DNA from: a virus
Reading direction: 5' to 3' (one strand)
IMG/VR virus record: IMGVR_UViG_3300020469_003886
Coordinates: 28,103-92,102 of that record
DNA length: 64,000 nucleotides
The notes under the pieces: generated by a model
The model's input: only the letters and a program-made list of their open reading frames with translations
Database searches by the model: none
What the model was told of the DNA's origin: nothing
Translations under genes and position numbers: made by a program
Part shown: one piece after another, positions 1-64,000 of the stretch
Layout: every line of letters begins with the position of its first letter
Position numbering within the stretch: the first letter of the stretch is position 1

Positions 1-1346
1 CCATAGCCTCCACGTTGTAACCAACCTTGAATATTTTTGCCTCTGTCATCAATCAATATATTTTGTGTGCCATCTGCCTGCACAGCATATGAATCTTTTC
101 TACCTACCACAATAATTTCATCTGGTTGTATTCCAAGTTCTCTTTTGATCCATTTGATCTTTTGTACTTTTGAATTTTCGTGATCGCCTCTCAATGGAGA
201 TGATAATATTTTGTAACTACCAAATTCTTTCACAACCATTTGTATCAATTTGTCGGTAGTTGGAAACTTTGGTAATCTATCAAAAAAATCTGTGCCAATC
301 ATTTTATCTAGTGTTGGGTCTGTTTTAGCAGGTGGAATATCTTTGTAATTTCCTGTAGTTACTCCTGCAAGTTTGGCATACTCGGCAAAAAAGTTTGCAA
401 GTACTCCATCCATATCAACATAAGCAATTGGTTTGCCTTGTGGTGCTTCGTCCATATCAAATGATTTACTTTTGTGTTTTGCATAACCTCTTTTGTCTAG
501 TGCTTTTTTATCTTTGTGTGATCCAGCCGCTCCACTTTTTCTAATGGCTTCCATATCTTTCCAATTTGGATCACGTGATTTGATATCTGGCTTCTTTGGC
601 ATTTTTGGTTTGTTTGCCATTTCTGATGTGTTATTTGATTTTTCTAAACTTTTTCTAATTATTTCAATTCTTTTTCCTGCTTCGCCTGTTCTTGATTGGA
701 TTTCATCATCTGTTTTGCCTTTTTTAATTAGTTTGATGATAAGCTCTTTTGTCATTGTTGCATAATTTTCTTGTACTTGTTCTTGAATTCCCATACCTTG
801 TCTTACTTTTGTGTATAATTGTTGTTTTAATTTTTCGCCCCCGTCAATGGTTTGTGAAAATGTTTTAAAGTCACCTGCTTTTGCAAGTGCTCTTGCCTTA
901 GATGCTGACACCCCAGATACATCAGTAGCATCTGCATCTCGTTCACCTGAGCTTACTATTGAAAATTTTTCAATGCCAAAATCTTTTAGGTATGGTCTCA
1001 TTTGTGATTCAAAGTCTTGTTTTCGATCTGAACCAACCACCATAATAACTTCATTGTATTGTTTGCCTAATTCTTCAAGAGCTTCCCACGGTGTGCGAAT
1101 AGATGGGTCATCCATGATATTCATGTGTGGGAACATTGCTCTTAAAAATGTAATTTTATCTTTGTATTGTAATGGATTCTTTTTTGGGTCATTAGTTTTA
1201 CCCGTGAATACATAATGGTCAGCACCACTGGCGGCGTTTTTCACTACGTCCATCAATCGTGCGTGTCCTTTGGTTGGCGGATTGAATCTGCCAAATGTAA
1301 ACACTGCCTTTTCTGCGTTTGGTTCTAATAACTCATTTAAAATCAT
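1..1346 (-). CDS. Cytidyltransferase-like (HxGH) domain fused to HAD-family 5'(3')-deoxyribonucleotidase; 3' end runs off the window
   Basis: Missing from the ORF track because there is no stop in the window. Manual translation from ATG 1346 gives MILNELLEPNAEKAVFTFGRFNPPTKGH...VVGSDR...SASKAR, then in the same frame YVDMDGVLANFF...ILSSP...ILIDDRGKNIQGWLQRGGYG (HAD motifs I and IV). Confidence 0.85.
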   Translation of the reverse strand, partial: MILNELLEPNAEKAVFTFGRFNPPTKGHARLMDVVKNAASGADHYVFTGKTNDPKKNPLQYKDKITFLRAMFPHMNIMDDPSIRTPWEALEELGKQYNEVIMVVGSDRKQDFESQMRPYLKDFGIEKFSIVSSGERDADATDVSGVSASKARALAKAGDFKTFSQTIDGGEKLKQQLYTKVRQGMGIQEQVQENYATMTKELIIKLIKKGKTDDEIQSRTGEAGKRIEIIRKSLEKSNNTSEMANKPKMPKKPDIKSRDPNWKDMEAIRKSGAAGSHKDKKALDKRGYAKHKSKSFDMDEAPQGKPIAYVDMDGVLANFFAEYAKLAGVTTGNYKDIPPAKTDPTLDKMIGTDFFDRLPKFPTTDKLIQMVVKEFGSYKILSSPLRGDHENSKVQKIKWIKRELGIQPDEIIVVGRKDSYAVQADGTQNILIDDRGKNIQGWLQRGGY

Positions 1347-1347
1347 A

Positions 1348-1494
1348 TTATCTTCTTTTACCTTGTCCAGCATATGGTTTGTAAGAACGTCTTTTACTTT
1401 TGTTCATCGATGACATTTTCAATCTGCCGCGACCAATTGTTGTTCTTTTTGCTACATGCTCGATACTAGAGGATTGCCCCATCATCTTTGCCAT
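1348..1494 (-). CDS. Small basic protein (48 aa) of T4-like phage type
   Basis: Manual translation MAKMMGQSSSIEHVAKRTTIGRGRLKMSSMNKSKRRSYKPYAGQGKRR. AGGAG SD upstream; exactly fills the gap between neighbours. Confidence 0.75.
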   Translation of the reverse strand: MAKMMGQSSSIEHVAKRTTIGRGRLKMSSMNKSKRRSYKPYAGQGKRR

Positions 1495-1495
1495 T

Positions 1496-1867
1496 TTATG
1501 CTCCTATTTTTAAATCTACTTCGCTGTACTCATTATCGTCCATCTTTTGTAGTTCCATGTCAGCAATTGATTTGGCCGCTAAATTCCTCACAAGTCCTGG
1601 AAACTTAATTCTTGCCATCGGGCCTGCTTCTTTTTTGGCTACGTTATCAATTAAGTAACGCCATAATTTAATTGCTAGATTGTGATCGTAAACACCTTTG
1701 GCACGTTTACGCATAAGATTTTTGATGATTGGCATATACTGACGTCTATAAAGGTCACCATCATTGGTTGCTAACAGTTCTAATTCATCAGCAAGATCTT
1801 GAACTTTATCAGGGTCAGTAGAACCGTCCTGTACTTCTAGTAAATAATCTTTAAATTGTTTAGTCAT
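1496..1867 (-). CDS. Hypothetical phage protein, possibly head-internal
   Basis: 123 aa ORF; N-terminus MTKQFKDYLLE resembles a T4 capsid-targeting sequence. Confidence 0.65.
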   Translation of the reverse strand: MTKQFKDYLLEVQDGSTDPDKVQDLADELELLATNDGDLYRRQYMPIIKNLMRKRAKGVYDHNLAIKLWRYLIDNVAKKEAGPMARIKFPGLVRNLAAKSIADMELQKMDDNEYSEVDLKIGA

Positions 1868-1933
1868 AACTAATTCCTAAATGTAATGTATATACATCTA
1901 TATTTATGCTGTCAACAATTAAATGATATCTTA

Positions 1934-2527
1934 TTAACTCCAGGGTTTTTTATCAAGATCAACTGTGATGCCCTGTGCTTTTAACCCTTTTATTACATTT
2001 TGTACACCAATTACCTGTCTAAATGTGTCATGTAGTGCATGGTGCTTGTCTGCTTGTGGCATTTGTGCTTGGATTCCAAAGCCAAACAGTGTTCTAGTAT
2101 CTCTTATGTCGTAATAACTCCATGGAACTCCAACTTCCATCTTACGCATAATATTGTCAACAATCATTAGATCAAAGCATGATCCGTGGCTCCAAGGACG
2201 TTTTACACCAAATGAAAACTTACGCAACTCTTTCATTGCGTCTTGTATTGTGATCCTATCACCGTTGTCACCAAATGCTTCATCCTGTGCTTCTTTTGAT
2301 TGTGTTGACCACCAATTGATTGTTTCTTCGTTGACTTTACATCCAAGTGCTGTACATGAATCCAAATCAATTCTTCTGTACATCACTTGATGTGGTGGAA
2401 GATCTGAAACTTTAATTTTGCTGTAATCTGCATGTGGATCAAATCTAATTGCGGCCATAGTAACAATTGCCGCATCGTTAGATGTAGCCAATGTTTCTAA
2501 ATCAATCATTAAATCTGTGTTTGCCAT
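1934..2527 (-). CDS. DEDD 3'-5' exonuclease (Rv2179c/DexA-like)
   Basis: Motifs DLMIDLETL, WSHGSCFD, RDTRT, HHALHD. Start moved to the ATG directly after the promoter. Confidence 0.85.
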   Translation of the reverse strand: MANTDLMIDLETLATSNDAAIVTMAAIRFDPHADYSKIKVSDLPPHQVMYRRIDLDSCTALGCKVNEETINWWSTQSKEAQDEAFGDNGDRITIQDAMKELRKFSFGVKRPWSHGSCFDLMIVDNIMRKMEVGVPWSYYDIRDTRTLFGFGIQAQMPQADKHHALHDTFRQVIGVQNVIKGLKAQGITVDLDKKPWS

Positions 2528-2533
2528 AGTATT

Positions 2534-2561
2534 AATATAGCACAATTTTCCAGAATGTCAA
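2534..2561 (-). promoter_or_regulatory. Sigma70-type promoter, leaderless geometry
   Basis: TTGACA-N16-(TGc)TATATT-N6-ATG. Confidence 0.75.
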
Positions 2562-2564
2562 GAG

Positions 2565-3200
2565 CTATTTTACGAAAGCACCAATTCTTCCATGCACGTC
2601 AGGATAATCAATATATCTATATCCTTTTGGAGGATCAATTGACTGTCCTTCCCAAACAGGAATAAATTCTACTATGTTTTGTTCAAAATCTGGATTTGGT
2701 CTAAAATGAACTTCTATAAGTTTACTACCTATAAATTCACAATTGATGTTCGGCTTATTTGCAAATTGTTCCAATACTTTTGGAAAAGGTATTTGATCAT
2801 CAGTTGCTACCCATTTATCCCATTTGGTAAATGTATCTTCGCTTTTGAATCCTTCAACACACAGCACTTGTTTGCCGTATTGATAATCAACTGACAAATG
2901 TTTTCCTTCGAACCATTCACACCAAAAATATCCAGGATCTAAATCTATTGTGTACTGTGACAGGTACATTTTTTTTGCACCTAATCCTAAGCCCATAACA
3001 TTAACACAAGGTCGTACAATATACCATGCTGGTTCAGGAACATCTATTCCTGCTGGACCACTTTTGTATCCTAACTTTCGAGAAAGTATTAATTTATCGT
3101 AGACCCAAATTTCGTCAGCATCTGCGGTCTTCCAGTAAATGTCTTCTGGTGTGTCTTCATAAATCTTCTTGTTCATCTTTTGTTTTGTATGACCATTCAT
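2565..3200 (-). CDS. Conserved phage hypothetical protein, possibly ATP-grasp-like (start probably 3176)
   Basis: YIVRPCVNVMGLGLGA, WCEWFEG.HLSVD and NCEFIG.KLIEVHFR resemble ATP-grasp segments. Confidence 0.55.
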   Translation of the reverse strand: MNGHTKQKMNKKIYEDTPEDIYWKTADADEIWVYDKLILSRKLGYKSGPAGIDVPEPAWYIVRPCVNVMGLGLGAKKMYLSQYTIDLDPGYFWCEWFEGKHLSVDYQYGKQVLCVEGFKSEDTFTKWDKWVATDDQIPFPKVLEQFANKPNINCEFIGSKLIEVHFRPNPDFEQNIVEFIPVWEGQSIDPPKGYRYIDYPDVHGRIGAFVK

Positions 3201-3807
3201 CTGTGTGACCTACTGACCATTTAGGTGTGTTTTCGACTGTGTAGTTCTGTGAACATACTTTAAAGTCTGGCATCTTTCTATCTGGGTGTACTAAACTTTG
3301 ATCTGTAAATATTACCCTGTTGTTTGGCTGTGCCGCAAACTGACCATTTTCCATTTTAATCATGTTGAATGATTTGTGTTCCGGATCATGCTCTGAAAAA
3401 TTTGTGTTCAACACATTTTGATCTCTGTGACAGTTGTCAATTGTAAAAATGTATTCGCCTTTATGCATTTTTTTATCTTTGCCAAAAAATTCACAATCGC
3501 ATAACAATGGTTTTTTGATCACTGTGATATCATAATCAAAACAATCCCATATCTGTAAATGATCCAATGGCAATTGATTGTCTTTGTCGTAGTCTGTTTT
3601 CCAGACGAATGCTGATAATGGCAACTTATCAAAAGAAGCACCATAGTCTGTTAGTAGTGTTTCAAAGTATAATGCTTTGCCCATTACACTTTTTACTGAT
3701 ACCCATATTCCTGGTGTAAGTTCTCCATGACCTTTTTGTAGATCATATAGATACTCTTTTTTAACGTATACTTCTTGAGGTGGAAGATTGTGGACTAGGA
3801 AGCTCAT
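3157..3807 (-). CDS. Conserved marine-phage hypothetical protein
   Basis: 216 aa ORF with GGAGG SD; GQFAAQPNNR motif. Confidence 0.7.
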   Translation of the reverse strand: MSFLVHNLPPQEVYVKKEYLYDLQKGHGELTPGIWVSVKSVMGKALYFETLLTDYGASFDKLPLSAFVWKTDYDKDNQLPLDHLQIWDCFDYDITVIKKPLLCDCEFFGKDKKMHKGEYIFTIDNCHRDQNVLNTNFSEHDPEHKSFNMIKMENGQFAAQPNNRVIFTDQSLVHPDRKMPDFKVCSQNYTVENTPKWSVGHTDEWSYKTKDEQEDL

Positions 3808-3819
3808 CTGGTGCCTCCG

Positions 3820-5058
3820 TTACCATGCTCTACAACTCCAGTATCTTGCCTTTGTTCTTGGCCCTGGATTTGAGCAGTTATGTCTTGCACGGAAACTTTT
3901 TCTACGTGCTGGGTTTGATTTTTTGATACGCATTGTTTTTGAATCTTTGTTCTTGCCGCCGCCTTGGTGACCAAAACGTACCATTTTTACGTTTCCTGTT
4001 TTAGGATCTTTTACATAAACTTTAAATTTACCTGGCTCATCTGTGCCAGTTCTAATTGGCTTACTTAACTTAACTGTTTTGCCTTTGTACTTGGCTTCAA
4101 ATGTTTGACCAAAATTTCGTTTGTTTTTATCTTTTTTAAAGTAAGGCTCTTTTGCACCTTTTGGTTTGTCGTATGTTTTAGCACCAATTTTAGAGTCTGT
4201 GTCTTTGTATATTGGTTTTGGATTTTTGCCGGGGACCATAAATCCTAATACGCCGCCTTCATCGACACCAAAACCTACAATGTCGTCGCCTAAGATCTTT
4301 GCCGCCTCTGTACAGTTGTCTTCATCAATTTCTGATACACCCATAACTTTCATAAATTCTTCGTGCATAGATTTAGTAATTGGCATCATAGCATAAAAAG
4401 GTTCTAATCCTTTTTCAGTAACAGCATCTTGACCGTACTTTGATGTAACTTTGTTGTATTCGTTAATTTCAGCGCCATCTGAAAGTATACCAGTATCAAT
4501 ATAACCTTTTAGCATTCCTGCTGGTAATTCGTCTCCGTTGCTTCCTTCATAATTTTTGTATTTGTTGTACCAAGCCTCTAATGCTGATTTGTCAACTGCT
4601 TCATTAACATCTTGTTCGTTTTTATCAAAGCCTGCTTGTACCATTTCGTATTCTAAATAATCTTTTACCACTTTTAAGTAATCTGATGCTTTGGTTAGTT
4701 TTGATGCTACCCAACCTTCAATACCTTCACGTTCAGAAACTTTTTGCAACATATCATGAACTGCTTTTGCGTTTTTCATTGCATGGTACATTTGTGATTT
4801 GCCCATGTTCACTTCATGATCTTGTTCTTGTGATTCTTGCTCTTGTGGTTCTTGTTCCATTTCGCAACCACATGCTTCTTCTAAATCTGAAATAAATTTT
4901 AGTGCTTTGTCATCTGCTAGTACAGTAACAGAGTTTTCATCAATTTTTTCGATTGTAGTTGAAATTAATGCTGTGCTTTCGCCAAACTCAAGATCAATTG
5001 CATCACCAACTTGTGGTGTTGCTGATAGAATATCAATATATTTTCTTATATCTTGCAT
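3820..5058 (-). CDS. Putative virion/head-core protein with basic C-terminal DUF6321-like domain
   Basis: Acidic N-terminal part with repeated xxE sites; C-terminus KFKVYVKDPKTGNVKMVRFG...ARRKSFRARHNC...ARYWSCRAW. Confidence 0.6.
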   Translation of the reverse strand: MQDIRKYIDILSATPQVGDAIDLEFGESTALISTTIEKIDENSVTVLADDKALKFISDLEEACGCEMEQEPQEQESQEQDHEVNMGKSQMYHAMKNAKAVHDMLQKVSEREGIEGWVASKLTKASDYLKVVKDYLEYEMVQAGFDKNEQDVNEAVDKSALEAWYNKYKNYEGSNGDELPAGMLKGYIDTGILSDGAEINEYNKVTSKYGQDAVTEKGLEPFYAMMPITKSMHEEFMKVMGVSEIDEDNCTEAAKILGDDIVGFGVDEGGVLGFMVPGKNPKPIYKDTDSKIGAKTYDKPKGAKEPYFKKDKNKRNFGQTFEAKYKGKTVKLSKPIRTGTDEPGKFKVYVKDPKTGNVKMVRFGHQGGGKNKDSKTMRIKKSNPARRKSFRARHNCSNPGPRTKARYWSCRAW

Positions 5059-5062
5059 AATT

Positions 5063-5434
5063 TTATTTATCTCCTACTGCTTGTTTGTAAGCATCTAAGC
5101 CCATTTCCATAGCATCACGTTCTGAATCAGTAAAATTACCAATCACAGGAGTAGTTGATTCTACATCAAAGTCAATTGTCATTACATAATCAAGTGCATC
5201 AAACAACAATTCTGTTTCTTCCGGTGTTAAGTCTCTAGTTGTAGGCATGTCATATGCATGACGCCCATCTTTAATGTGATAAAATACATCTGTGTTTGAT
5301 TTACCAGGCTGACTTATGGTTCTTAGAATACCTTCTGGTACAATTAGTTCAATTGTTTTATATATTATCTGCAAAACTTCATTTGAAAGTTCTTCGTCAA
5401 CATATACTCTTATATGATGTTGATATGATCTCAT
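5063..5434 (-). CDS. Hypothetical protein
   Basis: 123 aa ORF in operon context. Confidence 0.65.
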   Translation of the reverse strand: MRSYQHHIRVYVDEELSNEVLQIIYKTIELIVPEGILRTISQPGKSNTDVFYHIKDGRHAYDMPTTRDLTPEETELLFDALDYVMTIDFDVESTTPVIGNFTDSERDAMEMGLDAYKQAVGDK

Positions 5435-5443
5435 TCTTAATCC

Positions 5444-5803
5444 TTAATCTTTTTTCTTGCTTGTGCCTGCATACAAACCAAACCAAGCCGCACCTGCACC
5501 AACAACCACTGAAACTAATCCTGATTGTTCTAATGTTGGACTTGCTAACTCCATATACCATACCACTACAGTATATAGTAGGTATATGTATGTTGTGATA
5601 AAAACTCTTGGAAAAATTCTCCAGGCATCAACAGCTCTAGCCAAATAGATTAACCATTTAAAAGGATTTTCTGAACTGTCTATAGTGTTAGTGTCAACTT
5701 CTAGATCAATCTGTACTTTTTTCTTTATATCTACTGACTTTGGTGCTTCTGCTGGTTTTGATACACTTTCTGTATTTTCTGTATTTTCTACATTTTTTGC
5801 CAT
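5444..5803 (-). CDS. Two-TM membrane protein (holin-like, function unproven)
   Basis: AWRIFPR followed by two hydrophobic helices; GATAAATA late-promoter variant upstream. Confidence 0.6.
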   Translation of the reverse strand: MAKNVENTENTESVSKPAEAPKSVDIKKKVQIDLEVDTNTIDSSENPFKWLIYLARAVDAWRIFPRVFITTYIYLLYTVVVWYMELASPTLEQSGLVSVVVGAGAAWFGLYAGTSKKKD

Positions 5804-5845
5804 GTGAATTACCTTTAAAATATTATATGCAGATATTTATCTTTT

Positions 5846-5879
5846 TGAAAGAAGGTGCCCTAGGAACTAGAGCACCTAT
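5846..5879 (-). terminator. Rho-independent terminator
   Basis: AGGTGCTCTAG-TTC-CTAGGGCACCT followed by TCTTTC on the minus strand. Confidence 0.6.
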
Positions 5880-5885
5880 AAAAGT

Positions 5886-6110
5886 TTATTTTTTAGTGAA
5901 AATCCAGTACAAAATCCATAGTGCTACTAGCCCTACCAAACCTTGACTGCCGATTTGATTTACAATTGCGATAATGTTTGCCACAACATCAAGGTCATAA
6001 AAACCAATCAGTTTGTCACCAAACAATACTTGCAATACAACACCAAATGAAATTAACGTAATTCCTACTTCAGTTAATTTTTTGACGCCATTGATTATTT
6101 TATCCCACAT
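5886..6110 (-). CDS. Small two-TM membrane protein
   Basis: 74 aa hydrophobic ORF; AAGGAG SD. Confidence 0.7.
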   Translation of the reverse strand: MWDKIINGVKKLTEVGITLISFGVVLQVLFGDKLIGFYDLDVVANIIAIVNQIGSQGLVGLVALWILYWIFTKK

Positions 6111-6315
6111 AAGTAATCTCCTTACTGCGTTGATGTACTCATCAACTGTGCTTTATTTAATGTAGAGTTAATTGACCATTAAAAACTATGTTTATGTAGG
6201 TAGTGTTTGTGATAAATGCATAGTTATCACGTACTGTAGGGCCCTTAAAATAGGATTAAGACACCAATATAGTGATATTTTAGCAAATTATATTATTGTT
6301 TTTAAACAATATTAT

Positions 6316-6324
6316 TGTGGATAA
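6316..6324 (-). promoter_or_regulatory. Perfect DnaA box (TTATCCACA) in a 240 bp AT-rich intergenic region
   Basis: Plus strand reads tgtggataa; function not shown. Confidence 0.4.
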
Positions 6325-6349
6325 GTTGGCCAAAGTTGACCTAGTTGAA

Positions 6350-8431
6350 TTATGTTAGATCTTCGTAATCTATTGTGATTGTGTCTGCATCAGTGATTGC
6401 ACCATAATCATGATTACTAATTGCTGACTGTGTAACTGCACCATAGTTAGTTTCTTCACCTGTTGGCAATGTAGATCCAAGTATCACCCAACTTGCACCA
6501 TTGTAACCTTCAAATCTATCTGTGCTTGAATTAAATCTAAACATGCCAACCACTGGAGTAGTAGGTCTTTGTGCTGTTGTTCCCACCGGCAGTATCAATG
6601 CCCCAGTGCTTGTGATTTTTGCATTGCCAGTTCCGTTGGGTTCTATTTCAACATCACCATTTGATGTTGATACAATTTTGTTTCCATTAACATCTAAATC
6701 CCCACCAAGTTGTGGTGTTGTGTCTTCTACCACTGAAGTTGGCACTGTGGCAAAACTTAAACTGCCTGAGCCATCTGTTTGTAAAAATTGACTTGCTGTG
6801 CCGTCTGACGTTGGTAACGTATATGCTCCATTTACACTAACTGTTCCTGTAGTTTGTACGCCTGTTGGTGTTGTTTTAATTTTTTCACTTCCATAATGAT
6901 ACAATTTTGCTTCACCAGTTGAACCGTCTGCTTTAAAGTAATCTGCTGTACTGCCACTGCCATCATCTGAAACTATTGTAACATCGCTATCGTCAGCATA
7001 AGTTCTAATAATAATATTACCAGTTGTTTCGTTGATTACAAGATCACTGCCTGTGTGTTTTATATTTGCATCACTGTCAGTGCCAAGTATAATTTCATCA
7101 CTGTCAGCCATTTTAATGTTACTGCCGTTTGATTCTAAATGACCACCTAATTGTGGTGTTGTATCAAGTACTAAATCTGTACCAGGAATATCAACTGTTA
7201 ATGCAACTGTACCAGATGCATCTGGTAATGTAATTGTTCTGTCTGCTGTTGGATCAGTTGCTGTTATAGTTGTTTCGTATGCATCTGCTGTTGCACCTTC
7301 TAAAATAATATCTCCACCAGTACCAATATAAAAATCTGTACCATTTAATAGTTGAAATTGATCACTTCTAAATCTACCCGATATGTTTTGTGATCCACCC
7401 TTGATAAAAGAATACTCCAACATACCATCTTCGGAACCATCTGAAGCATCTAATATTTTACCAGTTATTTTAGCATAGGTAATTTCTTGATCGTTATCAT
7501 TTTCGGCTTTGAATTTAATCTGCCCAATATAGTCAGCATCTGTTGGACTTGCACTATTTCTTTTTAATGCAAAAACAGGTCCTGCTGTGCTTGAATCTTC
7601 TGTGGTTGTAATTAACAAACTATCATCTGTTGATGTGTTTGCAATTGCTAATGTTCCTGATGCTGTTCCTGAAAACGTTGGACTTGCTAGTGTTTTATTT
7701 GTTAATGTATCTGTAGTATCTTGCAATACAATTGTGCCTGTAGCATTTGGAATCGTAACTGTCCTGTCCGCTGTTGGATCTGCAACTGTTAGTGTTGTTT
7801 CGTGTGCATCTGCTGTGGCACCTTCGAACGTGAATGAATTCGTTACTGCTATTGTAGATGAATCAATTGTTGTTGTTGAACCTTGTACAGTTAAATCACC
7901 TGTTACTGTTAGGTTTGTCATCGATGACGTACCAGTTACTGATATTGGATCAGCGAACGTAATTGGATTTGCATTTGAAGAACTAATAGATTTAGTTGCA
8001 TTTACTATAACATCACCATCAAAATTAACTTGTCCTGATGCTGTAGTAAATGTAATATCACCTGTGCTTGATGTAGTGAAATTCAAACCTGCCGCACTTT
8101 GCATTGTGGTTTGACCTGTACCGTGCGTTTTTATGTGTAAACTTTGATCAACTGACGTTGATAGTGTAATTGATCCTGAATCATCTTCAAGAACTTTTTT
8201 ACCATTTATGTATAATGATCCTGGACCTACATATACATCACGCCACATTAGACTTGATGTACCTAGATCGTATGTAACGTTTGCTGATGGAACTAAATGT
8301 CCAGTAATTGAAGCAACTGACCCACTGGCACCACTGGCATTTATAGCCCCTGCTTTTAATGTGCCGTCGGCTGATTTGCCAACTTGAAAATCGGAATTAC
8401 TAGTTCCTTTTAAGTTATATGTTACTGCCAT
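6350..8431 (-). CDS. Tail fibre / virion structural protein
   Basis: 693 aa, rich in T/S/G/D. Repeats TADA(H/Y)ETT...DPTADRT(V/I)T(I/L)P x2 and DTTPQLGG x2; GTTAQRP...RFNS...FEGYNG motif. Confidence 0.8.
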   Translation of the reverse strand: MAVTYNLKGTSNSDFQVGKSADGTLKAGAINASGASGSVASITGHLVPSANVTYDLGTSSLMWRDVYVGPGSLYINGKKVLEDDSGSITLSTSVDQSLHIKTHGTGQTTMQSAAGLNFTTSSTGDITFTTASGQVNFDGDVIVNATKSISSSNANPITFADPISVTGTSSMTNLTVTGDLTVQGSTTTIDSSTIAVTNSFTFEGATADAHETTLTVADPTADRTVTIPNATGTIVLQDTTDTLTNKTLASPTFSGTASGTLAIANTSTDDSLLITTTEDSSTAGPVFALKRNSASPTDADYIGQIKFKAENDNDQEITYAKITGKILDASDGSEDGMLEYSFIKGGSQNISGRFRSDQFQLLNGTDFYIGTGGDIILEGATADAYETTITATDPTADRTITLPDASGTVALTVDIPGTDLVLDTTPQLGGHLESNGSNIKMADSDEIILGTDSDANIKHTGSDLVINETTGNIIIRTYADDSDVTIVSDDGSGSTADYFKADGSTGEAKLYHYGSEKIKTTPTGVQTTGTVSVNGAYTLPTSDGTASQFLQTDGSGSLSFATVPTSVVEDTTPQLGGDLDVNGNKIVSTSNGDVEIEPNGTGNAKITSTGALILPVGTTAQRPTTPVVGMFRFNSSTDRFEGYNGASWVILGSTLPTGEETNYGAVTQSAISNHDYGAITDADTITIDYEDLT

Positions 8432-8546
8432 TTCATCTCCATGTCAGCCCTTCTTTTCCACTTATGGACTGTCCGGGCATAAGCCCAAGTCATAGATAAT
8501 ATATGTACTTTAATTTATTTATCTATATAGTTTATTTTATTGGTTT

Positions 8547-8783
8547 TTATAAATTGAGTTGGTATCTTAGTTGCCAACGTTCTAACATCAACTTGTCCAT
8601 TTGGTCTTGGCTCTCATAACTAGATTTATGAGCAAGTTCTTGTATTTCAGCTTCTACCTGTATCAAACGTTGTTTTTTAGGATTCTTAGTTTGTTTAGAT
8701 GGTTGTTGGTCATAGTGTTTTACACTATTATTTGGTTTTGTATTCGTATTACGTTTCTGTATGTTTTTGCGTCTATATATCAT
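8547..8783 (-). CDS. Hypothetical basic protein
   Basis: 78 aa ORF immediately after tRNA-Asn. Confidence 0.5.
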   Translation of the reverse strand: MIYRRKNIQKRNTNTKPNNSVKHYDQQPSKQTKNPKKQRLIQVEAEIQELAHKSSYESQDQMDKLMLERWQLRYQLNL

Positions 8784-8789
8784 AATTTG

Positions 8790-8865
8790 TGGCTCCGCAG
8801 GCAGGACTCGAACCTGCGACCAATTGATTAACAGTCAACTGCTCTACCAACTGAGCTACTGCGGA
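8790..8865 (-). tRNA. tRNA-Asn(GTT)
   Basis: Cloverleaf TCCGCAG..GTTGA CT GTT AA TCAAT..TTCGAGT..CTGCGGA G CCA; CCA is encoded. Confidence 0.97.
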
Positions 8866-9110
8866 ATAATATGAGCCTGAACTGTATTTGTTTCTTCATC
8901 GTATAACACATCAATTAATCTTCCTGTTCTACGACTTACAATAAATGGCATCATTTTGTGTTGACTATTTTCATAAACAACATCAACATCACAGTAGTAC
9001 ATCTTATCTATTCCTTGCTTTGCAAGTTCATCCTCAACACATTCGCGACAACGTCTTTGACGAATCAAAAGTGTAATATCAATGATATCTAAATTATTTT
9101 CTTCTGCCAT
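8856..9110 (-). CDS. Hypothetical protein; stop codon lies inside tRNA-Asn
   Basis: ORF MAEENNLD...HIIPQ*; TAG at 8856-8858 corresponds to tRNA positions 8-10. Confidence 0.55.
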   Translation of the reverse strand: MAEENNLDIIDITLLIRQRRCRECVEDELAKQGIDKMYYCDVDVVYENSQHKMMPFIVSRRTGRLIDVLYDEETNTVQAHIIPQ

Positions 9111-9150
9111 AATGAGTGTAACTTTGTACACTATTATTTAGCAAAAAAAA

Positions 9151-10086
9151 TTAAGAAAATAAACTGCTGACTGATTCCTCGTTGCTTACACGTCTTATGG
9201 CTTCGCCAATAAGTTGGTCGACTGACACTTGTCTAATCTTTGTGATATCATCTTCACAATGGTAAGCAATAGAATCTGTAATAATCACTTCGTCTAGTTT
9301 GCTATCTTGAATTCGCCTACATGACTTTCCTGTTAAGACTCCATGTGTAATATAAGCACGAACACTCAACGCACCTTTATCTAAAAGTATATTGGCGGCA
9401 TTACAAAGTGTTCCGCCCGAGTCAATCATATCGTCAACTAATATTGCATGTTTGTCTCTTACATTACCAATGACGTGCATGGCTTCACTTTCTCCTGGCT
9501 TTGATCTTCTTTTGTCAACAATAGCAATCATGCCATTAAATGAATCTGCAAACTTTCTAGCACGAACAACTCCGCCTGCATCTGGTGATACAAATACAGT
9601 TTTTGTTGCTTCTGATTTTAATTTCTTTTTTATGTCTTTGGTAAAAATAATTCTTGAAGTTAAATCGTCAACTGGTATATCAAAGAATCCTTGAATTTGT
9701 CCTGCATGTAAATCCATTGTTAAAATTCTATCAGCACCTGCTTTGGTAATTAAGTTGGCAACTAATTTAGCACTGATAGGAGTACGTGATGCACTCTTAC
9801 GATCCTGTCTTGCATATCCAAAATATGGCATAACTGCTGTAATTCTTTTTGCTGATGATCTTTTTAATGTATCAATAATAACCAATAACTCCATTAAGTT
9901 ATCGTTAACTGGTGTGCTTGTTGATTGAATTATAAAACAATCTTCTCCTCGAACATTCTCTAATAATTCAACAGAGCATTCGCCGTCTGCGAACCTTCCT
10001 ATTTTTGCTGGAACCACTTTAGTAAAACAGTGTTCGGCAATCGCTTGAGCCAGTTGTAGATTTGACTGTCCTGCAATAATTTTCAT
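9151..10086 (-). CDS. prs: Ribose-phosphate pyrophosphokinase
   Basis: [45 protein letters not shown]. Confidence 0.95.
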
Positions 10087-10097
10087 GTATCCCCCTA

Positions 10098-11150
10098 TTA
10101 TTTCACTGTATAACTTTCATAAACTTTGTTTATGTTGTTATGCACTGTTACAAAACTTGCACACTTAGGCATGTCTTTTAATCTTCTTGCACCAATATAG
10201 GTACAAGCACTTCTTACCCCGCCGAGAATATCTTCTATAGTTGGTTCAACAGGACCACGATATGGCAGTTGAATAAATCTGCCTTCATTACCTCTGTAAC
10301 CATCTTTTCTTTTGCCATGCACTTCTCTTGCACGGTCTGAACTCATTCCATAAAATTCAACATTGCCATCAACCACAGGTTTTTCTGATTCATCATGACC
10401 TGCTAACATTCCGCCAACCATAACCATATGTGCTCCTGCACCAAAGGCTTTTGCAATATCTCCAGGATACACACAACCGCCGTCTGCAAGTATATGCCCG
10501 TCAACTCCGTTGGCCGCATCTGCACAATCAAGTATTGCTGAAAACTGCGGAACACCAACTCCTGTCATTGTTCTTGTAGTACATACTGATCCAGGGCCAA
10601 TACCAATCTTAACAACATCAGCACCATTTATAATAAGTTCTTCTGTCATTTCTGGTGTAACAACATTGCCAGCAATAATTACCTTTGTTGGATATTCATC
10701 TCTTACACGTTTTATAAAATCCACAAAGTTTTCATGATATGCGTTTGCAACATCAACTGTGATAAATTTAACATCAGGAAATGCTTTTAAAACTTCCTGC
10801 ATGTTTTTGTAATCAGGTGCATCATCATCCCACATTTTGTTTGTACCTGTACATACTGAAACACTTTGTAATCTTACACCATTTCCAACTGCCGTTCTCC
10901 ATTGTTCTAGTGTTGTTGACTTTGTGATCACTGTCATCATTTTATGTTCTTGTAATGCTTTGGCCATCGAAAATGTTCCAATGCCATCCATGTTTGAAGC
11001 AAAGATAGGTAAAAAGTTTACAACTTTACCAGAGTTTCTAAACGTAAATTTTCTTGTCATGTCAACATCTTTACGACTTGACAATGTAGAACGTTTTGGT
11101 TCTAACAATACATCATCAAAGTTAAGTTTAGGTTGTGTGTTAATACGCAT
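10098..11150 (-). CDS. guaC: GMP reductase
   Basis: [49 protein letters not shown]. Confidence 0.93.
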
Positions 11151-11154
11151 TTTG

Positions 11155-12126
11155 TTATCCTTCTAATTTACTTTTGACCTGAGGTCCTAGTAATTCATTT
11201 ATAAACATTGTGTATACTTCTGGTTTAAAATGAATCTTGTCTGAATGCATTTCATTAAATGCTTGTTTACTACCTGCTTTTTGTTTGGCCCAATCAAGAA
11301 ATGCCCAATCAATATCACCATTCAACCAATTTTCTTGTTTACCAACTATATTTTTATATGTGTCCTGATAAACATGATGATCTAAATATTGTTTACCACA
11401 ATGTGAAAACAACATAAATTTAACATTCAAAGACTTTAATGTATTGATAATATTCATAATATTTGCTAGATATAATGAAACGTCCATATCACTCAAATCC
11501 ATAAACACTGAATAGAAGTAGCAGTATATCAACATGTTTTTAAATTGTTCATCATTACTACCTAATGCTTTGTACAGTTCATTAAATTTCTTTTTTACAT
11601 TATCTCTTTCGTGATTACTGAGATTTGCATTTTTGTAAAAACTTTCAACTGTCCATGTTGTTTCACCTTTAAAAAAGTCTCGAACAGATGCTGTAGTATC
11701 AGCACCATGATAAAAATCAACACACTCTTGTTTTGAAATGCTTTTTCTATTGGGCCAAGCATACTGCTCTCCACGTTCCCAATCTTTAGTTAGTACACGT
11801 TGTCTTGAATATATTGGATGATAATTTTTTTGTTTGTTGATATATGTGCCTGTAATATGACTTGAAATTTCTACATCAACTTTGTCTGTGTCTGGCACTT
11901 CAATAACAAACATATCTGGTTTGTATTCATTATAAAAGTTTATAATCTTTGTTGGATAAAAGAACGAAGAAAAAGAACTTTCTCCTCCATTGTATACATA
12001 ATTTTCAATACCGTTTGTTTCTAAATGTTTTGACAGTTGTCCTGGCCAACCTTCATAAAATGTATAGTCGTTTGCTTCGGCTCCGCCGTAGGTATGACTA
12101 GTTCCTAAACATACAATTTTTTTCAT
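11155..12126 (-). CDS. SGNH/GDSL-hydrolase-like protein
   Basis: N-terminal CLGTSHTYG...WP and C-terminal DxxH (SDKIH); similar to 47872-48777. Confidence 0.55.
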   Translation of the reverse strand: MKKIVCLGTSHTYGGAEANDYTFYEGWPGQLSKHLETNGIENYVYNGGESSFSSFFYPTKIINFYNEYKPDMFVIEVPDTDKVDVEISSHITGTYINKQKNYHPIYSRQRVLTKDWERGEQYAWPNRKSISKQECVDFYHGADTTASVRDFFKGETTWTVESFYKNANLSNHERDNVKKKFNELYKALGSNDEQFKNMLIYCYFYSVFMDLSDMDVSLYLANIMNIINTLKSLNVKFMLFSHCGKQYLDHHVYQDTYKNIVGKQENWLNGDIDWAFLDWAKQKAGSKQAFNEMHSDKIHFKPEVYTMFINELLGPQVKSKLEG

Positions 12127-12157
12127 ACTTTTATACTACTACCTTTTGTTTTAAAAA

Positions 12158-12439
12158 TCAAGAATAATCATTCCACAATCTCCACTTTTCATCTTGTGGT
12201 ATCCATCCTTCAGGAATTGGAAAATCCCAATCTTTTTCTTCCATCTTGACCCAAATTTTTTCAAACATTTTTTCTAAACCACCTTCTAAAGGATTGTCTT
12301 CTCCTTCTTCTTTGGTCATTTTTTCAACACTGTCTAAAAATTCTTTTACACCTTCGTACACTTTTTCTCTGTTGTACTCTCGCAATCTTTGGTGGTCGTA
12401 GTATTCTTTATAATTATAGTATTCTTCTTTACTAATCAT
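12158..12439 (-). CDS. Hypothetical protein
   Basis: 93 aa ORF. Confidence 0.65.
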   Translation of the reverse strand: MISKEEYYNYKEYYDHQRLREYNREKVYEGVKEFLDSVEKMTKEEGEDNPLEGGLEKMFEKIWVKMEEKDWDFPIPEGWIPQDEKWRLWNDYS

Positions 12440-12512
12440 ATTTTCTAACGTGTATCAATACACCTAATACAATAACTGATACCACAATACCTAAAAAAAA
12501 TAATCCAATCAT
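12432..12512 (-). CDS. Single-TM microprotein (26 aa)
   Basis: Manual translation MIGLFFLGIVVSVIVLGVLIHVRKYD; ATGA-coupled to the upstream gene and fills the gap. Confidence 0.6.
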   Translation of the reverse strand: MIGLFFLGIVVSVIVLGVLIHVRKYD

Positions 12513-12739
12513 TCTACTATCTCAACTTTTGCTTCAGTTTCTATAACTACTCTAGCACCACAACTAAGAATAGGCTTATCATTACCACCATAACGTACAA
12601 CACTATCACCTAATATTCTAACAGCATGACAATAGTCATTTTTACTTCCACGTTTAACAGTGATAACTGGTTCATTGGTACCATGTTTTTTGTTACTTCT
12701 AATTTTATGTTGATTAACGTGTATGTAAGTTTTTACCAT
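12509..12739 (-). CDS. Conserved phage hypothetical protein
   Basis: IHVNQHKIRSN...LSCGARVVIET. Confidence 0.75.
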   Translation of the reverse strand: MVKTYIHVNQHKIRSNKKHGTNEPVITVKRGSKNDYCHAVRILGDSVVRYGGNDKPILSCGARVVIETEAKVEIVE

Positions 12740-13008
12740 TTAACATCTTTTTTAAATTTATCAATCGCTTCATAGAACGGTGTTTCTAATCCAAACTGTT
12801 TAGATATTGCGGCATGAATAAACTTAAATGCTAATGCTAAATCTTTTTGAAAATCAGGATCGTCAATTGGAAAATTATTATGATGTAAAGAATGTACCAA
12901 CGATTCAACTCCATCTTTAGTAATAATTTCTGCGGACAATAAGTTGTTTAATGTTTTCTTTTTTTGATTTTTCTTAATGTGTTTTTTAATGTCAATAATA
13001 TCAGTCAT
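12733..13008 (-). CDS. Hypothetical protein
   Basis: 91 aa ORF with coupled overlaps. Confidence 0.65.
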   Translation of the reverse strand: MTDIIDIKKHIKKNQKKKTLNNLLSAEIITKDGVESLVHSLHHNNFPIDDPDFQKDLALAFKFIHAAISKQFGLETPFYEAIDKFKKDVKW

Positions 13009-13174
13009 TTGTTTTCCATTTTTCTACTTCTCTAATAGAATGATTTAGATCAGTTAATTGTTCTTCTATTTGTTGTATTTTAGTATCACTGAAAGCATAT
13101 TCCAACTGTGATTCTAAATCTTTTCTTTCTTCGTTTAGTTTATCTAACTTATCGTTAATGTATTGTGTGTTCAT
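13001..13174 (-). CDS. Small coiled-coil protein (57 aa)
   Basis: Manual translation MNTQYINDKLDKLNEERKDLESQLEY...; AAGGAG SD. Confidence 0.65.
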   Translation of the reverse strand: MNTQYINDKLDKLNEERKDLESQLEYAFSDTKIQQIEEQLTDLNHSIREVEKWKTND

Positions 13175-13179
13175 TATAT

Positions 13180-13350
13180 TTACTCCTTGTTACATATAAA
13201 ACTAGTTGATTGTTCAGTACACTCACACCCACCGCCTATACTGCCACTACATGCCATGTTGTGTTCAAACCATTTTTCCGGATAATCTGTAAAAACTATT
13301 CCAGTAATCAATGCTATTGAAATAGCAATTGCTGTTAAAAATGGTTTCAT
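13180..13350 (-). CDS. Small membrane-anchored Cys-rich protein
   Basis: MKPFLTAIAISIALITGIVF...CSGSIGGGCEC...C; ATGA overlap supports this start. Confidence 0.6.
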   Translation of the reverse strand: MKPFLTAIAISIALITGIVFTDYPEKWFEHNMACSGSIGGGCECTEQSTSFICNKE

Positions 13351-13475
13351 GAGTAACTTACCCATACTATCCAAGAAATGATTGCAATAAATCCTGCTAT
13401 CAAAACGTGGTTGCCTAAGTTCCACGCACTCTTTCCTACTGTGTGTGGATTCTTTGGATCGATTATATTATTCAT
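13347..13475 (-). CDS. Single-TM microprotein (42 aa)
   Basis: Manual translation MNNIIDPKNPHTVGKSAWNLGNHVLIAGFIAIISWIVWVSYS; GGAGGAG SD. Confidence 0.7.
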   Translation of the reverse strand: MNNIIDPKNPHTVGKSAWNLGNHVLIAGFIAIISWIVWVSYS

Positions 13476-13839
13476 GTTCTCCTCCTGGATCATCTTTTGG
13501 CAAACTAACTCTAAAGGGATTGCCAAATTTATCCCTATATATCACATATTCACGTCCTCGACCATAACTGTGATATCCCCAATGGTATTTGTTTTTTTTA
13601 ACATTGTGAAATTGTTTGAATGTAAAATACATTGCAAATAAAATTGCTATGTGTCCTACCACTAGTCCTGTCCATACAGTTGCATATATTTGTCCCCAGA
13701 TGAATAAAGTAAATGCTGTAGACCAGACAAAACTTAATATAGTTAATAGTTGAAGCCTTACTGTTTTTGGTAAAGCACGGAGATCATTTTTTGAATCATC
13801 AAAAAGGATAGTCGCCGCAGATATCATCCATTGTTTCAT
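13468..13839 (-). CDS. Two-TM membrane protein
   Basis: Hydrophobic helices; C-terminus DDPGGEHE. Confidence 0.7.
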   Translation of the reverse strand: MKQWMISAATILFDDSKNDLRALPKTVRLQLLTILSFVWSTAFTLFIWGQIYATVWTGLVVGHIAILFAMYFTFKQFHNVKKNKYHWGYHSYGRGREYVIYRDKFGNPFRVSLPKDDPGGEHE

Positions 13840-15155
13840 TATATTTTTTCTCCTTGTTCGAAACCTCTAAATCTTAAAAATCTAGGGAATCTTAAACTCC
13901 ATTCATTTTCTGCGTCTTGGTTTTTAGTAATAGCATCAGCTCTAACTTCTACTATCTGCCCAACTAGTTTTTCTTTACCAGCCCAAAACTCATCTCTGTT
14001 ATCATCAGTTAGTCCACTACCAACGTTGACTCTGATAAACTTATCATCATCAGTACCTTCACAAATAAGAGCACCTAGTTTACCTTCGTTTCTACCTGTG
14101 CCTTCTTCTGTTGCTATTACTTCTAATGAAACTTCAATAAAAGGTTTTGCTTTTAACATATAATGACTTCGCTTACACTCATATGGTGCATTTCTATCTT
14201 TGATCATTATACCTTCAAAACCTTTTTCAATAGCCATTGTGTTGTAATCTTTAAAAATCTTTTGTCCTTGTTCAGTATCAAAATTACATTCTATTTTTTC
14301 TACTGGAAAAATATTACTGTACAGTGGATTTAGATCTAAAAATAATGCTTCAAGTTGTTTGTGTCTATCCCAACATCCTAGTTCTGACGTTCCTGCTTTG
14401 AATTCTTTTAATGTCAGCACATCAAATACGGCAAACTTGGCGTCTGTTGCTTCTACATTGTCTTTTCTATGCACTTGTTTCATTAATGCTTGAAAAGAAC
14501 TTGATACCATTTCGCCATCCAATACCATTGACTCTGTAAACTTATCTGCAAATGCATCTACTATTTCTGTTTCAATATGACTAAAATTAATAAACTGCTT
14601 ACCATTACGTGAATACATAGTAACTGACTTTGATTCAACATCATATATTGCAAGTACTCTTACACCATCTAGTTTGTAATCTAATAGTTTTTCACCCACT
14701 AGTTTCTTTTCATGGTTAGCACTATCATGTGCCAGCATACATTTAAAAACAGGTATAGTGTAATCTTTGTTTACTTTTTTAACCACATTGTTAATTGTCT
14801 TTTCACTTACACCACAACGTAGGTCTTTAATAAGAATACGTCTATACCAACTGTTCCAATCAGATTCATTTGATTGATCCATTGCTTCAGCGACAGCATC
14901 TCTGGCCGCATGACCTGTAAGTTCACGTTTCATTAATTGATCAGCAAGATCACAAAATTGATTCCAACTAAATCCATTACCATTAGAATTTGTTTTTTCA
15001 GGAACTTGTTTAACACCAAATGAAACTAATGGATCAAGTGCAAGTTGACAACCTTGAAAAAACTCAATGTTGTTTGCTTTTGCTTCTCGTTTGATTACAT
15101 CTTCTTTAAACAATCTTGAATTGTTAGATTCTAATTCTTGTATTATGCTGTACAT
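13839..15155 (-). CDS. ATP-dependent DNA ligase (T4 gp30-like)
   Basis: KLDGVR, LDGE, FAVFD, EGIMIK, KAKP, SLRFPRF. Confidence 0.95.
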   Translation of the reverse strand: MYSIIQELESNNSRLFKEDVIKREAKANNIEFFQGCQLALDPLVSFGVKQVPEKTNSNGNGFSWNQFCDLADQLMKRELTGHAARDAVAEAMDQSNESDWNSWYRRILIKDLRCGVSEKTINNVVKKVNKDYTIPVFKCMLAHDSANHEKKLVGEKLLDYKLDGVRVLAIYDVESKSVTMYSRNGKQFINFSHIETEIVDAFADKFTESMVLDGEMVSSSFQALMKQVHRKDNVEATDAKFAVFDVLTLKEFKAGTSELGCWDRHKQLEALFLDLNPLYSNIFPVEKIECNFDTEQGQKIFKDYNTMAIEKGFEGIMIKDRNAPYECKRSHYMLKAKPFIEVSLEVIATEEGTGRNEGKLGALICEGTDDDKFIRVNVGSGLTDDNRDEFWAGKEKLVGQIVEVRADAITKNQDAENEWSLRFPRFLRFRGFEQGEKI

Positions 15156-15361
15156 ATTTTTTCTGCTACCTCTCTGCTGTGTTTACATTTACCGTGATTT
15201 GCGAAGCCAATACAACTACACACAAAACCCTGTTCAGTCATTTCAACTCCATATGAATTGCCTGTTGATCCTGTGATTGGCCACTCAACACCAACAAACG
15301 GATGACCTTTAAAATCAATCTCTTGCGGTGTGTAATATCTTGGTTTGTATTTTTTATTCAT
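15143..15361 (-). CDS. SWIM zinc-finger protein
   Basis: Y.V...CSC.GF...CKH. Confidence 0.8.
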   Translation of the reverse strand: MNKKYKPRYYTPQEIDFKGHPFVGVEWPITGSTGNSYGVEMTEQGFVCSCIGFANHGKCKHSREVAEKICTA

Positions 15362-15368
15362 TTTTATA

Positions 15369-15617
15369 TTAGATTTTATCCCCAGTGATATCAAATGCCC
15401 ATTGATCCCACGGTTCAGTTTTAGTTGCTTTTAAGCAAGACTTAATAACTTTGTAACCTGTAAATGTTTCTAATGATTCTACAATTGTTTGTGCTGTTGT
15501 TTGATTGACATAATCACACCACATAGTTCCATTTGAAAACCATGGATCAATCTTTTCTTGGTGTTCAACTGCAACATCATATTTCACTTGGTCCATTGCC
15601 ATTTTTTCAAAAGCCAT
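15369..15617 (-). CDS. Hypothetical protein
   Basis: 82 aa ORF with TAATG coupling. Confidence 0.65.
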   Translation of the reverse strand: MAFEKMAMDQVKYDVAVEHQEKIDPWFSNGTMWCDYVNQTTAQTIVESLETFTGYKVIKSCLKATKTEPWDQWAFDITGDKI

Positions 15618-16309
15618 TATTTGTCTCCTATTCTTAGAACTTTAATTCTATTAACAATAGTTTCCTTACCACCATTGTATTTGTTAACTTGATGATCTTT
15701 AACGTATGCACTGATTTGCAAACTAGCACCTTCAACTATTCCATCATCTTCTGGATTGCTTGGTGTAAAATGTTTAAGTATGTTTTTGCCTTGCATAAAA
15801 CTTACAATGTATAAACCTTTGTGTGGTAAAGGCTTAACCATTTCAACTACAACATCAAATACATTTCTTTTCTTTACATCACCTGTAAACATACTGTTGG
15901 AAGCCATTTGTTCTTCTTTGACTTTTCTTGCTTCTTTGTCAAGTGTTGTTTTGTAAGTGTGTGGAAGTGAAGCAATAATACCAATGTCTTTTGCTTTCAC
16001 AGTATTTTGTGCAATACAACCTAATACTGCTTCTTGGAAATTGTTATTTGTTTCACCAAGTTTAAACAACAGTAGTCCTTGATAATGTTCAATTATTTCA
16101 TCTGCAAATGCTAGATCTTTTTTAGCATGTTTTGGATTTTCTTTTGCAAGTTCTTCAATAACCAATGTTTTGTTAGATTTTCTTTCATTATAATCTGCTT
16201 CTGTAGTTCTAACATAACCTGATTTACGGTATATTGCGTTAGCAACTGCAAGAGCAGTTTTTGTGTTATATACTATTTTTTCCATTTTCTGTGCCTTTCT
16301 GCTGTTCAT
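15617..16309 (-). CDS. Hypothetical protein, C-terminus possibly OB-fold-like
   Basis: ORF downstream of a sigma70 promoter; start ambiguous. Confidence 0.65.
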   Translation of the reverse strand: MNSRKAQKMEKIVYNTKTALAVANAIYRKSGYVRTTEADYNERKSNKTLVIEELAKENPKHAKKDLAFADEIIEHYQGLLLFKLGETNNNFQEAVLGCIAQNTVKAKDIGIIASLPHTYKTTLDKEARKVKEEQMASNSMFTGDVKKRNVFDVVVEMVKPLPHKGLYIVSFMQGKNILKHFTPSNPEDDGIVEGASLQISAYVKDHQVNKYNGGKETIVNRIKVLRIGDK

Positions 16310-16315
16310 ATTATT

Positions 16316-16385
16316 AATATAACACAAATTAGGATTCTGTCAACCAGAAAAATAGGTAAAAAAATGTAGTAAAATCAATGGTTTA
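16316..16385 (-). promoter_or_regulatory. Sigma70 promoter with upstream IHF-consensus site
   Basis: TTGACA-N16-TATATT; AATCAA-TGGT-TTA (WATCAANNNNTTR) at 16373-16385 on the plus strand, beside A-tracts. Confidence 0.6.
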
Positions 16386-16458
16386 ATGATAGTTAAGGAA
16401 CTGAATCTGCCTTCTTCTGCTATATCTATTTATCAAATTGGCCAGAAAATATAGAGTG

Positions 16459-17709
16459 CTATGCTGACATAGACTTTGTTAAGGATTGTAAAGTATTATG
16501 ATTTTTCATATATGGCGAAAAATACCCAATTTTTTTAGATAATTGTTCGTCATCGTATGGAATCTTTCGAGAAATCCAACCTACAATATTATCTGCATCT
16601 TCTGTTTCTGGATGATAATAATGTCGATGATCGCATATCTCATATCTAATATCTGTGTAATTGTCAATGCATTCAGCAAAAAATTTATTATATGCAAAAT
16701 CTTCTTTAATAGAATCTAACATATCTAAATTTATAATGAAACATTGTCTTACTAATTCTTTTTCACTGCCTGTTTTCCAACCAGCAATTGGTGTTGTCAT
16801 ATCTAAATTATTAACATAATCAATTATACTGTTGTCAGTCCAAACATACCCACCAAACGCAACCAGCACTTTTTTGAATCCTTTTTTCTTTAAACCTTTT
16901 AAAAATTTTAAATCTCCTTTAAAAGGCTGAGTTGTTACTGCAATATTTTCAAATCCATGATCTATCATATTAAGAATTGTCATTGTTGCCATCCAATCAG
17001 TTTGCTTTGGAAGTACATGCATATCTTTATTCCATACTGCATAACATACGTCATTATCAGAATTATAGTTGTAAACTGTTTTTGTTTCAGCATAATCTAA
17101 ATTTACAGTTAATCTAATTACTAAAGAATTACGTTCTACACCCAACGTTGGCTTATGCCAAGAATTATTATTCGATATCATAATGTATCCTTGATTTGGC
17201 AAGAATTTTTTTCTATACATTTCATTATCAGCATTATCAACAAACTGTGTTCCATATTGTTCTAGATTGTTGTCTTTAGGAAGATAAATTTGCAATGTTA
17301 TTGTTGATAAACTATTTTTTTGGTCTGTATGTGCTTTATCAATTTGATGCTCATATTCAGTATGAAAACTTATCCTTGATGATGTTAATTCAGCAACTTG
17401 ATCAATATTATCAAAATTAAATTTTTTAAGTATTTGTTTTTTAAAGTCATTTGTTTTTGTGTAGTTCCATAATTCTTTGTAAAAAGAATCTTTGTTTGCT
17501 ATTTCATCAAATATTATAATTGACGGTTCTGTTCCTTGGGGAGGAGCATCTGAATGTGTATACAATTTTTTAAAGTCTTCAATATCATGTGCAATCTTTT
17601 GATAATGCTCATTTGTAAAAAAATCACATATATCAAATGCTGTTACATGATGCTCGACTTCACTAATTGTGTCTGCTTCTTTTATTTTTTTATCAATATA
17701 ATCAAACAT
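16459..17709 (-). CDS. 2OG-Fe(II) oxygenase-like domain plus unknown C-terminal domain
   Basis: HTD...TLQIYLP...GT.F...SWH...R pattern. Confidence 0.6.
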   Translation of the reverse strand: MFDYIDKKIKEADTISEVEHHVTAFDICDFFTNEHYQKIAHDIEDFKKLYTHSDAPPQGTEPSIIIFDEIANKDSFYKELWNYTKTNDFKKQILKKFNFDNIDQVAELTSSRISFHTEYEHQIDKAHTDQKNSLSTITLQIYLPKDNNLEQYGTQFVDNADNEMYRKKFLPNQGYIMISNNNSWHKPTLGVERNSLVIRLTVNLDYAETKTVYNYNSDNDVCYAVWNKDMHVLPKQTDWMATMTILNMIDHGFENIAVTTQPFKGDLKFLKGLKKKGFKKVLVAFGGYVWTDNSIIDYVNNLDMTTPIAGWKTGSEKELVRQCFIINLDMLDSIKEDFAYNKFFAECIDNYTDIRYEICDHRHYYHPETEDADNIVGWISRKIPYDDEQLSKKIGYFSPYMKNHNTLQSLTKSMSA

Positions 17710-17724
17710 TTTAAATATTTATAC

Positions 17725-17799
17725 TGGCATTCCCTAGGAGAATCGAACTCCTCTTTCCTGGATGAAAACCAGGTGTCCTAACCGATAGACGAAGGGAAC
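17725..17799 (-). tRNA. tRNA-Glu(TTC)
   Basis: GTTCCCT..CCTGG TT TTC AT CCAGG..TTCGATT..AGGGAAT G CCA. Confidence 0.96.
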
Positions 17800-17807
17800 A
17801 AATCCAT

Positions 17808-18026
17808 TTACTTATTATACTTTATATCTGTTTTTGCTTGGCTATAAGCATAATATACTGCACCTACTAGGAATATGAATCCCATAGCAACTATATGCCC
17901 CCATGCTTCACTTTGCATTTGGCCACCTACAAATTTGCCAATTTCAATTCCAGCATAGCCAAAACCAAATATTGCCACTAAAAATAATAATGCATGTGTA
18001 AGATGTTTTAAAAAATATTTCGTCAT
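17808..18026 (-). CDS. Small two-TM membrane protein
   Basis: 72 aa hydrophobic ORF; GAGG SD. Confidence 0.7.
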   Translation of the reverse strand: MTKYFLKHLTHALLFLVAIFGFGYAGIEIGKFVGGQMQSEAWGHIVAMGFIFLVGAVYYAYSQAKTDIKYNK

Positions 18027-18076
18027 AGTAACCTCTCGTGTTAATTTGTTAATATGTATAGTATAATAACATGATA

Positions 18077-19300
18077 CTATATATTGTCAAGAGATTCTTT
18101 TAACAAAGGTGAAACTTTTTCTAAAGATTCATTTCTTGATTTATCAACCCCATCAGTATATTCTTTGAACCTTGGAATATATTTACTCCAATCTTCTGCC
18201 ATCATGTAATTTATAAGTCCTTCAACTTTGTCTTGTTTAATCCAAGGTTGTAATCGTTTTGCCGCTTCTTCTTTTAAGTTTTGTGGCAGTACTCTAACAT
18301 TTAAATAATCAGGATGATCGAGTATGTTTAAATATGGAAAATACCCAAACTGCATTGTGTATTCAAATAATTCATTTAAATCTAGTACATTGTATATTTG
18401 TACTGTAGAATGGACTTGTACTCTCATTTTACCTTGTTTTTCCATTTCAGCGAATGCTGATAAATTTTTATGTACAGATTTCCAGTTAGTTGGATATCTA
18501 ATATATCTGTTTAATTGATCATATCCGTCTATAGATGCATTTATTTTAATTTTTTTAAAATGTTTCCAATAGTCAATCATCTTTGGTGGAATATTTGTTA
18601 AGTTTGTATTGTATTTTAAAATAATATCTTTTGCTTTGTTTAGTTCAATACAACGATCAAATAGTTTATATTGTTCAAGTGCAAGTGTAGGCTCACCACC
18701 TGTAAGATATATTTCTTCTACAGTATCGATTATTGGCATAAGATTTTCCCAAGTACTTTCATTTGTTGGCCAATTCATATGTGCTAATCTATCACGTTCT
18801 TGTTGATCAATTGTTGATCCATCATATGATGTTGTTGTGTTCCATTCTTCTACCCATTGATTTGATGCCCATGGGTTACACATTCTACATCTTAAATTAC
18901 ACAAGTTACCTAAACGTAAATCAACATATACACCTTTAACAGGTGCTGTTCCATCTTCTTTGGTATTTTCTAATGCTTCTTGAATATGTTCTTTATAAGA
19001 TTCGTTAAAACCTTCACGTGCAGATTTTATACCTGTTGCTTCTTCTCTCCAACATCTCACGCACATCTTTGGTTTTTTTCCATCCAGTAAGTCTTTACGT
19101 AAATCTTTGTATACTTTTGTATTCCATATTTCGTCTGGAGAATTTTTGTAAATTTTATATGGTGCACCAGATTCATCTGTGATAAAATTTTCTCCAGGAG
19201 TTGAATTACAGCACACACGATAATTTCCACTTGAATTAGTAGCAACGTGCATCCATGGTAATATACAAAAAGTATTAGACTGTTTCATATGTTCCTTCAA
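18077..19300 (-). CDS. Radical SAM protein with N-terminal twitch/SPASM-like Cys domain
   Basis: CILPW..RVCC..CVRC, then CNLRCRMC, TGGEP, YNTN, ASIDG. Confidence 0.9.
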   Translation of the reverse strand: MKEHMKQSNTFCILPWMHVATNSSGNYRVCCNSTPGENFITDESGAPYKIYKNSPDEIWNTKVYKDLRKDLLDGKKPKMCVRCWREEATGIKSAREGFNESYKEHIQEALENTKEDGTAPVKGVYVDLRLGNLCNLRCRMCNPWASNQWVEEWNTTTSYDGSTIDQQERDRLAHMNWPTNESTWENLMPIIDTVEEIYLTGGEPTLALEQYKLFDRCIELNKAKDIILKYNTNLTNIPPKMIDYWKHFKKIKINASIDGYDQLNRYIRYPTNWKSVHKNLSAFAEMEKQGKMRVQVHSTVQIYNVLDLNELFEYTMQFGYFPYLNILDHPDYLNVRVLPQNLKEEAAKRLQPWIKQDKVEGLINYMMAEDWSKYIPRFKEYTDGVDKSRNESLEKVSPLLKESLDNI

Positions 19301-20558
19301 ATAATTCTGTTAGTTGTGGTACAACATTTTTAATATTTGTATTTCTTATACTATCTAGTTTGTTGGTAAACCATAAAAATTCTTTTAAATGTCTTTGCTG
19401 TTGGTCTTGTGTAAAGTGTTTACTGTTCGCTAAATTACTTATCAAATCACCAAATCCTATATCACCTTGCCCTATTGGTTCTCCAGGTGGGAAATAATCA
19501 CCAATTGGTAAATCAGCATTTTTTAATATTTCGTGAGCTTGTAATCTATATTTTTCTGGCAATACATGAATGTTCAAGTATCGAGGATTTGCTACAATAT
19601 TTCTAAAATAAATTTCGTCATGTGGTTTTCTATTCTTAATATACCATTTCCAAATATTAACAAGATCAAAAATATTATAAACCTGTACTGTTACTGTGTA
19701 TATTAAAGTTGTATTTGCTAACCTATTAAAAAAGTTTTTAATATTATTTTCTAATTGGTCAATATCAAAACTATCCCCGCCACGTATATACTCATAAAGT
19801 TTACCTGTACCTTCAATACTCACATGAAACTTTACTGCTTTAAATTCGTTTGTAATATGTTTTAATCTTTCATTTATAACTGTTCCGTTTGTGTTGATAT
19901 CCAAAGTAACATTCTTAGCAATTCCCCATTCTATAAATTTTTCCATGATCTGATAATTTTGGTCTTCCATCAACGGCTCGCCGCCAGTTAATTTTAAAAC
20001 TTCTAAATTTAAAAAATAATTTTTGTTTTCTAATAAATTTTCAATAATACTGAATTCTAATTTAAAATATTCGCCCTTGTCTCTGTCAGGCATCCAATCT
20101 GGTTTGTTTGATGCTAGTTTAACTTCATCTTTTATCCATGAACTAGAAACTGGTCCGCAACACATACGACATTTAAGATTACACTTGTTTGATGAATTAA
20201 TTTCTAAATATAATATATCTGGTAGTGCATTAGGATCGTATGACGTTTGTTTTGCTATTTCAGGATCTATATTGTTATAAAAATATAGTCTACGAGAATA
20301 ACCTGAAGAAGTTTCTTTTAAAATACATTGTTGACACACAGGATTATCTGTTTTTCCATTACTCCAGTCTGATCTTAACTTGACTGCTATATCATTGCTC
20401 CACATCTGTGATAACGTGTTTTTATATAAATTACCATATGGAAACCTAGCCACAGCATCAGCATACACATTGCCTTCCCAGTTAATGGTTAAACTGTGCC
20501 ACGGTGCTAGACATTTTTTGTCTATTTCTTTATGCCAATTCCAATCACGCTGTGCCAT
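19275..20558 (-). CDS. Radical SAM protein with N-terminal SPASM-like domain
   Basis: CLAPW..GNL..CQQC; CNLKCRMC; TGGEPL; NTNG. Confidence 0.9.
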   Translation of the reverse strand: MAQRDWNWHKEIDKKCLAPWHSLTINWEGNVYADAVARFPYGNLYKNTLSQMWSNDIAVKLRSDWSNGKTDNPVCQQCILKETSSGYSRRLYFYNNIDPEIAKQTSYDPNALPDILYLEINSSNKCNLKCRMCCGPVSSSWIKDEVKLASNKPDWMPDRDKGEYFKLEFSIIENLLENKNYFLNLEVLKLTGGEPLMEDQNYQIMEKFIEWGIAKNVTLDINTNGTVINERLKHITNEFKAVKFHVSIEGTGKLYEYIRGGDSFDIDQLENNIKNFFNRLANTTLIYTVTVQVYNIFDLVNIWKWYIKNRKPHDEIYFRNIVANPRYLNIHVLPEKYRLQAHEILKNADLPIGDYFPPGEPIGQGDIGFGDLISNLANSKHFTQDQQQRHLKEFLWFTNKLDSIRNTNIKNVVPQLTELFEGTYETV

Positions 20559-20559
20559 A

Positions 20560-21645
20560 TTAAAAATAATTTTCTTGCTTACCTTTACGTCTTACATCAG
20601 ATGTTAAACAATGAATACCACCATCCCAAAAATACTGATGCCTAAACTTCCAATATATTGGTGTAACACCTTTGCTTTCTAATTGTTTAAATACTTCTTT
20701 ATCTGCACCTGTACAAATAACTTTATCTTCTGATAAACTTAATGTGTTTACATCAAACACCGTTTCGTCTACATATCCAATCCAATGTGACAACCAACGT
20801 TCAATGTATTCTTTATAAAATCTTTGCTTACGTGTGTTTTTAAAATCTTCTGGAAACTTTGTGCCTTTGCCACCAACAACAATACAATCCCATGATTTAA
20901 GTTTTTCTGGTAACCAATCTTTTTTCCATGTCATTAATAGTCCTGGTTTGAGCAATGCAATCTTTCCATCGACATGTCCACCTACAGGAACTTCATTAAA
21001 TGTAAACTCAGGCAATTGCTGTTTATACCAGTGTAAACCTTGTTCAGTGCCTTTGCCTTTTTCAGGGTCTTTTTGATTTGATTGCGAATGAAATATGTCT
21101 TTACCACATTTGATTAAATTTGCTGAATGAAATAATATTTCGCCATGCCTCCAATAATCGTGATAGGTTTTTTGATTGAGTTGAGGTTGTGGCATAGATA
21201 TCCACTCTGCACCATACGTATGATATTCTTTTAATATATCTCTTGAACACAGTGTTTCTAAATATCTTGAAGTATCTTTTGTGTATGCTTCAATAATCTT
21301 ATTGCCAAAGAATCCAATTAAATCCCTTGGTTGTAATGGTTGATTAATCCAATCAATTTCAAACTCGCCTACTGTATATTTTTGCAAAGGGTTATGTAAA
21401 GGTGTTGGTCTTTGTACAATTATGCTTTCTTTTTTTAATATATCAACTAATACTTCTAAATCTTCTGCTGTTTCTGTTAATACTTTTTTTAATAAGTCTT
21501 TTGCTTCTTGACTAAACTGGTCACTTGAATCAAAAGTATTAGGGTCATATGCTGTTCCTACAATCACTTCTTCGAGTGGTTGAAACTCTGTATATGAACT
21601 TACTAAAGATTTATCACTAAAAAAACTGCTGTAATCATTTACCAT
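20560..21645 (-). CDS. Amidinotransferase (pentein family; glycine/inosamine-phosphate type)
   Basis: EFQPLEEVIVG, PRD, HVDG, FDVN, GGIHCLT (Asp-His-Cys triad). Confidence 0.88.
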   Translation of the reverse strand: MVNDYSSFFSDKSLVSSYTEFQPLEEVIVGTAYDPNTFDSSDQFSQEAKDLLKKVLTETAEDLEVLVDILKKESIIVQRPTPLHNPLQKYTVGEFEIDWINQPLQPRDLIGFFGNKIIEAYTKDTSRYLETLCSRDILKEYHTYGAEWISMPQPQLNQKTYHDYWRHGEILFHSANLIKCGKDIFHSQSNQKDPEKGKGTEQGLHWYKQQLPEFTFNEVPVGGHVDGKIALLKPGLLMTWKKDWLPEKLKSWDCIVVGGKGTKFPEDFKNTRKQRFYKEYIERWLSHWIGYVDETVFDVNTLSLSEDKVICTGADKEVFKQLESKGVTPIYWKFRHQYFWDGGIHCLTSDVRRKGKQENYF

Positions 21646-21647
21646 TA

Positions 21648-22208
21648 TTAAACTCCATCTATATCATATTTGCTATCATGATATCTTCTTTTTACTATTG
21701 CATCATAATATCTCTTGTCCCAATTATCATAGTATTTTGTGCTTCTATGAATCCATTCTGATTTTTCATTTAAGTCTGAAAGTACTTGTATTTGTATAAT
21801 TGCTAAACCTTTATTACCAGAACCTAACCCAGGAATAAGTTTATCAGTATTTTTTTCAACTCCTACAGATCCTTGCTTTTCTTCAGACTTGTATGATGTG
21901 TAAATGTATAAATCATCAGCAACTGCTGTTGGTTGATTATCATTTTCCCATTCTTCAAGTTCTGTTAAAGAATAGTCTTTTGGATCACCAATACATAATA
22001 CCAACTGCTTATCTTTAGGATAATTTTTAATAACATCATCTGCAATTTTAAACATATCTTTTTTTACCCATCTAACTTCAACTTCATTACGTCTAAATCC
22101 CATTTTTGCAAATGGACAAATAGCCATACCATTAAGCTCTGGTCTTGGTTTAGTGACATGTTCTTTCATGTCTTCCCATTTTTTTTCTAAATCAGATTGT
22201 TCCGCCAT
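21648..22208 (-). CDS. Hypothetical protein with CPFA motif (DUF1415-like)
   Basis: LNGMAICPFAK; C-terminal YY.NW. Confidence 0.5.
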   Translation of the reverse strand: MAEQSDLEKKWEDMKEHVTKPRPELNGMAICPFAKMGFRRNEVEVRWVKKDMFKIADDVIKNYPKDKQLVLCIGDPKDYSLTELEEWENDNQPTAVADDLYIYTSYKSEEKQGSVGVEKNTDKLIPGLGSGNKGLAIIQIQVLSDLNEKSEWIHRSTKYYDNWDKRYYDAIVKRRYHDSKYDIDGV

Positions 22209-23661
22209 GCTCTAATTCTTTTTCTAACTTGGCACTAATTTTTTCTCCAAGTTCGGATTGTTTTGCATTGTCTTTTGTTTCGTCAAGTAATCCAGCCATT
22301 TCAGGAAATACTTTGGTAAAATCAGTTCCTCGTTGTTTATCAAATTTTATAATGTATTCTCTAAACTGTGGCATACGTTGTGACCAGTCTTCACTCATCA
22401 TAAACTTAACCATACCTTGCAATCGTTTAATACCATAACTTGCTTCCATAAATTTTTCTTTTGACGGGGCTCCAGACATTTTCCAATTTTCTTCTAACCA
22501 TGGATAAAAATCTTCATACTTTTGTTTTACTTCATCTTTAAACCATTGTGGAAATACTTTTACATTTAATTGACCAGGCCAGTATACAAAGTGATAATTA
22601 ATCATTCCAGCACCAAAAGGCCATATGTTAATTTTTTTAAAGTTTTGTTTTAATTTCCATTTAATAAAATCTGGAACGTAATAAATGTTTAGTGCCTGTA
22701 CAGCACACGCCACAGTAACTTCAACATTGTCACCTGTGTTATCTAGCAAATGAAACTGTTTTACAGTGTGTTCCCATTCACTTGGATATCTAATATAGTC
22801 ATTCATTTCACCAATTGAATCTACTGAATAATGAAATATTACTTTTTTAAAATGACTCCATATTTCAAATAATCTTGGTGGCATTTCTAATCCATTTGAA
22901 TTATATCTTATTTCAATTTGTTTAGCATATCCACGTTTAATAACTTCTTCTAATAGTGTGTAGTGTTCTTCAATAATGGTTGATTCACCACCTGCAAAAT
23001 ATAGTTGATACATGTGTGGTATTTGTTCATACAATTGATCCCAGAACTTTGGATTATCTTTGTGCCAGTTATATGTTGCACCGTCGTTTTTTCCTTTGTT
23101 ATCCCAACCCATTGTTTGCTTTAAATCTTTATTTTCAATAGTAGGATAAACATCCAACCAATCTTTAATCCATAAAGATGAATCATGTGGCGAACACATA
23201 ATACATTTCAGATTACATTTAGATCCCATACGTAGATCTAAGTATCTAATTTTAGGAGGTATCCCACCATCTTCTGCTGTTTCACCTATAATTTCATCAA
23301 TAGAATAAATGCTGGTCCATTTGTCTGTTTCCCATTGACGTTTACTTAAATGTCCTGCCGCTTCTTCTTTGTAGCACTTTAAACATGATGCAGGCATTTC
23401 GCCATTAAGCATCTGCTTACGAACATTTTTCATATAGTCGTTGTTCCAGGCTTCCATCAAATTTGAATTGTTTAAGTTTGCAGGTTTACCACTTTCAGTT
23501 TTTAATACACCTACTTGCCCGCCGTGTTTTTTGTCATTGGTTGCTCCAACTGAACTTGCATTCGCTGTACAGCATACTCGCATGTTACCGTCTGGTCTTG
23601 TTGATAAATGCATCCAAGGCAAAGCACAAAATGTTTTTGATGGTAAGTTTTTTTCACTCAT
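22192..23661 (-). CDS. Radical SAM protein with N-terminal twitch domain
   Basis: CALPW..RVCC..CLKC; CNLKCIMC; AGGE; YNSNG. Confidence 0.9.
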   Translation of the reverse strand: MSEKNLPSKTFCALPWMHLSTRPDGNMRVCCTANASSVGATNDKKHGGQVGVLKTESGKPANLNNSNLMEAWNNDYMKNVRKQMLNGEMPASCLKCYKEEAAGHLSKRQWETDKWTSIYSIDEIIGETAEDGGIPPKIRYLDLRMGSKCNLKCIMCSPHDSSLWIKDWLDVYPTIENKDLKQTMGWDNKGKNDGATYNWHKDNPKFWDQLYEQIPHMYQLYFAGGESTIIEEHYTLLEEVIKRGYAKQIEIRYNSNGLEMPPRLFEIWSHFKKVIFHYSVDSIGEMNDYIRYPSEWEHTVKQFHLLDNTGDNVEVTVACAVQALNIYYVPDFIKWKLKQNFKKINIWPFGAGMINYHFVYWPGQLNVKVFPQWFKDEVKQKYEDFYPWLEENWKMSGAPSKEKFMEASYGIKRLQGMVKFMMSEDWSQRMPQFREYIIKFDKQRGTDFTKVFPEMAGLLDETKDNAKQSELGEKISAKLEKELEHGGTI

Positions 23662-23678
23662 TTTAAATATTTACCTTC

Positions 23679-24797
23679 CTATTGTGTAACAAAATTATCT
23701 TCAAATTGTGCTCCAAACGGATCAAATTCTGTACCGCATTTTACTGAACAAACTTTTAGTTTTCCGTCTCCGCCTGAACAAGATTTCTTTTTCCAACTTG
23801 ATTTAATGTCATTAAAAAATTCACCGTCTAATACTTTTTTAAATCCGTGCTGTAGAACTGACATCTCGTCAAGACCACCTGCGTTGTCAATAAATTTCCA
23901 AATCTGATTTTGTCCTGGCTTTTCCCACCATTTGTACATTTGTCCTGCTACCCAGCAACATGGCATCAAATGTCCTGATGCACTAACATACACATTCATG
24001 TCTTTCAATACTTTACAATTAATTCTTGCTTGATTGTAGTATTCGTCCATAGAGCCGTATTTTTCTATTAATGGATCTACTTTTTTAAGAGCTTTGTTTA
24101 CATACTTTTCGTTTGGCTTTGTTAATTTTTGTGTTTCTTTACCTTTGCGATTAACACCTTGATGTTCTTCTTTACCTTTTGCTTTCACGTTACTAAAAAA
24201 TCTACCAGTTTTTTTACTCATAAATTTTTCAAAACCCATACGTTCTGATAATGCTTCTGCTTCTTCTACTTGATGTTGATTGTGTCCAAATATTAAGTAA
24301 TCCCATCTTGCTCTACCACCAGCATCAATAAATGCCTGTGCTGAATCCATACATATATCCCAATTAACATTTTGTCTGTATAAATGATTAGTATCTTTTA
24401 ATCCATCTAAACTAAAAATTACATGACCTTTTCTTCCTATTACTCGTGCAAGTTCTCTCCACCATTCAGATTTTTTAGCACCAGCATTGGTGTTCATGCT
24501 CAACCAAATATTTGGATTTTGACTACGTAGATATTCCATTACTTCTAATGAGTCTTTAGCCACTACAGGATCTCCAAGATTTCCGCACATAAACAAACTG
24601 TCTAATTGTTTTACAAATTCAGAAGGGAAAATTTTTTTGCAATCTTCTAAAGATAGTTCATCTAAAGTTATGTTAGGATTAATGTCACCACCGTTTATAT
24701 TTCTGTCACATTGTAGGCAAGCGGCTTGGCATTTGGCCGTAATTTCTAAGTGAACTGTGCGTATATCTTCATATCTATACATATCATTTGATTCCAA
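23679..24797 (-). CDS. Radical SAM protein with C-terminal SPASM/twitch domain
   Basis: CQAACLQC, CGNLGDP, FSLDG, C..PCCW..CSVKC. Confidence 0.9.
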   Translation of the reverse strand: MESNDMYRYEDIRTVHLEITAKCQAACLQCDRNINGGDINPNITLDELSLEDCKKIFPSEFVKQLDSLFMCGNLGDPVVAKDSLEVMEYLRSQNPNIWLSMNTNAGAKKSEWWRELARVIGRKGHVIFSLDGLKDTNHLYRQNVNWDICMDSAQAFIDAGGRARWDYLIFGHNQHQVEEAEALSERMGFEKFMSKKTGRFFSNVKAKGKEEHQGVNRKGKETQKLTKPNEKYVNKALKKVDPLIEKYGSMDEYYNQARINCKVLKDMNVYVSASGHLMPCCWVAGQMYKWWEKPGQNQIWKFIDNAGGLDEMSVLQHGFKKVLDGEFFNDIKSSWKKKSCSGGDGKLKVCSVKCGTEFDPFGAQFEDNFVTQ

Positions 24798-25848
24798 TAA
24801 TCATATATCTTATGTATTTACCGAGAATTAGATGACCTCCATATAGGTGTGTTGTCATAGGTGCAATTGATTTAAAATGGTCAACATTATCTACGCAGTT
24901 AATATGTTCTGGTAATTCTTTATAATCGTTTGATTGTAAAATGCACAATTTTCCTTTAGGAATATTGTTCCACCATTCATTCCAATTTTCAATATGCTCA
25001 CAACTTGTATTGATAATAGTGTTTGGAGAATCATGCAATTCTCTTTCTGTTCCATTTGATCTTAGAGTATTAAATGTATATTCATTAAAATTAATTTTGT
25101 GTATGTCTTGCGTTGTTGCTTTAAACTGCCAATCTTTCATAACCCATGGTTTATTAATTGACTCAGCAATTTGCCAACATGTTGGATCAATATCAAAACT
25201 TCTTATTTTATCTAAATGTATTTTTTTAGATTCAAACAGCATAGTTGCTAATGTACCATACCAACCTGCACATAAAAATACAGTGCCTAGATGCATACCA
25301 ATTTTTTCAACTTCAGATACCAACCACTTTTTACTATGCAATTGTCCTCTTGCATACGCATCTTTAACATTAAGTCTTGGAAAACTTCTGATAGTTTTTG
25401 GTAATGTTGTTAATACCTCACTATCAACAAACAATCTCAATACATCAAAACTTTCACCTTTATTAATAATTGCTTTTCTAAGCATTTCCATTTTTGGATT
25501 ATTTTCAATATATTCTAATACTCTAAATATTGCATGTACATTTTTTTCAAGTACTGCTTTTCTAAATTCATCATAATGCTCATTATCTAATTCATCAATA
25601 ATTCTAAAAACTGAATGTAAATTAGATTCAATAATTGCTTTTCTAAATTCTTCAAATTTTTCTGGATTGTCAGATATAGATTGTGCCAGTCTAAATATTG
25701 ATGACAAGTCTTCATCAATTACTGCACGTCTAAGATCTTTTAACTCATCAATATTGTCATACAATAATTCAAATCTATCTAATAACTCGTGCGTCTCTAG
25801 ATGAGATTTGGATTTTGTTGAACTGTTGTCCAAGCCAGCCAAAGTCAT
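24784..25848 (-). CDS. Class I SAM-dependent methyltransferase-like protein with N-terminal tandem repeats
   Basis: LCAGWYG, SFDIDP, IINTSCEH; four ~30 aa repeats of (L/F)R(K/R)A(I/V)...(I/V)FR. Confidence 0.65.
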   Translation of the reverse strand: MTLAGLDNSSTKSKSHLETHELLDRFELLYDNIDELKDLRRAVIDEDLSSIFRLAQSISDNPEKFEEFRKAIIESNLHSVFRIIDELDNEHYDEFRKAVLEKNVHAIFRVLEYIENNPKMEMLRKAIINKGESFDVLRLFVDSEVLTTLPKTIRSFPRLNVKDAYARGQLHSKKWLVSEVEKIGMHLGTVFLCAGWYGTLATMLFESKKIHLDKIRSFDIDPTCWQIAESINKPWVMKDWQFKATTQDIHKINFNEYTFNTLRSNGTERELHDSPNTIINTSCEHIENWNEWWNNIPKGKLCILQSNDYKELPEHINCVDNVDHFKSIAPMTTHLYGGHLILGKYIRYMIIGIK

Positions 25849-26506
25849 TTATCTTACTCAATGCCTCCATATTATTTTTGTTTGTTTCACCATATTCTCT
25901 ACCAGCAATGGCCCCTGCTATAGCATATTCGCCAAAGCCTCTTTCATTACCAACAGAGCACCATATATCTAATCTCTGCTCTGTTTCTGCATCTTTTTGT
26001 TTATCAATTACTTTTGATGCCAGTTTAGTGCATTCTCTAAATGCAGATTTAAATGTATTAAAAGGATCTGTGTTAAATGCTGTTGTGTTGCTTATAGTTG
26101 GCATGGCTTTAAATGCACCTTTTTTACCTTCTTTGTTTGCAACTGATGTTGTAAAATCAATTCTCCAATCTTTTGCATCACGCAAGGATTGTGTTGGAAA
26201 CAATTTAACACCACCATATCCATACACTAAATCGTTAATAGGATTTCTACATCTCCATACATGTACACAGTGTTCATCCCATTTATCTGGTTTAAATGAA
26301 AAATCAAACTGATCTTCTAATTCTGCATCAGCATCAACTACATAAAAACTTTTTGTATATGCCAATTCTGCACAACGTTTGTGTGCTTCAAAAATTCCTT
26401 TTACTCCTTGCACTCTGCGAGCATAAGGAAATCTACTTACAAGTTTTTCCCATGTTTGATCAGCATAAGGTTCTTGGTAACTTAAATGAAATATATCTAG
26501 TGCCAT
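25775..26506 (-). CDS. Glycosyltransferase-like (GT-A, DxD) protein
   Basis: GVKGIFEAH..C, FYVVDADA, YGYGGVKLF. Confidence 0.55.
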   Translation of the reverse strand: MALDIFHLSYQEPYADQTWEKLVSRFPYARRVQGVKGIFEAHKRCAELAYTKSFYVVDADAELEDQFDFSFKPDKWDEHCVHVWRCRNPINDLVYGYGGVKLFPTQSLRDAKDWRIDFTTSVANKEGKKGAFKAMPTISNTTAFNTDPFNTFKSAFRECTKLASKVIDKQKDAETEQRLDIWCSVGNERGFGEYAIAGAIAGREYGETNKNNMEALSKINDFGWLGQQFNKIQISSRDARVIR

Positions 26507-26524
26507 ATGTTTATTATACTTGTT

Positions 26525-26725
26525 TTATTTGAAATAATCAAGAGGAAATGAATAAATTCCTAATATTTCTATGTCTGGGTGTGCTAGTTTAATTAGAACA
26601 AATTGCTCATCTGTTACAGCAATAATATTATCTGCATGATTAGGAATATATGTTCTTGGTAAACTTTTGTCTTTTGCTAACCGATTGTGTTTAGTTTGGT
26701 CTGTATATCCAACTAAGGTGTACAC
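26525..26725 (-). CDS. Hypothetical protein
   Basis: 66 aa; GTG start overlaps the clpP stop. Confidence 0.5.
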   Translation of the reverse strand: MYTLVGYTDQTKHNRLAKDKSLPRTYIPNHADNIIAVTDEQFVLIKLAHPDIEILGIYSFPLDYFK

Positions 26726-27306
26726 TACCTTTTTTCAACAATTTTATCAATTAGACCAAATTCTAATGCTTGATCTGGATTCATGTAATTATCACGTTCC
26801 ATTGCATCTTCAACTGTTTTAAGATCTTTGCCACAGTGTTTTACATACAAATCATTTAATCTTTTCTTTGTGTCTAAAATGTCTTTTGCATGAATTTCAA
26901 TATCTGTTGCTTGTCCTTGGAATCCTGCTGATGGTTGGTGTATCATTATTTTTGAATTTGGTAATGATATCCTTTTGCCGGCTGTACCTGCCATTAATAA
27001 TAATGATCCTGCACTTGCTGATAAGCCAATACTTACTGTTGAAATATCTGGTTGTACATATTGCATAGTATCATACATTGCCAATCCTGCTGTTACAGAA
27101 CCGCCTGGCGAATTAATATACATGTAGATATCCTTATCTTTAGATTCAGATTCTAAAAACAATAACTGAGCACAAACCAAACTTGATGTTGCATCATTTA
27201 TTGGACCAGTAATAAAAATAATTCTTTCTTTTAATAAACGTGAAAAAATATCATAACTTCTTTCACCTCTTGACGATTGTTCAACAACCATTGGTACTAG
27301 ATTCAT
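26725..27306 (-). CDS. clpP: ATP-dependent Clp protease proteolytic subunit
   Basis: [24 protein letters not shown] (Ser), MIHQP (His), ERD (Asp). Confidence 0.96.
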
Positions 27307-27316
27307 ATTCATCTCC

Positions 27317-28813
27317 TTAGACATTAAATTCAACTCCTTGTGCTAATGGCAAGTCTGTTGAGTAATTTACCGTTACTGTGCTTCTACGCATGTATTGTTT
27401 CCATGCATCTGAACCACTTTCTCTTCCACCTCCAGTGTGTTTTTCACCACCAAAGGCGCCGCCAATTTCAGCCCCACTAGGACCAATATTAACATTTACA
27501 ATACCACAATCAGATCCATTTGCTCCAATAAACAATTCTGCTTCTTGTAAATCTTTTGTAAAGATACAACTGCTTAAACCTTGTGGTACGTTATTGTTAA
27601 TTGCTATTGCTTCTGCTAGTTCATCATATGGCATGATGTAAAGCAATGGTGCAAAAGTTTCTGTTTTTGTAATTTCTTCTGCTTTAGTTAATTCAACTAT
27701 TGCTGGTGTTACATATACCCCATCACGTTCTAATTTTGTTCCGCCAGTAACAGTTCCAATACCTTGTTGCTCACATTGTGCCATTGTGTCTTTCATATTT
27801 TCATATGCTTGTTCACTAACCAAAGGTCCTACTAATGTGTTGCTGTCTAAAGGATCACCAACTGTAATTTTTGCGTAATATTTTTTAAGAATTTTTACCA
27901 ACTGTTCGTGAATTGATCTATGCACAATAACTCTACGTAATGTTGTACATCTTTGACCTGCTGTACCTACTGCACTAAACAATATAGCTCTAATTGCCAA
28001 CTTCATATCTGCATTTGGTGTAACTATCATTGCATTGTTGCCACCAAGTTCCATCAGCACTCTACCAAATCTTTCAGTAACTTGTTTACCTAATGTTTGC
28101 CCCATTGCTGTTGATCCTGTTAGTGAAACAAGATTAATATGTTTATCATTTGCTAACCATTCTGCAGGTTCGTTAGCACCTACAACAAGTTCTAATATGT
28201 TTTGTGCTTGGGGTATGCCAGAACGTTCAACTGCTTTTTTAAATATTGCCTCACAAGCATAAGATACCAAAGGTGTCTTAGGTGACGGCTTCCAAAGTGT
28301 TGTGTTACCACACACTGTTGCAATAGCAAAGTTCCAACTCCACACTGCTACAGGAAAGTTAAATGCTGAAACAACTCCAACTACTCCTAATGGATTCCAC
28401 ATCTCTTGCATACGGTGTCCTGGTCTTTCACTTGGCATTGTTAATCCGTATAACTGTCTTGATAATCCAACTGCGAAATCGCAGATATCTATCATTTCTT
28501 GTACTTCACCTAAACCTTCTTGAAATATTTTACCGTTTTCGATAGTAACTAATTTCCCAAGTTCGTTTTTGTGCTTACGAAGTTCTTCACCAAACAATCT
28601 AATTACTTCACCTCTTTGTGGTGCTGGAATTGTTCTCCATTCTATTTGTGCTTGTTTTAAATTTAGTACCTTTGCTTCATACTCTTGTTTAGTAGTATGT
28701 TTTACTGTGGCAATTTCAGTAGCATCGATTGGGGATACTACTGAGTTGCCATTTGGTACTGTATATAAGTTTTGATCTACGCCTATAGATTCTAATATTT
28801 GTTTTACATTCAT
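27317..28813 (-). CDS. ALDH7-family aldehyde dehydrogenase (aminoadipate-semialdehyde / piperideine-6-carboxylate dehydrogenase type)
   Basis: [79 protein letters not shown]. Confidence 0.92.
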
Positions 28814-28816
28814 AAA

Positions 28817-29035
28817 TTAACTTTTAAAATATTTTTCAATAACTTCTATTTGATCATGATATTTTGCAATAACTTCTAATTCCTTTTCAATTGCTTCTAA
28901 AATATCAGGATGCTCACCTACGCCAGCCGCGTTTGATAGATAAACTTCAACGTTCATTGAATGTTTAGCAATGTGTCCTTTTGCGTGTTCTATTACTGCT
29001 TCTAACATATTTTCTCTACTATATAAACCTGCCAT
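28817..29035 (-). CDS. Conserved small hypothetical protein
   Basis: AGVGEHPDILEAIEKEL; AGGAG SD. Confidence 0.75.
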   Translation of the reverse strand: MAGLYSRENMLEAVIEHAKGHIAKHSMNVEVYLSNAAGVGEHPDILEAIEKELEVIAKYHDQIEVIEKYFKS

Positions 29036-29145
29036 TGTTTTTCTCCTATGCAATAAATGGTTTTACCTATCACACCGGACATGTAGACCTTTAAAAGTGC
29101 CTACGCCAATATAATTATTATATACTATTTATTTGAAAAGTCAAG

Positions 29146-29454
29146 TTAAATTCCTAATGCTAATCTGGCCTCTTCACTCATCATATCTTGAGAAAAAGGT
29201 GGATCAAATGTTGTTTCAATAAAACAGGAATCAACTCCTTCAACATCCATAGCCGCATGTTTGATATCTGCTACAATTTGGTCTGCCGCTGGACAAAATG
29301 CTGATGTTAATGTATGTGTGATACAAGCCTTTGGTAGTTCTGATAGATCAATATTATATATCAATCCAAGATCATAAATGTTGATAGATATTTCAGGATC
29401 ATACACTTCACGTAAGTTTTCAATAATTTTTTCTTTTGTTTGGTCTGGGGTCAT
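29146..29454 (-). CDS. DUF59/SufT (MIP18-like) Fe-S assembly protein
   Basis: VYDPEI.INIYDLGLIY, TLTSAFCP, TFDPPF..MMSEEARLALG. Confidence 0.92.
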   Translation of the reverse strand: MTPDQTKEKIIENLREVYDPEISINIYDLGLIYNIDLSELPKACITHTLTSAFCPAADQIVADIKHAAMDVEGVDSCFIETTFDPPFSQDMMSEEARLALGI

Positions 29455-30020
29455 ACTGCTTCAACTGTATGTACTTCTGAGATGTAATGTTTTAACATAT
29501 TTTCAATGCCCATTTTGAGAGTTGCTGTCGAGCTCGGACAGCCTGAACAAGCACCATACATTTCTAAATACACAGTTCCATTTTCAAAACTGTGAAAAAT
29601 AATATCTCCGCCATCCATTGCTACTGCTGGTCTTACACGTTCATCAAGTAGTTGGACTATTTTTTTTGTGATTTTATCTGTACCTGCATCATCATTAATT
29701 GTTTCACAAGCAGGTTTTGTTTCTTCAACAATAAATGGTCCTTCACTGTGATATCTAATTGTTTCTGTAATATCGCTTTTGATATCTTCCCATTCTACTG
29801 TGTCGTCTTTACCTACTGTAATAAAGTCTGACCCAAAAAATACATCTTGTATTCCATTTATTTTAAACAGTGCGTATGCCACAGGAGCATCTGCAGATGG
29901 ATTACCTTCAGGATCTTTTTTATAAAAAAGTGGTGTTTTGTTGCCTCTGACATCTACGTTAGGTAAGAATTTTAAAGCATTTGGATTTGGGGTTAATTCT
30001 GTTTGTATCATCATTTCCAT
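29451..30020 (-). CDS. Nfu/NifU-family Fe-S carrier (Nfu_N plus NifU_C)
   Basis: TPNPNALKF, RVRPAVAMDGGDI, GACSGCPSS.ATLK.GIE. Confidence 0.93.
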   Translation of the reverse strand: MEMMIQTELTPNPNALKFLPNVDVRGNKTPLFYKKDPEGNPSADAPVAYALFKINGIQDVFFGSDFITVGKDDTVEWEDIKSDITETIRYHSEGPFIVEETKPACETINDDAGTDKITKKIVQLLDERVRPAVAMDGGDIIFHSFENGTVYLEMYGACSGCPSSTATLKMGIENMLKHYISEVHTVEAV

Positions 30021-30027
30021 ATTATTT

Positions 30028-30055
30028 ATTATAGTTGTTTTAATGTTTTTGTCAA
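30028..30055 (-). promoter_or_regulatory. Sigma70 promoter, leaderless geometry (nfu)
   Basis: TTGACA-N16-TATAAT-N7-ATG. Confidence 0.7.
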
Positions 30056-30058
30056 GTA

Positions 30059-31024
30059 TTATTTTAATTTTGATTCAAATTCTCTCAAACGTTTGTATAC
30101 ACTTGCAAGTTCAATAATAGTAGGCCATGCTTTTAATAGATATTGCATTGATCCTTCAACTCTTCCAAATGCTCTTATGATTTGTTGCATCACACCAAGT
30201 GTAACAACACCTGCTACAATGGCTGGTGCTAAAAATACATAAGCACTTAAAACGTTTGCTTGTAAATATGCCATACGTCCTACGTTAAAATACAAATAAC
30301 GTACATAACTTTTAAAGTGAATACTACGAACATCTGCAAACAGTTCATCAATTTTTTTTGGTCTTACATTTCCATCGTCTTCTGCAATAACTAATATTTT
30401 TCTGTATGCCGCTTCTTGTTTTTGAAGATCATATTCTACACCAACTAGTCGTAATACCCAACCTAGTCCTATTAAAAATATTGTTCCACCAAGTGTCCAA
30501 ACTAATGCACCTGTAATTAATCCATATTGCCAATCACCAAAAAAGAAAATTGGTATTCCAATTGATAATCCAAACAGTATAGGTATAAATTGTATTAATA
30601 TCATTACTGCTTCAATTAGACTTGTGCCTAGTGATTCCATAATACGTGAAAATTTAACTGTGTCTTCTTGTACCCTTTGTGATGCACCTTCTATTTTTCG
30701 TGCTTTGTCATAAACACTGTGATACCACTCAACCATTGCTGTTCTCCAACGGAATAAAAAATGTGCTGTAAAGAAACTTATTAAAACATAAAGTCCAACA
30801 TACATACCTGCTAAAGTAATAAAAGAAAGAAGGCTTGCAAAATACTCTTCGATTGTAATTGCATTTGGTTCTGCAAGTGCTTTTTGTATCATATCATAAA
30901 AAACACCAAACCATTCGTTAATTTTTACGTCAATTTCTACTTGGACCCACAATGAAGATAAAATAATTGCTGATCCGAGCCATGCCCACAATAACCACTT
31001 TCTGGTTGTAAAGAATCTAAACAT
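30059..31024 (-). CDS. SbmA/BacA-like peptide transporter
   Basis: INEWFG.FYDMIQKAL, FRWRTAM, IEGASQRVQEDT, EAAYRK.LV, W.TIIEL.SVYKRLREFE. Confidence 0.9.
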   Translation of the reverse strand: MFRFFTTRKWLLWAWLGSAIILSSLWVQVEIDVKINEWFGVFYDMIQKALAEPNAITIEEYFASLLSFITLAGMYVGLYVLISFFTAHFLFRWRTAMVEWYHSVYDKARKIEGASQRVQEDTVKFSRIMESLGTSLIEAVMILIQFIPILFGLSIGIPIFFFGDWQYGLITGALVWTLGGTIFLIGLGWVLRLVGVEYDLQKQEAAYRKILVIAEDDGNVRPKKIDELFADVRSIHFKSYVRYLYFNVGRMAYLQANVLSAYVFLAPAIVAGVVTLGVMQQIIRAFGRVEGSMQYLLKAWPTIIELASVYKRLREFESKLK

Positions 31025-31025
31025 A

Positions 31026-31337
31026 CTAGGCTTTTTCTACTGTACAGTTCAATGGATGACCTTGCGATCTAGCCTGTGCTGTAGTTTCAATTGCTTTTTG
31101 TTCTGCAATTTCGTGTGTGAATGTTCCGGCAACACCTTTGCCTTCTTCGTGAATCTGCATCATTACTGCTTCAGCGTCTTTTGGAGATTTTCTAAAAATT
31201 GTTTTTAAAATTTCTGTAACAAAATCCATTGGTGTGTAATCATCATTCAACAAATACACATTAAACATACTAGGCTCATCTATTGTTGTCTTTGTACTTG
31301 TTGACGCTTGTACGTTTGCATTTCCTTGTTCTGTCAT
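31026..31337 (-). CDS. clpS: ClpS adaptor
   Basis: LLNDDYTPMDFV, H.EGKGVAG, EIAEQK, HPL.C. Confidence 0.95.
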   Translation of the reverse strand: MTEQGNANVQASTSTKTTIDEPSMFNVYLLNDDYTPMDFVTEILKTIFRKSPKDAEAVMMQIHEEGKGVAGTFTHEIAEQKAIETTAQARSQGHPLNCTVEKA

Positions 31338-31346
31338 TTTTTATCC

Positions 31347-31913
31347 TTATTGTATTTTATCTATTATTATTGCATCTGGCATGATATAAGGAACATATTC
31401 TTGTCTATCTTCTCTATCGTTACCTTGATGAACTTCCATTTGCTCTTTACCTTGATCTTCTTTAATCAAATTAATTGGCATTGGTTGTCCTTTTCTCATT
31501 TCTTCCATTTTTGCAACTTGTTCATGCATTTCTCTATTGTATTGTATAACATAAACACGAGGTTGTCTACCATTAATTGTGTATGCTACAATATCTACCC
31601 AAGATTTTCCTTTTACATCCTTATTGTTGTCTATCAACCAAAGATATATTGCACCAGATCCTGGTTCTTTTATTTCTGGTTCTTCAACAAACGACCCAAT
31701 CATTATATATTTTTCGTTGTTTGGCCAATCATGATATGGATATCCATACATTGTTTTTAATCCTATCCAAGCACTAAGAATTGAAAACAATACTAATGTA
31801 GTAAGTGTGGCTTTTAAATACCATTTTGTTGTTGATGATGATATAAATATCCAAAGAACTGTTGCACCAATCAACATTAATAATAAAACTAAAAATACGT
31901 GTCCTTGTATCAT
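31347..31913 (-). CDS. Two-TM protein with periplasmic domain (third gene of MotA/ExbB trio)
   Basis: Two N-terminal TMs, GYP, IYLW, PR.Y.I.Y; GGAGG SD. Confidence 0.7.
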   Translation of the reverse strand: MIQGHVFLVLLLMLIGATVLWIFISSSTTKWYLKATLTTLVLFSILSAWIGLKTMYGYPYHDWPNNEKYIMIGSFVEEPEIKEPGSGAIYLWLIDNNKDVKGKSWVDIVAYTINGRQPRVYVIQYNREMHEQVAKMEEMRKGQPMPINLIKEDQGKEQMEVHQGNDREDRQEYVPYIMPDAIIIDKIQ

Positions 31914-31914
31914 T

Positions 31915-32583
31915 CTATAATCCTCCCGGGCTCCATGCACCAGAGTTTGCATCTACTAATTTTCCAACTATTCCATAATTTAAAGTGTTGAAATTACTGA
32001 CTGAGCCATCTTCATTTACTGTAAACCTTACCACTGTTGTCTCTACACCTTTTCTATCTAAATTTACTTCTCTTGCATACACAACATTATATGGATTTAT
32101 TTTTTCAACTTGTACTTGAATTGGTAAAGGCACATAGTTCTTTTCACCCATTTGCTCTACAGCAATTTTTTTGTTGTACCAATGCACATTAACAATGTAT
32201 TCGCCAGGTACTATACCTCTTATAGTAACCATTTCTTCATTTCTAAAGACAGTAATTATTTCTCCTTTTGGACCGTACACTGTATCATTTGATGTTCCTA
32301 AATCATCTCTACTAAGACTCATTAATCCAACGTCTTTTGATTTAAATCCTACGTAATTTCCCAAAGGATCTCTCATCCATAAGTCAACATCAGACGGTGA
32401 ATCTGATGGCCAATTAATTTTTACAATAAATTCTGCAACCACTTCAACATTTGATTTTTTTGCTACTGGGTTGATTAATATAAATGCCATAACAAACAAA
32501 AATACAAAGCCAACAAGTGTATTGAATAATAGATCTATGAATGCTACCTGTGAACCGTAACTACGATGACGATTGGTTGCCAT
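31915..32583 (-). CDS. ExbD/MotB-like single-TM partner with YfaP/DUF2135-like periplasmic domain
   Basis: TM AFIDLLFNTL with Asp; DVDLW..DP, L.RDDLG, E....PGEY.VNVHWY. Confidence 0.6.
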   Translation of the reverse strand: MATNRHRSYGSQVAFIDLLFNTLVGFVFLFVMAFILINPVAKKSNVEVVAEFIVKINWPSDSPSDVDLWMRDPLGNYVGFKSKDVGLMSLSRDDLGTSNDTVYGPKGEIITVFRNEEMVTIRGIVPGEYIVNVHWYNKKIAVEQMGEKNYVPLPIQVQVEKINPYNVVYAREVNLDRKGVETTVVRFTVNEDGSVSNFNTLNYGIVGKLVDANSGAWSPGGL

Positions 32584-32584
32584 T

Positions 32585-33148
32585 TTAGTTACCTTTCTGC
32601 TCTACAACTCGCTCAACTAATTTTTCTGCTTGTAATGTTCTATAACGTTCTAGATCTTGATCTAATCTAAAGTATTGAACTTTAAGAATTGTACTTGTAA
32701 TCAAACCTGTTAGGGTTGTATATAATGCTGTTGACATGCCAACTGCCATACTTGCTAATGCAGTTTGTACCGATGAAACGTTTGCAATATTAATTCCTGT
32801 AAAAGCACCTGCCAACATGAGAATAAACCCTGCTACTGTTCCTATCAAACCAAGTGTTAGTAGTACATCTGATGCAAACCAACCTGGTTCGTGTCTTGTA
32901 TCTAAATTTTCTAATTTGTGTAACTCGCCATTTGCAAGTTGGCTTAATTTCCAACTTTCATACCCACAATGTAATGTCATTGAATAAAATATAAAAAGAA
33001 TAAAAAATGATAATTTAGTTTTGTCGTTTGTCCATAAATCTTCGTGTACACCAAAACCTACTAAAACAACTGTCAATGCTATAATAAGTGTAAAGAACCA
33101 CCACCATTTAAGAAATATACTGTGTTTAGTTAATGATTTAATTGCCAT
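32585..33148 (-). CDS. MotA/TolQ/ExbB proton-channel family protein
   Basis: LGLIGTVAGF...GMSTALYTTLTGL. Confidence 0.88.
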   Translation of the reverse strand: MAIKSLTKHSIFLKWWWFFTLIIALTVVLVGFGVHEDLWTNDKTKLSFFILFIFYSMTLHCGYESWKLSQLANGELHKLENLDTRHEPGWFASDVLLTLGLIGTVAGFILMLAGAFTGINIANVSSVQTALASMAVGMSTALYTTLTGLITSTILKVQYFRLDQDLERYRTLQAEKLVERVVEQKGN

Positions 33149-33186
33149 GAGCCTCTTTTCCTAATACTACAATTATTTATCGTATT

Positions 33187-33219
33187 AAGAGAAACCCCGG
33201 CTGTGTTTACCGGGGTTCC
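33187..33219 (-). terminator. Rho-independent terminator after hsp20
   Basis: AACCCCGG-N9-CCGGGGTT followed by TCTCTT. Confidence 0.75.
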
Positions 33220-33244
33220 GCATAAAGTAGTGTGTTAATTAAGA

Positions 33245-33685
33245 TTACTTAATATCAATAGTTTTTGGCTTTTTGTTCTCTGGAATAATTCTTTCCATAG
33301 ATACTCTAAGCAAACCATCTTTAAGTTCAGCACCTTTTATTTCTACATCATCTGCAATCGTAAATGCTTTTGTAAATTGTCTTTTAGAGATTCCTTTGTG
33401 GATAACTCCGTCTGTAGACTCTTTATCTTCATCAGATTTTACAGATTTAATAGTAAGTGTATTTTCAGCATACTCTACATTGATGTCTTTTTTGCTAAAA
33501 CCAGCAAGTGCGACTTCAATATCGTAGGTATTATCACCTGTTCTTACAATATTGTAAGGTGGGTAATTTACTGTGGGTGCTGTGAAAACGTCACCTTCAA
33601 ACATTCTTTCAAAATGGTCAAAAACGTCATCAAACCCAATAGTTACAGGACGTAACTGATTAAAAATAGATAGATTTCTTGTCAT
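33245..33685 (-). CDS. Small heat-shock protein (Hsp20/IbpA family)
   Basis: NYPPYNI, IEVALAGF, HKGISKRQF, A.LKDGLL. Confidence 0.95.
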   Translation of the reverse strand: MTRNLSIFNQLRPVTIGFDDVFDHFERMFEGDVFTAPTVNYPPYNIVRTGDNTYDIEVALAGFSKKDINVEYAENTLTIKSVKSDEDKESTDGVIHKGISKRQFTKAFTIADDVEIKGAELKDGLLRVSMERIIPENKKPKTIDIK

Positions 33686-33755
33686 AATAACTCCTCCTTT
33701 AAAGCAAGTTGTTTTAATGTAGATCCTATCAAAGCAATCTACATGTGTATTTATA
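33686..33755 (-). promoter_or_regulatory. Late promoter plus ROSE-like RNA thermometer leader
   Basis: TATAAATA (33748-33755), then two hairpins each pairing UUGCU with AGGA; the second covers the SD. Confidence 0.65.
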
Positions 33756-33809
33756 CAGTTTTTTACTGTATGTATATTATATAAGCATGAATTTTAAAAA
33801 GTCAAGAGT

Positions 33810-34058
33810 CTAAGAGGATTTTTTTTCTATTTTATCTGAAAAAAGTTCAATATGTTGTCCTGGACCTGTTTTGCTTGGCAAATCACCATATGTTTCTGCA
33901 TATTTTTTTATCACTTCTATGTAGAATACAGTAGAATTATGATGACATTTTTTATTAATTTCTGATAGTCCATTGTTTGTACCATCAATGTGTGTTGCTA
34001 GAGCTCTTGCGGCTTCTTTTTGTAGTGTACGTAAATCTAATGTTTCTAATTCTATCAT
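33810..34058 (-). CDS. Hypothetical protein
   Basis: 82 aa ORF downstream of the tRNAs. Confidence 0.65.
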   Translation of the reverse strand: MIELETLDLRTLQKEAARALATHIDGTNNGLSEINKKCHHNSTVFYIEVIKKYAETYGDLPSKTGPGQHIELFSDKIEKKSS

Positions 34059-34070
34059 ATTATTTCTTTC

Positions 34071-34147
34071 TGGCGGGAGTGAAGGGACTCGAACCCTCGG
34101 CCTTCCGCGTGACAGGCGGACGCTCTAACCAACTGAGCTACACCCCC
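34071..34147 (-). tRNA. tRNA-Asp(GTC)
   Basis: GGGGGTG..TCCGC CT GTC AC GCGGA..CACTCCC G CCA. Confidence 0.97.
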
Positions 34148-34149
34148 AA

Positions 34150-34225
34150 TGGTGGGTAATACAGGACTCGAACCTATGACCCTCTCGGTGTAAACGAGAT
34201 GCTCTACCAACTGAGCTAATCACCC
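34150..34225 (-). tRNA. tRNA-Val(TAC)
   Basis: GGGTGAT..TCTCG TT TAC AC CGAGA..ATTACCC A CCA. Confidence 0.97.
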
Positions 34226-34596
34226 TTGATGTCAATTTCTGTTAATCCTCGTTCTCTATTTAAATACTTATATTCAACCTTGGTAGGATCAAATTGTTTA
34301 ATTTCTTCAAATATTATATCTGTAGGTAAATCACCACAAGTATAGACATCAAGTTGTAATAACCCAGGATCTGTTTCATCCCAACAATGCAATGCTATGT
34401 GAGAAGTTTCAATAATTACTAAACCAGTTAAGCCCCTGTTACCTGGCATATCTAAATATGTTGTAATAGGACCTTGACATATTTGCATACCAATTTTAGA
34501 TACTAAATCTGTTAACCAAGTGTGAGCCCACTTCTGATTAGTAGGTGGCTTATTAACTTCGGCTCTTACTATTAGATGTTTGTGTTGTACCGTCAT
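34216..34596 (-). CDS. speD: S-adenosylmethionine decarboxylase proenzyme; stop codon lies inside tRNA-Val
   Basis: HLI, GLTG.VIIETSHIALH.W, LDVYTCG. Confidence 0.88.
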   Translation of the reverse strand: MTVQHKHLIVRAEVNKPPTNQKWAHTWLTDLVSKIGMQICQGPITTYLDMPGNRGLTGLVIIETSHIALHCWDETDPGLLQLDVYTCGDLPTDIIFEEIKQFDPTKVEYKYLNRERGLTEIDIKGD

Positions 34597-35338
34597 TTTT
34601 AAATACTGGGATTGGTTCCATTTTATGTAAATTCATACTTCTTATTTGACGATATTTATTCAACAACTCCACGTCACTGCCTATTGCAATAGCACCTTTT
34701 TCATCTAGTTCCATTGCTCGTTCCATTTGATCATACGTAAGACCTCCAAGTTGGTCTTTGTCTGTTCTTCCATCTTCCCACAAACCATCTGTTGGTGGTG
34801 CATCAATAATTTCTTGCATAATTCCTAAGTCTTTTCCTAATTGCCAAACTTCTGATTTCATTAAGTCTGCTAATGGAGATATATCAACACCGCCATCTCC
34901 ATATTTTGTGTAAAAACCTACGCCAAAGTCTTCTACTTTATTACCTGTACCTACAACAATTCCTTGTTTAGCACCTGATATATGATGTAGTGTCATCATT
35001 CTAAGTCTTGCTTTTGTATTTGCAAATGCATGTTCACTGCCGTAATCATTAAATGTATCTAACCAAAATCGTTCATACGTTCTGTTCAAATCAATTACTT
35101 CATGTGTCACATTATTGAACTTTTGTTCTAACCAGGATCCATGTTCCATACTTAAATCATGTTGTGATTCGATTTGATTTATTGGCATAGAAACTGCAAT
35201 AGTTTTCATTCTAGTCATAGCACACAATGTACTAACCACTGACGAATCAATACCGCCTGAAATTCCTACAACTAATGTTTTACGATTATTTTCGTTAGCA
35301 TATCTTTTTATCCATTTAGAAATTTTGTCTTGCAACAT
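34553..35338 (-). CDS. nadE: NH3-dependent NAD+ synthetase
   Basis: GISGGIDSS, NTKARLRM, GTGNKVE, FYTKYGDGG.D, PTDGLW. Confidence 0.95.
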   Translation of the reverse strand: MLQDKISKWIKRYANENNRKTLVVGISGGIDSSVVSTLCAMTRMKTIAVSMPINQIESQHDLSMEHGSWLEQKFNNVTHEVIDLNRTYERFWLDTFNDYGSEHAFANTKARLRMMTLHHISGAKQGIVVGTGNKVEDFGVGFYTKYGDGGVDISPLADLMKSEVWQLGKDLGIMQEIIDAPPTDGLWEDGRTDKDQLGGLTYDQMERAMELDEKGAIAIGSDVELLNKYRQIRSMNLHKMEPIPVFKNDGTTQTSNSKSRS

Positions 35339-35344
35339 AAAGGA

Positions 35345-35701
35345 TTAACTCCTTCTTGATTTTTTCTTTGGAGAGATACCAAACTCAGCCGCTTCTGCTT
35401 CTTTTCTCAATTTATGAGCTCTTCTTACTGCACGTTTTTTATCTTCACGTTTTACAAAAGACGGTTTCATGTAATATCTTCTATCACGAAGCTCTTGCAT
35501 AACACCTTCTTTTAACAACATTTTTTTAAGTTTACGCATGGCTTTTTCAACGTTGTTATCAACAACTGCAACTGCCATTCCTGGTAACTTAGGTGGACGT
35601 GGTCTTTTTTCTTTATTGTCTCTACCGTCTTTTTTGTTATAGCCTATGTCAAAAGACTTAACATCATATTTTTGTCTAGGTTTTCCTGTTTTCATATTCA
35701 T
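35345..35701 (-). CDS. rpsU: Ribosomal protein bS21 with basic N- and C-terminal extensions
   Basis: V.V.DNNVEKAMRKLKK....EG...ELR.RRYY.KPS. Confidence 0.9.
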   Translation of the reverse strand: MNMKTGKPRQKYDVKSFDIGYNKKDGRDNKEKRPRPPKLPGMAVAVVDNNVEKAMRKLKKMLLKEGVMQELRDRRYYMKPSFVKREDKKRAVRRAHKLRKEAEAAEFGISPKKKSRRS

Positions 35702-35734
35702 AATACTCTTATATTAACATCTTTATAATATTTG

Positions 35735-36289
35735 TCAACTCTTTTTTGCATCTGCGTCTTTACAAATGACTGCTATAATTCTGTTTCCGGCTTGTTTTGG
35801 TGGTGAATCATATTTGGTTTGCTCTAATTTTTTAACCATCATATTAATTTGATCAATAAACATTTTGCCGTTAGGTATTTCCCTACCTCGCAACCTCATA
35901 ACTATTTTTACTTTATCGCCATCATCAATAAATTCTTGTGCTTTTTTAAGTTTCACATTTAAATCATGCACATCAATATTTGGCCTAAATTGTAATTCAC
36001 GCAATTCGACTCTGTTTTGTCTTTCAAGTTTTTTCTTCTGTTTGTCTTTTTTTTGTTTTTCGTAATTCCATTTACCAAAATCTTGTATTTTACACACAGG
36101 CGGATTTGCTTTTACAGTTGTACAAATTAAATCTAATCCAAATTCCTTGGCTTTAGAAAGTGCAGTTTTACTATCAACTATTCCTATAAATGCTCCATTA
36201 GGATCAATTAACCTAATTTTAGGAAAAGTAATTGCTGTGTTTAATAGCACACTTGGTTGAGAAAACTTATTGCGAAATGGTTTTTTCAC
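35735..36289 (-). CDS. infC: Translation initiation factor IF-3
   Basis: IRLID..G...G, GLDL, PPVCKI.DFGK..Y, RPNID.HD, GDKVK, RGRE; GTG start overlaps the clpX stop. Confidence 0.93.
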   Translation of the reverse strand: MKKPFRNKFSQPSVLLNTAITFPKIRLIDPNGAFIGIVDSKTALSKAKEFGLDLICTTVKANPPVCKIQDFGKWNYEKQKKDKQKKKLERQNRVELRELQFRPNIDVHDLNVKLKKAQEFIDDGDKVKIVMRLRGREIPNGKMFIDQINMMVKKLEQTKYDSPPKQAGNRIIAVICKDADAKKS

Positions 36290-37548
36290 TATGCTCCGTT
36301 TTTCTCTTCTTTAGTTCTATACATTAACATTGGTTGTGTTTCTTCTGTAATCACTTTGTCGTTGATAATAATTTTTTCAACATCTTGTGATTTTAATGTT
36401 GGTAATTCATATTGTAGTTGTAACAATATTTTTTCAAGTACAGAACGTAATCCTCTAGCACCAATTTCTTTTTCAAGTGCTAGTTTGGCTACACAGTCAA
36501 TTGCTTCTTTGGTAAATTCTAATTTAACACCATCTAACTTAAACATTTTTTCAAACTGTTTTAGTACAGCATTTTTTGGTTTGATTAAAACTTTCTTCAG
36601 ATCATCATGTGTTAGATTATGACAAGCAACCACTACAGGTAACCTACCTACCATTTCAGGTATTAATCCAAATTTAACAACATCATCTGGCTGTACTTTT
36701 GTAAGTATTTGATCTGTTTGTTCTTGTGATTCAAAGTTAGACATGAACCCCATAGACGTGTTTACGTTTAACCTACGTTTAACAATTTCATCTAAACCAA
36801 CAAATGCTCCGCCACACACAAACAATATATTTTTTGTATCAACTTCAATCATTTCTTGTTGTGGATGTTTTCTTCCACCTGCGGGTGGAACTCTTACTAT
36901 TGTACCTTCAAGTAATTTTAACAGTGCTTGTTGTACACCTTCACCTGATACATCTCTTGTGATTGATGTGTTTTCTGACTTACGTGATTTTTTGTCAACT
37001 TCATCTATATACACAATACCTCGTTGGGCACGATCAACGTCAAAATCACAACTTTGTAACAGTCTTAAAATAATGTTTTCAACATCGTCGCCAACATAAC
37101 CACTTTCAGTTAATGTTGTGGCATCTGCTTGAGCAAATGGTACGTCTAAATAATCTGCAATTTTTTGTGCCAATAATGTTTTACCACAACCACTTGGGCC
37201 AACTAATAATACATTTGATTTTTCTAATTCAACTCCATCAACAACAGGATTATTTAATCTTTTATAATGGTTATAAACAGCAACCGATAAAACTTTTTTT
37301 GCTTGGCTTTGTCCAATGACATGCCCGTCTAGATGTTTTTTTAATTCATCTGGAACAATTGTTTTTAATTCTTCACTTTGTGTACTGTTCTCTGCTTTTT
37401 GTAAATCATTTTCTTCTAATATAGAGTGACACAATTCTACACATTCGTTACATATATATACTTTAGGTCCTGCAATAAGTTTTCTTACTTTTGCTCTTTC
37501 CTTGCCACAGAATGAACAACAATAAGCATCATCTTTTTTCTTTACCAT
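36289..37548 (-). CDS. clpX: ClpX ATPase
   Basis: Zinc finger [28 protein letters not shown] loop, GARGLR. Confidence 0.97.
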
Positions 37549-37893
37549 TTAATCCTTCTTGTCTATTTTACCAACATAAGGTTTAATCCAACCAACTGAT
37601 TTTGGTTTATCTTTTGATTGTTTTAAACTGTCGGCTTTCATTGTTTTATTTATAATAACACGATTTGCGTCAATGTCAATCTCTTTTTTGATTTCTTTTA
37701 GATTAACATTAACATCTTCTCGAAACTTCATTATTACTTCTGGCCTACCAAGAAGTTGATTAACTTCAACTTGTTGTTTAGGTTTGATTTCAATTTCTTC
37801 AACTTTTATTTGATTGTTTTTAGGTTGTTCTTGCTTTGGAAGTTTAACTTTATCTTGAATGGATAAATTTATGCTATCCTTTGTCGTCAGTCT
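37549..37893 (-). CDS. Probable -1 frameshift extension (114 aa) of the upstream membrane protein; includes the 60 aa track ORF
   Basis: Frame stays open for 54 codons upstream of ATG 37731, back to the A9 run. Confidence 0.6.
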   Translation of the reverse strand, partial: RLTTKDSINLSIQDKVKLPKQEQPKNNQIKVEEIEIKPKQQVEVNQLLGRPEVIMKFREDVNVNLKEIKKEIDIDANRVIINKTMKADSLKQSKDKPKSVGWIKPYVGKIDKKD

Positions 37894-39248
37894 TTTTTTT
37901 TCTTAACTTGATCGCCTGGTTTAACATTAATTGTTTCATCAATATTGATTACTGTTTTGTTTGGTTTTTCTTCTAAACTTTTTTGATAATCTAATTGCTC
38001 TTGAAGTTCTTCTTTTGTTTCTGAAAGTTTTTCACGAAACTCATTTAATTCTTTTTCATGTCTTTTTTTTAGATCTTTAACTTCATTCTGTTTTTGATCT
38101 GGACCACTATATTTTTTAACTAAATCAGGATCATACTGTTTTTCAAATCCTCTTCCAAAACGTCTAATAAGTGACATGTTGGCCGCAATTAAAAGCAAGA
38201 CAGCAAGTGGATCAAACACAACTATAATGATAATAATTACCCAACGCACTGCCGCTTCTAATAAGTTTTGATTTGCTTCTTGACCATATACAAATTCTGC
38301 AATGTATTTTAATGGACCAACTTCAACTTCCAACTGTGCTTGTTTACTCATCAACACAATTTTATCTTCGTTAACTTGATCAATTTTATCTTGTTCTGCT
38401 TCAATTTGGTCTTCTAGTGCAATAATTTTACCTTCTATATCACCTGTCTTTGTGTTTGCTTGACTTTTGTAATTATTAATAATTTTTTCAATACTTGTAA
38501 TTTGGTCTACATATTTGGCATCAACACCAGCAAGATCTTCTTTTAATTTATTTTGTATTTTAACTATAAGTTTTTGTGCCGCTGATGCTACTGATAGTTC
38601 ATTTGCTGTTGCTTTTGCTATTGCTTCATCTAAACCTTTTTTGCTAAATGCACCTTTAAAACGTTCTTGTGCCGCGGCTATGTCAGCCTCTTTACGTTCT
38701 TGTGCTTGTTTTAATCTGTTGTTTTGTAGTTCAATATCTTTGTCTGCTTGATCTCTTAATGCTTGTTTTTCAACATCGATACGTGCATACAGTTTGTCTA
38801 GCTCTACTTGTTCTTTGTCAATTAATATATCAACTCTAACATCTTCACCAGAGACAAGTCTTTCAATATCAGATGACCAACGATCTATTCTGTTTTCAGA
38901 ACGTAATAACTTTTCTTCAATGGTTGCTAATTTTTCTGTGCCAATTGTACCTAGTGATGTTTGCTCAACGTGTGCTTTTGATAAGAAACCAAATATACCC
39001 ATTGACGTAATAAACATCAATACCACAACTGCTATCGATAGATATGCTTTTATAAACTTTGGTGCTACTTTCCAGTTTTGGTACAACCATGAGGCTGTCA
39101 CAAGTTTTCCAACTTCTAATACAGATCCCATCACCATGATTGGTATGGCCGCACCTGCAAAGATAGCCGCCAAGCCTAGTATGGAGTAGTATATTGCAAC
39201 TGCCGAAATACTCAAAGCAGTCAATAATGTTAATATTGCCATAAACAT
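37887..39248 (-). CDS. Membrane-anchored coiled-coil protein (jumbo-phage conserved type)
   Basis: N-terminal TMs (LEVGKLV, TSMGIFGFLSKAH), long coiled coil, EVGPLKYIA, VFDPLAV TM. Confidence 0.8.
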   Translation of the reverse strand: MFMAILTLLTALSISAVAIYYSILGLAAIFAGAAIPIMVMGSVLEVGKLVTASWLYQNWKVAPKFIKAYLSIAVVVLMFITSMGIFGFLSKAHVEQTSLGTIGTEKLATIEEKLLRSENRIDRWSSDIERLVSGEDVRVDILIDKEQVELDKLYARIDVEKQALRDQADKDIELQNNRLKQAQERKEADIAAAQERFKGAFSKKGLDEAIAKATANELSVASAAQKLIVKIQNKLKEDLAGVDAKYVDQITSIEKIINNYKSQANTKTGDIEGKIIALEDQIEAEQDKIDQVNEDKIVLMSKQAQLEVEVGPLKYIAEFVYGQEANQNLLEAAVRWVIIIIIVVFDPLAVLLLIAANMSLIRRFGRGFEKQYDPDLVKKYSGPDQKQNEVKDLKKRHEKELNEFREKLSETKEELQEQLDYQKSLEEKPNKTVINIDETINVKPGDQVKKKKD

Positions 39249-39280
39249 AACAATATTATTTATGTAAAAAAACGGTGGTT

Positions 39281-39733
39281 TTATTCAATGCTGTAGATTG
39301 CACTGTTGGCTCCATGCTCTGCACATTCAACACTTACAACATAACAACGATTGTCTGTTGCTTCTCTTATAAGCCCATCTGCATATTCAAAGGCATGTTG
39401 AGCAAACTTTTCTGCACCAACACCATCAAATAATCTAACTTCTGCAAGGTCTTTGTCTTGCAGTTCCATGAACGTTGATAAGTGTGGATCATTTTTGTCT
39501 AAACAAAGTTTGTGATCAAAATGATCTTCAAGCCATTTTTTCAAAGGTTTTAGTCCACCAAAGTCAACTGCCCAATTTTTATTATCAAGATCTGTACATC
39601 CAAAAGTAAATTTAAATGCTAAACTATATCCATGTAATAAGTGACAGTGAGAATGGTCTGCGTTAGGTTGTCTGAACACTGCTGATAAGCCAATGTTGTG
39701 TCCGTATGTTTTTGTACTATAATGTTTTGCCAT
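39281..39733 (-). CDS. queD: 6-carboxytetrahydropterin synthase (QueD/PTPS family)
   Basis: SHC.LLHGY, W.VDFGGLK, FDH, E...NSAIY. Confidence 0.88.
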   Translation of the reverse strand: MAKHYSTKTYGHNIGLSAVFRQPNADHSHCHLLHGYSLAFKFTFGCTDLDNKNWAVDFGGLKPLKKWLEDHFDHKLCLDKNDPHLSTFMELQDKDLAEVRLFDGVGAEKFAQHAFEYADGLIREATDNRCYVVSVECAEHGANSAIYSIE

Positions 39734-39738
39734 AATGG

Positions 39739-39790
39739 CCTCCTATTTCTAACGGCAGAGTGTTTAGTGAGGGTTGACGTTTAGTCCTCA
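39739..39790 (-). ncRNA. Candidate preQ1-I-like pseudoknot leader of queD
   Basis: P1 UGAGG/CCUCA with a 13 nt loop ending in C; loop AACG can pair with CGUU just 5' of the SD. Confidence 0.4.
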
Positions 39791-39798
39791 AATGCAAA

Positions 39799-39846
39799 AT
39801 GCGTTGTAGCATATTGTTATAATACACTAAACAACGCATCTTGTCA
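39799..39846 (-). promoter_or_regulatory. queD sigma70 promoter overlapped by a 9 bp inverted repeat
   Basis: TTGACA..TATTAT; ATGCGTTGT-N23-ACAACGCAT (operator or terminator hairpin). Confidence 0.55.
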
Positions 39847-39852
39847 AGAAGA

Positions 39853-40056
39853 TTACTTATGTGGGTCAAAATCTTTAGTTATTTTAGATTCTTTACCCTT
39901 AAAGTAGTGTTTTGATGGTTCGTAGGATAACCACCTTTTAAAACTCTTCACCTGATCCGACTGGTCGGCTGGTTCTCGCAATGATCTTCGCTGTTTACTA
40001 AACACAGCACCGAACATTAAGATCCCGTCGCCCATGGATCTAAATATCTTTTCCAT
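39853..40056 (-). CDS. Small protein with YxPxxHYxxG motif
   Basis: GGAG SD; YEPSKHYFKG; TATAAGTA promoter upstream. Confidence 0.6.
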   Translation of the reverse strand: MEKIFRSMGDGILMFGAVFSKQRRSLREPADQSDQVKSFKRWLSYEPSKHYFKGKESKITKDFDPHK

Positions 40057-40181
40057 AGACTGTCTCCAAATTATTGTTAATGGGATCGCTTACCGTCTTT
40101 TGATGTGATCTGAGGCGTTGGGCTTTCTACCAAATGTACTTATATTTTTTTCTCAAAAGAAGCCTATAATAGGCTGGTTTC

Positions 40182-40352
40182 TTAAAGATAAAATCTGTTG
40201 TACAATGAACGGAAACTTCCTCCGTTAAATTGACGTCTATCTAACTCACGTTGACGTCTTTCTAAGTCAGCGAGATCATTTGCTTTTGACAAATATACTT
40301 CTTCCTGTGTCATTGATAGTTTACGTAACCAATTTTTTACTGCTTTAATCAT
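40182..40352 (-). CDS. DUF3563-like microprotein (56 aa)
   Basis: Manual translation MIKAVKNWLRKLSMTQEEVYLSKANDLADLERRQRELDRR... Confidence 0.75.
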   Translation of the reverse strand: MIKAVKNWLRKLSMTQEEVYLSKANDLADLERRQRELDRRQFNGGSFRSLYNRFYL

Positions 40353-40501
40353 TTAACTTTTTTTCCTCTTTTCAACATTTGGTAAGCATACAGTGGGTCG
40401 TTTCTAAATTCTGTTACTGCATACTGCCACAATGGGTCTGCTGTGTTACTGTGCATTGGAGCACTTGTTAGGCTACTCCAAAGTTCTTTTAAATATTTCA
40501 T
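40349..40501 (-). CDS. Microprotein (50 aa)
   Basis: Manual translation MKYLKELWSSLTSAPMHSNTADPLWQYAVTEFRNDPLYAYQMLKRGKKVK; TAATG and ATGA coupling. Confidence 0.7.
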   Translation of the reverse strand: MKYLKELWSSLTSAPMHSNTADPLWQYAVTEFRNDPLYAYQMLKRGKKVK

Positions 40502-40557
40502 TACCTGTTCTTTCTCTTACTGATCCAATCGATCTCTTCTTCTGTATAAGGCCACAT
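40501..40557 (-). CDS. 18 aa micropeptide MWPYTEEEIDWISKRKNR
   Basis: AGGAG SD 8 nt upstream; stop overlaps the next ATG. Confidence 0.65.
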   Translation of the reverse strand: MWPYTEEEIDWISKRKNR

Positions 40558-40679
40558 TGCCTATTCTCCTCTGTCATTAATGATAGATTATATGATATGT
40601 GTGGTATCACTACCAAACATATTTATAGTTAATATAACACAAAAAATAGGATTTACAACTGTTTTTAACGCAAAGCAGA

Positions 40680-40728
40680 TATGCGATTTTGCTATAGCAA
40701 GTTGCTTGTTACTATGCAGTTTTGTTAT
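40680..40728. promoter_or_regulatory. Tandem LysR-type T-N11-A boxes
   Basis: TATGCGATTTTGCTAT and TATGCAGTTTTGTTAT, 13/16 identical, 33 bp period. Confidence 0.5.
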
Positions 40729-40730
40729 GT

Positions 40731-41153
40731 CTACTCTTTTATAGATATACTCATAGAACGACACGATCCTTCTACCTGAGCCATTGCTTGTTCTATAGTA
40801 AAAGCATTCATGTCTTCCATTTTTTCTTCTGCAATTTTTTTAATTTGTTCTCTAGTAATATACTTAATTGTTCCTCGACCAGGTGTTTTACCACCTTTTT
40901 TAAGACCAACTGCTTTTAGTATAAAATAGGTAACGGGTGGTTTTTTAAGAACAAATGTAAAGCTCTTGTCTTTATAAACTGTGATTAGGCAGGGTATAGG
41001 TCCTTCTAGGGCTTTTGTCTTGTCATTAAAGCTCTTACAAAAGTCCATGATGTTAACACCACGTTGGCCAAGAGCTGGTCCAACTGGTGGGGCTGGTTTA
41101 GCCTGTCCTGCCTCTATGATTAACTTTAGAGTACCAGTTACTTCTTTCGCCAT
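40731..41153 (-). CDS. rplK: Ribosomal protein uL11
   Basis: PAPPVGPALGQRGVNIMDFCK.FN, ITVYKDKSF.F..K.PP, G..RSM. Confidence 0.95.
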   Translation of the reverse strand: MAKEVTGTLKLIIEAGQAKPAPPVGPALGQRGVNIMDFCKSFNDKTKALEGPIPCLITVYKDKSFTFVLKKPPVTYFILKAVGLKKGGKTPGRGTIKYITREQIKKIAEEKMEDMNAFTIEQAMAQVEGSCRSMSISIKE

Positions 41154-41172
41154 AAACCTCCAAGGTTATGTA

Positions 41173-41427
41173 TTATGCTGATTCAGTATTTGATTCAGCA
41201 GGTTGTTCGTCACTAGTTGCTTCAGCAATTACTTTTAATTGTGTTGCAACAGGCTTACCTTTGTGTTCAGCAACAACAAATTCCATTGCTTGACCTTGAT
41301 CTACTTTCGTAATGTTTGCTTCTTTAAATGCAGAAACATGTACGAAAACATCGTTACCGCCTTCATCTGGTACTATGAATCCAAAACCTTTTGCCGCATT
41401 GTACCATTTTAATTTACCTGTACTCAT
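41173..41427 (-). CDS. Cold-shock domain protein
   Basis: KWYN..KGFGFI, DVFVHVSA. Confidence 0.95.
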   Translation of the reverse strand: MSTGKLKWYNAAKGFGFIVPDEGGNDVFVHVSAFKEANITKVDQGQAMEFVVAEHKGKPVATQLKVIAEATSDEQPAESNTESA

Positions 41428-41657
41428 CTGTACTCCTTATTATAGTATACTCTGTAAGCACCGTTTGTAGGCAGTAGCTCACAATTTTTTAAACTGTCGT
41501 TGGCTTCAACCCACAGTTCAAATTCTTCTTTGATCTTACCTTGTCCTGTAATAACAGTAACATACTTAAGACCTTGATGCTTGTTTTCGTGTACAAACTT
41601 TGTGAACACTCTCCAAGCGTCTTGTACATAATAACCGTGTAAATCTATTCTCGCCAT
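41424..41657 (-). CDS. Stand-alone Smr-domain protein
   Basis: IDLHG, VITGQG, NGA..V. Confidence 0.85.
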   Translation of the reverse strand: MARIDLHGYYVQDAWRVFTKFVHENKHQGLKYVTVITGQGKIKEEFELWVEANDSLKNCELLPTNGAYRVYYNKEYR

Positions 41658-41683
41658 TATATACTAACTTTATTTATAGCAAC

Positions 41684-42094
41684 CTATATTTTTCCAGCCT
41701 CTAACAACCGTTTACGGTTCTTTAAATGCTGTTCTTCTATATCTTCTTTGCTTTGTCCATTATATAATACTGCATAGTGTTCGTCAACCATTATTTTATT
41801 AATAGTTGAATCTTTCCAAACTAGCTCTGCTAGGATTCGGCCAAACTTACCAGTTGCGTCTTTGTATGTTCTTAATGTTGCCATACTGCCTACAGGATAA
41901 TGATCTTTTAGATATTGTTTTGATAATAGGCCAAAACGTTTTTCTTCTTTATCTCTGGTTCTTGATTCTGGAGTATCTATGCCTAATAATCTTAGACGTT
42001 CTTTGTGTCTCCAAATTCCAAAACCAAGATCAATATCAACATCAACAGTATCACCGTCAATCACTCTTAGTATTTTACATTTATATTCGTGCAT
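41684..42094 (-). CDS. Thermonuclease (SNase family)
   Basis: RVIDGDT, RLLGIDTPE, GKFGRIL. Confidence 0.92.
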   Translation of the reverse strand: MHEYKCKILRVIDGDTVDVDIDLGFGIWRHKERLRLLGIDTPESRTRDKEEKRFGLLSKQYLKDHYPVGSMATLRTYKDATGKFGRILAELVWKDSTINKIMVDEHYAVLYNGQSKEDIEEQHLKNRKRLLEAGKI

Positions 42095-42791
42095 GTGTTT
42101 TTATATTTCCTATCGTTTCCTTTATTTCTTCATTTTTAGGATCAAATGTATTTATTTGAGCTACAACATAATATACTGTTTGCTCACTTAAATTCCTTGC
42201 TGTAAAATAGTTACCAGAATCTAGCAATAATGCTTTGCCAGGTTGACAAGGTATTTTACCTATATAGTCTTTATCTTTTAATTTAGTTTTATCCATTGGA
42301 TTAGGATTAAACATAGCCACATTGTAATATTGTGGCTTATCAAACATAAATTTAACTACGTTAAAATTGTGTTTATCAGTTTCTTTGTTTTTGTGAAGTT
42401 CTATGTAACCTTGAGTTTCTAATGCCATAATTTCTATTTTTTGATTTGGCCCTACGTTACATTTAGTTGAAAATATTTCTTTAAACCAAGTTGTCATTGC
42501 AAAACAGTTTTCAGTTACTGTTTGATTCCATTCACCGTCATACAATGTGAGACTTTTCCAACCTTGACTGTATTCATTTTTATGAACATTAAAAAAGTTA
42601 AGAGTTTCTAAATTTTTTATTTCTTTTTCCCAAGTTTGCCAACTGTATCCAATATCTAATTCTATCCAAGGTAAATTTTTAATTGGCATTTCATCGTTTT
42701 CAGATTCAATAACTTTTTGTATCTTGTAGTGCTCTCTATTTATTAAAGGAAGAGTCCAGACACCATTGCCTAAATAATCAGGTATAAACAT
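42081..42791 (-). CDS. Hypothetical protein, possibly degenerate Asp/Asn beta-hydroxylase-like cupin
   Basis: GWKSLTLY, IMAL...GYI..H, N.S...Y pattern; metal ligands look incomplete. Confidence 0.4.
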   Translation of the reverse strand: MFIPDYLGNGVWTLPLINREHYKIQKVIESENDEMPIKNLPWIELDIGYSWQTWEKEIKNLETLNFFNVHKNEYSQGWKSLTLYDGEWNQTVTENCFAMTTWFKEIFSTKCNVGPNQKIEIMALETQGYIELHKNKETDKHNFNVVKFMFDKPQYYNVAMFNPNPMDKTKLKDKDYIGKIPCQPGKALLLDSGNYFTARNLSEQTVYYVVAQINTFDPKNEEIKETIGNIKTHARI

Positions 42792-42797
42792 TTTATT

Positions 42798-42980
42798 TTA
42801 TGTGTTTTGTAATTCAGAAGTAGTTTCAATATCAGATATTTTATCTTTTAACCAAAGTTTATGTTTTTTCATTACTATAAGTCTGTTGTCATCTACTTGA
42901 TTTGTGTCTAACATTTTTTCAATTGCTGTGTGCAATTTTGCATGTTGTTGTTTTAACTTTTCCAATTCTGGATTAGACAT
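42798..42980 (-). CDS. DUF465/YdcH-family protein
   Basis: H..L...I...MKKHKLWLKDKI. Confidence 0.8.
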   Translation of the reverse strand: MSNPELEKLKQQHAKLHTAIEKMLDTNQVDDNRLIVMKKHKLWLKDKISDIETTSELQNT

Positions 42981-42982
42981 GG

Positions 42983-43180
42983 TTATTTTAAATCCTTGTC
43001 TTCTTTTTCGTTAACAGTTAAAATAACTTTGGCGCCATTGTTTTCAGATAATTCATAAACTAACTCGCCTGTTGCTTCACCGTTTCCAAGTTCTCCAGTA
43101 TCATATAGATATTGTGCAAACGCATCTACCACTTGTTGATTTGTTAGTTCAAACGTTTTTTTATTTTTATTTTTTGCCAT
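42983..43180 (-). CDS. Hypothetical protein
   Basis: 65 aa ORF; AGGA SD. Confidence 0.65.
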   Translation of the reverse strand: MAKNKNKKTFELTNQQVVDAFAQYLYDTGELGNGEATGELVYELSENNGAKVILTVNEKEDKDLK

Positions 43181-43211
43181 TTTAAATATCCTACTAGTTG
43201 TTATTTATCAA

Positions 43212-43703
43212 TTACAAATAATTTCTTACTTGGATTAATCTCAACAACATTTTTGTGTCCTCATTAATATATAATGTTTGTAGTTTTTCAGCATATCGAC
43301 ATTTGTCCATATACTCTTTGTACTCAATGTTTTTATCTTCTGTTGTGTGTAACCATTCTTCTTTAAACTGACTGTAGGTTGTATCCACATCTTTCCATGC
43401 ATCTGTACGTTGTGTTCTTAAATCAGCCCACCAGTTATATAGTATTTTAATTTCTTGTAATGCAGATTGATAATGAGGCTCTTTGGCTTTTTGTGAGTGT
43501 AGCCATTCAATACCTTGTAGACCTTTTTCTTTGTTTTTGTAAGATGTATCTTGTGTGCCTGTGTATATCTGTGCAATATAATATTCAACAAAATTTTGTA
43601 AATGAGTAAAACTGTCGTATAGTATTTGATCACCAGTAGAAATTGGTTCAGACTTATCCGGAACTGTGTGAAACCACTGGCGAAGAATATTTACTATTGA
43701 CAT
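43212..43703 (-). CDS. Hypothetical protein
   Basis: LYNWW...R, ML.RLI..R; leaderless promoter geometry. Confidence 0.65.
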   Translation of the reverse strand: MSIVNILRQWFHTVPDKSEPISTGDQILYDSFTHLQNFVEYYIAQIYTGTQDTSYKNKEKGLQGIEWLHSQKAKEPHYQSALQEIKILYNWWADLRTQRTDAWKDVDTTYSQFKEEWLHTTEDKNIEYKEYMDKCRYAEKLQTLYINEDTKMLLRLIQVRNYL

Positions 43704-43733
43704 AACTTATTGTAGCATAAAAACAGATTTAAA

Positions 43734-44594
43734 TCAATCGTCTTTTTTGACCAAAGTAAATTGTTCTGCTATATTGCCTTGGAATTGATAAGATCCATAA
43801 TGATCTAAATTTATAGAAGGATCCATCCAAATTTCTCCACCCATTTTTTGCCAACGTCTACAAAATGTATAATCTTCTGAAAGATAACGTCTTGTTTCTG
43901 GTTCAATCATTGTGTCAAACAATGCATAAAAATATGGATTCAATACTGGGTCTGTATTGAGATCATTGTTGTATCTTGTTTCAGGATATTCGTTAATCAT
44001 TTTATCAATAACTTCTCTCTTGATCATCATAAATCCTGTACCTGCATCTAACACAGGAATTAATCCTTGAACTAGCGGAATTTCTTGAGAATCAGTATGC
44101 TCACGTTTTATATTCAAAGCATACGATGCCTGAAACTTTGCAAGTTCAAATGGATCAGTTGGTTTTTGATTTGTTGCTACTCCATGCACTGCTGGCCAAT
44201 TAATTGATTTTTTAGGATATGCTCCAGTGACAATTTCTTTGTTTCTGTGCAATAACTTAATGATATCTTGAGGATCAAATCCAACATCAGCATCAATAAA
44301 CATTAAATGTGTAAACTGTGGATCTTTTAAAAACATTGCTGTAAGAGTATTACGAGCTCTTGTAACTAGACTTTCATTTGATAGTGTTGCTAGTGTAAAA
44401 TTTAGTCCATAGTGTTTAAAAAGAATTGCAAGACCTGTCATTGCTTTTAAAAATGGTTCACCAACCATACCACCGTAACACGGTGTTGCAACCATAACGT
44501 GAGCTTTTCTTAACTCCTCTATGTCAACGTCAATACGTGTATTCATGTTTTGACTCAGTGGTTGGTTTAATTTTGTTTTATCTTTTTTACTCAT
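43734..44594 (-). CDS. GT2-like glycosyltransferase
   Basis: ATPCYGG, ESLVTRARN, FIDAD, GTGFMMI, SEDY.FC. Confidence 0.75.
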   Translation of the reverse strand: MSKKDKTKLNQPLSQNMNTRIDVDIEELRKAHVMVATPCYGGMVGEPFLKAMTGLAILFKHYGLNFTLATLSNESLVTRARNTLTAMFLKDPQFTHLMFIDADVGFDPQDIIKLLHRNKEIVTGAYPKKSINWPAVHGVATNQKPTDPFELAKFQASYALNIKREHTDSQEIPLVQGLIPVLDAGTGFMMIKREVIDKMINEYPETRYNNDLNTDPVLNPYFYALFDTMIEPETRRYLSEDYTFCRRWQKMGGEIWMDPSINLDHYGSYQFQGNIAEQFTLVKKDD

Positions 44595-44597
44595 TTA

Positions 44598-44963
44598 TTA
44601 ATCTCCTGTTCCAGGGTTTTCAGAAAGAAGATCTCTTTTGGATTTTTGGTCTGGCATTTTATCTGGACCATATTCTTCTGCTTCTGGTAACGCATCTTTC
44701 TTTTTTGTTATATTTGGCCATGTCTTACTGTACTCAGTATTTATGTGTATCCAATAGTCTAATTCACTTTTTGCAATATTTGGATCTGTATCTGCCACAA
44801 TTGCATCAACAGGACACTCTGGTTCGCATACACCACAGTCTATACATTCATCTGGATTGATTGCTAAAAAGTTTTCACCTTCGTAAAAACAATCAACTGG
44901 ACAAACTTCAACACAGTCTGTATGTTTACATTTTATACACTCATCTTTTACTATGTACGTCAT
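44598..44963 (-). CDS. fdxA: 7Fe ferredoxin (FdxA type)
   Basis: [38 protein letters not shown]; C-terminus PG.GD. Confidence 0.93.
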
Positions 44964-45002
44964 ACTGATATACTACTATAGATTATTAAAAAAGTCAAGG
45001 AT

Positions 45003-45632
45003 TTAACTAATAATTTGATCCCACTGTGGTCTTGGCTTGTCAGGATGTTTATGTTCATTTGATTCTGTTTCATTTGCAAAACCAAATCCTACCATTACTA
45101 CAGGTGAACCTTTTATGTCTAAATATTCTTTTAAACAATCATTGTCAAAACAACCACAAAAACCACTTTGTACTCCAAGTGACTCTGCTGTTATAATTGA
45201 ATTCCAGCAAGACAATCCAACATCTAAATAATCATTATCAATTGGATCACCATCGTCAAAATACCAAACAAATAGTAAAGGTGCAAGTGTTTGCCCATTT
45301 ATTTGTGTTCTCAATATTTTTTGGTCTCTCCAACTATGTGCTTCACTAACTGATCTTGGTGATCTTGAAACCATTAAATCAGTGTTGTCATCACTGTAGT
45401 GAACTTCTTTATCAGACACTGTACAAACATATTCATACAAACCTAATTTAGCACGTCTGTGTTCTAAACTTTGTCCTAGTATTTTAACTTTAAAGTTGTA
45501 TCTATTATTACAAGATGGTGTTTGTGCTACTGATTTTTTTATCAGCTCTGTAATATGTTCTGGTATAGGATTGCCGTCAAAATATTTAACTGTAGTTCTG
45601 TTTTCTAGTATTTTTTCTAATTGTTCTAACAT
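45003..45632 (-). CDS. Nitroreductase-family protein
   Basis: RTTVKYF, TPS..N, D.G....I.AESLGVQSGFCG.F. Confidence 0.75.
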   Translation of the reverse strand: MLEQLEKILENRTTVKYFDGNPIPEHITELIKKSVAQTPSCNNRYNFKVKILGQSLEHRRAKLGLYEYVCTVSDKEVHYSDDNTDLMVSRSPRSVSEAHSWRDQKILRTQINGQTLAPLLFVWYFDDGDPIDNDYLDVGLSCWNSIITAESLGVQSGFCGCFDNDCLKEYLDIKGSPVVMVGFGFANETESNEHKHPDKPRPQWDQIIS

Positions 45633-45677
45633 GCAAATATTTATGTATTAAGTGTTGCTATTATATACTTTTATATC

Positions 45678-45767
45678 TGGCGGAGAGAGTGAGATTCGAA
45701 CTCACGAAAGAGTTGCCCCTTTGCCGGTTTTCAAGACCGGTGCTTTCAACCGCTCAGCCATCTCTCC
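45678..45767 (-). tRNA. tRNA-Ser(TGA)
   Basis: GGAGAGA..CCGGT CT TGA AA ACCGG, long variable arm, TCTCTCC G CCA. Confidence 0.97.
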
Positions 45768-45779
45768 GTATAATAATAC

Positions 45780-46325
45780 TTATGTCATCATAGGTTGTGA
45801 TAACTTGTCTAGTACTTCTTCCTTAAACAGTTTACAACCTTTGGCAACATTTTTTTCCCATTCATTTGATGCGTTGTCATCTGCTGAATCAGAAATATAT
45901 TTGTAACATAAAAATTCAACGTTGTGTTTTTTACAAATTTTTGCTATGGCGTATGCTTCCATATCTACAATATCACAATCTATTTTTGGCTTTGATGTAG
46001 CAAATGTATCTCCTGTACCACAAACAACTTCTGGTGTACCTAACATAATATCTTTTTCAAAAGGTGTTTGTCCTAATTTAAAACCTTGAGGTGTTGCATC
46101 CATATCTCTATCAACAAAACCAGTTACTTGAACTAATCCATTAATTTCTTTTTTTAAAGTGCCCGCGGTACCATAATTAATGATTAACTTTGGTTTGTAA
46201 TCTTTTATTATTTGTTCTGTTGTTGCGGCCGCATTTACTTTTCCAACGCCTGTGAAAAAAACTTCTGTATTATACAGTCCATCTACTTCTTGGGGTAAAG
46301 CACAAAGTATTTTTACGTTATTCAT
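45780..46325 (-). CDS. mtnN: MTA/SAH nucleosidase
   Basis: GVGKVNAA, NYGTAG, TGD.F, DMEAYA, KYISD.AD. Confidence 0.85.
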   Translation of the reverse strand: MNNVKILCALPQEVDGLYNTEVFFTGVGKVNAAATTEQIIKDYKPKLIINYGTAGTLKKEINGLVQVTGFVDRDMDATPQGFKLGQTPFEKDIMLGTPEVVCGTGDTFATSKPKIDCDIVDMEAYAIAKICKKHNVEFLCYKYISDSADDNASNEWEKNVAKGCKLFKEEVLDKLSQPMMT

Positions 46326-46326
46326 G

Positions 46327-47232
46327 TTATGAGAATTTTTTAATTGTCTGTAATAATCCGTATCCAGCAATACCGGCTGTGAGTAAATGTCTTAAACATG
46401 GATCACTTAATAAACTTTCAATTAATCCAGAAAGAGCCGCATTTGTAACTCTTTGTACTGCTCCGGCAAGTTTCGCTAAATCTTCTAAAATCATTCTTGC
46501 TAACTGAGTTATGTATCCAATTATTCCAGCAATTAAATTTAATAACCCAAGTGCTGAACTAAGGAAATTTAATATTTGGTTTAGTATTGCTCCGCCTTTA
46601 GATAATGCTCCAAACAACTCATCAAGAAAAGCACAAGGTCCTGTGCCAACTGCGGCCGCGGCACCTAAGGCTGTGTTTATTGCATTTATACTTTGTCCAA
46701 TTGACAACATTTGTCCAATTGGTTGAGGACGATGACCATTTGGTAAAGAGTAAGTTGATCCGCCTTGTACTCCTCCTATAAACGAAAATGGATTTGCTTG
46801 TCCATAGTCTGTTTGGTTAACACCACTTTGTATATTTGTGTGCATGTTAAAATCATTTAATATGCCATTAACAGATTGTAAACTAAAAATTTCAGCATCC
46901 GTCATTGGACGGCCAAGTTCTGTAACTGTTGCTCTTGTTGAGAAACTTGAACTGTCCCAACCAAATGGTAAACTGTTTAGTCCATTCCATCCTGATCCAC
47001 CATTGCCATTATACAAACTAGAGTGAATCTGAGACATTTTTTCTGTGTGTGGATTTTTAAATGCGGCCATAGTTTTAATATCGTTACCCCACAAATCTTT
47101 GGTATCAGTAACATCGAACAAACCATTCTGTAAACTTTCTTTTGCAATTGGGCCAAGGCTTTGACTAATTGCTGTGCCTTCAAAGTCTTTAAAAAGTCCT
47201 TGATCTTCTCCTGTTAATATTGTTTGTACCAT
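46327..47232 (-). CDS. Hypothetical (probable baseplate/virion) protein
   Basis: Follows the PAAR gene; G/S/N-rich with amphipathic C-terminus. Confidence 0.55.
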   Translation of the reverse strand: MVQTILTGEDQGLFKDFEGTAISQSLGPIAKESLQNGLFDVTDTKDLWGNDIKTMAAFKNPHTEKMSQIHSSLYNGNGGSGWNGLNSLPFGWDSSSFSTRATVTELGRPMTDAEIFSLQSVNGILNDFNMHTNIQSGVNQTDYGQANPFSFIGGVQGGSTYSLPNGHRPQPIGQMLSIGQSINAINTALGAAAAVGTGPCAFLDELFGALSKGGAILNQILNFLSSALGLLNLIAGIIGYITQLARMILEDLAKLAGAVQRVTNAALSGLIESLLSDPCLRHLLTAGIAGYGLLQTIKKFS

Positions 47233-47244
47233 AACTTATCCTAA

Positions 47245-47532
47245 TTAATTTGCAATCACATTTGGTGATCCTGCATTAACTTGTATGCCGCACGAGTAAG
47301 AATCTCCAACTCTGCCAACTGGTTGAAAGTTTGCATAGACATTTGGTGATCCTGATGTAAGTGCTGTAGAGTGTGGCACACAAAGGATATAACCATGTGG
47401 AGTATTTGTATCACCAACTCTGTGTACTGGTATGTTGTTTGCTATCACATTAGGTGATCCAGTTGAACACGATCCTGCTGGGCATGGTGCATGATTCGTA
47501 TCAGCATCTCCAATTCTTGCTACCTGTGGCAT
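47245..47532 (-). CDS. PAAR spike-tip protein (T4 gp5.4-like)
   Basis: VARIGD...GSPNV..N.IPVHRVGD..H..GSPNV..PVGRVGD..CG. Confidence 0.92.
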   Translation of the reverse strand: MPQVARIGDADTNHAPCPAGSCSTGSPNVIANNIPVHRVGDTNTPHGYILCVPHSTALTSGSPNVYANFQPVGRVGDSYSCGIQVNAGSPNVIAN

Positions 47533-47560
47533 TTTGCTTCTCCTATTATAATAGTATTTA

Positions 47561-47869
47561 TTACGTAACTAATGACGGTGTACTAGGAGTAACTAATTTA
47601 GAAGTACTTTGTGTATAAGCATCTTTGGCTTGTTTATTAGCCAAAACTGCTGTAATTATAGTACTTTTTAAAAACTCAAAGGTTGCTTCAGGATCAGCCA
47701 TAATTACGTATGCTGTCATTCCAACACCTTGTTGAGTCATTGCAAGTGCTAGTGGCTTAGATACTTTATAAGAAGTGTCTGTTTCTTCTATCAATTTACC
47801 AATTACTTCATCGCTACCTACAGTACGAAATACCACAATATCATCTTTTTTTAGTTTTTGTATTAACAT
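47561..47869 (-). CDS. Conserved T4-like small beta-barrel hypothetical protein
   Basis: DIV.F....DEVIGK....KPL; C-terminus Y...TS.LV.P. Confidence 0.65.
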   Translation of the reverse strand: MLIQKLKKDDIVVFRTVGSDEVIGKLIEETDTSYKVSKPLALAMTQQGVGMTAYVIMADPEATFEFLKSTIITAVLANKQAKDAYTQSTSKLVTPSTPSLVT

Positions 47870-47871
47870 GT

Positions 47872-48777
47872 TTACTTTCCTTTTCCTGTTTTGTTCAAAT
47901 ATGGAACAAAAACATCATCAACCAGCATTTTCCAATAATTGCTGTTCAAATGCATTCCATCTGCTAAAAATCCTACTTCTGGATGTTTTTTATAATTGTT
48001 AATGGCATACTCACACAATGATTGATTGTTGATTATTTCATTAACATACTCAATATTATAGCGTCTAAATAACGCTGTGTCAAATTCAAAACTATTTACT
48101 TCTTGAATATCTGATCTATCAAAGGCAAAATTAAAATTAAACCAAGCATGATCGATATTGTTGTTTTTTAGATAACCAGATATCAAAACAACCTGAGCAA
48201 AAATAAAGTCCGTATAATATTGTTTATTTCTAACCAGTTCTATTTTTGTCATTTCTTTTATTGTTTTTGGATCAAGTTCTGCACTTTTTGTTACTTGTAA
48301 GTTGTTGAATTTTTCAAAAGATTTTGGATCTAATCCTGCTTCAGCATGACTAAGATGATATAGATATTTTTTAAGGTATTGTTTATCATTCCAGTGTTTG
48401 TCAGTATAAACGTGTTGATGTGCCAATTCAGGAAATACCTCAAGTGCAATATCTACTCTACTATAGGATGGAATTTCTAAAAGAAGTAAATTTGGTTTTA
48501 GATCATTGACTATTGATAATACTCTTAATGGATAAGTATCTTTCCCATACCCACTTAATCCTCTATTAAAATCATCATATCCTATCTTATCTGAAAGTGC
48601 GTGAGTCCAAGTTTTTTGTTTGCCCCAATCAATATAATATTTTAATTTATTTACTGTTCTACCATTTTTAAAAAAATGAGTATTATCTCTGTCAGATGCA
48701 TCTGATTGTGCGTGTTTTTCTTCAACGTGGCTTGTTCCAACTACTACAAGTTTTTTTTTATGTAATTGCCATTCCAT
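47872..48777 (-). CDS. SGNH-hydrolase-like protein
   Basis: VVGTSH, W...L, N.G.SG.G, DGMH. Confidence 0.55.
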   Translation of the reverse strand: MEWQLHKKKLVVVGTSHVEEKHAQSDASDRDNTHFFKNGRTVNKLKYYIDWGKQKTWTHALSDKIGYDDFNRGLSGYGKDTYPLRVLSIVNDLKPNLLLLEIPSYSRVDIALEVFPELAHQHVYTDKHWNDKQYLKKYLYHLSHAEAGLDPKSFEKFNNLQVTKSAELDPKTIKEMTKIELVRNKQYYTDFIFAQVVLISGYLKNNNIDHAWFNFNFAFDRSDIQEVNSFEFDTALFRRYNIEYVNEIINNQSLCEYAINNYKKHPEVGFLADGMHLNSNYWKMLVDDVFVPYLNKTGKGK

Positions 48778-48788
48778 GATAAATCATG

Positions 48789-49889
48789 TTATAGTTCAAA
48801 GTTTTCAAATGTTTTGTCGTCAACGTCTTGTTTTAGTCCGCCAATTACATAACTTTCAACTTCTGTTTCTTGTGGAGCAACCTGTAGTCCAGCACTCGAT
48901 AACCAGTGTGCTGTCCATGGTAACGGATTTGCGTTAGCAGGTTGATCATAAATTGGATCATATCCAATTGCTTTTAATCTTTTGTTTGCAATCCACTCTA
49001 CATAATCGCCTAACAATTTTTCATTAAGTCCAATGATAGAACCATCTTTAAATAAATGTTTTGCCCATGCTTTTTCTTCTTCAACACAGTCTTTAAACAT
49101 TTTGATAACTGTTTTATCTAAACCTTTAATTGCTTTGATCATTTGTTTGTCATCACCTTTGTGCCAATTTTTAATGACCTGTGTAGACAAGTTTAAGTGT
49201 GTTGCTTCATCACGTGCAATGAGTGAAATGATTTTTGCTGAGCCTTCCATAAGTTTAAGCTCGCCAAATGCAAATGTACAAGCAAATGATACATAAAATC
49301 TTAAACCTTCTAAAATATTTACGTTAATCATTGCAAGATATAATTGTTTTTTAACATCAAGTATATCGCCTTCATTTTTAACAAAATAGTTTTCAGCCAT
49401 TTTAGAAAATGTATCATAATTTTCTGTAACTGATATTGCACGTTTTAAAATTTCTTCATCATTTAAAATTGTGTCAAATACTTCTGATGGATCTGAATAC
49501 ACATTTTTCATAATATGTGTATATGAACGTGAATGAATTGTTTCAAAAAAGTCCCAAGTAACAATACAGCCTTCTAGTTCAGGATTTGAAACATAAGGTA
49601 AAAAGGCCAAACTTGGACCTCTACCCTGTACTGAATCTAGCAGTGTTTGATACTTTAAGTTTGATGTAAAAATATGCTTTTGTTCTGGACGGAAGTTTTG
49701 AAAATCTGAACGATCTTTCTGTAATGAAACTTCTTCTGGTCTCCAAAAATACCCAAGCATAGTTTGGTTAAGTTTATCTAAAGCAGGATATTTAAATATG
49801 TCATATCTCTGCACACTCTGATCTTCTCCAAAGAACATTGGTTCTTTAGTAAAATCTACTTCATTTCTATTGAATACTGTTTTTGCCAT
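48789..49889 (-). CDS. nrdB: Ribonucleotide reductase class Ia beta subunit
   Basis: FWRPEE, LDSVQGR, ETIHSRSY, EGLRFYVSF, RDEATH, QVAPQETE..SY. Confidence 0.97.
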   Translation of the reverse strand: MAKTVFNRNEVDFTKEPMFFGEDQSVQRYDIFKYPALDKLNQTMLGYFWRPEEVSLQKDRSDFQNFRPEQKHIFTSNLKYQTLLDSVQGRGPSLAFLPYVSNPELEGCIVTWDFFETIHSRSYTHIMKNVYSDPSEVFDTILNDEEILKRAISVTENYDTFSKMAENYFVKNEGDILDVKKQLYLAMINVNILEGLRFYVSFACTFAFGELKLMEGSAKIISLIARDEATHLNLSTQVIKNWHKGDDKQMIKAIKGLDKTVIKMFKDCVEEEKAWAKHLFKDGSIIGLNEKLLGDYVEWIANKRLKAIGYDPIYDQPANANPLPWTAHWLSSAGLQVAPQETEVESYVIGGLKQDVDDKTFENFEL

Positions 49890-49895
49890 GTTTCT

Positions 49896-49923
49896 ATTAT
49901 ATACTCTTTTACTACCTTGTCAA
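49896..49923 (-). promoter_or_regulatory. Sigma70 promoter, leaderless geometry (nrdB)
   Basis: TTGACA-N16-TATAAT-N6-ATG. Confidence 0.8.
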
Positions 49924-49936
49924 TATTTATATCACA

Positions 49937-50758
49937 TTAGTCATGATTTATACTAATATTTAATGCAATTGCTATTCTACGTTTGTTTGATTTTTGTATA
50001 GGAACTATATGTTTAAGCCATGCCGGAAACCATATAATTTCACCTTGTTTCATTTTTGGTGCTTTAATTAATTTTTTAAAATAATCAGGAACCAAATTTG
50101 GATCTTCTGAAGGATATGTTGCTCTCATTATCTGTTCTTGTGGATTAATAAAGTATGCCGCTTCATGATCTTCTTCATACTCAACATAGTGTATTCCGCA
50201 AAAAGTTAAAATCGATGGGCCAGTTGTATGATCATGTGTATCTTGGAATCCACCTTTTTGTGTAATAGCATACCAAAAATATCCACTGAAGTGCCATGGA
50301 ACTTCCTGGTTAAATCCAACTTTACTCATCAAAGCCTCAATGTCAGGTTTGTATAAGTCTAACAACAATGGTTGATTTGTTTTCAAAGCACCGTCAAAAT
50401 AATCTGAATATACTGTGCTTAATCCGTTAATCCCTTCATTGTAATCATTTTTGTTTTCTCCATCTAGTGAATCCAAAAGAGAAAGATGTTTCATTGATCC
50501 ACCTCTTACTGCTCCTTCATAGAAATCGTCTTTATCAATTAAATTGTTGTTTTGCTGTTCCATGTATCTTTTGGAATTTTCTAAATATGCTGGAACTATT
50601 TCTTCATCAACATACTTTTTTATTTCAGTATTGTTCTTAGCAGAAGTAACAAAAATAGGAATATCAAATAATGATTTTTCTACTGTACTGCTATCATCAG
50701 CATTTTTTAAATCAACTGTTTCTTTCTTTGTATATGTTTTTGATACGAATTTTTTCAT
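49937..50758 (-). CDS. 2OG-Fe(II) oxygenase-like protein (TIGR02466-like)
   Basis: W.....GG.Q..HDH, GIHYV, FPAWLKH.V, RI.IALNI. Confidence 0.75.
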   Translation of the reverse strand: MKKFVSKTYTKKETVDLKNADDSSTVEKSLFDIPIFVTSAKNNTEIKKYVDEEIVPAYLENSKRYMEQQNNNLIDKDDFYEGAVRGGSMKHLSLLDSLDGENKNDYNEGINGLSTVYSDYFDGALKTNQPLLLDLYKPDIEALMSKVGFNQEVPWHFSGYFWYAITQKGGFQDTHDHTTGPSILTFCGIHYVEYEEDHEAAYFINPQEQIMRATYPSEDPNLVPDYFKKLIKAPKMKQGEIIWFPAWLKHIVPIQKSNKRRIAIALNISINHD

Positions 50759-50782
50759 GATTTTATTTTGCTTTATTTTATT

Positions 50783-53146
50783 TTAGATTGCACACGAATC
50801 GCAGTATTCATCATACTCTTCGTCTGTGCCTTGAAATTCTTTTCTATCTATTGGTCCGCTTAATGCTTCGTCAATAGTCATAGTGTTTTCATTATCAGTT
50901 ATGTTTGGTTCTTCTTCCATGCCTTTGAAGTCATAGGTGTTTTGATAATATGATGTTTTCCAACCAAGTTTATAAGTTGTTAGTAAGTCTTTTGTTAACA
51001 CACTCATAGGAACTTCATTGTTGTCAAATTTTGTTGGATTGTAACTCCAGTTTCCACTGATTGCTTGATCAAAATATTTTTGCATTGCCGCAACAACATT
51101 AATGTATCCTTCGTTGTCAGGCATTTCCCATAATAGTGTGTAGTATTTTTTGTAAGTTTCATACTGTGGTACTATTTGTTTTAATGGACCTTTTTTGGAT
51201 TTTTTAACTGACAAATAACCTCTTGGTGGTTCAATACCATTTGTTGCATTACCTACCACACTTGATGATTCTGAAGGCATTTGTGCTGAAAGTGTTGAGT
51301 GTCTTAATCCATGTTCAACAATATCTTTTCTTAATGCTTCCCAATCCATATTTAATTTAGAAGATACAATTGTATCAACATCTTTTTTATATGTGTCAAT
51401 TGGCAATATTCCTTTTGAATATTTTGTTTTCTTAAAATATGTACATGGACCTTTTTCTTTTGCAATTTGATTTGATGCTTTTAGCAAGTAATACTGAAAT
51501 GCTTCTGACAGTTCATTTACCATCTGCCATGCTTGTTTGTCGCTGTACATAACTTTGTTCTTAGCCAAGTAGTGTGCTAAACCAATATATCCAATACCCA
51601 ATGAACGTCTTGCTTTGGTTGAAATTTCTGCCGCTTTAACTGGATATTTTTGATGATCAATAATCTGTTCTAATCCACGTACAGCAAGATCACACAACGA
51701 TTCTAATTCTCTAGTATCTTTTAATGTTCCAACATTAATAGCACTTAAAATACAAAGTGCAATTTCACCTTTGCCATCAATGTGTTGTAGAGGGTCAGTT
51801 GGCAATGTGATTTCTTGACACAAGTTAGACATACGTACAGGATCAATAAATGAACTGTGATCATTTGTATGATCAACATTCATAAGATATATCCGCCCTG
51901 TTTCAGCACGTTCTTTTAAAATGTCTCCAATTAGTGTGCGAGCCTGAATAGTTTTCTTTGGTATTTTTTTATCTTGTTCGTATTGCTTGTATAACTTATC
52001 AAATTTTGGTGTGCCAAATGCTTCATATAATCCTGGCACTTCATGTGGTGAGAACAAAGTAATGTCTCCACCTTTAATAAATCTTTCATAAAATATTTTT
52101 GATAGTTGTATTGAATAATCTAATTTTCTTACTCTGTTGTCTTCTGTACCTTTATTATTTTTTAATACAAGAATGTCTTCAATTTCTTGATGCCATATTG
52201 GGAAATGCACAGTTGCACTACCCCCACGTACTCCGTTTTGTGTACAACATCTCACAGTTGCTTCAAACTTTTTAAGGAATGGAACAACACCAGTGTGTGC
52301 TACTTCACCTCCTCTAATACGTGAATTAATGCCACGTATTCTACCTGCATTAATACCAATGCCGGCTCTTTGTGCAATGTATTTTCCAATTGCCATATCT
52401 GAAGCGAAAATAGAATCTAATGTATCATCAACATCAACAAGTACACAACTTGCAAATTGTCTTAATGGTGTACGCACACCTGCCATAACAGGTGTAGGAA
52501 TATTAATCTTAAATTTTGAAACTGCATCATAGTATCTTTTGATATATCCTAATCTTGTTTCTTTTGGATAATCATGAAACAAGGTTGCCGCAATCAACAT
52601 ATACATATACTGAGGTGTTTCAAAAACTTTACCAGAACTTCTATCTTGTACAAGATATTTGTCAGCAACTTGTCTTAAGCCTGCGTAGGTAAAATCATAA
52701 TCTCTATCGTGCTTAATGTATGAGTCTAATGTTTTAAACTCTTCATCAGTGTACCATTTCATAATGTTTGAGTCATACAAACCTTTTTCAATATTTCTAC
52801 CAACTAAAAATTGTAGTGGAACTTGATATGCATGGTCAATGTGTTTGCCAAATACTTCTTTTCTAATTGTGAATAATAAAAGTCTAGCCGCAACATATTG
52901 ATAGTTTGGTGCTTCTAGTGTGATTAAGTCGTTTGCTGACTTAATTAAAATTTCTTGAATTTGTTGTGTTGTCATTTGATTTGAAAACTGTAAACCAGAG
53001 TTCATTTCAACCAACGACGGAGAAACTCCTGACAGCCCATCACATGCGGCTTCTGTCATTTTATGTACTTTGTTGATGTCTAAGGGCTCTTGTTGTCCGT
53101 CCCTTTTAATAATGAATATATCTTTTTGATTTTTTGTTGCGTTCAT
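50783..53146 (-). CDS. nrdA: Ribonucleotide reductase class Ia alpha subunit with ATP cone
   Basis: IKRDG, PTPVM, QFASC, RGG, SNLCQEI, MPSESSS, terminal CxxC; no intein. Confidence 0.97.
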   Translation of the reverse strand: MNATKNQKDIFIIKRDGQQEPLDINKVHKMTEAACDGLSGVSPSLVEMNSGLQFSNQMTTQQIQEILIKSANDLITLEAPNYQYVAARLLLFTIRKEVFGKHIDHAYQVPLQFLVGRNIEKGLYDSNIMKWYTDEEFKTLDSYIKHDRDYDFTYAGLRQVADKYLVQDRSSGKVFETPQYMYMLIAATLFHDYPKETRLGYIKRYYDAVSKFKINIPTPVMAGVRTPLRQFASCVLVDVDDTLDSIFASDMAIGKYIAQRAGIGINAGRIRGINSRIRGGEVAHTGVVPFLKKFEATVRCCTQNGVRGGSATVHFPIWHQEIEDILVLKNNKGTEDNRVRKLDYSIQLSKIFYERFIKGGDITLFSPHEVPGLYEAFGTPKFDKLYKQYEQDKKIPKKTIQARTLIGDILKERAETGRIYLMNVDHTNDHSSFIDPVRMSNLCQEITLPTDPLQHIDGKGEIALCILSAINVGTLKDTRELESLCDLAVRGLEQIIDHQKYPVKAAEISTKARRSLGIGYIGLAHYLAKNKVMYSDKQAWQMVNELSEAFQYYLLKASNQIAKEKGPCTYFKKTKYSKGILPIDTYKKDVDTIVSSKLNMDWEALRKDIVEHGLRHSTLSAQMPSESSSVVGNATNGIEPPRGYLSVKKSKKGPLKQIVPQYETYKKYYTLLWEMPDNEGYINVVAAMQKYFDQAISGNWSYNPTKFDNNEVPMSVLTKDLLTTYKLGWKTSYYQNTYDFKGMEEEPNITDNENTMTIDEALSGPIDRKEFQGTDEEYDEYCDSCAI

Positions 53147-53272
53147 GTTTTTACTTACTTTTACTACCTTATTATCTTTTTATTTCAGTATAATATTAAT
53201 TATACTATCACAACTATGATAAAAGCAATAGTTAAATCTATAATAACAGAAAAATCTGTTAACAACCTAAGG

Positions 53273-54544
53273 TTAGGCTTGTAACCAGCGTTCTATCTTG
53301 TATGATAAATTAGCATCAGTTGAAGCGTTTGCGTTTTGATAATTAAACTGCAATTTTGCACTGCTGATTGCCGCATGAAATGTTACTTCTGATGTAGTAC
53401 CAGTTTCAACGTGCGAATCGTTAATTACTGTGTCTGTACCATCAGTTGTAATGTTTATTGTTCCAGTTCTAAATTCAGAACCAAACTTTAAACTATAATC
53501 AATTTTGTAAACATTTGATTCTGCATATGGATACTCAATTATTAGAGTATCTGTTGTTTTATTTTTAATCAATGTTTTTGTTTGCATATGACTAATGTAT
53601 TGATTAGTCAAATAACGTGGATAACTTGCTTCAGTAAATAGTTCAATGTTACTTGCTACTCTTGAAACTGATCCTCTTTTTTTATTAATAAAATTTGAAA
53701 TATTAAATGCTTGTTCTGGAGTATCTAAATCAATTTTTAAATTAGCATCAATTTCAACATCTCTCACAGGTGTATGTATTGTAGAATTTTCTCCTAAGAA
53801 ACTGTAAGTACTAGGTTCATTGATTGTGCTAATACTATCATTTGCGTTTGCTACCAGTAATGCATTTTTCTCAGTTAGTGTTACAAACTGCACAAAACCT
53901 GTTCCTGTTGATACATCGCAATAAACTTGGTTAGTTGCTAGTTTGTTATACTGCCATTTGTCATATGATGCAATTGTGTTATCACTTGCTTCCCAACCTG
54001 CTCTAGCTCTTACGTGTTCAGTTATTTGTGCTTTAGTCCATTTTGTAACTAGTAACTTTGATCCTACTTCAGGTATGTTAGATCCTGTAAAGTTAAGATA
54101 TGTTGTTGTGCCATTAAATGCTAAACTATATTGTGAAGTATTATATGTTGTTGGCATACCGTTTAAATATTTTGTAACCACTAAATCTGATGCTACTAGT
54201 CCTCCTGATAATTTTGGATGACCGGTTGGTAAACCATAGTTACCTGAAAATGCAAGTGCAACATTTGATGAAGGATTTAATACTTCTGTGCCTGTGATAT
54301 TAAAATTTAAAATACCATTGTTAGTAGAGGATGATGTTAAGTTACCTAAATCATCTGCTACTACAGATTGTGCATCTAAAAAAGGTGTTACCTGCACATC
54401 TGTGTTTAATAGGTCTTGACTACCTGCTCCAATATAAACTTCACGTGTGTCTAATGCTAGACCAATTTCACCATCAGCCAAAGGCTGTGGGAGGTCTACT
54501 TTATTTCCACGTCTGTTTTTAATTCTAGTGTATGTTGTTGCCAC
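53273..54544 (-). CDS. Virion structural protein
   Basis: RRG...LP..LADGEIGLALDTREVYIG N-terminal module; S/T/N-rich. Confidence 0.7.
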   Translation of the reverse strand: MATTYTRIKNRRGNKVDLPQPLADGEIGLALDTREVYIGAGSQDLLNTDVQVTPFLDAQSVVADDLGNLTSSSTNNGILNFNITGTEVLNPSSNVALAFSGNYGLPTGHPKLSGGLVASDLVVTKYLNGMPTTYNTSQYSLAFNGTTTYLNFTGSNIPEVGSKLLVTKWTKAQITEHVRARAGWEASDNTIASYDKWQYNKLATNQVYCDVSTGTGFVQFVTLTEKNALLVANANDSISTINEPSTYSFLGENSTIHTPVRDVEIDANLKIDLDTPEQAFNISNFINKKRGSVSRVASNIELFTEASYPRYLTNQYISHMQTKTLIKNKTTDTLIIEYPYAESNVYKIDYSLKFGSEFRTGTINITTDGTDTVINDSHVETGTTSEVTFHAAISSAKLQFNYQNANASTDANLSYKIERWLQA

Positions 54545-54564
54545 GTTAGTACTCCAATATACTA

Positions 54565-55272
54565 CTATTTATTCATTTTGTAATAAGTTTCTACTCTATC
54601 TAACCACTTATTTGTAAATGTTTGAAATTCATCACCTTCAACAACAAATTGTTGGTACTGATTATCGTGTGTAACCATAAAAATAACGCCTTTTTGTATG
54701 TTTGTGCCATATACTTCATTATGTGCCAATGCGTATGCTGATGCCTGCATAAAATAATCTTCAACCCACTCTTTTTTCTTAAATTTGCGTGATGTTTTAA
54801 AGTCACCTATAGCAGGTTCACCTTCGTGTACACATATCAAATCTGCTGTGCCGCCATACAGTCCTGGAAATGTTAGATGTGTTTCAATACCCCACACTTC
54901 ATCAACACTTTTAAGCCCTTGTTCTATCACAGTTTCACTTAAATTTTTGGCTTGTACATACACTTGATTAGTTCCACTAGGACGCTCTACACCTTCAATA
55001 TAACATTCAAGGTGTTTGTGCATGATTGTACCTAAGTTTGCTGATTCAGTTACAATCCGTTGTGCTTCTGCGGCTCCTACTCGCTTTTTCCAAGCATTTA
55101 AAGCCGTCATATCTTTAGTTTTAGATAATATTGATGTTACTGACGGCACAGGATCGCCGTCAGCATTCACGTAATATCTTTGTCCTTCAAGATTTTTTCT
55201 TTTAAATTCTTGATACTTGAACTTTTCTATTAATAAAGATTTATTTTCTACTTTTTGGTTTTCTTCCAACAT
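54565..55272 (-). CDS. PD-(D/E)xK exonuclease (T4-like phage / Cas4-like)
   Basis: PSVTSIL, GT..H, GTADL, DFKTS, Q..AY. Confidence 0.88.
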   Translation of the reverse strand: MLEENQKVENKSLLIEKFKYQEFKRKNLEGQRYYVNADGDPVPSVTSILSKTKDMTALNAWKKRVGAAEAQRIVTESANLGTIMHKHLECYIEGVERPSGTNQVYVQAKNLSETVIEQGLKSVDEVWGIETHLTFPGLYGGTADLICVHEGEPAIGDFKTSRKFKKKEWVEDYFMQASAYALAHNEVYGTNIQKGVIFMVTHDNQYQQFVVEGDEFQTFTNKWLDRVETYYKMNK

Positions 55273-55423
55273 AATTTTTAATCACATTCTTCTTTTTTGC
55301 TGTTGCTTTTATTTTAGCAACTTTTTTCCCTTTGGCAGAAGATTTCTTTTTTGCTGGATTTTTCGTTTTTTTGGTTTTACCTGTTAAAAACAAATCTAAT
55401 AACCGATCAAATACATTTGCCAT
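55241..55423 (-). CDS. Small Lys-rich basic protein
   Basis: AGGAG SD; TTGACA/TATAAT promoter upstream. Confidence 0.6.
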   Translation of the reverse strand: MANVFDRLLDLFLTGKTKKTKNPAKKKSSAKGKKVAKIKATAKKKNVIKNYVGRKPKSRK

Positions 55424-55470
55424 AATATTACTCCTTGTCTTATTATAGCAATTTATTTACAATTTGTCAA

Positions 55471-55800
55471 TTAATTATCTATGCCGGATTTGGCCGCTTG
55501 TGAAGCCATCTTAGATACTTGATTAGCAGTATCATCTTTCTTACTAAATGCTGATCCACTGTTAGGAACATCTAACATTATTGTATCACCAGTAATTGAT
55601 TTTATTTTTCCGTTATTAAGCAAATGACTTCTTAATGCTTGAACATCAACACTAGATCCTAAACCTTGTAATTGTTTTTGGAATTCTTCTAAAGAAATTT
55701 CTGCTATATCATTAGCCATCATAGTAATAATTACTGTGTTGATATCAGCATCTAACTGATCAACGTATTTGTCTTCACCTATGACTTCTGTGATTTTCAT
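55471..55800 (-). CDS. Hypothetical protein, possibly head-internal
   Basis: N-terminus MKITEVIGE. Confidence 0.6.
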   Translation of the reverse strand: MKITEVIGEDKYVDQLDADINTVIITMMANDIAEISLEEFQKQLQGLGSSVDVQALRSHLLNNGKIKSITGDTIMLDVPNSGSAFSKKDDTANQVSKMASQAAKSGIDN

Positions 55801-55803
55801 TGG

Positions 55804-56706
55804 TTAAGCCTTTTCGGCTCTACCTAATGGATTTTCTTCTGGGCCACTTGCTGAATCATCGCCACCAGTTAAATCATCTGCTGGTGCTTCCAAATCTTCG
55901 CCATCAGTTGTATCAGTTTCCATATCACCCAAGTCTGAATCTGCTGGAGCCATATCTGATTGTGCTGGTGCTTCGCCAGTTAAAACTAGTACTTCGTTGT
56001 TGACTGCTTCTTTGGCTGTTTTAATTGATGCAAGTAGTGTTTCTAATTGTGATGCAACTGCTGTGTTGAATGATGCCGCCTTGTCTGCGCCATATTGGTA
56101 TGACATTTGATCAACAACTGCACCTAATTCATCATTTTGCATTTTGCCCATTTGTTCAATCATGTCTTGTAATTCATCAACAAGACTTTTTGCCGCAATA
56201 ACTATTTCAGCTTTTTCAACTTCTTGCTCTAGTAGAGCTTTTAATGAGTTTACTTTTTCTTCAACTTTGTCTTTTGGCTTGTCACCTTGTTTTTTAGCAA
56301 TTGCTTTTTGTAAGCCTGCTGGTAGTTTTTTCTGTTTATCAGTAAGTTCTTCTTTTACTTCTTTATCTTTACCCATTGCTTTTTTAATTGCTTTGTCTTT
56401 AGCCGCCATATAATCATCTGAATCAATATCACCGTCTTTGTCGTGATCTTTTTTCTTTGCTTCAATCATGTTATCAATTGCTTCTGCTAGTAATACATGC
56501 TTCATATATTTTGGATCTCTGTTTTGAGTATTAAAAGGAAGTGATGCTTCTAGTTCTTCTAATTTTGTCTTAAGATCTTTTTTAACGTCATATAAACGTT
56601 TAATGTCAATAGTGTCGTACACTTTAAAACCATATAGGGTGTCAAGTGTTTCGTTAATTTTTGCTAATTTTTCATTAGCGGGTTTTTCAAACTCTGATAT
56701 ATTCAT
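55804..56706 (-). CDS. Putative prohead core/scaffold-like protein
   Basis: TATAAATA promoter; coiled coil; DHDKDGDIDSDDY EF-hand-like loop; acidic tail ending PLGR. Confidence 0.55.
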   Translation of the reverse strand: MNISEFEKPANEKLAKINETLDTLYGFKVYDTIDIKRLYDVKKDLKTKLEELEASLPFNTQNRDPKYMKHVLLAEAIDNMIEAKKKDHDKDGDIDSDDYMAAKDKAIKKAMGKDKEVKEELTDKQKKLPAGLQKAIAKKQGDKPKDKVEEKVNSLKALLEQEVEKAEIVIAAKSLVDELQDMIEQMGKMQNDELGAVVDQMSYQYGADKAASFNTAVASQLETLLASIKTAKEAVNNEVLVLTGEAPAQSDMAPADSDLGDMETDTTDGEDLEAPADDLTGGDDSASGPEENPLGRAEKA

Positions 56707-56748
56707 AATGTTTCTACCTTACTTAACTTATTTATACTTTTCTTTATT

Positions 56749-57477
56749 TTATTCGGTATTTTTTTTGAACAGATCTGTGATTTTAGCCTTGCATTCAAGT
56801 GCTAGATCGCGATTTTTTTCAAACTCAAGCTGATTTTTTGCTTCTTTATTTTGTTCACCATGTTTTTTAGCATCAAAATACATTTTTTTGTAGTGAGATG
56901 CTGTATTTGAGTACTGTACATAGTCATTGTATATATTGTGTAACTCAATCATTTTATGATCAGTGTATAATATTTCATCATTTAAATAATTCACTAAACA
57001 AAACGCCATTTCGTAAACTTTTATATCTTTTGATACTGTTTCGTTTGTATCTAAATTAATCACATCATACAAGTATCTTTTTCTAAATGGACGCATCTTA
57101 ATCAGATAGTGACCTACTTTTACACCATGGTCTGTTCTTTCTGTAGTAAGTGCTTTTTTAAACTTTGGATTAGTTACAGCAACTTCTACTACTTCTTTTA
57201 ACACAGAATCATCTAATTTATTGAGATTATCAACTAGTGATTTTGCATTTTTTATAGTTTTTTCTTTGTTTTCAATAACTTCTTTTTTAGACACTTTATC
57301 AAGTTTTTTTTCTACTGCATTAAGAAACTCTGAGCTACCTTTAACTGGTTCTCCCCATTTATTCATTGTACACCAAAATCTATAGTGTTCTTTTAAACTC
57401 CTGGCTGTCATGCCATCAGTTAATTCGTCAACGTGTGCGGCGACTTCGTATCTTTGTTTTCTTTTCTGTCTAAACAT
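56749..57477 (-). CDS. Hypothetical protein
   Basis: 242 aa; TTGCAA-N17-TATAAT-N6-ATG. Confidence 0.65.
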   Translation of the reverse strand: MFRQKRKQRYEVAAHVDELTDGMTARSLKEHYRFWCTMNKWGEPVKGSSEFLNAVEKKLDKVSKKEVIENKEKTIKNAKSLVDNLNKLDDSVLKEVVEVAVTNPKFKKALTTERTDHGVKVGHYLIKMRPFRKRYLYDVINLDTNETVSKDIKVYEMAFCLVNYLNDEILYTDHKMIELHNIYNDYVQYSNTASHYKKMYFDAKKHGEQNKEAKNQLEFEKNRDLALECKAKITDLFKKNTE

Positions 57478-57492
57478 AAGTTTATTATACTA

Positions 57493-58014
57493 CTATTTTT
57501 TGTTTTTTGCAACTATATCTGCAAACTTTATTATTTTAGCAAATTCTGGATCATTTTGCAACTTCTTTATTGATCCTGATATTTCTTTATCAACATTTTT
57601 CATCATGTCTTGTGCTTGATCTTTTGATGCTTGTTTTGTGCCTTGTGTGCCTTGTGTGCCTTGTGTTGATTTAGGTTCTGTGCTTGTATTACCTTGTATG
57701 TTTCCTGCTGATGCTGTGTTTTTTGACACTGTTTTACTTTTGTATCCTTGTTTAAATGCGTCTGCGACTGAATATTCATCAAGTAATGTTTTTGTATCAT
57801 CATCTAATCGGTCAAAACCGGATTGTAATATTTGTTTTGCACTTTCTGGATCTTCTTCGTCAACTGCTTTGGCTAGATTCATATAATCTCTAAGACCTAA
57901 TGGTTCTGTCAATGATTTAACCACACTAGTTGGCATGTGTACTAAATTACTAACTTGGTTAGTAAATGCTTTTGGGTCGTCAATTGTGTTTAATATATCG
58001 TCTTTTAAGCTCAT
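57493..58014 (-). CDS. Hypothetical late protein
   Basis: TATAAATA-N5-ATG; contains (TQG)3. Confidence 0.65.
   Translation of the reverse strand: MSLKDDILNTIDDPKAFTNQVSNLVHMPTSVVKSLTEPLGLRDYMNLAKAVDEEDPESAKQILQSGFDRLDDDTKTLLDEYSVADAFKQGYKSKTVSKNTASAGNIQGNTSTEPKSTQGTQGTQGTKQASKDQAQDMMKNVDKEISGSIKKLQNDPEFAKIIKFADIVAKNKK
57636..57666. repeat. 9 bp coding tandem repeat, TGTGCCTTG x3
   Basis: Encodes TQG repeats. Confidence 0.8.
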
Positions 58015-58029
58015 ACTAATATTTATACT

Positions 58030-59097
58030 TTAAACGTACTTTGCACAATTAAACGCACAACTATAATGTGGATTTGTGTCAATTGATTCTTTTAAATTCG
58101 ATTTAAAAAATGGATTTTTTAATATATCCTCTAGACTTTTATGATATATGCTATTCCATTTTGGTCCATAGTACTGATCTAAATGGTGTAGATATTTTCC
58201 TGTAGATCTATATAATTTTGACCTATTTGGTCTAAGATAATAATCATGATAATGGTCTTGGAAATAACAACATGGCCACACTCTGCCATCAAAACCAATA
58301 AACAAAGATTGTTCTTTTAACCACCAACAGTCTATTACCTTTTCTTTTTTTGTATCAGTTACTTTTTCGTTGTTTAATAATTGTACTATTTGTTGTCTAA
58401 GTATAGGAGCATCTTTACTGTTATAATCTTTTATTTCTTCTACTTTTTTATGTACTTGTGTTTTTTGTTCAATTATTTTTTGAGTTGGCCAAGATTCGTC
58501 TGGAGTCCTATTATTTTGTTTTGTTACAAATTTTAAATTTAAATTATTTGCTTCTTGTTTTGCTTTTTCAAGTTCATGCTCATTGTGTGGAAATATAATG
58601 TACTTCCATTCTCCTCTACCACCGGCAGTTGTATATGCTTTCATATTTTCTAAAATTTTATCAAAGTTTGAATTTACTCTGTATAGGTGATTAGTTTCTC
58701 GATGTCCATCAACACTGAATTTTACTTTGATTCCATTTCTTCCGGTAGTAAAATGTTTCTTACTGAGCTTACCAAATTTTTTCCACCAAGCAGTTGATCT
58801 TAAACTGCCATTTGTATCTATTATCATCATTGCTCCTGCTTCTACACAATATTTTGCAATTTCAAAAAAATCTTTGTGCATCAGTGGGTCGCCAACTACT
58901 CCACAAAAAGATATTTTTTTATTTTTTATGATTGTAGGAGTAAATGTTTTAACAAATAATTCATAAGGCATAGAAGTTAATTCTAAACCTGAAGCAACTT
59001 TACCGCCATGTGTTCTTGTACAACCTGGACATAATAAATTACAGTGTGATGTTAATTCAATTTCAAATGCATTATAGCTCTTAATACCGTTCTTCAT
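58030..59097 (-). CDS. Radical SAM protein with C-terminal SPASM/twitch domain
   Basis: CNLLCPGC, CGVVGDP, DTNG, FSVDG, C..PCCY..CAFNC; paralog of 23679-24797. Confidence 0.9.
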   Translation of the reverse strand: MKNGIKSYNAFEIELTSHCNLLCPGCTRTHGGKVASGLELTSMPYELFVKTFTPTIIKNKKISFCGVVGDPLMHKDFFEIAKYCVEAGAMMIIDTNGSLRSTAWWKKFGKLSKKHFTTGRNGIKVKFSVDGHRETNHLYRVNSNFDKILENMKAYTTAGGRGEWKYIIFPHNEHELEKAKQEANNLNLKFVTKQNNRTPDESWPTQKIIEQKTQVHKKVEEIKDYNSKDAPILRQQIVQLLNNEKVTDTKKEKVIDCWWLKEQSLFIGFDGRVWPCCYFQDHYHDYYLRPNRSKLYRSTGKYLHHLDQYYGPKWNSIYHKSLEDILKNPFFKSNLKESIDTNPHYSCAFNCAKYV

Positions 59098-59138
59098 AAC
59101 AGTATTTATTTTGGTGTGTATAATAATTATAAATTATT

Positions 59139-59435
59139 TTATTTTCTTCTTAGAGCTTTGTTCATTTGTGCTACACGTCTTGATGCTGGATTAAAACGTT
59201 TTGTACGCAGTGCTTTTCTTGTAATTCTAGCACCCATTCGTGATCTTGTTTTTTTAAGTGTGAATCTTTTTTTGATATCTAATGGAGCGGCACATACACT
59301 TGGATTAGATACTATTCTGCCTTTTTTTCTGCCAAATGTACAACGATATTTTTTGACTACTTTGTTTCCTTTACGGCCAAAGATCAATCTTGATTCTGGT
59401 AAATCAATGTTGTTGTCAATTTCAGCAATAATCAT
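59139..59435 (-). CDS. Highly basic protein, probably head core / DNA-binding
   Basis: KKYRC..G.KKGR.V....C; R/K-rich. Confidence 0.65.
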   Translation of the reverse strand: MIIAEIDNNIDLPESRLIFGRKGNKVVKKYRCTFGRKKGRIVSNPSVCAAPLDIKKRFTLKKTRSRMGARITRKALRTKRFNPASRRVAQMNKALRRK

Positions 59436-59438
59436 TTT

Positions 59439-59696
59439 TTATGCCCTATACACAATTGTAAATAATGTTGTTAATAGTGTAAGAAATAATGTACCCATTG
59501 ACCAAATAATAATTCTTTCAATTTTAGTAAATTGTTTTTCAGTATTTTCTTCCATCTTGTCCATACGTATATGAACACGATCAAAACGTTTCTGTATTTC
59601 TTCATGCCTTTCATGAGAAACAACTACATGAGTTTCTAAACTTTGTGATTCAAGGCTTGCTAAATCTTTTGGTATTCTTTGTGGTTCGTTATCCAT
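59439..59696 (-). CDS. Coiled-coil protein with C-terminal TM
   Basis: SLETHV...ER...I..RF..; hydrophobic tail. Confidence 0.7.
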   Translation of the reverse strand: MDNEPQRIPKDLASLESQSLETHVVVSHERHEEIQKRFDRVHIRMDKMEENTEKQFTKIERIIIWSMGTLFLTLLTTLFTIVYRA

Positions 59697-59697
59697 T

Positions 59698-60102
59698 TTA
59701 TAATGTCTCCGACTGTGTAAATTCTATATTAACTGTTCCTGTTGTTGCAAGTGTTCCGCCATTTAATACTACTCCGTTCATAGAATTAGTTAATTTACCT
59801 AAAGGATCTCCATTGTCAGCAAATACGTCTGGATGTTCTACTGCAAACTTAAATACATATCCTGCACCAGTTAATGTTGGTGCACCATTGGCGTTTAAAT
59901 CTGAAACATTTACAGGATCATTTGAAATAATTACCTGTGAAAACATTGCAATCATTTGTACAATTGAGTCAAAATCTTTTTGAGTGTCATCACTATAACT
60001 TCCAGTTTGTGTGATATCAATATTAGTGTACATTATATAAAACTGTAAGTTACTACTAATAAACTCGCCACCTCTAGCCGCTCCATTAATTCTAACTGTC
60101 AT
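59698..60102 (-). CDS. Hypothetical virion protein
   Basis: MTVRING..., FKFAVEH..VF. Confidence 0.6.
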   Translation of the reverse strand: MTVRINGAARGGEFISSNLQFYIMYTNIDITQTGSYSDDTQKDFDSIVQMIAMFSQVIISNDPVNVSDLNANGAPTLTGAGYVFKFAVEHPDVFADNGDPLGKLTNSMNGVVLNGGTLATTGTVNIEFTQSETL

Positions 60103-60320
60103 TATTTCTTCTCCACTTCGTTAATCAAATCCTGTACTGTCTGGATTTTGTGTTCGTCGTCCTGTGAAATTTTTACACCTGTTGCTTTTTCTGTCTGTAT
60201 CACCAGTTCTACTATGTCAAATGAATCTGCACCTAAATCATCAACTAAATGTGCTTCCGGAATAACCTTGCTCTCCGCAACATCTAGATGTTCTGCTATG
60301 ATTTTAATTACAGTTTTCAT
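60102..60320 (-). CDS. acpP: Acyl carrier protein
   Basis: IIAEHL.V....PEA.L.DDLGADS.D.VEL....I.TVQD. Confidence 0.9.
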   Translation of the reverse strand: MKTVIKIIAEHLDVAESKVIPEAHLVDDLGADSFDIVELVIQTEKATGVKISQDDEHKIQTVQDLINEVEKK

Positions 60321-62302
60321 TGTTTTTTCTTTCTTAAATCTAAATTTTTTCTTGTGTCATTATAACTTGGACCTTTGCCTCTGCCTAACTTGTATCCAAT
60401 GTAAGCACCAGCCAATGCCGCACCCACTGCCATTGCTTTTGATGGTTTAACTTTTTCACCATCCACATAATCTCTTTCACGCGATAGTTTCTGTAGTGTT
60501 GACATCAACGAAGACTTAGGAGCATTTGCTCTAAAGTAATTGTATAAACTTGAAACCAATGTTCTTTTTTCTCTTGTTTTTAAATTTTCCCAATCACCTG
60601 CCAAACGTTTCATAGAACGTAACTTGCTGTCACTAATATAAAACATTGATTGCAATTGCTGAAGCATTCTTTTTTCTGCATCGGCATTTGCACCAGATGT
60701 TGCAACATGATTTAAAAAACCTTTGATTTGTGTCATGTTAGGTCTCATTCTTTTTAATAATATTTCGCTGTTTTTTTCATCGTCAAATTTTGTAATTGAT
60801 CCTTTACCAAACAAGGAGTGTAACATTGCATACAAGTCAGTACCATTTGATCTAAAATAATCAAAATTACCATAACTTGTAGTTCTACTAGCATAGGTAC
60901 TTGCTACGTTTGAATATTTAAATTCTCTGTTTAGTATCTGCAATGCAATCATATGAGCAAAGGCATTGTCAGCCATATCACGTGCTGAATAATTTGATAG
61001 CCCGTGTCGTGACCTAAACATTCTTGCTTCTGTCATTAAATCATTTACAAAATCTAATTCTATTGTTTCGCTTTTCATAAAATTTTTCCTACTAAAGTCT
61101 AATCTATCCACAACTTTTACTGCATTACCAATATGATCAACAGCAACAAAACCTTCTGGATCTCTTACTTTTAGTTCTCCATCTACTTCTTCAAAACTAT
61201 CAATTGCTTTAATATTTGATAGTTTCTTGTATAATACGTCTTTTATAGCACCTAATTTAAGCCACAGTGCGTAAAAGTTCATCATATTACTCTTATTAGT
61301 ATTTAAGTAATTTACGCCAATTTGTAGGGCATTTAAACGTCTTTGTCCTGCAGGGCCTTCTCGTCCTGTTTTTAATGATGCTATTTTTTCTTCTGCTCTT
61401 CGATTGTAATCAGCAAGGAACTGATTAAAAAATTGTTCTGGATCTTGTTGTATAGAATTCTGTTTAATATTGTTGTTCATATTTGCCGCAATGTTTATCT
61501 TTAAATCATTGCCAGCATCTGACCCATCTAAGAATTCAAATGCTTTACCAATTGCTCCTAGATGTTTTTGTGCATCAGCGATAGCCTTTTCAACTGCCGC
61601 TGATTCTTGTGACGTCATAGTTGCCATTCCTGAAAAATCTTTTATATAAGCATCATCAAACCAAACATCAGAAGTTTCAGATAGATCAGATAAGTTAACT
61701 TTAAATGATGCTGACATTTTATCTAAGCTCTCACCTTCATAAGCAGTATGAAATACAATTCCAACTTTTGCTGATTTTATTTTTTGTGCTAGTGCAGAAT
61801 CACTTGGTACTGCGTATGTAATTGTATTTGGTTTGAATGTAATGTATGATTTACCTTCAAAGGATCTCTCTTGTAAGTCACCTTGTGTAAACATTAAGTC
61901 ACCTTGAAGTACATTTTGTATATTTAATTTTGATAAATTTTGTAAAACTGCGTTGAGTTTACCACGTAAACCACTTTTGTCATTATCTCCAACATCAGCA
62001 TGATTTGTGTTAATGTCTTGTGCTGATTTATTTAACTTTGGAGATTTAGCAAATACACCTTTTGTGCCTACAAAAAATTTTCCATCAGCAGGATCACGCC
62101 CACAAACAATTGCAGGTGAACCGTCCCACTTTGTAGTGATATTAAACTTTTTAGGCGAATGCCCTTTTACTATTGTTGATAAATTTTTTAGGAAACGTAT
62201 GGCTTCTACAGCACCTTTTTTACCTTTGAAAAGAGATAAGTCTTCAAGATGTGTTAAATGCGTGTTTACATCTTCTGTAATATTAAGATCTGTCAGATTC
62301 AT
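60317..62302 (-). CDS. DUF6267-like protein with ligase-type KxDG motif plus C-terminal domain
   Basis: HLTHLED, TTKWDGSPAI, GTKGVF, LQGDLMF, PEGFV, K.VDRL.FS. Confidence 0.65.
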   Translation of the reverse strand: MNLTDLNITEDVNTHLTHLEDLSLFKGKKGAVEAIRFLKNLSTIVKGHSPKKFNITTKWDGSPAIVCGRDPADGKFFVGTKGVFAKSPKLNKSAQDINTNHADVGDNDKSGLRGKLNAVLQNLSKLNIQNVLQGDLMFTQGDLQERSFEGKSYITFKPNTITYAVPSDSALAQKIKSAKVGIVFHTAYEGESLDKMSASFKVNLSDLSETSDVWFDDAYIKDFSGMATMTSQESAAVEKAIADAQKHLGAIGKAFEFLDGSDAGNDLKINIAANMNNNIKQNSIQQDPEQFFNQFLADYNRRAEEKIASLKTGREGPAGQRRLNALQIGVNYLNTNKSNMMNFYALWLKLGAIKDVLYKKLSNIKAIDSFEEVDGELKVRDPEGFVAVDHIGNAVKVVDRLDFSRKNFMKSETIELDFVNDLMTEARMFRSRHGLSNYSARDMADNAFAHMIALQILNREFKYSNVASTYASRTTSYGNFDYFRSNGTDLYAMLHSLFGKGSITKFDDEKNSEILLKRMRPNMTQIKGFLNHVATSGANADAEKRMLQQLQSMFYISDSKLRSMKRLAGDWENLKTREKRTLVSSLYNYFRANAPKSSLMSTLQKLSRERDYVDGEKVKPSKAMAVGAALAGAYIGYKLGRGKGPSYNDTRKNLDLRKKKQ

Positions 62303-62552
62303 TTATACTGTATATCTTTCTGATGCCTCGCTCAAACTTTGCAGGATCTGAACTTTTAATGCTGTTGACTAATCGTCTAGATAATTCACCAGCAGTGTTT
62401 TCATCATAAGATTCATACAGCATATCAATTAGATTGAGAGCAGATGATATAACGTGACTTGCACGTGATTCGATTAAAGCCTCTCTTGAACTTTTTGGTA
62501 CCGATTGGCTAATCTCTTCCAGGATTGATCTAGTATGTCGTTTCATTGTCAT
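62283..62552 (-). CDS. Conserved hypothetical late protein
   Basis: TRSILEEI..IESRA.HVI.SA.NL..D..KF.RGI; TATAAATA upstream. Confidence 0.7.
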   Translation of the reverse strand: MTMKRHTRSILEEISQSVPKSSREALIESRASHVISSALNLIDMLYESYDENTAGELSRRLVNSIKSSDPAKFERGIRKIYSINESDRS

Positions 62553-62611
62553 CAGCTCTTTACTTTCCTATACACTTATTTATACTAAAAAGAAGCCTAT
62601 ATAAACTCATA

Positions 62612-64000
62612 CTATAGGTCGCTTTCGCTAGAATATTGATGACGTTTTGATTTTAGTATACTACGTAGGTTTGCTACTTGTTCAACCTTTTCAGCCACCT
62701 GTGCGCCTTGATTTTCAGGTTTTTTAGGTGTTATTACACTGGTTCTTTTCTTTATAGTACTTGCTACATTGGCTGTTGTCATATTGTCATCTTCAGCCAG
62801 TTGTTCTTCTGTTAAGTCTGTGATTCTTAAGGTATCTATATTAAATGCCAAGTTAATTTTAGTTCCGACACCACCACTTGATCTTGTTTTCATAAGTTGA
62901 ATCAGATATCTTCCACGTTCACGCATAGCTCTACTTGTTTGAATACCTATAACATTATCTGCTGTTTGTATTTTACTCAAACCACCTGCAATATGCGAAT
63001 GATCAAACTCTGTTTCTTCAACACTAGCTCTGTTTAACTGAGATGCTGTGGCTAGTACAATCTGTTGTTCAACTGCTAAATTACGCAATTCCTCAGATAC
63101 ATATTTGTCTTTGATAAACAAATCACTTGGCGAAACTCTTTTTGATATTGGCATTAACAAGTCTAAATAGTCAACACAGATACAATCTGGTTTAGTGCCT
63201 GTCTGCACTTCATATTCTTTTAAGTAACTACGTAAATCATTTACTGTTGCACCACTGCTGATATATTTTAATTGAAACTTACCAGATTTTTGACCTTGCA
63301 TTCTAACCATCAAATCAATGTCATCAATTTTTTTAAATATTTCATTTGTTGATACACCAGTTGACATACTGTCAACTCTCATAGAACTTAATTCTTCACT
63401 TAATTCAAATGTAAAGTAGATTACATTCATTCCAACGTTTGCCCAGTTCAATGCAACGTTTTGTAAAAATAAACTTTTACCTGCACCAGACTGTCCTGCA
63501 AATATATTCAATTCACCTTTGTTAAATCCACCATACAGTTTTTGATCTAATGCTGACCAGCCTGTACTTACTGTGCCATTGTTATCTTTGAGTGATAGCA
63601 ATCTTGCTTTAGGATCTAAAAAGTAATCTGTACCTAAATCTTTTGTAAGTCCTATTCTCACTGCATTTTTAATTTTATCTTCTACTTGACCATAGTCGCC
63701 ATTTTCTAATAAATCTGCTGATTGTATGATGGCAAGTTCTAATGCCTTGTGTCTGCAAAAAGTTTCAAATTCATCAAAGAACCAATTTTTGTGTCTTTCA
63801 TCAATGTCAACTTTTTTAAGTTCAACACCACAGGTTGCTTGTATTTGTTCTGTGGTTGGAAGTGCATTATATTCTTCAGAATGCTCTAACATGAACTTTG
63901 TTACATTGGCTAGTTTACGTGAGAAATATTCTACTTTAACAATATTTTTTACTCTGACAAACAGTTCAGGATCTGTTGCACAAAACTCTAAAAATAGTTT
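62612..64000 (-). CDS. Replicative DnaB-like helicase (T4 gp41-like), 5' end beyond the window
   Basis: AGQSGAGKS, FELSE, VDYLD, TASQLNR, KTR; frame open to 64000 (KLFLEFCATDPELF...). Confidence 0.93.
   Translation of the reverse strand, partial: KLFLEFCATDPELFVRVKNIVKVEYFSRKLANVTKFMLEHSEEYNALPTTEQIQATCGVELKKVDIDERHKNWFFDEFETFCRHKALELAIIQSADLLENGDYGQVEDKIKNAVRIGLTKDLGTDYFLDPKARLLSLKDNNGTVSTGWSALDQKLYGGFNKGELNIFAGQSGAGKSLFLQNVALNWANVGMNVIYFTFELSEELSSMRVDSMSTGVSTNEIFKKIDDIDLMVRMQGQKSGKFQLKYISSGATVNDLRSYLKEYEVQTGTKPDCICVDYLDLLMPISKRVSPSDLFIKDKYVSEELRNLAVEQQIVLATASQLNRASVEETEFDHSHIAGGLSKIQTADNVIGIQTSRAMRERGRYLIQLMKTRSSGGVGTKINLAFNIDTLRITDLTEEQLAEDDNMTTANVASTIKKRTSVITPKKPENQGAQVAEKVEQVANLRSILKSKRHQYSSESDL

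Follow-up and report, generated by a model that had tools for sequence, protein, structure and literature searches.

The 64,000-nucleotide stretch of viral DNA analyzed here (the window) raises the question of what it means for a phage when promoters end a few nucleotides ahead of a start codon. The window is part of a jumbo marine T4-like myovirus akin to pelagimyophages. It lies on a 92 kb contig, which is a fragment of a genome of roughly 330–380 kb, and the GC content of the phage is 34%. The initial annotation described 14 promoter-ATG juxtapositions, called the leaderless architecture pervasive, and proposed that viral IF3, bS21, and uL11 variants retune ribosomes toward such transcripts. 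All 14 were found in the sequence as described, on the minus strand. The pattern proved real and nonrandom, but “pervasive” was too strong: ~18–20 of the 126 contig genes (roughly 15%, about 1 in 7) have a leaderless-type start, and the majority are intra-operonic and SD-led.

Promoters abutting start codons

Sigma70-type promoters abut ATGs across the window (all coordinates refer to the minus strand). A perfect TTGACA-N16-TATAAT-N6-ATG precedes nrdB (49889; 49887..49923), and TTGACA-N16-TATATT-N6-ATG abuts, without an SD, the start of the exonuclease gene (2527; 2525..2561). The latter arrangement recurs before a 230-aa gene (16309; 16307..16343) that was absent from the initial list, as were further leaderless candidates at contig positions 17375, 2558, 22601, and 7724, which precede the window. 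The lead gene of a long operon follows TTGATT-N17-TATAAT-N6-ATG (26506; 26504..26541), a 242-aa gene TTGCAA-N17-TATAAT-N6-ATG (57477; 57475..57512), a ferredoxin gene TTGACT-N17-TAGTAT-N6-ATG (44963; 44961..44998), an Nfu/NifU gene TTGACA-N16-TATAAT-N7-ATG (30020; 30018..30055), and a 163-aa gene TTGATT-N17-TACAAT-N5-ATG (43703; 43701..43737). The phage bS21 gene is near-leaderless, at TTGACA-N16-TAATAT-N9-ATG (35701; 35699..35738). The least secure site of the set is TTGATT-N17-TAGTAT-N6-ATG, a weaker sigma70-like site ahead of a 323-aa gene (12126; 12124..12161), whose layout was not retained in the comparison with the relative G004. Weak, non-conserved hexamers occur among the listed sites at 12126 and in the −10 of 44963.

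T4-late-type boxes take up similar positions. These are TATAAATA-N5-ATG before a 173-aa gene (58014; 58012..58027), CATAAATA-N5-ATG before a nitroreductase-family gene with tRNA-Ser upstream (45632; 45630..45645), AATAAATA-N5-ATG before a Radical SAM/SPASM gene (59097; 59095..59110), and TATAAATA-N6-ATG directly 3′ of tRNA-Glu (17709; 17707..17723). At the 453-aa gene 39248, CATAAATA-N8-ATG (39246..39264) is near-leaderless, a spacing that, like the N9 of rpsU, was found as first stated. Two perfect promoter-N6/7-ATG sites were rejected as leaderless genes: 48047 opens a 4-aa ORF within a gene, and the ORF that starts at 39812 is 31 aa long and lies in the leader of gene 39733. Geometry by itself is therefore not proof.

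A contig-wide count of −10-to-ATG distances, as initially suggested, gave a sharp peak at N6: TTGAC-N17-19-TAnnnT-N6-ATG occurred at 8 sites against a background of 0.81 per position (Poisson P = 2e-6). ATAAATA-N5-ATG occurred at 7 sites in the 92 kb, with a background of 0.84 (P = 3e-5). Strict sigma70 distances were bimodal, at 6 (seven sites), 7, and 9, with none from 10 to 17 and the rest at 18 and above; of the 23 strict sigma70 sites on the contig with a gene start no farther than 150 nt away, 9 have leaderless-type spacing. Strict late distances were 5, 5, 5, 5, and 6, followed by 13 and then 21–24. Loose sigma70 sites on the sense strand at N5–7 numbered 18, vs 5.4 ± 2.3 (maximum 13) in 200 dinucleotide shuffles. 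Moreover, of 23 [T/A]ATAAATA sites, 18 had a gene start no more than 100 nt downstream; ~3 would be expected by an estimate for a 95% coding genome. The predicted leaderless architecture is thus real and nonrandom, and it is also conserved.

The layout recurs at the orthologous genes of a complete relative (328 kb) and of other IMG/VR contigs; across relatives, hexamers and spacing are fixed and spacers diverge. At nrdB, TTGACA-N16-TATAAT-N6 is invariant in 10 close relatives and G004, with varying spacer sequence. G004 also retains the layouts at 26506 (orthologue 86% identical), 57477, 58014, 59097, and 44963, the last retained in L006 and L007 as well, and the G410 orthologue of 16309 has an identical layout. 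The ATG-abutting promoter of 43703 persists in L006 and L007 (N5 too) and in G004, there with other hexamers and spacing. N5 is also found at 45632 in L006. A late-N5 gene family of similar size, which may be related to 45632, is common to G004 and Mosig. Spacing at 39248 and bS21 ranges from N5 to N9 among relatives (39248: N5 in L005, L006, and G004, N8 in L007; bS21: N6 in G004, N8–9 in L005–L007 and G410). In G004, by contrast, the 17709 orthologue is leadered, with an SD-like motif. The layout is labile per gene: nrdB in relatives of 80–84% identity is leadered or promoter-less. Still, 16 gene families carry it in two or more genomes, including the G004-Mosig and HTVC008M-Mosig pairs.

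The ATGs also behave as true starts. Within the clade that shares the layout, 54 of 61 late-N5 ATGs begin an ORF that is 50 aa or longer, vs 0 of 3 in T4, P-SSM7, and 121Q. Pfam or PHROG domains of candidate genes begin at residues 2–13 (PHROG exonuclease from residue 2 at 2527, Fer4 domains from residue 3 at 44963, Nfu_N from residue 5 at 30020), and orthologues aligned from residue 1. The start codon is ATG in all leaderless candidates, and an SD spanning at least 4 nt precedes only 3 of 24 candidates vs 57 of 102 other genes. At most sites the gap to the preceding gene is 15–47 nt. Intrinsic terminators ahead of these promoters do not exceed the shuffle expectation. Read-through polycistronic RNAs probably carry these genes as well, as internal cistrons without an SD.

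A putative second mode of initiation

We consider it probable, though well short of certain, that a subset of genes is leaderless from two promoter classes, and that this is a heritable trait of a bS21-encoding marine clade, independent of IF3 and uL11. Host-sigma70-type promoters, presumed early, would set the −10 hexamer 6 nt (range 5–7) ahead of the ATG, and in T4-type late promoters, which a gp55-like sigma would recognize, the box (TATAAATA) would lie 5 nt (occasionally 6) ahead. The T4 late TATA box occupies the −10 position and precedes the TSS by about one helical turn (PMC2988020). Both geometries would put the A of the ATG at the expected +1. Since the gene begins exactly where the promoter should start transcription, the mRNAs probably lack a leader; from such a predicted TSS, the transcript would open with AUG, without an SD, and could be recruited via this 5′-terminal AUG by a 70S or IF2/fMet-tRNA route. 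Ordinary AGGAG-type SD sites serve the rest of the genes, so leaderless initiation would be a second, parallel mode for promoter-proximal genes. The clade with the trait would comprise the jumbo relatives, pelagimyophages HTVC008M and Mosig, and, with a weaker signal, OM43 phage Melnitz, with IF3 and uL11 carried by the jumbo subclade only.

Distribution across phage genomes

The late-type N5 peak was found in the complete genomes of HTVC008M (9 vs 0.94) and Mosig (8 vs 1.4), both of which encode bS21 and in neither of which IF3 or uL11 was found; these two proteins are therefore dispensable for the late class. Melnitz has bS21 and a weak late-type signal (4 vs 1.0). The leaderless signal was absent in T4, cyanophage P-SSM7, and E. 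coli jumbo phage 121Q, and peaks were also absent in the similarly AT-rich G038. Because 121Q encodes IF3 yet shows no peak, IF3 is not sufficient. The significant sigma70 N6 peak was confined to the jumbo subclade with IF3 and uL11 (G000, G004, and G410; a further member, G409, is an incomplete genome), where IF3, bS21, and uL11 occur together and are conserved. This association is one phylogenetic split, with no independent replication. Homologues of gp55 were found in G004, G410, HTVC008M, Mosig, and Melnitz.

The correlation with infC and rpsU that had been put forward for checking thus came out split: the late-type signal did not follow infC, while rpsU was present in 7 of 7 clade genomes tested (six with a clear signal, Melnitz with a weak one) and in 0 of 3 outgroups (T4, P-SSM7, and 121Q). 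However, the positive genomes form a single lineage, which reduces the correlation to one evolutionary event. The predicted layout characterizes one marine clade that carries bS21, and its link to bS21 is inseparable from shared ancestry.

IF3, bS21, and uL11

As initially annotated, the phage encodes all three proteins, each above curated Pfam cut-offs and on the minus strand. The IF3 gene (infC, 35735..36289) is full length, with a GGAG SD and a GTG start, and lies directly 3′ of a 419-aa gene. It adjoins the bS21 gene (rpsU, 35345..35701), whose product has a conserved basic N-terminal extension of ~40 aa. The uL11 gene (rplK, 40731..41153) has a strong GGAGG SD; uL11 functions in the GTPase centre and in RelA activation, and we know of no role for it in start-site selection. 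At the six positions examined, the phage IF3 retains E. coli residues Y75, R99, D106, R129, R131, and R133, which we take to be fidelity or 30S-binding positions. It looks canonical rather than relaxed.

In E. coli, loss of bS21 favors leaderless mRNA and 30S-bound IF3 discriminates against it, so that 30S-bound IF3 and the presence of bS21 both disfavor such messages (PMC10491246, PMC8138138). By contrast, leaderless initiation is reportedly promoted by IF3 when it sits on the 50S subunit of a 70S ribosome (PMC8138138, citing Goyal 2017 and Yamamoto 2016). The literature leaves the direction of any IF3 or bS21 effect unfixed. Any influence of the phage bS21 or IF3 on leaderless starts is one that we infer.

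Alternative explanations

Joint retuning of host ribosomes toward leaderless phage mRNAs by phage IF3, bS21, and uL11 variants seems unlikely to us. The three genes are co-conserved in the jumbo subclade, to which the significant sigma70 N6 peak is restricted, yet the late-type peak also occurs in HTVC008M and Mosig, which lack both IF3 and uL11, and 121Q has IF3 without a peak. The presence of bS21 in every clade genome and in no outgroup is likewise suggestive, as are the basic extension of the jumbo form and the near-leaderless, early-type promoter of its gene; against this stand the weak signal of bS21-positive Melnitz and the single lineage of the positives. Promotion of leaderless initiation by 50S-bound IF3 would fit, whereas the E. 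coli effects of bS21 and 30S-bound IF3, the six retained IF3 residues (with their presumed fidelity role), and the known roles of uL11 do not. Moreover, with 57 of its 126 genes dependent on an SD, the phage would itself suffer if initiation turned wholesale away from SD-led starts. The opposite polarity, in which IF3 and bS21 reinforce SD-led, AUG-faithful initiation and thereby restrain translation of leaderless mRNAs, whether from phage or host, to set timing or hierarchy, agrees with the canonical roles of both proteins, the conserved IF3 residues, and the SD-led IF3 and uL11 genes. We nevertheless regard it as very unlikely: leaderless starts lie behind early-type and late-type promoters alike, so a simple early-to-late switch-off is unfit.

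It is also quite unlikely that genome compaction explains the layout, with real promoters squeezed into gaps of 15–50 nt, no dedicated leaderless pathway, and protein made chiefly from read-through polycistrons or from a TSS a few nucleotides upstream, independently of an SD. The short gaps, the chance-level terminators, and the lability of the layout at a given gene speak for compaction, and in G038, a putative host-type genome, just 19% of ORFs have SD-like motifs, so such hosts may routinely initiate without an SD. However, compaction accounts for neither the exact N6 or N5 peak and the empty 10–17 nt zone, nor the strict spacing in diverged orthologues, nor the ATG-only starts, and the equally compact T4 and P-SSM7 lack a peak. 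That the layout arose by chance from AT-rich sequence ahead of start codons is barely credible. Low GC would invite it, and overall totals are not above shuffle expectation (87 vs 88 for loose sigma70-like sites, 36 vs 37 for ATAAATA), but the position-specific peaks in five genomes have P values between about 1e-5 and 1e-12, −35 elements match at 16–17 bp, orthologues conserve the layout, and similarly AT-rich T4, P-SSM7, 121Q, and G038 have no peaks.

Relation to known systems

The favored reading, a leaderless gene subset behind two promoter classes, resembles the leaderless mRNAs of lambda cI (pRM), mycobacteria, and actinophages, in which the −10 lies ~6–7 nt before the ATG, an SD is lacking, and the start is strictly AUG. 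Because the −10 abuts an ATG, with no SD and AUG only, a 5′-terminal AUG would be the expected ribosome signal. Unlike those systems, the predicted leaderless starts here involve two promoter classes including a T4-type late TATA box, and sit beside an SD-led majority. No report of a T4-type late class yielding leaderless mRNAs was found in the literature searched.

The nearest cultured relatives, HTVC008M, Mosig, and Melnitz (Kyanoviridae; ~70% nucleotide identity at nrdAB), share bS21, gp55, and the ATAAATA-N5-ATG peak. They differ in genome size (~141–147 kb vs ~330 kb here), in lacking IF3 and uL11, in a sigma70 N6 peak that is not significant, and in a bS21 without the N-terminal extension. 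Expression in E. coli has shown that HTVC008M bS21 enters ribosomes (Mizuno et al. 2019, PMC6375957). The Pfam Ribosomal_S21 core is shared with the phage-encoded bS21 of that paper and of Chen et al. 2022 (PMC9723584), and the jumbo-clade form adds its extension; the parts covered of the two papers do not mention a link between bS21 and leaderless mRNA.

Other jumbo phages (121Q-like Asteriusvirus, Atu_ph07, and Phosso) likewise have genomes of >300 kb and a full-length, two-domain IF3, which is at most 44% identical to the one here (31% in 121Q). The 121Q genome lacks the leaderless promoter geometry. Here, IF3 adjoins bS21. T4 late transcription (gp55/gp33/gp45) uses the same 8-bp TATAAATA box at −10 (PMC2988020), with AT-rich sequence downstream, and its gp55 has homologues in this clade. 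However, the T4 box shows no N5 peak (2 sites vs 2.2 background, neither opening an ORF), and T4 late genes are leadered and SD-led.

Source phage and relatives

The 92,102 bp IMG/VR contig holding the window (G000; the window covers its bases 28103–92102) was rated 24% complete by CheckV; the window itself has a GC content of 34%, with nearly all genes on the minus strand. Over nrdA and nrdB, it shares ~70% nucleotide identity with HTVC008M and Mosig, which infect Pelagibacter, and 67% identity with T4-like cyanophages. The window's IF3 gene matched four near relatives in IMG/VR, among them G004, a complete genome of 328,149 bp with terminal repeats. A second large relative, G410, spans 242 kb and is rated 55% complete. 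Given the nrdA and nrdB identities and these large relatives, we conclude that the window is part of a jumbo T4-like marine myovirus.

Promoters abut start codons

The initial annotation described promoters lying a few nucleotides upstream of ATG codons, and every site it listed was found in the sequence as described. Judged by hexamers and spacing (TTGACA-/TATAAT-like, 16–18 bp apart), the window has predicted sigma70-type promoters with 0–2 mismatches in 12 at the genes starting at 2527 (exonuclease), 16309, 26506, 30020 (Nfu), 35701 (bS21), 49889 (nrdB), and 57477, and weaker sites with 3–4 mismatches at 12126, 43703, and 44963 (ferredoxin). The late-type TATAAATA box is also present in the window, concentrated upstream of gene starts. 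Homologues of gp55 were found in G004, G410, the pelagimyophages HTVC008M and Mosig, and the OM43 phage Melnitz, and none was found in the 92 kb fragment holding the window.

Independently of gene calls, we tested against chance how far the −10 hexamer lies from the ATG that follows it. On the sense strand, this distance peaked sharply at six intervening nucleotides (N6) for sigma70-like sites. The pattern TTGAC-N17–19-TAnnnT had 8 sites at N6 vs. 0.81 per position (P = 2e-6), and ATAAATA had 7 sites at N5 vs. 0.84 (P = 3e-5). A contig-wide count of −10-to-ATG distances for sigma70-like sites gave 18 at N5–7 vs. 5.4 ± 2.3 (maximum 13) in 200 dinucleotide shuffles. Generic promoter counts were not above shuffle expectation, and the signal is carried only by position and by the top-quality sites.

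Distances to the next gene start were bimodal. Strict promoters (at most 2 mismatches in 12) lay 6 nt (seven times), 7 nt, or 9 nt away, never 10–17 nt, and then 18–141 nt, while late boxes lay at 5, 5, 5, 5, and 6 nt, followed by 13 and 21–24 nt. A start thus sits either right at the predicted +1 or at a distance that leaves space for a Shine-Dalgarno (SD) sequence. The promoter geometry corresponds to textbook +1 placement. In T4, the late box is described as lying at −10, roughly a helical turn upstream of the start, and the geometry here matches that description (PMC2988020). We infer the putative leaderless mRNAs only from promoter geometry, namely a −10 hexamer at N6 or a late box at N5. 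A search for terminators upstream of the leaderless promoters yielded 11 vs. 7.0 ± 2.6 in shuffles, with none in the relevant gaps. With no terminators isolating these units, read-through transcripts probably carry the leaderless genes too.

Promoter-adjacent ATGs as translational starts

Several features show that the promoter-adjacent ATGs are true translational starts. All 24 candidates begin with ATG, and non-AUG starts are poor without a leader. An SD of at least 4 nt precedes only 3 of the 24, compared to 57 of 102 other genes; a spacing of N5–7 is physically too short to hold one. The Nfu, ferredoxin, nitroreductase, radical SAM, and exonuclease proteins have conserved domains starting at residues 2–13, and alignments of orthologues run from residue 1, their ATGs lying at the same position. 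Across the clade, the ATG at N5 from a late box opened an ORF of at least 50 aa in 54 of 61 cases, vs. 0 of 3 outside it. Our initial gene calls had begun two of these genes at an in-frame TTG inside the promoter and one at an out-of-frame ATG further upstream. This matters for annotation, as leaderless starts may be misplaced by gene callers that look for an SD.

The architecture had been called pervasive. This holds for promoter-proximal genes but not for all genes, as ~18–20 of 126 (roughly 15%) are affected. Of the 23 strict sigma70 sites no more than 150 nt from a gene start, 9 have the leaderless layout.

Conservation in relatives

Orthologues in G004 share 41–86% protein identity with those in the window. 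G004 retains the promoter-ATG geometry at 57477, nrdB, 44963, 43703, 26506, 58014, and 59097, and at two further genes that lie upstream of the window. At 39248 and bS21 the geometry is likewise retained, with small shifts in spacing from N5 to N9. In total, 16 gene families have the layout in at least two genomes, including G004-Mosig and HTVC008M-Mosig pairs. The layout is real, statistically strong, and evolutionarily conserved, reaching cultured pelagimyophages.

A finer view came from nrdB, which we compared across 80 IMG/VR loci (L146–L225). The ten closest (85–96% identity) have exactly TTGACA-N16-TATAAT-N6-ATG, with variation in the spacer and discriminator, while more distant loci among the 80 have a 10–16 nt leader or no promoter. 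The leaderless state at nrdB is therefore under selection but labile, and promoter architecture at this single gene turns over quickly. Relatives of at least 80% identity show at least three states of the nrdB 5′ region: a leaderless sigma70 promoter, a promoter plus a 10–16 nt leader ending in tAGGT, or an upstream gene abutting directly.

Distribution across phage genomes

We compared observed counts with the background per position for late boxes at N5 and sigma70-type sites at N6 in ten genomes. Three of these encode IF3, bS21, and uL11: G000 (late, 7 vs. 0.84; sigma70, 8 vs. 0.8), G004 (14 vs. 2.35; 12 vs. 3.3), and G410 (13 vs. 0.81; 7 vs. 1.5). The first 140 kb of G409, a 172 kb fragment of an incomplete genome from the same clade, gave 6 vs. 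0.48 and 10 vs. 1.0; it encodes bS21, and we found no IF3 in the 172 kb and no uL11 in the 140 kb. Late-type enrichment extended to phages with bS21 only, HTVC008M (9 vs. 0.94) and Mosig (8 vs. 1.4), and more weakly to Melnitz (4 vs. 1.0), which has bS21 and no IF3. Their sigma70 counts were not significant (4 vs. 1.6, 4 vs. 1.9, and 3 vs. 1.9, respectively). The outgroup phages had no sigma70 peak: P-SSM7 (late, 0) and T4 (2 vs. 2.2) have neither bS21 nor IF3, and the E. coli jumbo phage 121Q (1 vs. 2.5) has IF3 only.

The leaderless layout of the late type thus characterizes the marine clade that carries bS21, and it requires neither IF3 nor uL11. Sigma70-type enrichment coincides with the IF3/uL11-bearing jumbo subclade, which represents a single phylogenetic split. 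As 121Q illustrates, IF3 by itself shows no association with the layout. The initial annotation had suggested checking whether the layout tracks carriage of infC and rpsU. The bS21 association is complete, yet comes from one lineage, while 121Q, HTVC008M, and Mosig speak against IF3.

HTVC008M and Mosig also have a TA[TAC]A[AT]T hexamer directly abutting the ATG (distance 0) in 6–7% of ORFs of at least 100 aa, far more commonly than at neighbouring offsets; the effect is weaker in P-SSM7 (3.9%). Overlapping stop and start codons, or some other signal, may account for this hexamer.

The phage IF3, bS21, and uL11

The three translation proteins named in the initial annotation, IF3 (35735–36289), bS21 (35345–35701), and uL11 (40731–41153), are indeed encoded, and all score above Pfam curated cut-offs. 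The IF3 (PF00707, 76.5 bits) looks canonical from its sequence. Residues 16–176 align to E. coli IF3 (8jsg_A, E = 1.5e-30), and Y75, R99, D106, R129, R131, and R133, which we take to be fidelity or 30S-binding positions, are kept, with R112 replaced by K and R116 by E. Its gene starts with GTG, 4 nt after a GGAG SD (36287–36300). This GTG is kept in G000, G004, and the relatives' loci L005–L007, with ATG in G410, and it recalls bacterial infC, whose non-AUG (AUU) start underlies IF3 autoregulation.

The bS21 (PF01165, 53.3 bits) has its own early-type promoter at N6–N9 from the ATG. It carries a basic, non-canonical N-terminal extension of ~40 aa (window 35578–35701; consensus MK.S.KPR.KYD.K.F ... 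RKPRPPKLPG) that is conserved in G000, G004, G410, and L005–L007 and missing from HTVC008M, Mosig, and G409. G410 has Leu in place of the Met at which bS21 canonically starts; since this internal Met is not conserved, the extension is translated. The bS21 of HTVC008M is reported to enter E. coli ribosomes (PMC6375957). The uL11 (PF00298, C-terminal domain model, 76.6 bits) has 140 aa, a strong GGAGG SD, and ~55% identity to diverse bacterial uL11 over its whole length.

Do phage proteins favour leaderless transcripts?

The initial annotation proposed that phage IF3, bS21, and uL11 retune ribosomes toward leaderless viral transcripts. Such retuning is possible, but canonical IF3 and bS21 roles do not favour it. 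When bound to the 30S subunit, IF3 discriminates against leaderless mRNA (PMC8138138). Other observations point the opposite way for IF3: bound to the 50S subunit on 70S ribosomes, it reportedly promotes leaderless initiation (PMC8138138, citing Goyal 2017 and Yamamoto 2016). For bS21, ribosomes lacking it together with uS2 translate the leaderless lambda cI mRNA better (PMC10491246). Because the literature is ambivalent, the direction in which extra IF3 or bS21 would act cannot be deduced from it. With counter-examples for IF3 and uL11 and a phylogenetically confounded link for bS21, a reprogramming system built on all three would be speculative.

A more specific scenario, which we consider unlikely as a whole, is that an ancestral gain of bS21 went hand in hand with the leaderless shift, with bS21 (and IF3) remodelling ribosomes into a private channel. 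The ancestor of the marine T4-like clade would have acquired bS21 together with a shift to leaderless initiation, and phage bS21 would remodel the platform, along with the anti-SD region of the mRNA exit site. In the jumbo branch, bS21 would have gained its basic N-terminal extension, IF3 and uL11 would have been added, and IF3 acting on 70S ribosomes would aid this remodelling. Ribosomes altered in this way might accept transcripts with a 5′-terminal AUG from host-sigma and gp55 promoters alike. If true, bS21-remodelled ribosomes would constitute a private initiation channel for the phage.

Host sequences bear on whether the layout simply mirrors the host. As a host-type control, we used the first 400 kb of G038, a 1.41 Mb, 33% GC, rhodopsin-encoding alphaproteobacterium. 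This stretch had no N6 or N5 peak, and among ORFs of at least 100 aa just 19% were preceded by an SD-like tetramer. This streamlined genome seems to use largely SD-independent but leadered initiation, which hints that the phage layout is not a simple mirror of the host; the evidence is weak because the relevance of G038 as a host is itself only inferred. The phage's own genes gave no host signal: the best cellular matches to uL11 were ~55% identical and scattered over many phyla, and the bS21 core was 36–57% identical to its counterparts in 384 alphaproteobacterial genomes, none of which stood out as nearest.

Leaderless mRNAs as such are well known. In the literature, we found no description of T4-like phages in which they are systematic and conserved, none of their production from T4-type late promoters, and no paper tying them to T4-like phages, pelagiphages, or phage bS21. 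What we found on leaderless mRNAs in connection with cyanophages, pelagiphages, Pelagibacter, T4-like phages, or bS21 was only GeneMarkS-2 citations or E. coli work. The layout, whose link to bS21 is correlative, offers a concrete, falsifiable handle on the role of phage-encoded bS21. Because the trait is present in cultured HTVC008M and Mosig, it is directly testable on Pelagibacter ubique HTCC1062, whose phages and cells form a virus-host system among the most abundant in the ocean. Exact matches to the window occurred in four metatranscriptomic runs, as assembled contigs that cannot show 5′ ends, strand, or level.

Rejected candidates and other features

Two promoter-ATG pairs were rejected as leaderless genes. 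The perfect TTGACA-N17-TATAAT promoter at 48055–48083 lies in the 3′ part of a 301-aa gene (47872–48777), and the ATG at N7 (48047) opens an ORF of only 4 codons inside that gene; this promoter probably drives the SD-led gene at 47869 via a ~180 nt leader. The TTGACA-N17-TATTAT-N6-ATG arrangement at 39733–39847 opens a 31-aa ORF at 39812, which lies within the leader of the SD-led gene at 39733 and overlaps it. At the gathering threshold, Rfam identified five tRNAs only, and no riboswitch was found at 39739–39790.

Next to uL11, ~670 nt (40057–40730) separate it from the nearest gene of any size; apart from one 56-aa ORF, this stretch has just several promoter-like sites (40586, 40619) and no Rfam match, and it may be a non-coding RNA or regulatory region. 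Finally, two late-type leaderless genes lie directly 3′ of tRNAs, at 17709–17799 (tRNA-Glu) and 45632–45767 (tRNA-Ser), and the TATAAATA box of each starts ~2–30 nt from the tRNA 3′ end.

Follow-up and report, generated by a model that had tools for sequence, protein, structure and literature searches.

Eight overlapping or abutting genes (g1–g8) occupy positions 18077–26506 on the minus strand of the window, the 64,000-nt stretch of an uncultured giant-phage fragment that we analysed, and we judge, with confidence a little above even, that they form one island of a radical-SAM-based toolkit for sugar (glycan) tailoring in a marine jumbo phage lineage. This reading is built on established gene identities, folds, conservation of the gene set and a sugar-enzyme neighbourhood in relatives.

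An eight-gene block and its coupling

25775–26506, minus: g1, 243 aa, GT-A fold with a helical C-terminal domain (AlphaFold2, Foldseek/VIA)
24784–25848, minus: g2, about 349–354 aa, helical repeats and class I SAM-methyltransferase fold (AlphaFold2, Foldseek)
23679–24797, minus: g3, 372 aa, radical SAM enzyme with a C-terminal auxiliary Cys domain (Pfam, NCBIfam)
22192–23661, minus: g4, 489 aa, N-terminal-twitch radical SAM enzyme of family NF033640 (437 bits)
21648–22208, minus: g5, 186 aa, CPFA-motif accessory protein (family motifs)
20560–21645, minus: g6, 361 aa, pentein amidinotransferase (matches to HsvA, StrB1, SxtG and AGAT)
19275–20558, minus: g7, 427 aa, NF033640 radical SAM enzyme (267 bits)
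18077–19300, minus: g8, 407 aa, NF033640 radical SAM enzyme (413 bits)
26513–26541, minus: sigma-70-like promoter candidate, TTGATT-N17-TATAAT (10 of 12 matches)
58030–59097, minus: g3-type radical SAM paralogue (26% identity to g3, E 2e-37)

A sequence-only reading of this DNA had described eight contiguous, mostly coupled genes transcribed from one promoter. The eight minus-strand open reading frames do fill the interval, and because their junctions are overlaps of 14–74 nt or gaps of 1–17 nt they are tightly coupled (the start of g2 is ambiguous, at ATG 25848, TTG 25842 or TTG 25833). The single promoter fares less well: a site at 26541–26513, ending 6 nt ahead of the g1 ATG, is plausible, but promoter-like sites across the region show no excess over shuffles (76 vs. 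72), so that it is a candidate only. The clustering itself is real and far above chance, since the full operon is syntenic in four close loci (L008–L011), the gene set is kept, with extra radical SAM paralogues, in five distant loci (L012–L016), and the operon families are clustered in 78 bacterial and 80 viral loci. A lack of co-occurrence in relatives had been proposed earlier as grounds for refutation; in these loci the genes do occur together.

Radical SAM enzymes, amidinotransferase and fold-level transferases

Pfam and NCBIfam confirm four radical SAM enzymes in the operon, three of them with an N-terminal auxiliary domain, as had been read from the letters. g4, g7 and g8 match NF033640 (N_Twi_rSAM, twitch domain-containing radical SAM protein) end to end and above its 170-bit cut-off, with SPASM-model matches at the N-terminus (residues 12–97 of g4, 16–78 of g7 and 12–84 of g8). 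g4 carries C12, C30, C31, C93 and C96 along with core C149/153/156, and g8 carries C12, C30, C31, C80 and C83 along with core C134/138/141; g7 has only three N-terminal Cys (C16, C75 and C78; core C126/130/133) and lacks the CC pair of the N-terminal motif of this family, which is catalogued only. g3 has the core motif C23-x3-C27-x2-C30 (CxxxCxxC, residues 23–30), six C-terminal Cys (C261, C280, C281, C340, C350 and C354) and two paralogues in its own genome (28% and 26% identity). The gene diverging most between relatives is g7 (58–62% identity in three of the four close loci, 33–37% in distant loci), g4 orthologues in distant loci retain 63–64% identity, and cellular homologues of g8 (29–50% identity) come mostly from Bdellovibrionota. 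Among solved structures, the N-terminal domain of the N-twitch profile is matched best by the twitch domain of BtrN (4m7t; 2-deoxy-scyllo-inosamine dehydrogenase), whose substrate is an amino-cyclitol or sugar alcohol; profile positions 5–78 align with BtrN 184–257 (E 9e-6). In BtrN this domain is C-terminal, whereas in g4, g7 and g8 it precedes the radical SAM core, and there is no overall orthology.

Searches of Pfam, NCBIfam and PHROGs return no match for g1, g2 or g5, nor does the PDB for g5. The g5 family (663 representatives in a profile search) has an invariant C31-P-F/Y-A motif, which upholds the earlier call of a CPFA protein, and a C-terminal YYxxW. A natural fusion (P0324) joins an N-twitch radical SAM enzyme to a g5 domain, and g5 is probably the partner of the N-twitch enzyme encoded just upstream. 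g6, undetected by Pfam and NCBIfam models, aligns over its full length with HsvA (5wpi, E 8e-28) and StrB1 (1bwd, E 3e-27) and also with SxtG (6u1r) and AGAT (1jdw; E about 1e-26 to 1e-28), so the pentein amidinotransferase call holds as well. It conserves D108 (PRD), H224, D226 and C346, thus keeping the nucleophilic Cys, the His and the Asp residues holding the guanidinium; however, H172 stands where StrB1 has the catalytic-triad Asp179, a change fixed in a g6 clade common to these phages and Bdellovibrionota, and the activity of g6 may therefore differ.

AlphaFold2 models support a GT-like g1 and a methyltransferase-like g2 at the level of fold only, and to that level the earlier calls of both are sustained. 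Residues 1–147 of g1 are modelled as a GT-A (nucleotide-diphospho-sugar transferase) fold (pLDDT 89.5) with an invariant D58-x-D60 (DxD) in the family alignment, matching ppGalNAc-T, WrtF, PBCV-1 A64R and SunS (Foldseek E 5e-4; VIA Z 10–11.5 over 147 residues), a fold match shared by sugar-nucleotidyltransferases such as IspD. At sequence level g1 matches no GT family, and none of 3373 g1 homologues has a Pfam domain. g2 is modelled (pLDDT 87) as N-terminal alpha-helical repeats (residues about 19–155) followed by a class I SAM-methyltransferase fold (about 160–354) matching CFA synthase, NodS, PMT-2 and DOT1L (Foldseek E 5e-7, probability 1.0); its 2130 homologues vary in length and share an invariant NTSCEH at residues 280–285. 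The virus-encoded GT-A domain of PBCV-1 A064R (2p6w, 2p72, 2p73) is among the top g1 matches, and that protein also joins a transferase to a methyltransferase domain in decorating virion glycans, which would parallel the pairing of g1 with g2. A064R has no sequence similarity to g1 or g2 and no radical SAM partner, and a virion-protein role for the phage pair is putative.

SPASM/twitch radical SAM enzymes are best known as peptide maturases, which counts against a sugar substrate. As mainstays of RiPP maturation they could instead act directly on protein or peptide (RiPP-like or virion-protein maturation by cross-linking, epimerisation or C-methylation), with g1 glycosylating, g2 methylating and g6 turning Lys/ornithine side chains into homoarginine/arginine. 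The core of the N-twitch profile matches SkfB, CteB, SuiB and YydG; g1 fold matches include the peptide S-glycosyltransferases SunS/ThuS and ppGalNAc-T; the roughly 23 radical SAM genes of a complete relative (G001, a 328-kb phage genome, one of the related contigs that conserve the operon) are dispersed across at least 10 loci, as though each had its own substrate close by; and a tail-fibre gene, found a few genes upstream in many phages, has an IMC domain and lies upstream of the canonical island. Nevertheless, we consider this quite unlikely: no precursor-like small ORF was found in or beside the operon, where g9 (below) and a 66-aa ORF at 26525–26725 without notable features were looked at, an RRE, a leader peptidase and a transporter were likewise not seen, the genes nearby encode nucleotide-sugar enzymes, and we know of no protein amidinotransferase.

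Distribution and sugar-enzyme neighbourhood in relatives

Hundreds of phage contigs carry the same gene kit, as do predatory Bdellovibrio-type bacteria, where the operon families are also clustered on Mb-size Bdellovibrionota contigs; what had been called a phage cluster is thus not phage-specific but also chromosomal. The culturable Ralstonia phage RsoM2USA carries the g1/g2/N-twitch core. Among 50 viral loci anchored on g1, each at least 12 kb, an N-twitch radical SAM gene is present in 47, a g3-type gene in 37, g2 in 35, the amidinotransferase in three and g5 in one. The 78 bacterial loci hold 219 N-twitch, 58 g3-type, 20 g1 and 19 g2 genes, the order g2-g1-NTwi-g3-NTwi recurring as a cassette, and the amidinotransferase appears in four of these loci. 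The core kit is therefore g1, g2, g3 and N-twitch arrays, with the amidinotransferase and g5 as rare add-ons, and the guanidino step does not stand at the heart of the system.

These counts bear on a different explanation, that the operon makes a free small molecule (aminoglycoside-/aminocyclitol-like, or an amidinated polyamine) that would affect the host, e.g. its translation, or competitors, with g6 amidinating inosamine or polyamine as StrB1 or HsvA would. g6 scores equally against StrB1, SxtG, AGAT and HsvA, which we take to be a polyamine amidinotransferase; twitch radical SAM enzymes act in aminoglycoside pathways, BtrN being the best solved match; carbamoyltransferases of the family that neighbours these genes also decorate aminoglycosides; and an SbmA/BacA-type transporter lies 4 kb upstream of the operon. 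We nonetheless find a small-molecule product unlikely, as the amidinotransferase is missing from 94% of g1-anchored loci and so is not the core of the system, the most constant member is the GT-A transferase, the operon shows neither an exporter nor a cyclitol synthase of the DOI or inositol-phosphate synthase type, and dozens of paralogues per genome with tail-fibre adjacency fit surface decoration better. Nothing points to an aminocyclitol specifically.

The neighbours of these genes in relatives point to nucleotide-sugar/glycan tailoring and lend independent support to the sugar-type pathway first proposed from the sequence. In G001, a UDP-Glc/GDP-Man dehydrogenase gene overlaps the start of an N-twitch gene, with a carbamoyltransferase before it and an FNR-like reductase after it. 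The same dehydrogenase family occurs in 11 loci and the same carbamoyltransferase family in 13, and these families are commonest directly upstream of g1 (5 and 11 members, respectively). A PP-loop ATPase lies inside clusters and an FkbM methyltransferase inside L012. In Bdellovibrionota the unlabelled neighbour met most often is GT2 (16 loci), and an SDR is also present; GT2 is absent from G001. A tail-fibre gene, in many phages only a few genes upstream, adds to this neighbourhood. All of these sugar-enzyme neighbours sit outside this operon, in other islands or other genomes.

The relatives also weigh on hypermodification of phage DNA, in which bases would carry a tailored sugar or side chain with positive charge, for instance to evade restriction. 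Radical SAM enzymes, methyltransferases and glycosyltransferases can all feature in the hypermodification of phage DNA, the charge of DNA would be neutralised by a guanidino group, and the invariant Cys-Glu-His of g2 lies, in our reading, just past the fourth strand, at the methyltransferase motif IV position. G001, however, has ThyX and lacks TGT/DpdA as well as any ThyA-type enzyme, by which hmC or hmU is usually made, and this renders a DNA target less likely; DNA-binding or base-flipping domains were not detected, and the same cassette lies beside GT2 genes in Bdellovibrionota chromosomes. We hold this explanation to be very unlikely. Of the three targets named earlier, virion protein, host envelope and DNA, we rank DNA lowest.

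Proposed sugar tailoring and its precedents

17808–18026, minus: g9, 72 aa, small protein resembling a two-helix membrane protein (sequence, synteny)
16459–17709, minus: g10, 416 aa, 2OG-Fe(II) oxygenase-like N-terminal domain and uncharacterised-type C-terminal domain (invariant columns)
29451–30020, minus: Nfu/NifU Fe-S scaffold protein (Pfam Nfu_N 6.8e-25, NifU 2.7e-27)
44598–44963, minus: 7Fe ferredoxin, FdI type (PDB 1frh and 1axq, E 1e-37)

Because we found no characterised member of NF033640 or of the g1 or g2 families, we infer every individual reaction, together with the substrate class, the order of steps and the acceptor. We propose that g3, g4 (with its helper g5), g7 and g8 would edit unactivated C-H positions of a sugar, either nucleotide-activated or already on its acceptor. 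Each would make a 5'-deoxyadenosyl radical, and the twitch auxiliary cluster of g4, g7 and g8 and the C-terminal auxiliary-Cys domain of g3 may take an electron or bind substrate; the chemistry could be BtrN-type alcohol-to-ketone oxidation, epimerisation, deoxygenation or C-methylation. A keto intermediate would then be transaminated. Missing from the operon itself are an aminotransferase, an NDP-sugar synthase, a flippase and a lipid-carrier enzyme. Across the 92-kb fragment there is a single PLP-fold candidate, at a distance of 32 kb, whose 40-bit match to DegT covers a third of that model. An S-amidino intermediate formed on Cys346 of g6 from L-arginine would convert the amine to a guanidino sugar, g2 would methylate it, and g1, with its GT-A fold and DxD motif, would pass on the completed sugar; the likeliest acceptor is a glycoconjugate of the virion (tail fibre) or of the cell surface.

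The phage Nfu/NifU protein is likely to support the many Fe-S enzymes, and the ferredoxin may supply electrons to the radical SAM clusters; together they would build and reduce these clusters, with an FNR-like reductase added in a close relative. g10, placed after tRNA-Glu, has invariant columns H127-x-D129...H185...R193 in its N-terminal domain, aligned with the motifs of prolyl-4-hydroxylase in a weak match (E 0.059), and in L015 and L016 homologues of this domain are encoded immediately upstream of the amidinotransferase; g10 is a possible accessory tailoring enzyme. g9 is syntenic in close relatives and has a strong promoter-like site of its own upstream (18090–18063); it is at most a possible member of the system, and it does not resemble a RiPP precursor.

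The nearest published precedent is the radical SAM and putative glycine amidinotransferase module of Campylobacter phages CP220/CPt10, which carry interchangeable versions of it with no function assigned (Timms et al. 2010, PMC2853527). The earlier word 'undescribed' for the pathway calls for a qualification: a module of radical SAM, amidinotransferase and GT-fold genes was already in print in 2010, with no function given (PMC2853527). The CP220 block is likewise phage-borne and co-oriented. In it a single pentein amidinotransferase gene is surrounded by five radical SAM genes, with a small uncharacterised-type gene directly upstream, and two GT-A (nucleotide-diphospho-sugar-transferase) fold proteins are also encoded, yet detectable homology is confined to the amidinotransferase (26% identity, E 9e-26) and g3/gp083 (21%, E 2e-13). 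The CP220 radical SAM enzymes are short (249–342 aa), and BLAST aligned none of them over full length with g4, g7 or g8, which makes them appear unlike the N-terminal-twitch enzymes; its amidinotransferase keeps the canonical triad Asp in place of the His172 of g6, and the block has a PAP2 phosphatase but no g2-type methyltransferase. Identity between close relatives of our operon is mosaic (g2 59–76%, g7 58–90% and g10 40–84%, vs. 77–92% for g6), and we read this divergence, together with the interchangeable CP220/CPt10 versions, as the behaviour of a variable glycan locus. Glycan islands of the T4-like cyanophage S-SCSM2R also place amidinotransferases (ORF266, 26.5% identity to g6) among glycosyltransferases (GT2, GT25), a radical SAM gene and a DegT-like gene, although 2OG-Fe(II) oxygenases, not radical SAM enzymes, make up most of the oxidative partners there; the source paper names them antibiotic-synthesis genes, a label given without tests (PMC12801897). 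In both CP220 and S-SCSM2R, modules analogous to the operon sit among glycosyltransferases.

Source genome and operon layout

The window (bases 28103-92102) belongs to a 92.1-kb IMG/VR record scored by CheckV as 24% complete; its G+C content is ~33%, nearly every gene lies on the minus strand, and five tRNAs are scattered along it. Phage hallmarks in the genome include a tail-fibre/baseplate-like protein, DNA ligase, class I RNR and a DnaB-type helicase. A close relative, G001, with operon proteins 77-90% identical to those studied here, is a complete genome of 328,149 bp with direct terminal repeats, and we therefore assign the window to a jumbo phage. No match to the operon was found among cultured phages by megablast.

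Eight minus-strand ORFs fill window 18077-26506, with junctions of 14-74 nt overlap or 1-17 nt gap; the start of g2 is ambiguous between ATG at 25848 and TTG at 25842 or 25833.

Genes of the operon (window 18077-26506, minus strand), with the cysteines of the N-twitch enzymes
g1: predicted GT-A-fold protein
g2: predicted methyltransferase-fold protein
g3: radical SAM enzyme with C-terminal auxiliary cysteines
g4: radical SAM enzyme with an N-terminal twitch auxiliary-cluster domain (N-twitch); C12, C30, C31, C93 and C96 precede core C149/153/156
g5: CPFA-motif protein
g6: pentein amidinotransferase family member
g7: N-twitch radical SAM enzyme; N-terminal C16, C75 and C78 only
g8: N-twitch radical SAM enzyme; C12, C30, C31, C80 and C83 precede core C134/138/141

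The gene calls of the sequence-only reading, which comprised four radical SAM enzymes, an amidinotransferase, the CPFA protein and methyltransferase-like and glycosyltransferase-like proteins, all stand. A TTGATT-N17-TATAAT site ends 6 nt ahead of the g1 start codon (ATG), and no other strong promoter-like site occurs until just beyond g8; a single promoter for the whole operon is thus plausible, although such sites are no commoner here than in shuffled sequence. Directly upstream (window 26725-28813) lie two overlapping genes, for an aldehyde dehydrogenase (498 aa, Pfam Aldedh 425 bits) and a ClpP protease (202 aa); both were rejected as operon members, being syntenic in close relatives only and set apart from the operon by 219 nt that contain a promoter-like site. 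Beyond these lie, at window 30059-31024 and 32585-33148, genes for an inner-membrane transporter of the SbmA/BacA family (454 bits) and for a MotA/ExbB-like protein, cargo that is unusual in a phage.

Radical SAM enzymes and their predicted partners

The three N-twitch enzymes match NF033640 (N_Twi_rSAM) end to end, at 437 (g4), 413 (g8) and 267 bits (g7) against a curated cut-off of 170 bits, each over ~1-398 of the model; this entry catalogues an enzyme family without an assigned function. Pfam SPASM matches in all three are N-terminal, ahead of the radical SAM core, and the auxiliary-cluster Cys motif precedes CxxxCxxC, as membership in N_Twi_rSAM entails; g4 and g8 share the pattern C-x17-CC...C-x2-C, then CxxxCxxC. 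The fourth enzyme, g3, is a radical SAM protein with CxxxCxxC at 23-30 and six C-terminal cysteines. Single-sequence PDB searches with g3 and g8 gave no useful match. Seven radical SAM enzymes are encoded on the 92-kb fragment, together with Nfu and a 7Fe ferredoxin. Next to the operon, the 416-aa protein g10 (window 16459-17709) carries the residue pattern HxD...H...R and weakly matches prolyl-4-hydroxylase, which suggests an O2-dependent 2OG oxygenase domain beside O2-sensitive radical SAM enzymes; in the complete relative g10 is duplicated and fused (864-aa ORF), and its identity between close relatives is 40-84%.

The N-terminal domain of the N-twitch profile matches the twitch domain of BtrN (E 9e-6), while its core matches BlsE, a radical SAM enzyme acting on a sugar nucleoside, and the peptide maturases SkfB, CteB and SuiB. 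Direct modification of a protein or peptide strikes us as quite unlikely: against the peptide (RiPP) route, no precursor-like ORF was found in the operon or its flanks, where small ORFs were inspected by eye. Of the small proteins there, g9 resembles a two-helix membrane protein, and an upstream 66-aa ORF has no notable features.

The profile of g5 retrieved 663 relatives from 1.84 billion representatives, nearly all of them stand-alone proteins of 150-190 aa whose cluster members are all named "hypothetical protein"; the same profile found no match in the PDB. In one metagenomic protein, P0324 (572 aa), a complete N-twitch radical SAM enzyme (residues 7-385; hhalign 99.9%, E 2e-33) is naturally fused to a g5-type CPFA domain (residues 404-558; 98.6%, E 5e-16). 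Gene order in the window mirrors P0324, with g5 overlapping the 3' end of the N-twitch gene g4, and this overlap and the fusion together indicate that g5 most likely partners the N-twitch radical SAM enzyme and not the amidinotransferase downstream. An assignment of P0324 as a g5-amidinotransferase fusion was rejected, the partner of g5 in it being the N-twitch enzyme.

Searches of g1, g2 and g5 against Pfam, NCBIfam and PHROGs gave no match, even at E 10, and single-sequence PDB searches with the three gave no useful match; the readings of g1 and g2 come from predicted structures. The AlphaFold2 model of g1, built from a 40-sequence alignment (pLDDT 89.5), places residues 1-147 in a GT-A/nucleotide-diphospho-sugar-transferase fold. 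The top Foldseek matches are all GT-A enzymes (ppGalNAc-T, WrtF, PBCV-1 A64R, GtrB and SunS) at E 5e-4, and VIA Z values of 10-11.5 over the same residues tie with those of IspD-type nucleotidyltransferases. The DxD residues D58 and D60 (VVDADA) are invariant across the 40 homologues, and the GxGxR nucleotidyltransferase motif is not visible at the N-terminus. Placement of g1 in a curated glycosyltransferase sequence family failed, the ESM Atlas yielding only a 0.87 lead to GT2; its own family comprises 3373 homologous proteins (90%-identity clusters). In the g2 model (AlphaFold2, pLDDT 87) helical repeats at the N-terminus lead into a class I SAM-methyltransferase fold (seven-strand Rossmann), and Foldseek aligned many methyltransferases to the C-terminal half (probability 1.0, E 5e-7 to 1e-5). 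Where SAM-binding motif I (GxGxG) would lie, g2 reads FLCAGWYG (C193-A-G-W-Y invariant), and an acidic motif, RSFDID, is a candidate for the acidic residue that would end strand 2; the invariant motifs are FLCAGWY, RSFDID and NTSCEH.

Among solved amidinotransferases, g6 matches HsvA (8e-28, query 7-360), StrB1 (3e-27), SxtG (1e-26) and AGAT (4e-26). It keeps the equivalents of StrB1 Asp108, His227, Asp229 and Cys332 as D108, H224, D226 and C346; the Cys-His-Asp triad (StrB1 Cys332, His227, Asp179) is incomplete, the Asp179 position being His172 (FHSAN). This His-for-Asp replacement is fixed throughout the marine-phage clade and also in all four homologues found in Bdellovibrionota, whereas an FDAAN-type Asp is retained in CP220 gp086, from a Campylobacter phage, and in two other viral homologues (loci L191 and L198). 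We file g6 as a distinct, divergent amidinotransferase subfamily, for which the predicted amidino transfer should not be assumed. That the operon makes a free aminoglycoside- or polyamine-like metabolite we hold to be unlikely.

Distribution of the core kit

The operon is kept in nine viral loci found through g6, four of them fully syntenic; in the other five, which are distant (48-55% g6 identity), it is expanded to ~8-10 radical SAM enzymes. A scan anchored on g1 recovered at least 595 viral-contig stretches. Among 50 g1-anchored loci of at least 12 kb, N-twitch enzymes occur in 47, g3-type enzymes in 37 and g2 in 35, and the amidinotransferase and g5 in three and one, respectively. These counts define a core kit of g1, g2, g3 and N-twitch arrays, usually in that order, and make the guanidino step a rare extra. 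The sole cultured phage with both g1 and g2 is the Ralstonia jumbo phage RsoM2USA, where a g1 paralogue (g1'), an N-twitch radical SAM enzyme, g1 and a g2 methyltransferase domain are encoded by adjacent genes, all annotated as hypothetical; this phage is the cultured handle for the core kit.

Cellular N-twitch relatives (at least 299 stretches) fall overwhelmingly in Bdellovibrionota, several on contigs of 1.5-3 Mb. Across 78 cellular loci we counted 219 N-twitch, 58 g3-type, 20 g1, 19 g2, four amidinotransferase genes and one g5 gene, with g2-g1-NTwi-g3-NTwi (NTwi, N-twitch) as a recurrent cassette. A literature search on Bdellovibrio, radical SAM and glycosyltransferase found no paper on these cassettes. 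The two best nominally cellular N-twitch matches (L022 and L023; 49-50% identity) lie on MAG contigs of 33 kb and 108 kb labelled Crocinitomicaceae and Gammaproteobacteria; both bear phage-like arrays (g2-g3-NTwi...) and may be phage contigs binned into MAGs.

The complete relative, with 439 called genes, carries ~15 N-twitch and ~7 g3-type genes at no fewer than 10 loci, together with one amidinotransferase, one g2 and two g1 genes. Its radical SAM genes total ~23 (~5% of called genes), including a run of four at 74159-79127. The record that contains the window (G000) has a second radical SAM island, near which Fe/Mn superoxide dismutase, a porin-like protein and a UvdE endonuclease are encoded.

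Second radical SAM island
G000:C1:19713-24683 (L021:5714-10684), 3.4-8.4 kb before the window start, minus strand: 266-aa protein of no assigned family, N-twitch enzyme (419 aa), 509-aa protein of no assigned family, g3-type radical SAM/SPASM enzyme (367 aa)

Candidate substrates, acceptors and related modules

The neighbours of these genes in relatives give evidence for sugars as the substrate. One N-twitch gene of G001 is preceded by genes for a NodU/CmcH-type carbamoyltransferase and a UDP-glucose/GDP-mannose dehydrogenase, the latter overlapping its start, and is followed by one for an FAD/NAD ferredoxin-reductase-like protein. The same dehydrogenase and carbamoyltransferase families recur in 11 and 13 g1-anchored viral loci, most commonly directly upstream of g1 (5 and 11 members, respectively). 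A PP-loop (QueC-like) ATPase and additional radical SAM enzymes also lie inside viral clusters, and one cluster (L012) contains an FkbM methyltransferase. Among the Bdellovibrionota a GT2 glycosyltransferase is the commonest unlabelled neighbour (16 loci), and SDR and B12-radical SAM proteins also occur. Outside the window, a 401-aa ORF (G000:C1:12819-14024) whose match to DegT/DnrJ/EryC1 is partial (40 bits, model 33-149), and which has a counterpart at the G001 start, may encode a sugar aminotransferase or a different PLP enzyme of fold type I, for instance a cysteine desulfurase.

We lean, with modest confidence, towards a radical-SAM-driven sugar-tailoring island, each individual reaction of which we infer: in this lineage g6 would give the product its guanidino group, a methyl group would be added, and g1 would transfer the resulting, probably guanidino- and methyl-bearing, product.

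Where the product would be attached is hinted at by ~30 viral loci (among L123-L202) with conserved genes upstream: a Peptidase_G2/IMC-domain protein, four or five intermediate proteins (~310, 116, 290, 290 and 200 aa; no Pfam match), g1 and N-twitch radical SAM enzymes. The Peptidase_G2/IMC domain is typical of tail fibres and tailspikes, and its position upstream of g1 hints at a virion (tail-fibre) acceptor. In G001 this arrangement from IMC protein to g1 is kept at C1:175054-185000 (L120), an island separate from the amidinotransferase operon. Hypermodification of DNA would be a different destination for the product, and a very improbable one in our judgement; against it, G001 encodes ThyX, and neither a ThyA-family enzyme nor TGT/DpdA was found there.

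The closest published precedent comes from the Campylobacter phages CP220 and CPt10, whose module is an interchangeable block of five radical SAM genes and a putative glycine amidinotransferase described in 2010 with no function assigned (PMC2853527). The CP220 module and the operon share several radical SAM enzymes, one amidinotransferase and GT-A-fold proteins in a co-oriented phage block; however, homology to window genes is detectable for two of its parts only, the amidinotransferase and a single radical SAM enzyme, and we therefore regard it as an analogous module with partly homologous parts. BLAST of g5, g1 and g2 against the unassigned neighbours in CP220 and in the T4-like cyanophage S-SCSM2R gave no similarity, Pfam searches of those neighbours returned nothing, and a literature search on Firehammervirus and radical SAM gave nothing on function. 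Glycan genes surround both analogous modules: a PAP2 phosphatase accompanies two GT-A-fold proteins in CP220, and S-SCSM2R has GT2, GT25 and a DegT-like gene as well as 2OG oxygenases. Counts of 12 radical SAM genes have also been noted in marine T4-like genomes (PMC5332604).

No member of the three core families (N-twitch, g1 and g2) has a known reaction. If the sugar-tailoring reading is true, a very widespread uncharacterised enzyme kit does radical chemistry on sugars, which would explain the excess of radical SAM genes in some phages (11-12 in CP220/CPt10, 12 in marine T4-like genomes, ~23 in G001), reveal new sugar modifications, including guanidino sugars, and link the surface biology of phages and predatory bacteria. 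A broader proposal, which taken as a whole we consider doubtful, is that the N-twitch enzymes constitute a new radical glycan-editing class, whose interchangeable arrays would diversify a surface or tail-fibre glycan in jumbo phages and in predatory Bdellovibrionota, both of which invade Gram-negative cells. Their partners would be a GT-A family private to the system, a methyltransferase that bears repeats and, optionally, amidino or carbamoyl add-ons, the former yielding guanidino sugars through an amidinotransferase subfamily whose active site is Cys-His-His; such a class would match the 2OG-oxygenase/GT islands of cyanophages with a radical, O2-independent counterpart.

Follow-up and report, generated by a model that had tools for sequence, protein, structure and literature searches.

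The preQ1-I riboswitches (RF00522, types I–III; examples include those of B. subtilis queC, T. tengcongensis and E. coli) are H-type pseudoknots that have a G-C-topped P1 helix, a specificity cytosine located 5′ of the P1 3′ strand and an A-rich loop L3 (PMC10622847). The stretch of virus DNA analysed here (64,000 nucleotides, hereafter the window) contains an RNA of this general shape: an H-type pseudoknot on the minus strand (39791–39743), which lies between a near-consensus promoter and the Shine-Dalgarno sequence of a queD-like gene. A first-pass annotation had drawn attention to it as a preQ1-I-shaped pseudoknot upstream of a phage queD-like gene. The RNA string on which that annotation was based is exactly the minus strand at 39790–39739, and the parts that it listed, namely the 5-bp UGAGG/CCUCA stem, the loop ending in AAC, the AACG/CGUU pairing and the AGGAGG Shine-Dalgarno sequence, are all present.

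The window belongs to a 92-kb IMG/VR virus record, which is about 24% complete (CheckV), has a G+C content of 33% and carries every gene on the minus strand. As it encodes IF3, bS21, uL11, ClpX, NadE and tRNAs, the record is part of the genome of a giant ocean phage. The phage was detected in marine metagenomes from 13 studies. The product of the queD-like gene matches Pfam PF01242 (E 1.4e-13) and the 'QueD-like' family PHROG 2389 (E 7.7e-41), falls below the NCBIfam QueD equivalog cut-off (35 vs 89 bits), and carries the sequence CxxxHGY, a variant of the CxxxHGH motif. A cultured model carrier of the pseudoknot was not identified: an 8-kb megablast query had no match among cultured phages, and protein comparison yielded no close cultured-phage homologue of the QueD-like protein, the best being only 55% identical. 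The features of the leader and the gene are as follows.

39819–39847, minus strand: sigma-70-type promoter (TTGACA 39847–39842, 17-nt spacer, TATTAT 39824–39819)
39799–39839, minus strand: 9-bp inverted repeat, read directly from the sequence (ATGCGTTGT 39839–39831, ACAACGCAT 39807–39799)
39786–39790, minus strand: P1 5′ strand, UGAGG, of which GAGG (4 bp) forms the family core; shows covariation
39782–39785, minus strand: L1, ACUA; C39784 and U39783 do not vary among the carriers examined
39775–39781, minus strand: P2 5′ strand, AACG-U-CA; U39777 is a fixed mismatch partner
39773–39774, minus strand: L2, AC; its last base, C39773, is fixed and abuts the 5′ end of the P1 3′ strand
39768–39772, minus strand: P1 3′ strand, CCUCA; shows covariation
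39758–39767, minus strand: L3, CUAAACACUC; A-rich, with A39761, U39759 and C39758 fixed
39751–39757, minus strand: P2 3′ strand, UG-C-CGUU; C39755 is a fixed mismatch partner
39739–39744, minus strand: Shine-Dalgarno sequence AGGAGG, 6 nt downstream of P2
39728–39733, minus strand: AUGGCA, the start codon and the codon after it; complementarity with the P2 3′ strand
39281–39733, minus strand: QueD/PTPS-like gene, 150 aa (Pfam PF01242, PHROG 2389)

The loop-tail pairing had been recognised correctly as regards AACG/CGUU, but its extent had been underestimated. Past a fixed U·C mismatch, P2 runs on by two further pairs, C39776–G39756 and A39775–U39757. The earlier remark that the first base of L1 is A rather than U and that the tail is longer than in preQ1-I also stands, and A occupies this position in 120 of 125 leaders. 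The two bases that follow are C (125/125) and U (125/125), a constancy that is partly enforced by the search pattern. In all, eight unpaired or mismatched bases are fixed in hundreds of copies (the C and U of L1, both bases of the U·C mismatch, the C of L2, and the A, U and C of L3), with several of these 'invariant' bases again being partly enforced by the search patterns. The fold of the leader shows no excess stability over shuffled sequences (z −0.21, single-sequence nested folding), a value that is uninformative here because nested folding cannot score a pseudoknot.

The alignment of queD leaders that the first-pass annotation had suggested bears the structure out. It comprises 33 distinct copies, scored for both helices of the pseudoknot. 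Its cells are paired in 93.2% of cases, compared to 35–56% when the partners are slid, compensatory changes are found in 10 of the 12 pairs (three of four in P1 and seven of eight in P2), and the covariation score was reached by none of 500 shuffles. P1 is paired in 100% of the alignment. In P2, positions 17–20 and 44–47, scored on a wider set of leaders, are paired in 89–100%, with four to six pair types each. An alignment-free count across IMG/VR gives the same picture for P1: GAGG..CCTC and GCGG..CCGC have at least 120 matches each, while the mismatched combinations GCGG..CCTC and GAGG..CCGC have none. At the P2 junction, 212 cases have an A-U pair and 33 a G-C pair, and none has A·C or G·U, with all four allowed by the pattern. 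These data confirm that the pseudoknot is real and conserved far beyond chance.

Membership in the preQ1-I family, in contrast to the shape, did not hold up. Searches of Rfam 15 (cmscan with permissive filters, E≤10) gave no match in the 201 nt around the motif or in eight other carrier loci, and no relevant family in 20 kb of the window. The preQ1-I/II/III and THF-I/II models matched neither the leader nor the eight other carriers at this threshold, and no preQ1 model matched the 20 kb. The element is outside the catalogued RNA families and by the model test is not a preQ1-I member. Literature searches found no published description of the motif.

Like preQ1-I, the phage element forms a small H-type pseudoknot and is located in the 5′ leader of a queuosine-pathway-type gene, both of its helices are supported, P1 is short and G-C-topped, L3 is A-rich, and control would be exerted on translation. 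Furthermore, the fixed C39773 (alignment column 25) occupies the position of the specificity base 5′ of the P1 3′ strand, which is a positional analogy only. But unlike preQ1-I, in which a conserved U (U6) of L1 contacts the ligand, the phage L1 begins with A followed by the fixed CU. Its P2 has 7–8 positions, including the fixed U·C mismatch, instead of 3–4 bp, and leaves the Shine-Dalgarno sequence outside, whereas P2 of preQ1-I sequesters it. The motif is also confined to uncultured phages, where it is found only before QueD-like genes. The shared order of elements, the cytosine, the A-rich loop, the top of P1 and the type of gene are all what would be expected of a true preQ1-I aptamer that binds preQ1 or preQ0 and has diverged too far from the Rfam seed to score, but the departures in L1 and P2 and the lack of any RF00522 match at E≤10 (201 nt and eight further carriers) make such an aptamer unlikely.

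Other described systems are more distant. THF-I and THF-II (the folE motif, RF02977) are found upstream of genes for the GTP-to-pterin branch, and their pyrimidines are used to recognise a 2-amino-4-oxo heterocycle. The phage element resembles them in its position upstream of pterin-branch-type genes, but their models do not match, and THF-II, instead of an H-type pseudoknot, is a hairpin with internal loops. SAM-II, preQ1-II and SAM-V, which is common in marine SAR11-type genomes, are also compact pseudoknot aptamers that control translation, as the phage element would, but none of their models matches and both the conserved core and the gene association differ.

The distribution of the motif follows one gene family. 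Relatives of the QueD-like protein are found in at least 593 IMG/VR contigs, and most of their leaders carry the motif, although roughly one in five close queD homologues lacks it. The covariance model R1, derived from 33 distinct relatives, has one match in the 64-kb window, at the leader (58.5 bits, E 4.8e-11), and one match in each of three large relatives, two of which are 356 kb (96% complete) and 343 kb (99% complete) long. When R1 was run on 80 loci retrieved by protein homology, 62 carried one match each, always just before the gene, and no further match occurred in the 532 kb of these loci. Conversely, a QueD-like ORF is located downstream in 193 of 200 pattern matches (78/80 of the GAGG type and 115/120 of the GCGG type). 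The remaining cases are explained by contig ends or an error in ORF picking, with the exception of L290. The link to queD-like genes is thus exclusive, and the motif is, as is generally the case for riboswitches, a conserved structured 5′ UTR element tied to genes of one pathway.

The exception, L290 (IMGVR_UViG_3300044999_000022), is a copy of the GCGG type in whose approximately 2.2 kb of downstream sequence no QueD-like ORF was found at E≤1e-3; a different gene or a very divergent PTPS may be encoded there.

A cellular origin of the motif was considered and rejected. The GAGG pattern occurs in nine places in 185,579 prokaryote species genomes, only three of which pass the model, and all three carriers are low-G+C phage-like contigs binned into metagenome-assembled genomes (MAGs). 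L210 and L215 (MAG 'Rickettsiales bacterium MED657') and L216 ('Nitrospira' MAG) are short contigs packed with small genes on the same strand, and they are probably phage contigs that were binned into MAGs. In L216, a QueE-like gene is located 1.2 kb upstream of the motif.

The proteins encoded downstream of the motif are 25–88% identical to that of the window and include both CxxxHGY and canonical CxxxHGH types, and the carrier phages range from about 40 kb to 356 kb. The first-pass annotation had offered two functional options, a related ligand and QueD autoregulation. Since the RNA core remains fixed before proteins and in phages of such diversity, a small molecule is favoured as the effector. 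The same data bear on a protein-binding translational operator, in which QueD or another phage or host protein would bind the pseudoknot. Pseudoknotted translational operators are known in phages: the pseudoknot in the T4 gene 32 leader is bound by gp32, the gene's own single-stranded-DNA-binding product, and governs its translation. The phage element is likewise a 5′-leader pseudoknot before the gene, and its exclusive tie to one gene family would be compatible with autoregulation. However, the product here is a small PTPS-fold enzyme, and we know of no PTPS-fold enzyme that acts as an RNA binder. Moreover, the QueD-like proteins fall to 25–40% identity and differ in having the CxxxHGY or the CxxxHGH motif, whereas the RNA core does not change, and phages of about 40–356 kb would hardly share a dedicated regulator. 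We therefore consider an operator of this kind improbable.

The expression platform differs from that of preQ1-I. In the window, UGCCGU of the P2 3′ strand (39757–39752) is complementary to AUGGCA at the start codon (39733–39728), with energies of −7.8 kcal/mol as a duplex and −5.9 kcal/mol as a hairpin. In most leaders, the P2 3′ strand and a few bases following it are complementary to the start codon region, although the sequences involved vary, as in these four leaders.

P2 3′ strand region AAGUCAU, start codon region AUGACUU
P2 3′ strand region CCAUUAUU, start codon region AAUAAUGG
P2 3′ strand region CCCAUAA, start codon region UUAUGGG
P2 3′ strand region GUCAUUG, start codon region CAAUGGC

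Paired with its own start region, the P2 3′ strand has a mean duplex energy of −8.29 kcal/mol, compared to −6.16 kcal/mol when the partners are permuted across P2 classes (z −9, reached in 0/300 permutations). With 75 distinct combinations, the corresponding figures are −7.25 kcal/mol for native and −5.78 kcal/mol for permuted partners (z −4.6, 0/500). The best duplex covers the AUG in 89% of these 75 combinations and uses about four P2 nucleotides on average. The helix that competes with P2 is thus conserved, and the pairing is mutually exclusive, which is another general property of riboswitches. Across leaders, the Shine-Dalgarno sequence is located 4–35 nt downstream of P2 and outside it. 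Because the P2 3′ strand competes with the start-codon helix, formation of the knot should free the start codon, and the element would be an ON switch. The alternative pairing thereby points in the direction opposite to that of preQ1-I, in which the ligand turns expression OFF, and this speaks further against a divergent member of that family.

In the window, P1 combined with the anti-start helix has an energy of −10.7 kcal/mol, P2 alone has −1.0 kcal/mol and the minimum-energy fold has −11.4 kcal/mol. In the latter, CUCU (39760–39757) pairs with GGAG of the Shine-Dalgarno sequence (probability 0.35). A local hairpin, GCCA/UGGC, also covers the AUG of the window whatever the state of the aptamer. 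In some subgroups, e.g. CGUU-class leaders with AUGAGU starts, the anti-start pairing is weak. The unpaired fraction of the ribosome-binding site is 0.491 with native and 0.472 with shuffled aptamers, a difference that is not significant and is confounded by the competition of P1 and P2 in nested folding. The P1 3′ strand CCUC was considered as a family-wide anti-Shine-Dalgarno sequence and rejected: it works in the window but is impossible in the CCGC, CCAC and CGAC variants.

A second conserved leader module, CAUCAAACUUGCU...AAAGGAGACUAGAGAUG, is found between P2 and the start codon (e.g. in L098, L097, L016 and L174). It adds about 20 nt to the platform in many carriers and, through its CAUC, pairs with GAUG in the start region.

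Two helices and a competing start-codon helix could also act as a folding-kinetics or temperature device, so that the leader would be a ligand-independent 5′ element that protects the mRNA, fixes the translation level or responds to temperature. The eight fixed unpaired or mismatched bases, however, are the signature of a binding pocket or a tertiary core and not of a simple thermometer, and a pathway signal is suggested by the strict association with a single enzyme family. An element that functions without a ligand is, in our estimate, very unlikely.

The probable explanation, in our judgement, is that the pseudoknot is an orphan riboswitch candidate on phage queD-like genes, in which a ligand would lock P2, free the ribosome-binding site and turn QueD translation ON. 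The mRNA would start a few bases upstream of the motif, and its first ~50 nt would fold into an H-type pseudoknot with a P1 of 4–5 bp, an L1 of the form ACU.., a P2 of 7–8 positions, a 2-nt L2 ending in the fixed C and an A-rich L3. In the absence of the effector, P2, which is weak as a plain helix (about −1 kcal/mol), would give way: its 3′ strand would pair with the start codon, or the neighbouring CUCU would pair with the Shine-Dalgarno sequence, and QueD translation would be blocked. P2 would need tertiary contacts or a ligand to win this competition. A small molecule bound at the P1–P2 junction would lock P2 and thereby release the ribosome-binding site for translation. The effector would most likely present a guanine-like 2-amino-4-oxo face, as a 7-deazapurine or pterin intermediate does, to be read by the fixed C. 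Against the ON polarity, an ON switch on a biosynthetic enzyme would be unusual if the ligand were the end product.

The gene context bears on the nature of this putative ligand. A que operon around the gene of the window was considered and rejected, as no FolE, QueC, TGT or QueE-like gene was found in the 92-kb record, which represents only ~24% of the genome. Genes for FolE, the QueD-like protein and a divergent radical SAM enzyme of the QueE-like type are present in both near-complete relatives (343 and 356 kb), and in neither of them was QueC or TGT/DpdA found, which again argues against preQ1-I. A 7-deazapurine or pterin intermediate is consistent with this FolE/QueD-like/QueE-like context, and a guanine-like ligand face is consistent with a cytosine held constant next to the helix junction; compounds of either type are plausible ligands.

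In the 99%-complete 343-kb relative, the motif is located within a gene cluster (L340, G002:118000-132000, 2756–12845). Upstream of it are genes for an aminotransferase, FolE and a HIT-domain protein, and downstream are those for the QueD-like protein, a second PTPS-fold paralogue, a 301-aa unknown protein, a B12-binding radical SAM enzyme, the QueE-like radical SAM enzyme and a cytidylyltransferase-like protein. The cluster may be a pathway that makes an unknown product of the deazapurine or pterin type.

A more specific proposal, which we put forward tentatively and with some doubt, is that these leaders constitute a phage-confined riboswitch class, in which sensing of an intermediate of the pterin or 7-deazapurine type switches QueD translation ON, and that its preQ1-I-like fold holds a different pocket, marked by the A-C-U of L1 and the U·C mismatch of P2. 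Dihydroneopterin triphosphate, CPH4, CDG and preQ0 are candidate ligands. If this proposal is true, the phage would time or dose its own deazapurine or pterin pathway by the metabolite pool of the host. To our knowledge, each riboswitch class described from phages so far copies a bacterial one. Hundreds of covarying leaders, essentially all from uncultured phages and with an apparent ON logic on an enzyme of deazapurine or pterin metabolism, would represent a new sensor, would open a route to the metabolite monitored by abundant ocean and lake phages, and would inform the diversification of preQ1-I-like folds. The RNA is small (~50 nt and a 30-nt platform) and readily testable.

The promoter upstream of the pseudoknot matches the consensus in 11 of 12 box positions, and TTGACA/TATAAT-like boxes are also found in relatives, a few bases 5′ of the motif. 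As judged from sequence, transcription probably starts near 39812. The two arms of the 9-bp inverted repeat, ATGCGTTGT and ACAACGCAT, bracket the −10 box and are followed by UUUUGCAUUU; both are kept in the relative L077. The repeat (39799–39839) may be the terminator of an upstream 67-aa ORF (39853–40056) or a repressor operator. Two metatranscriptome contigs extend over the leader (X15, 39602–40091, and X17, 39769–40088), from which the start site, strand and level are not readable and in which DNA carry-over is possible.

The gene that follows queD (37887–39248, minus strand) encodes a 453-aa protein that has hydrophobic N-terminal and internal segments and a long coiled-coil-like middle part, and that matches no Pfam, NCBIfam or PHROG family. 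Three tRNA genes, one of which has a long variable arm, are located at 34074–34225 and 45681–45767 of the window (minus strand), and around them are the phage genes for IF3, bS21, uL11, ClpX, NadE, a SpeD-like protein, Hsp20 and an SNase-like nuclease.
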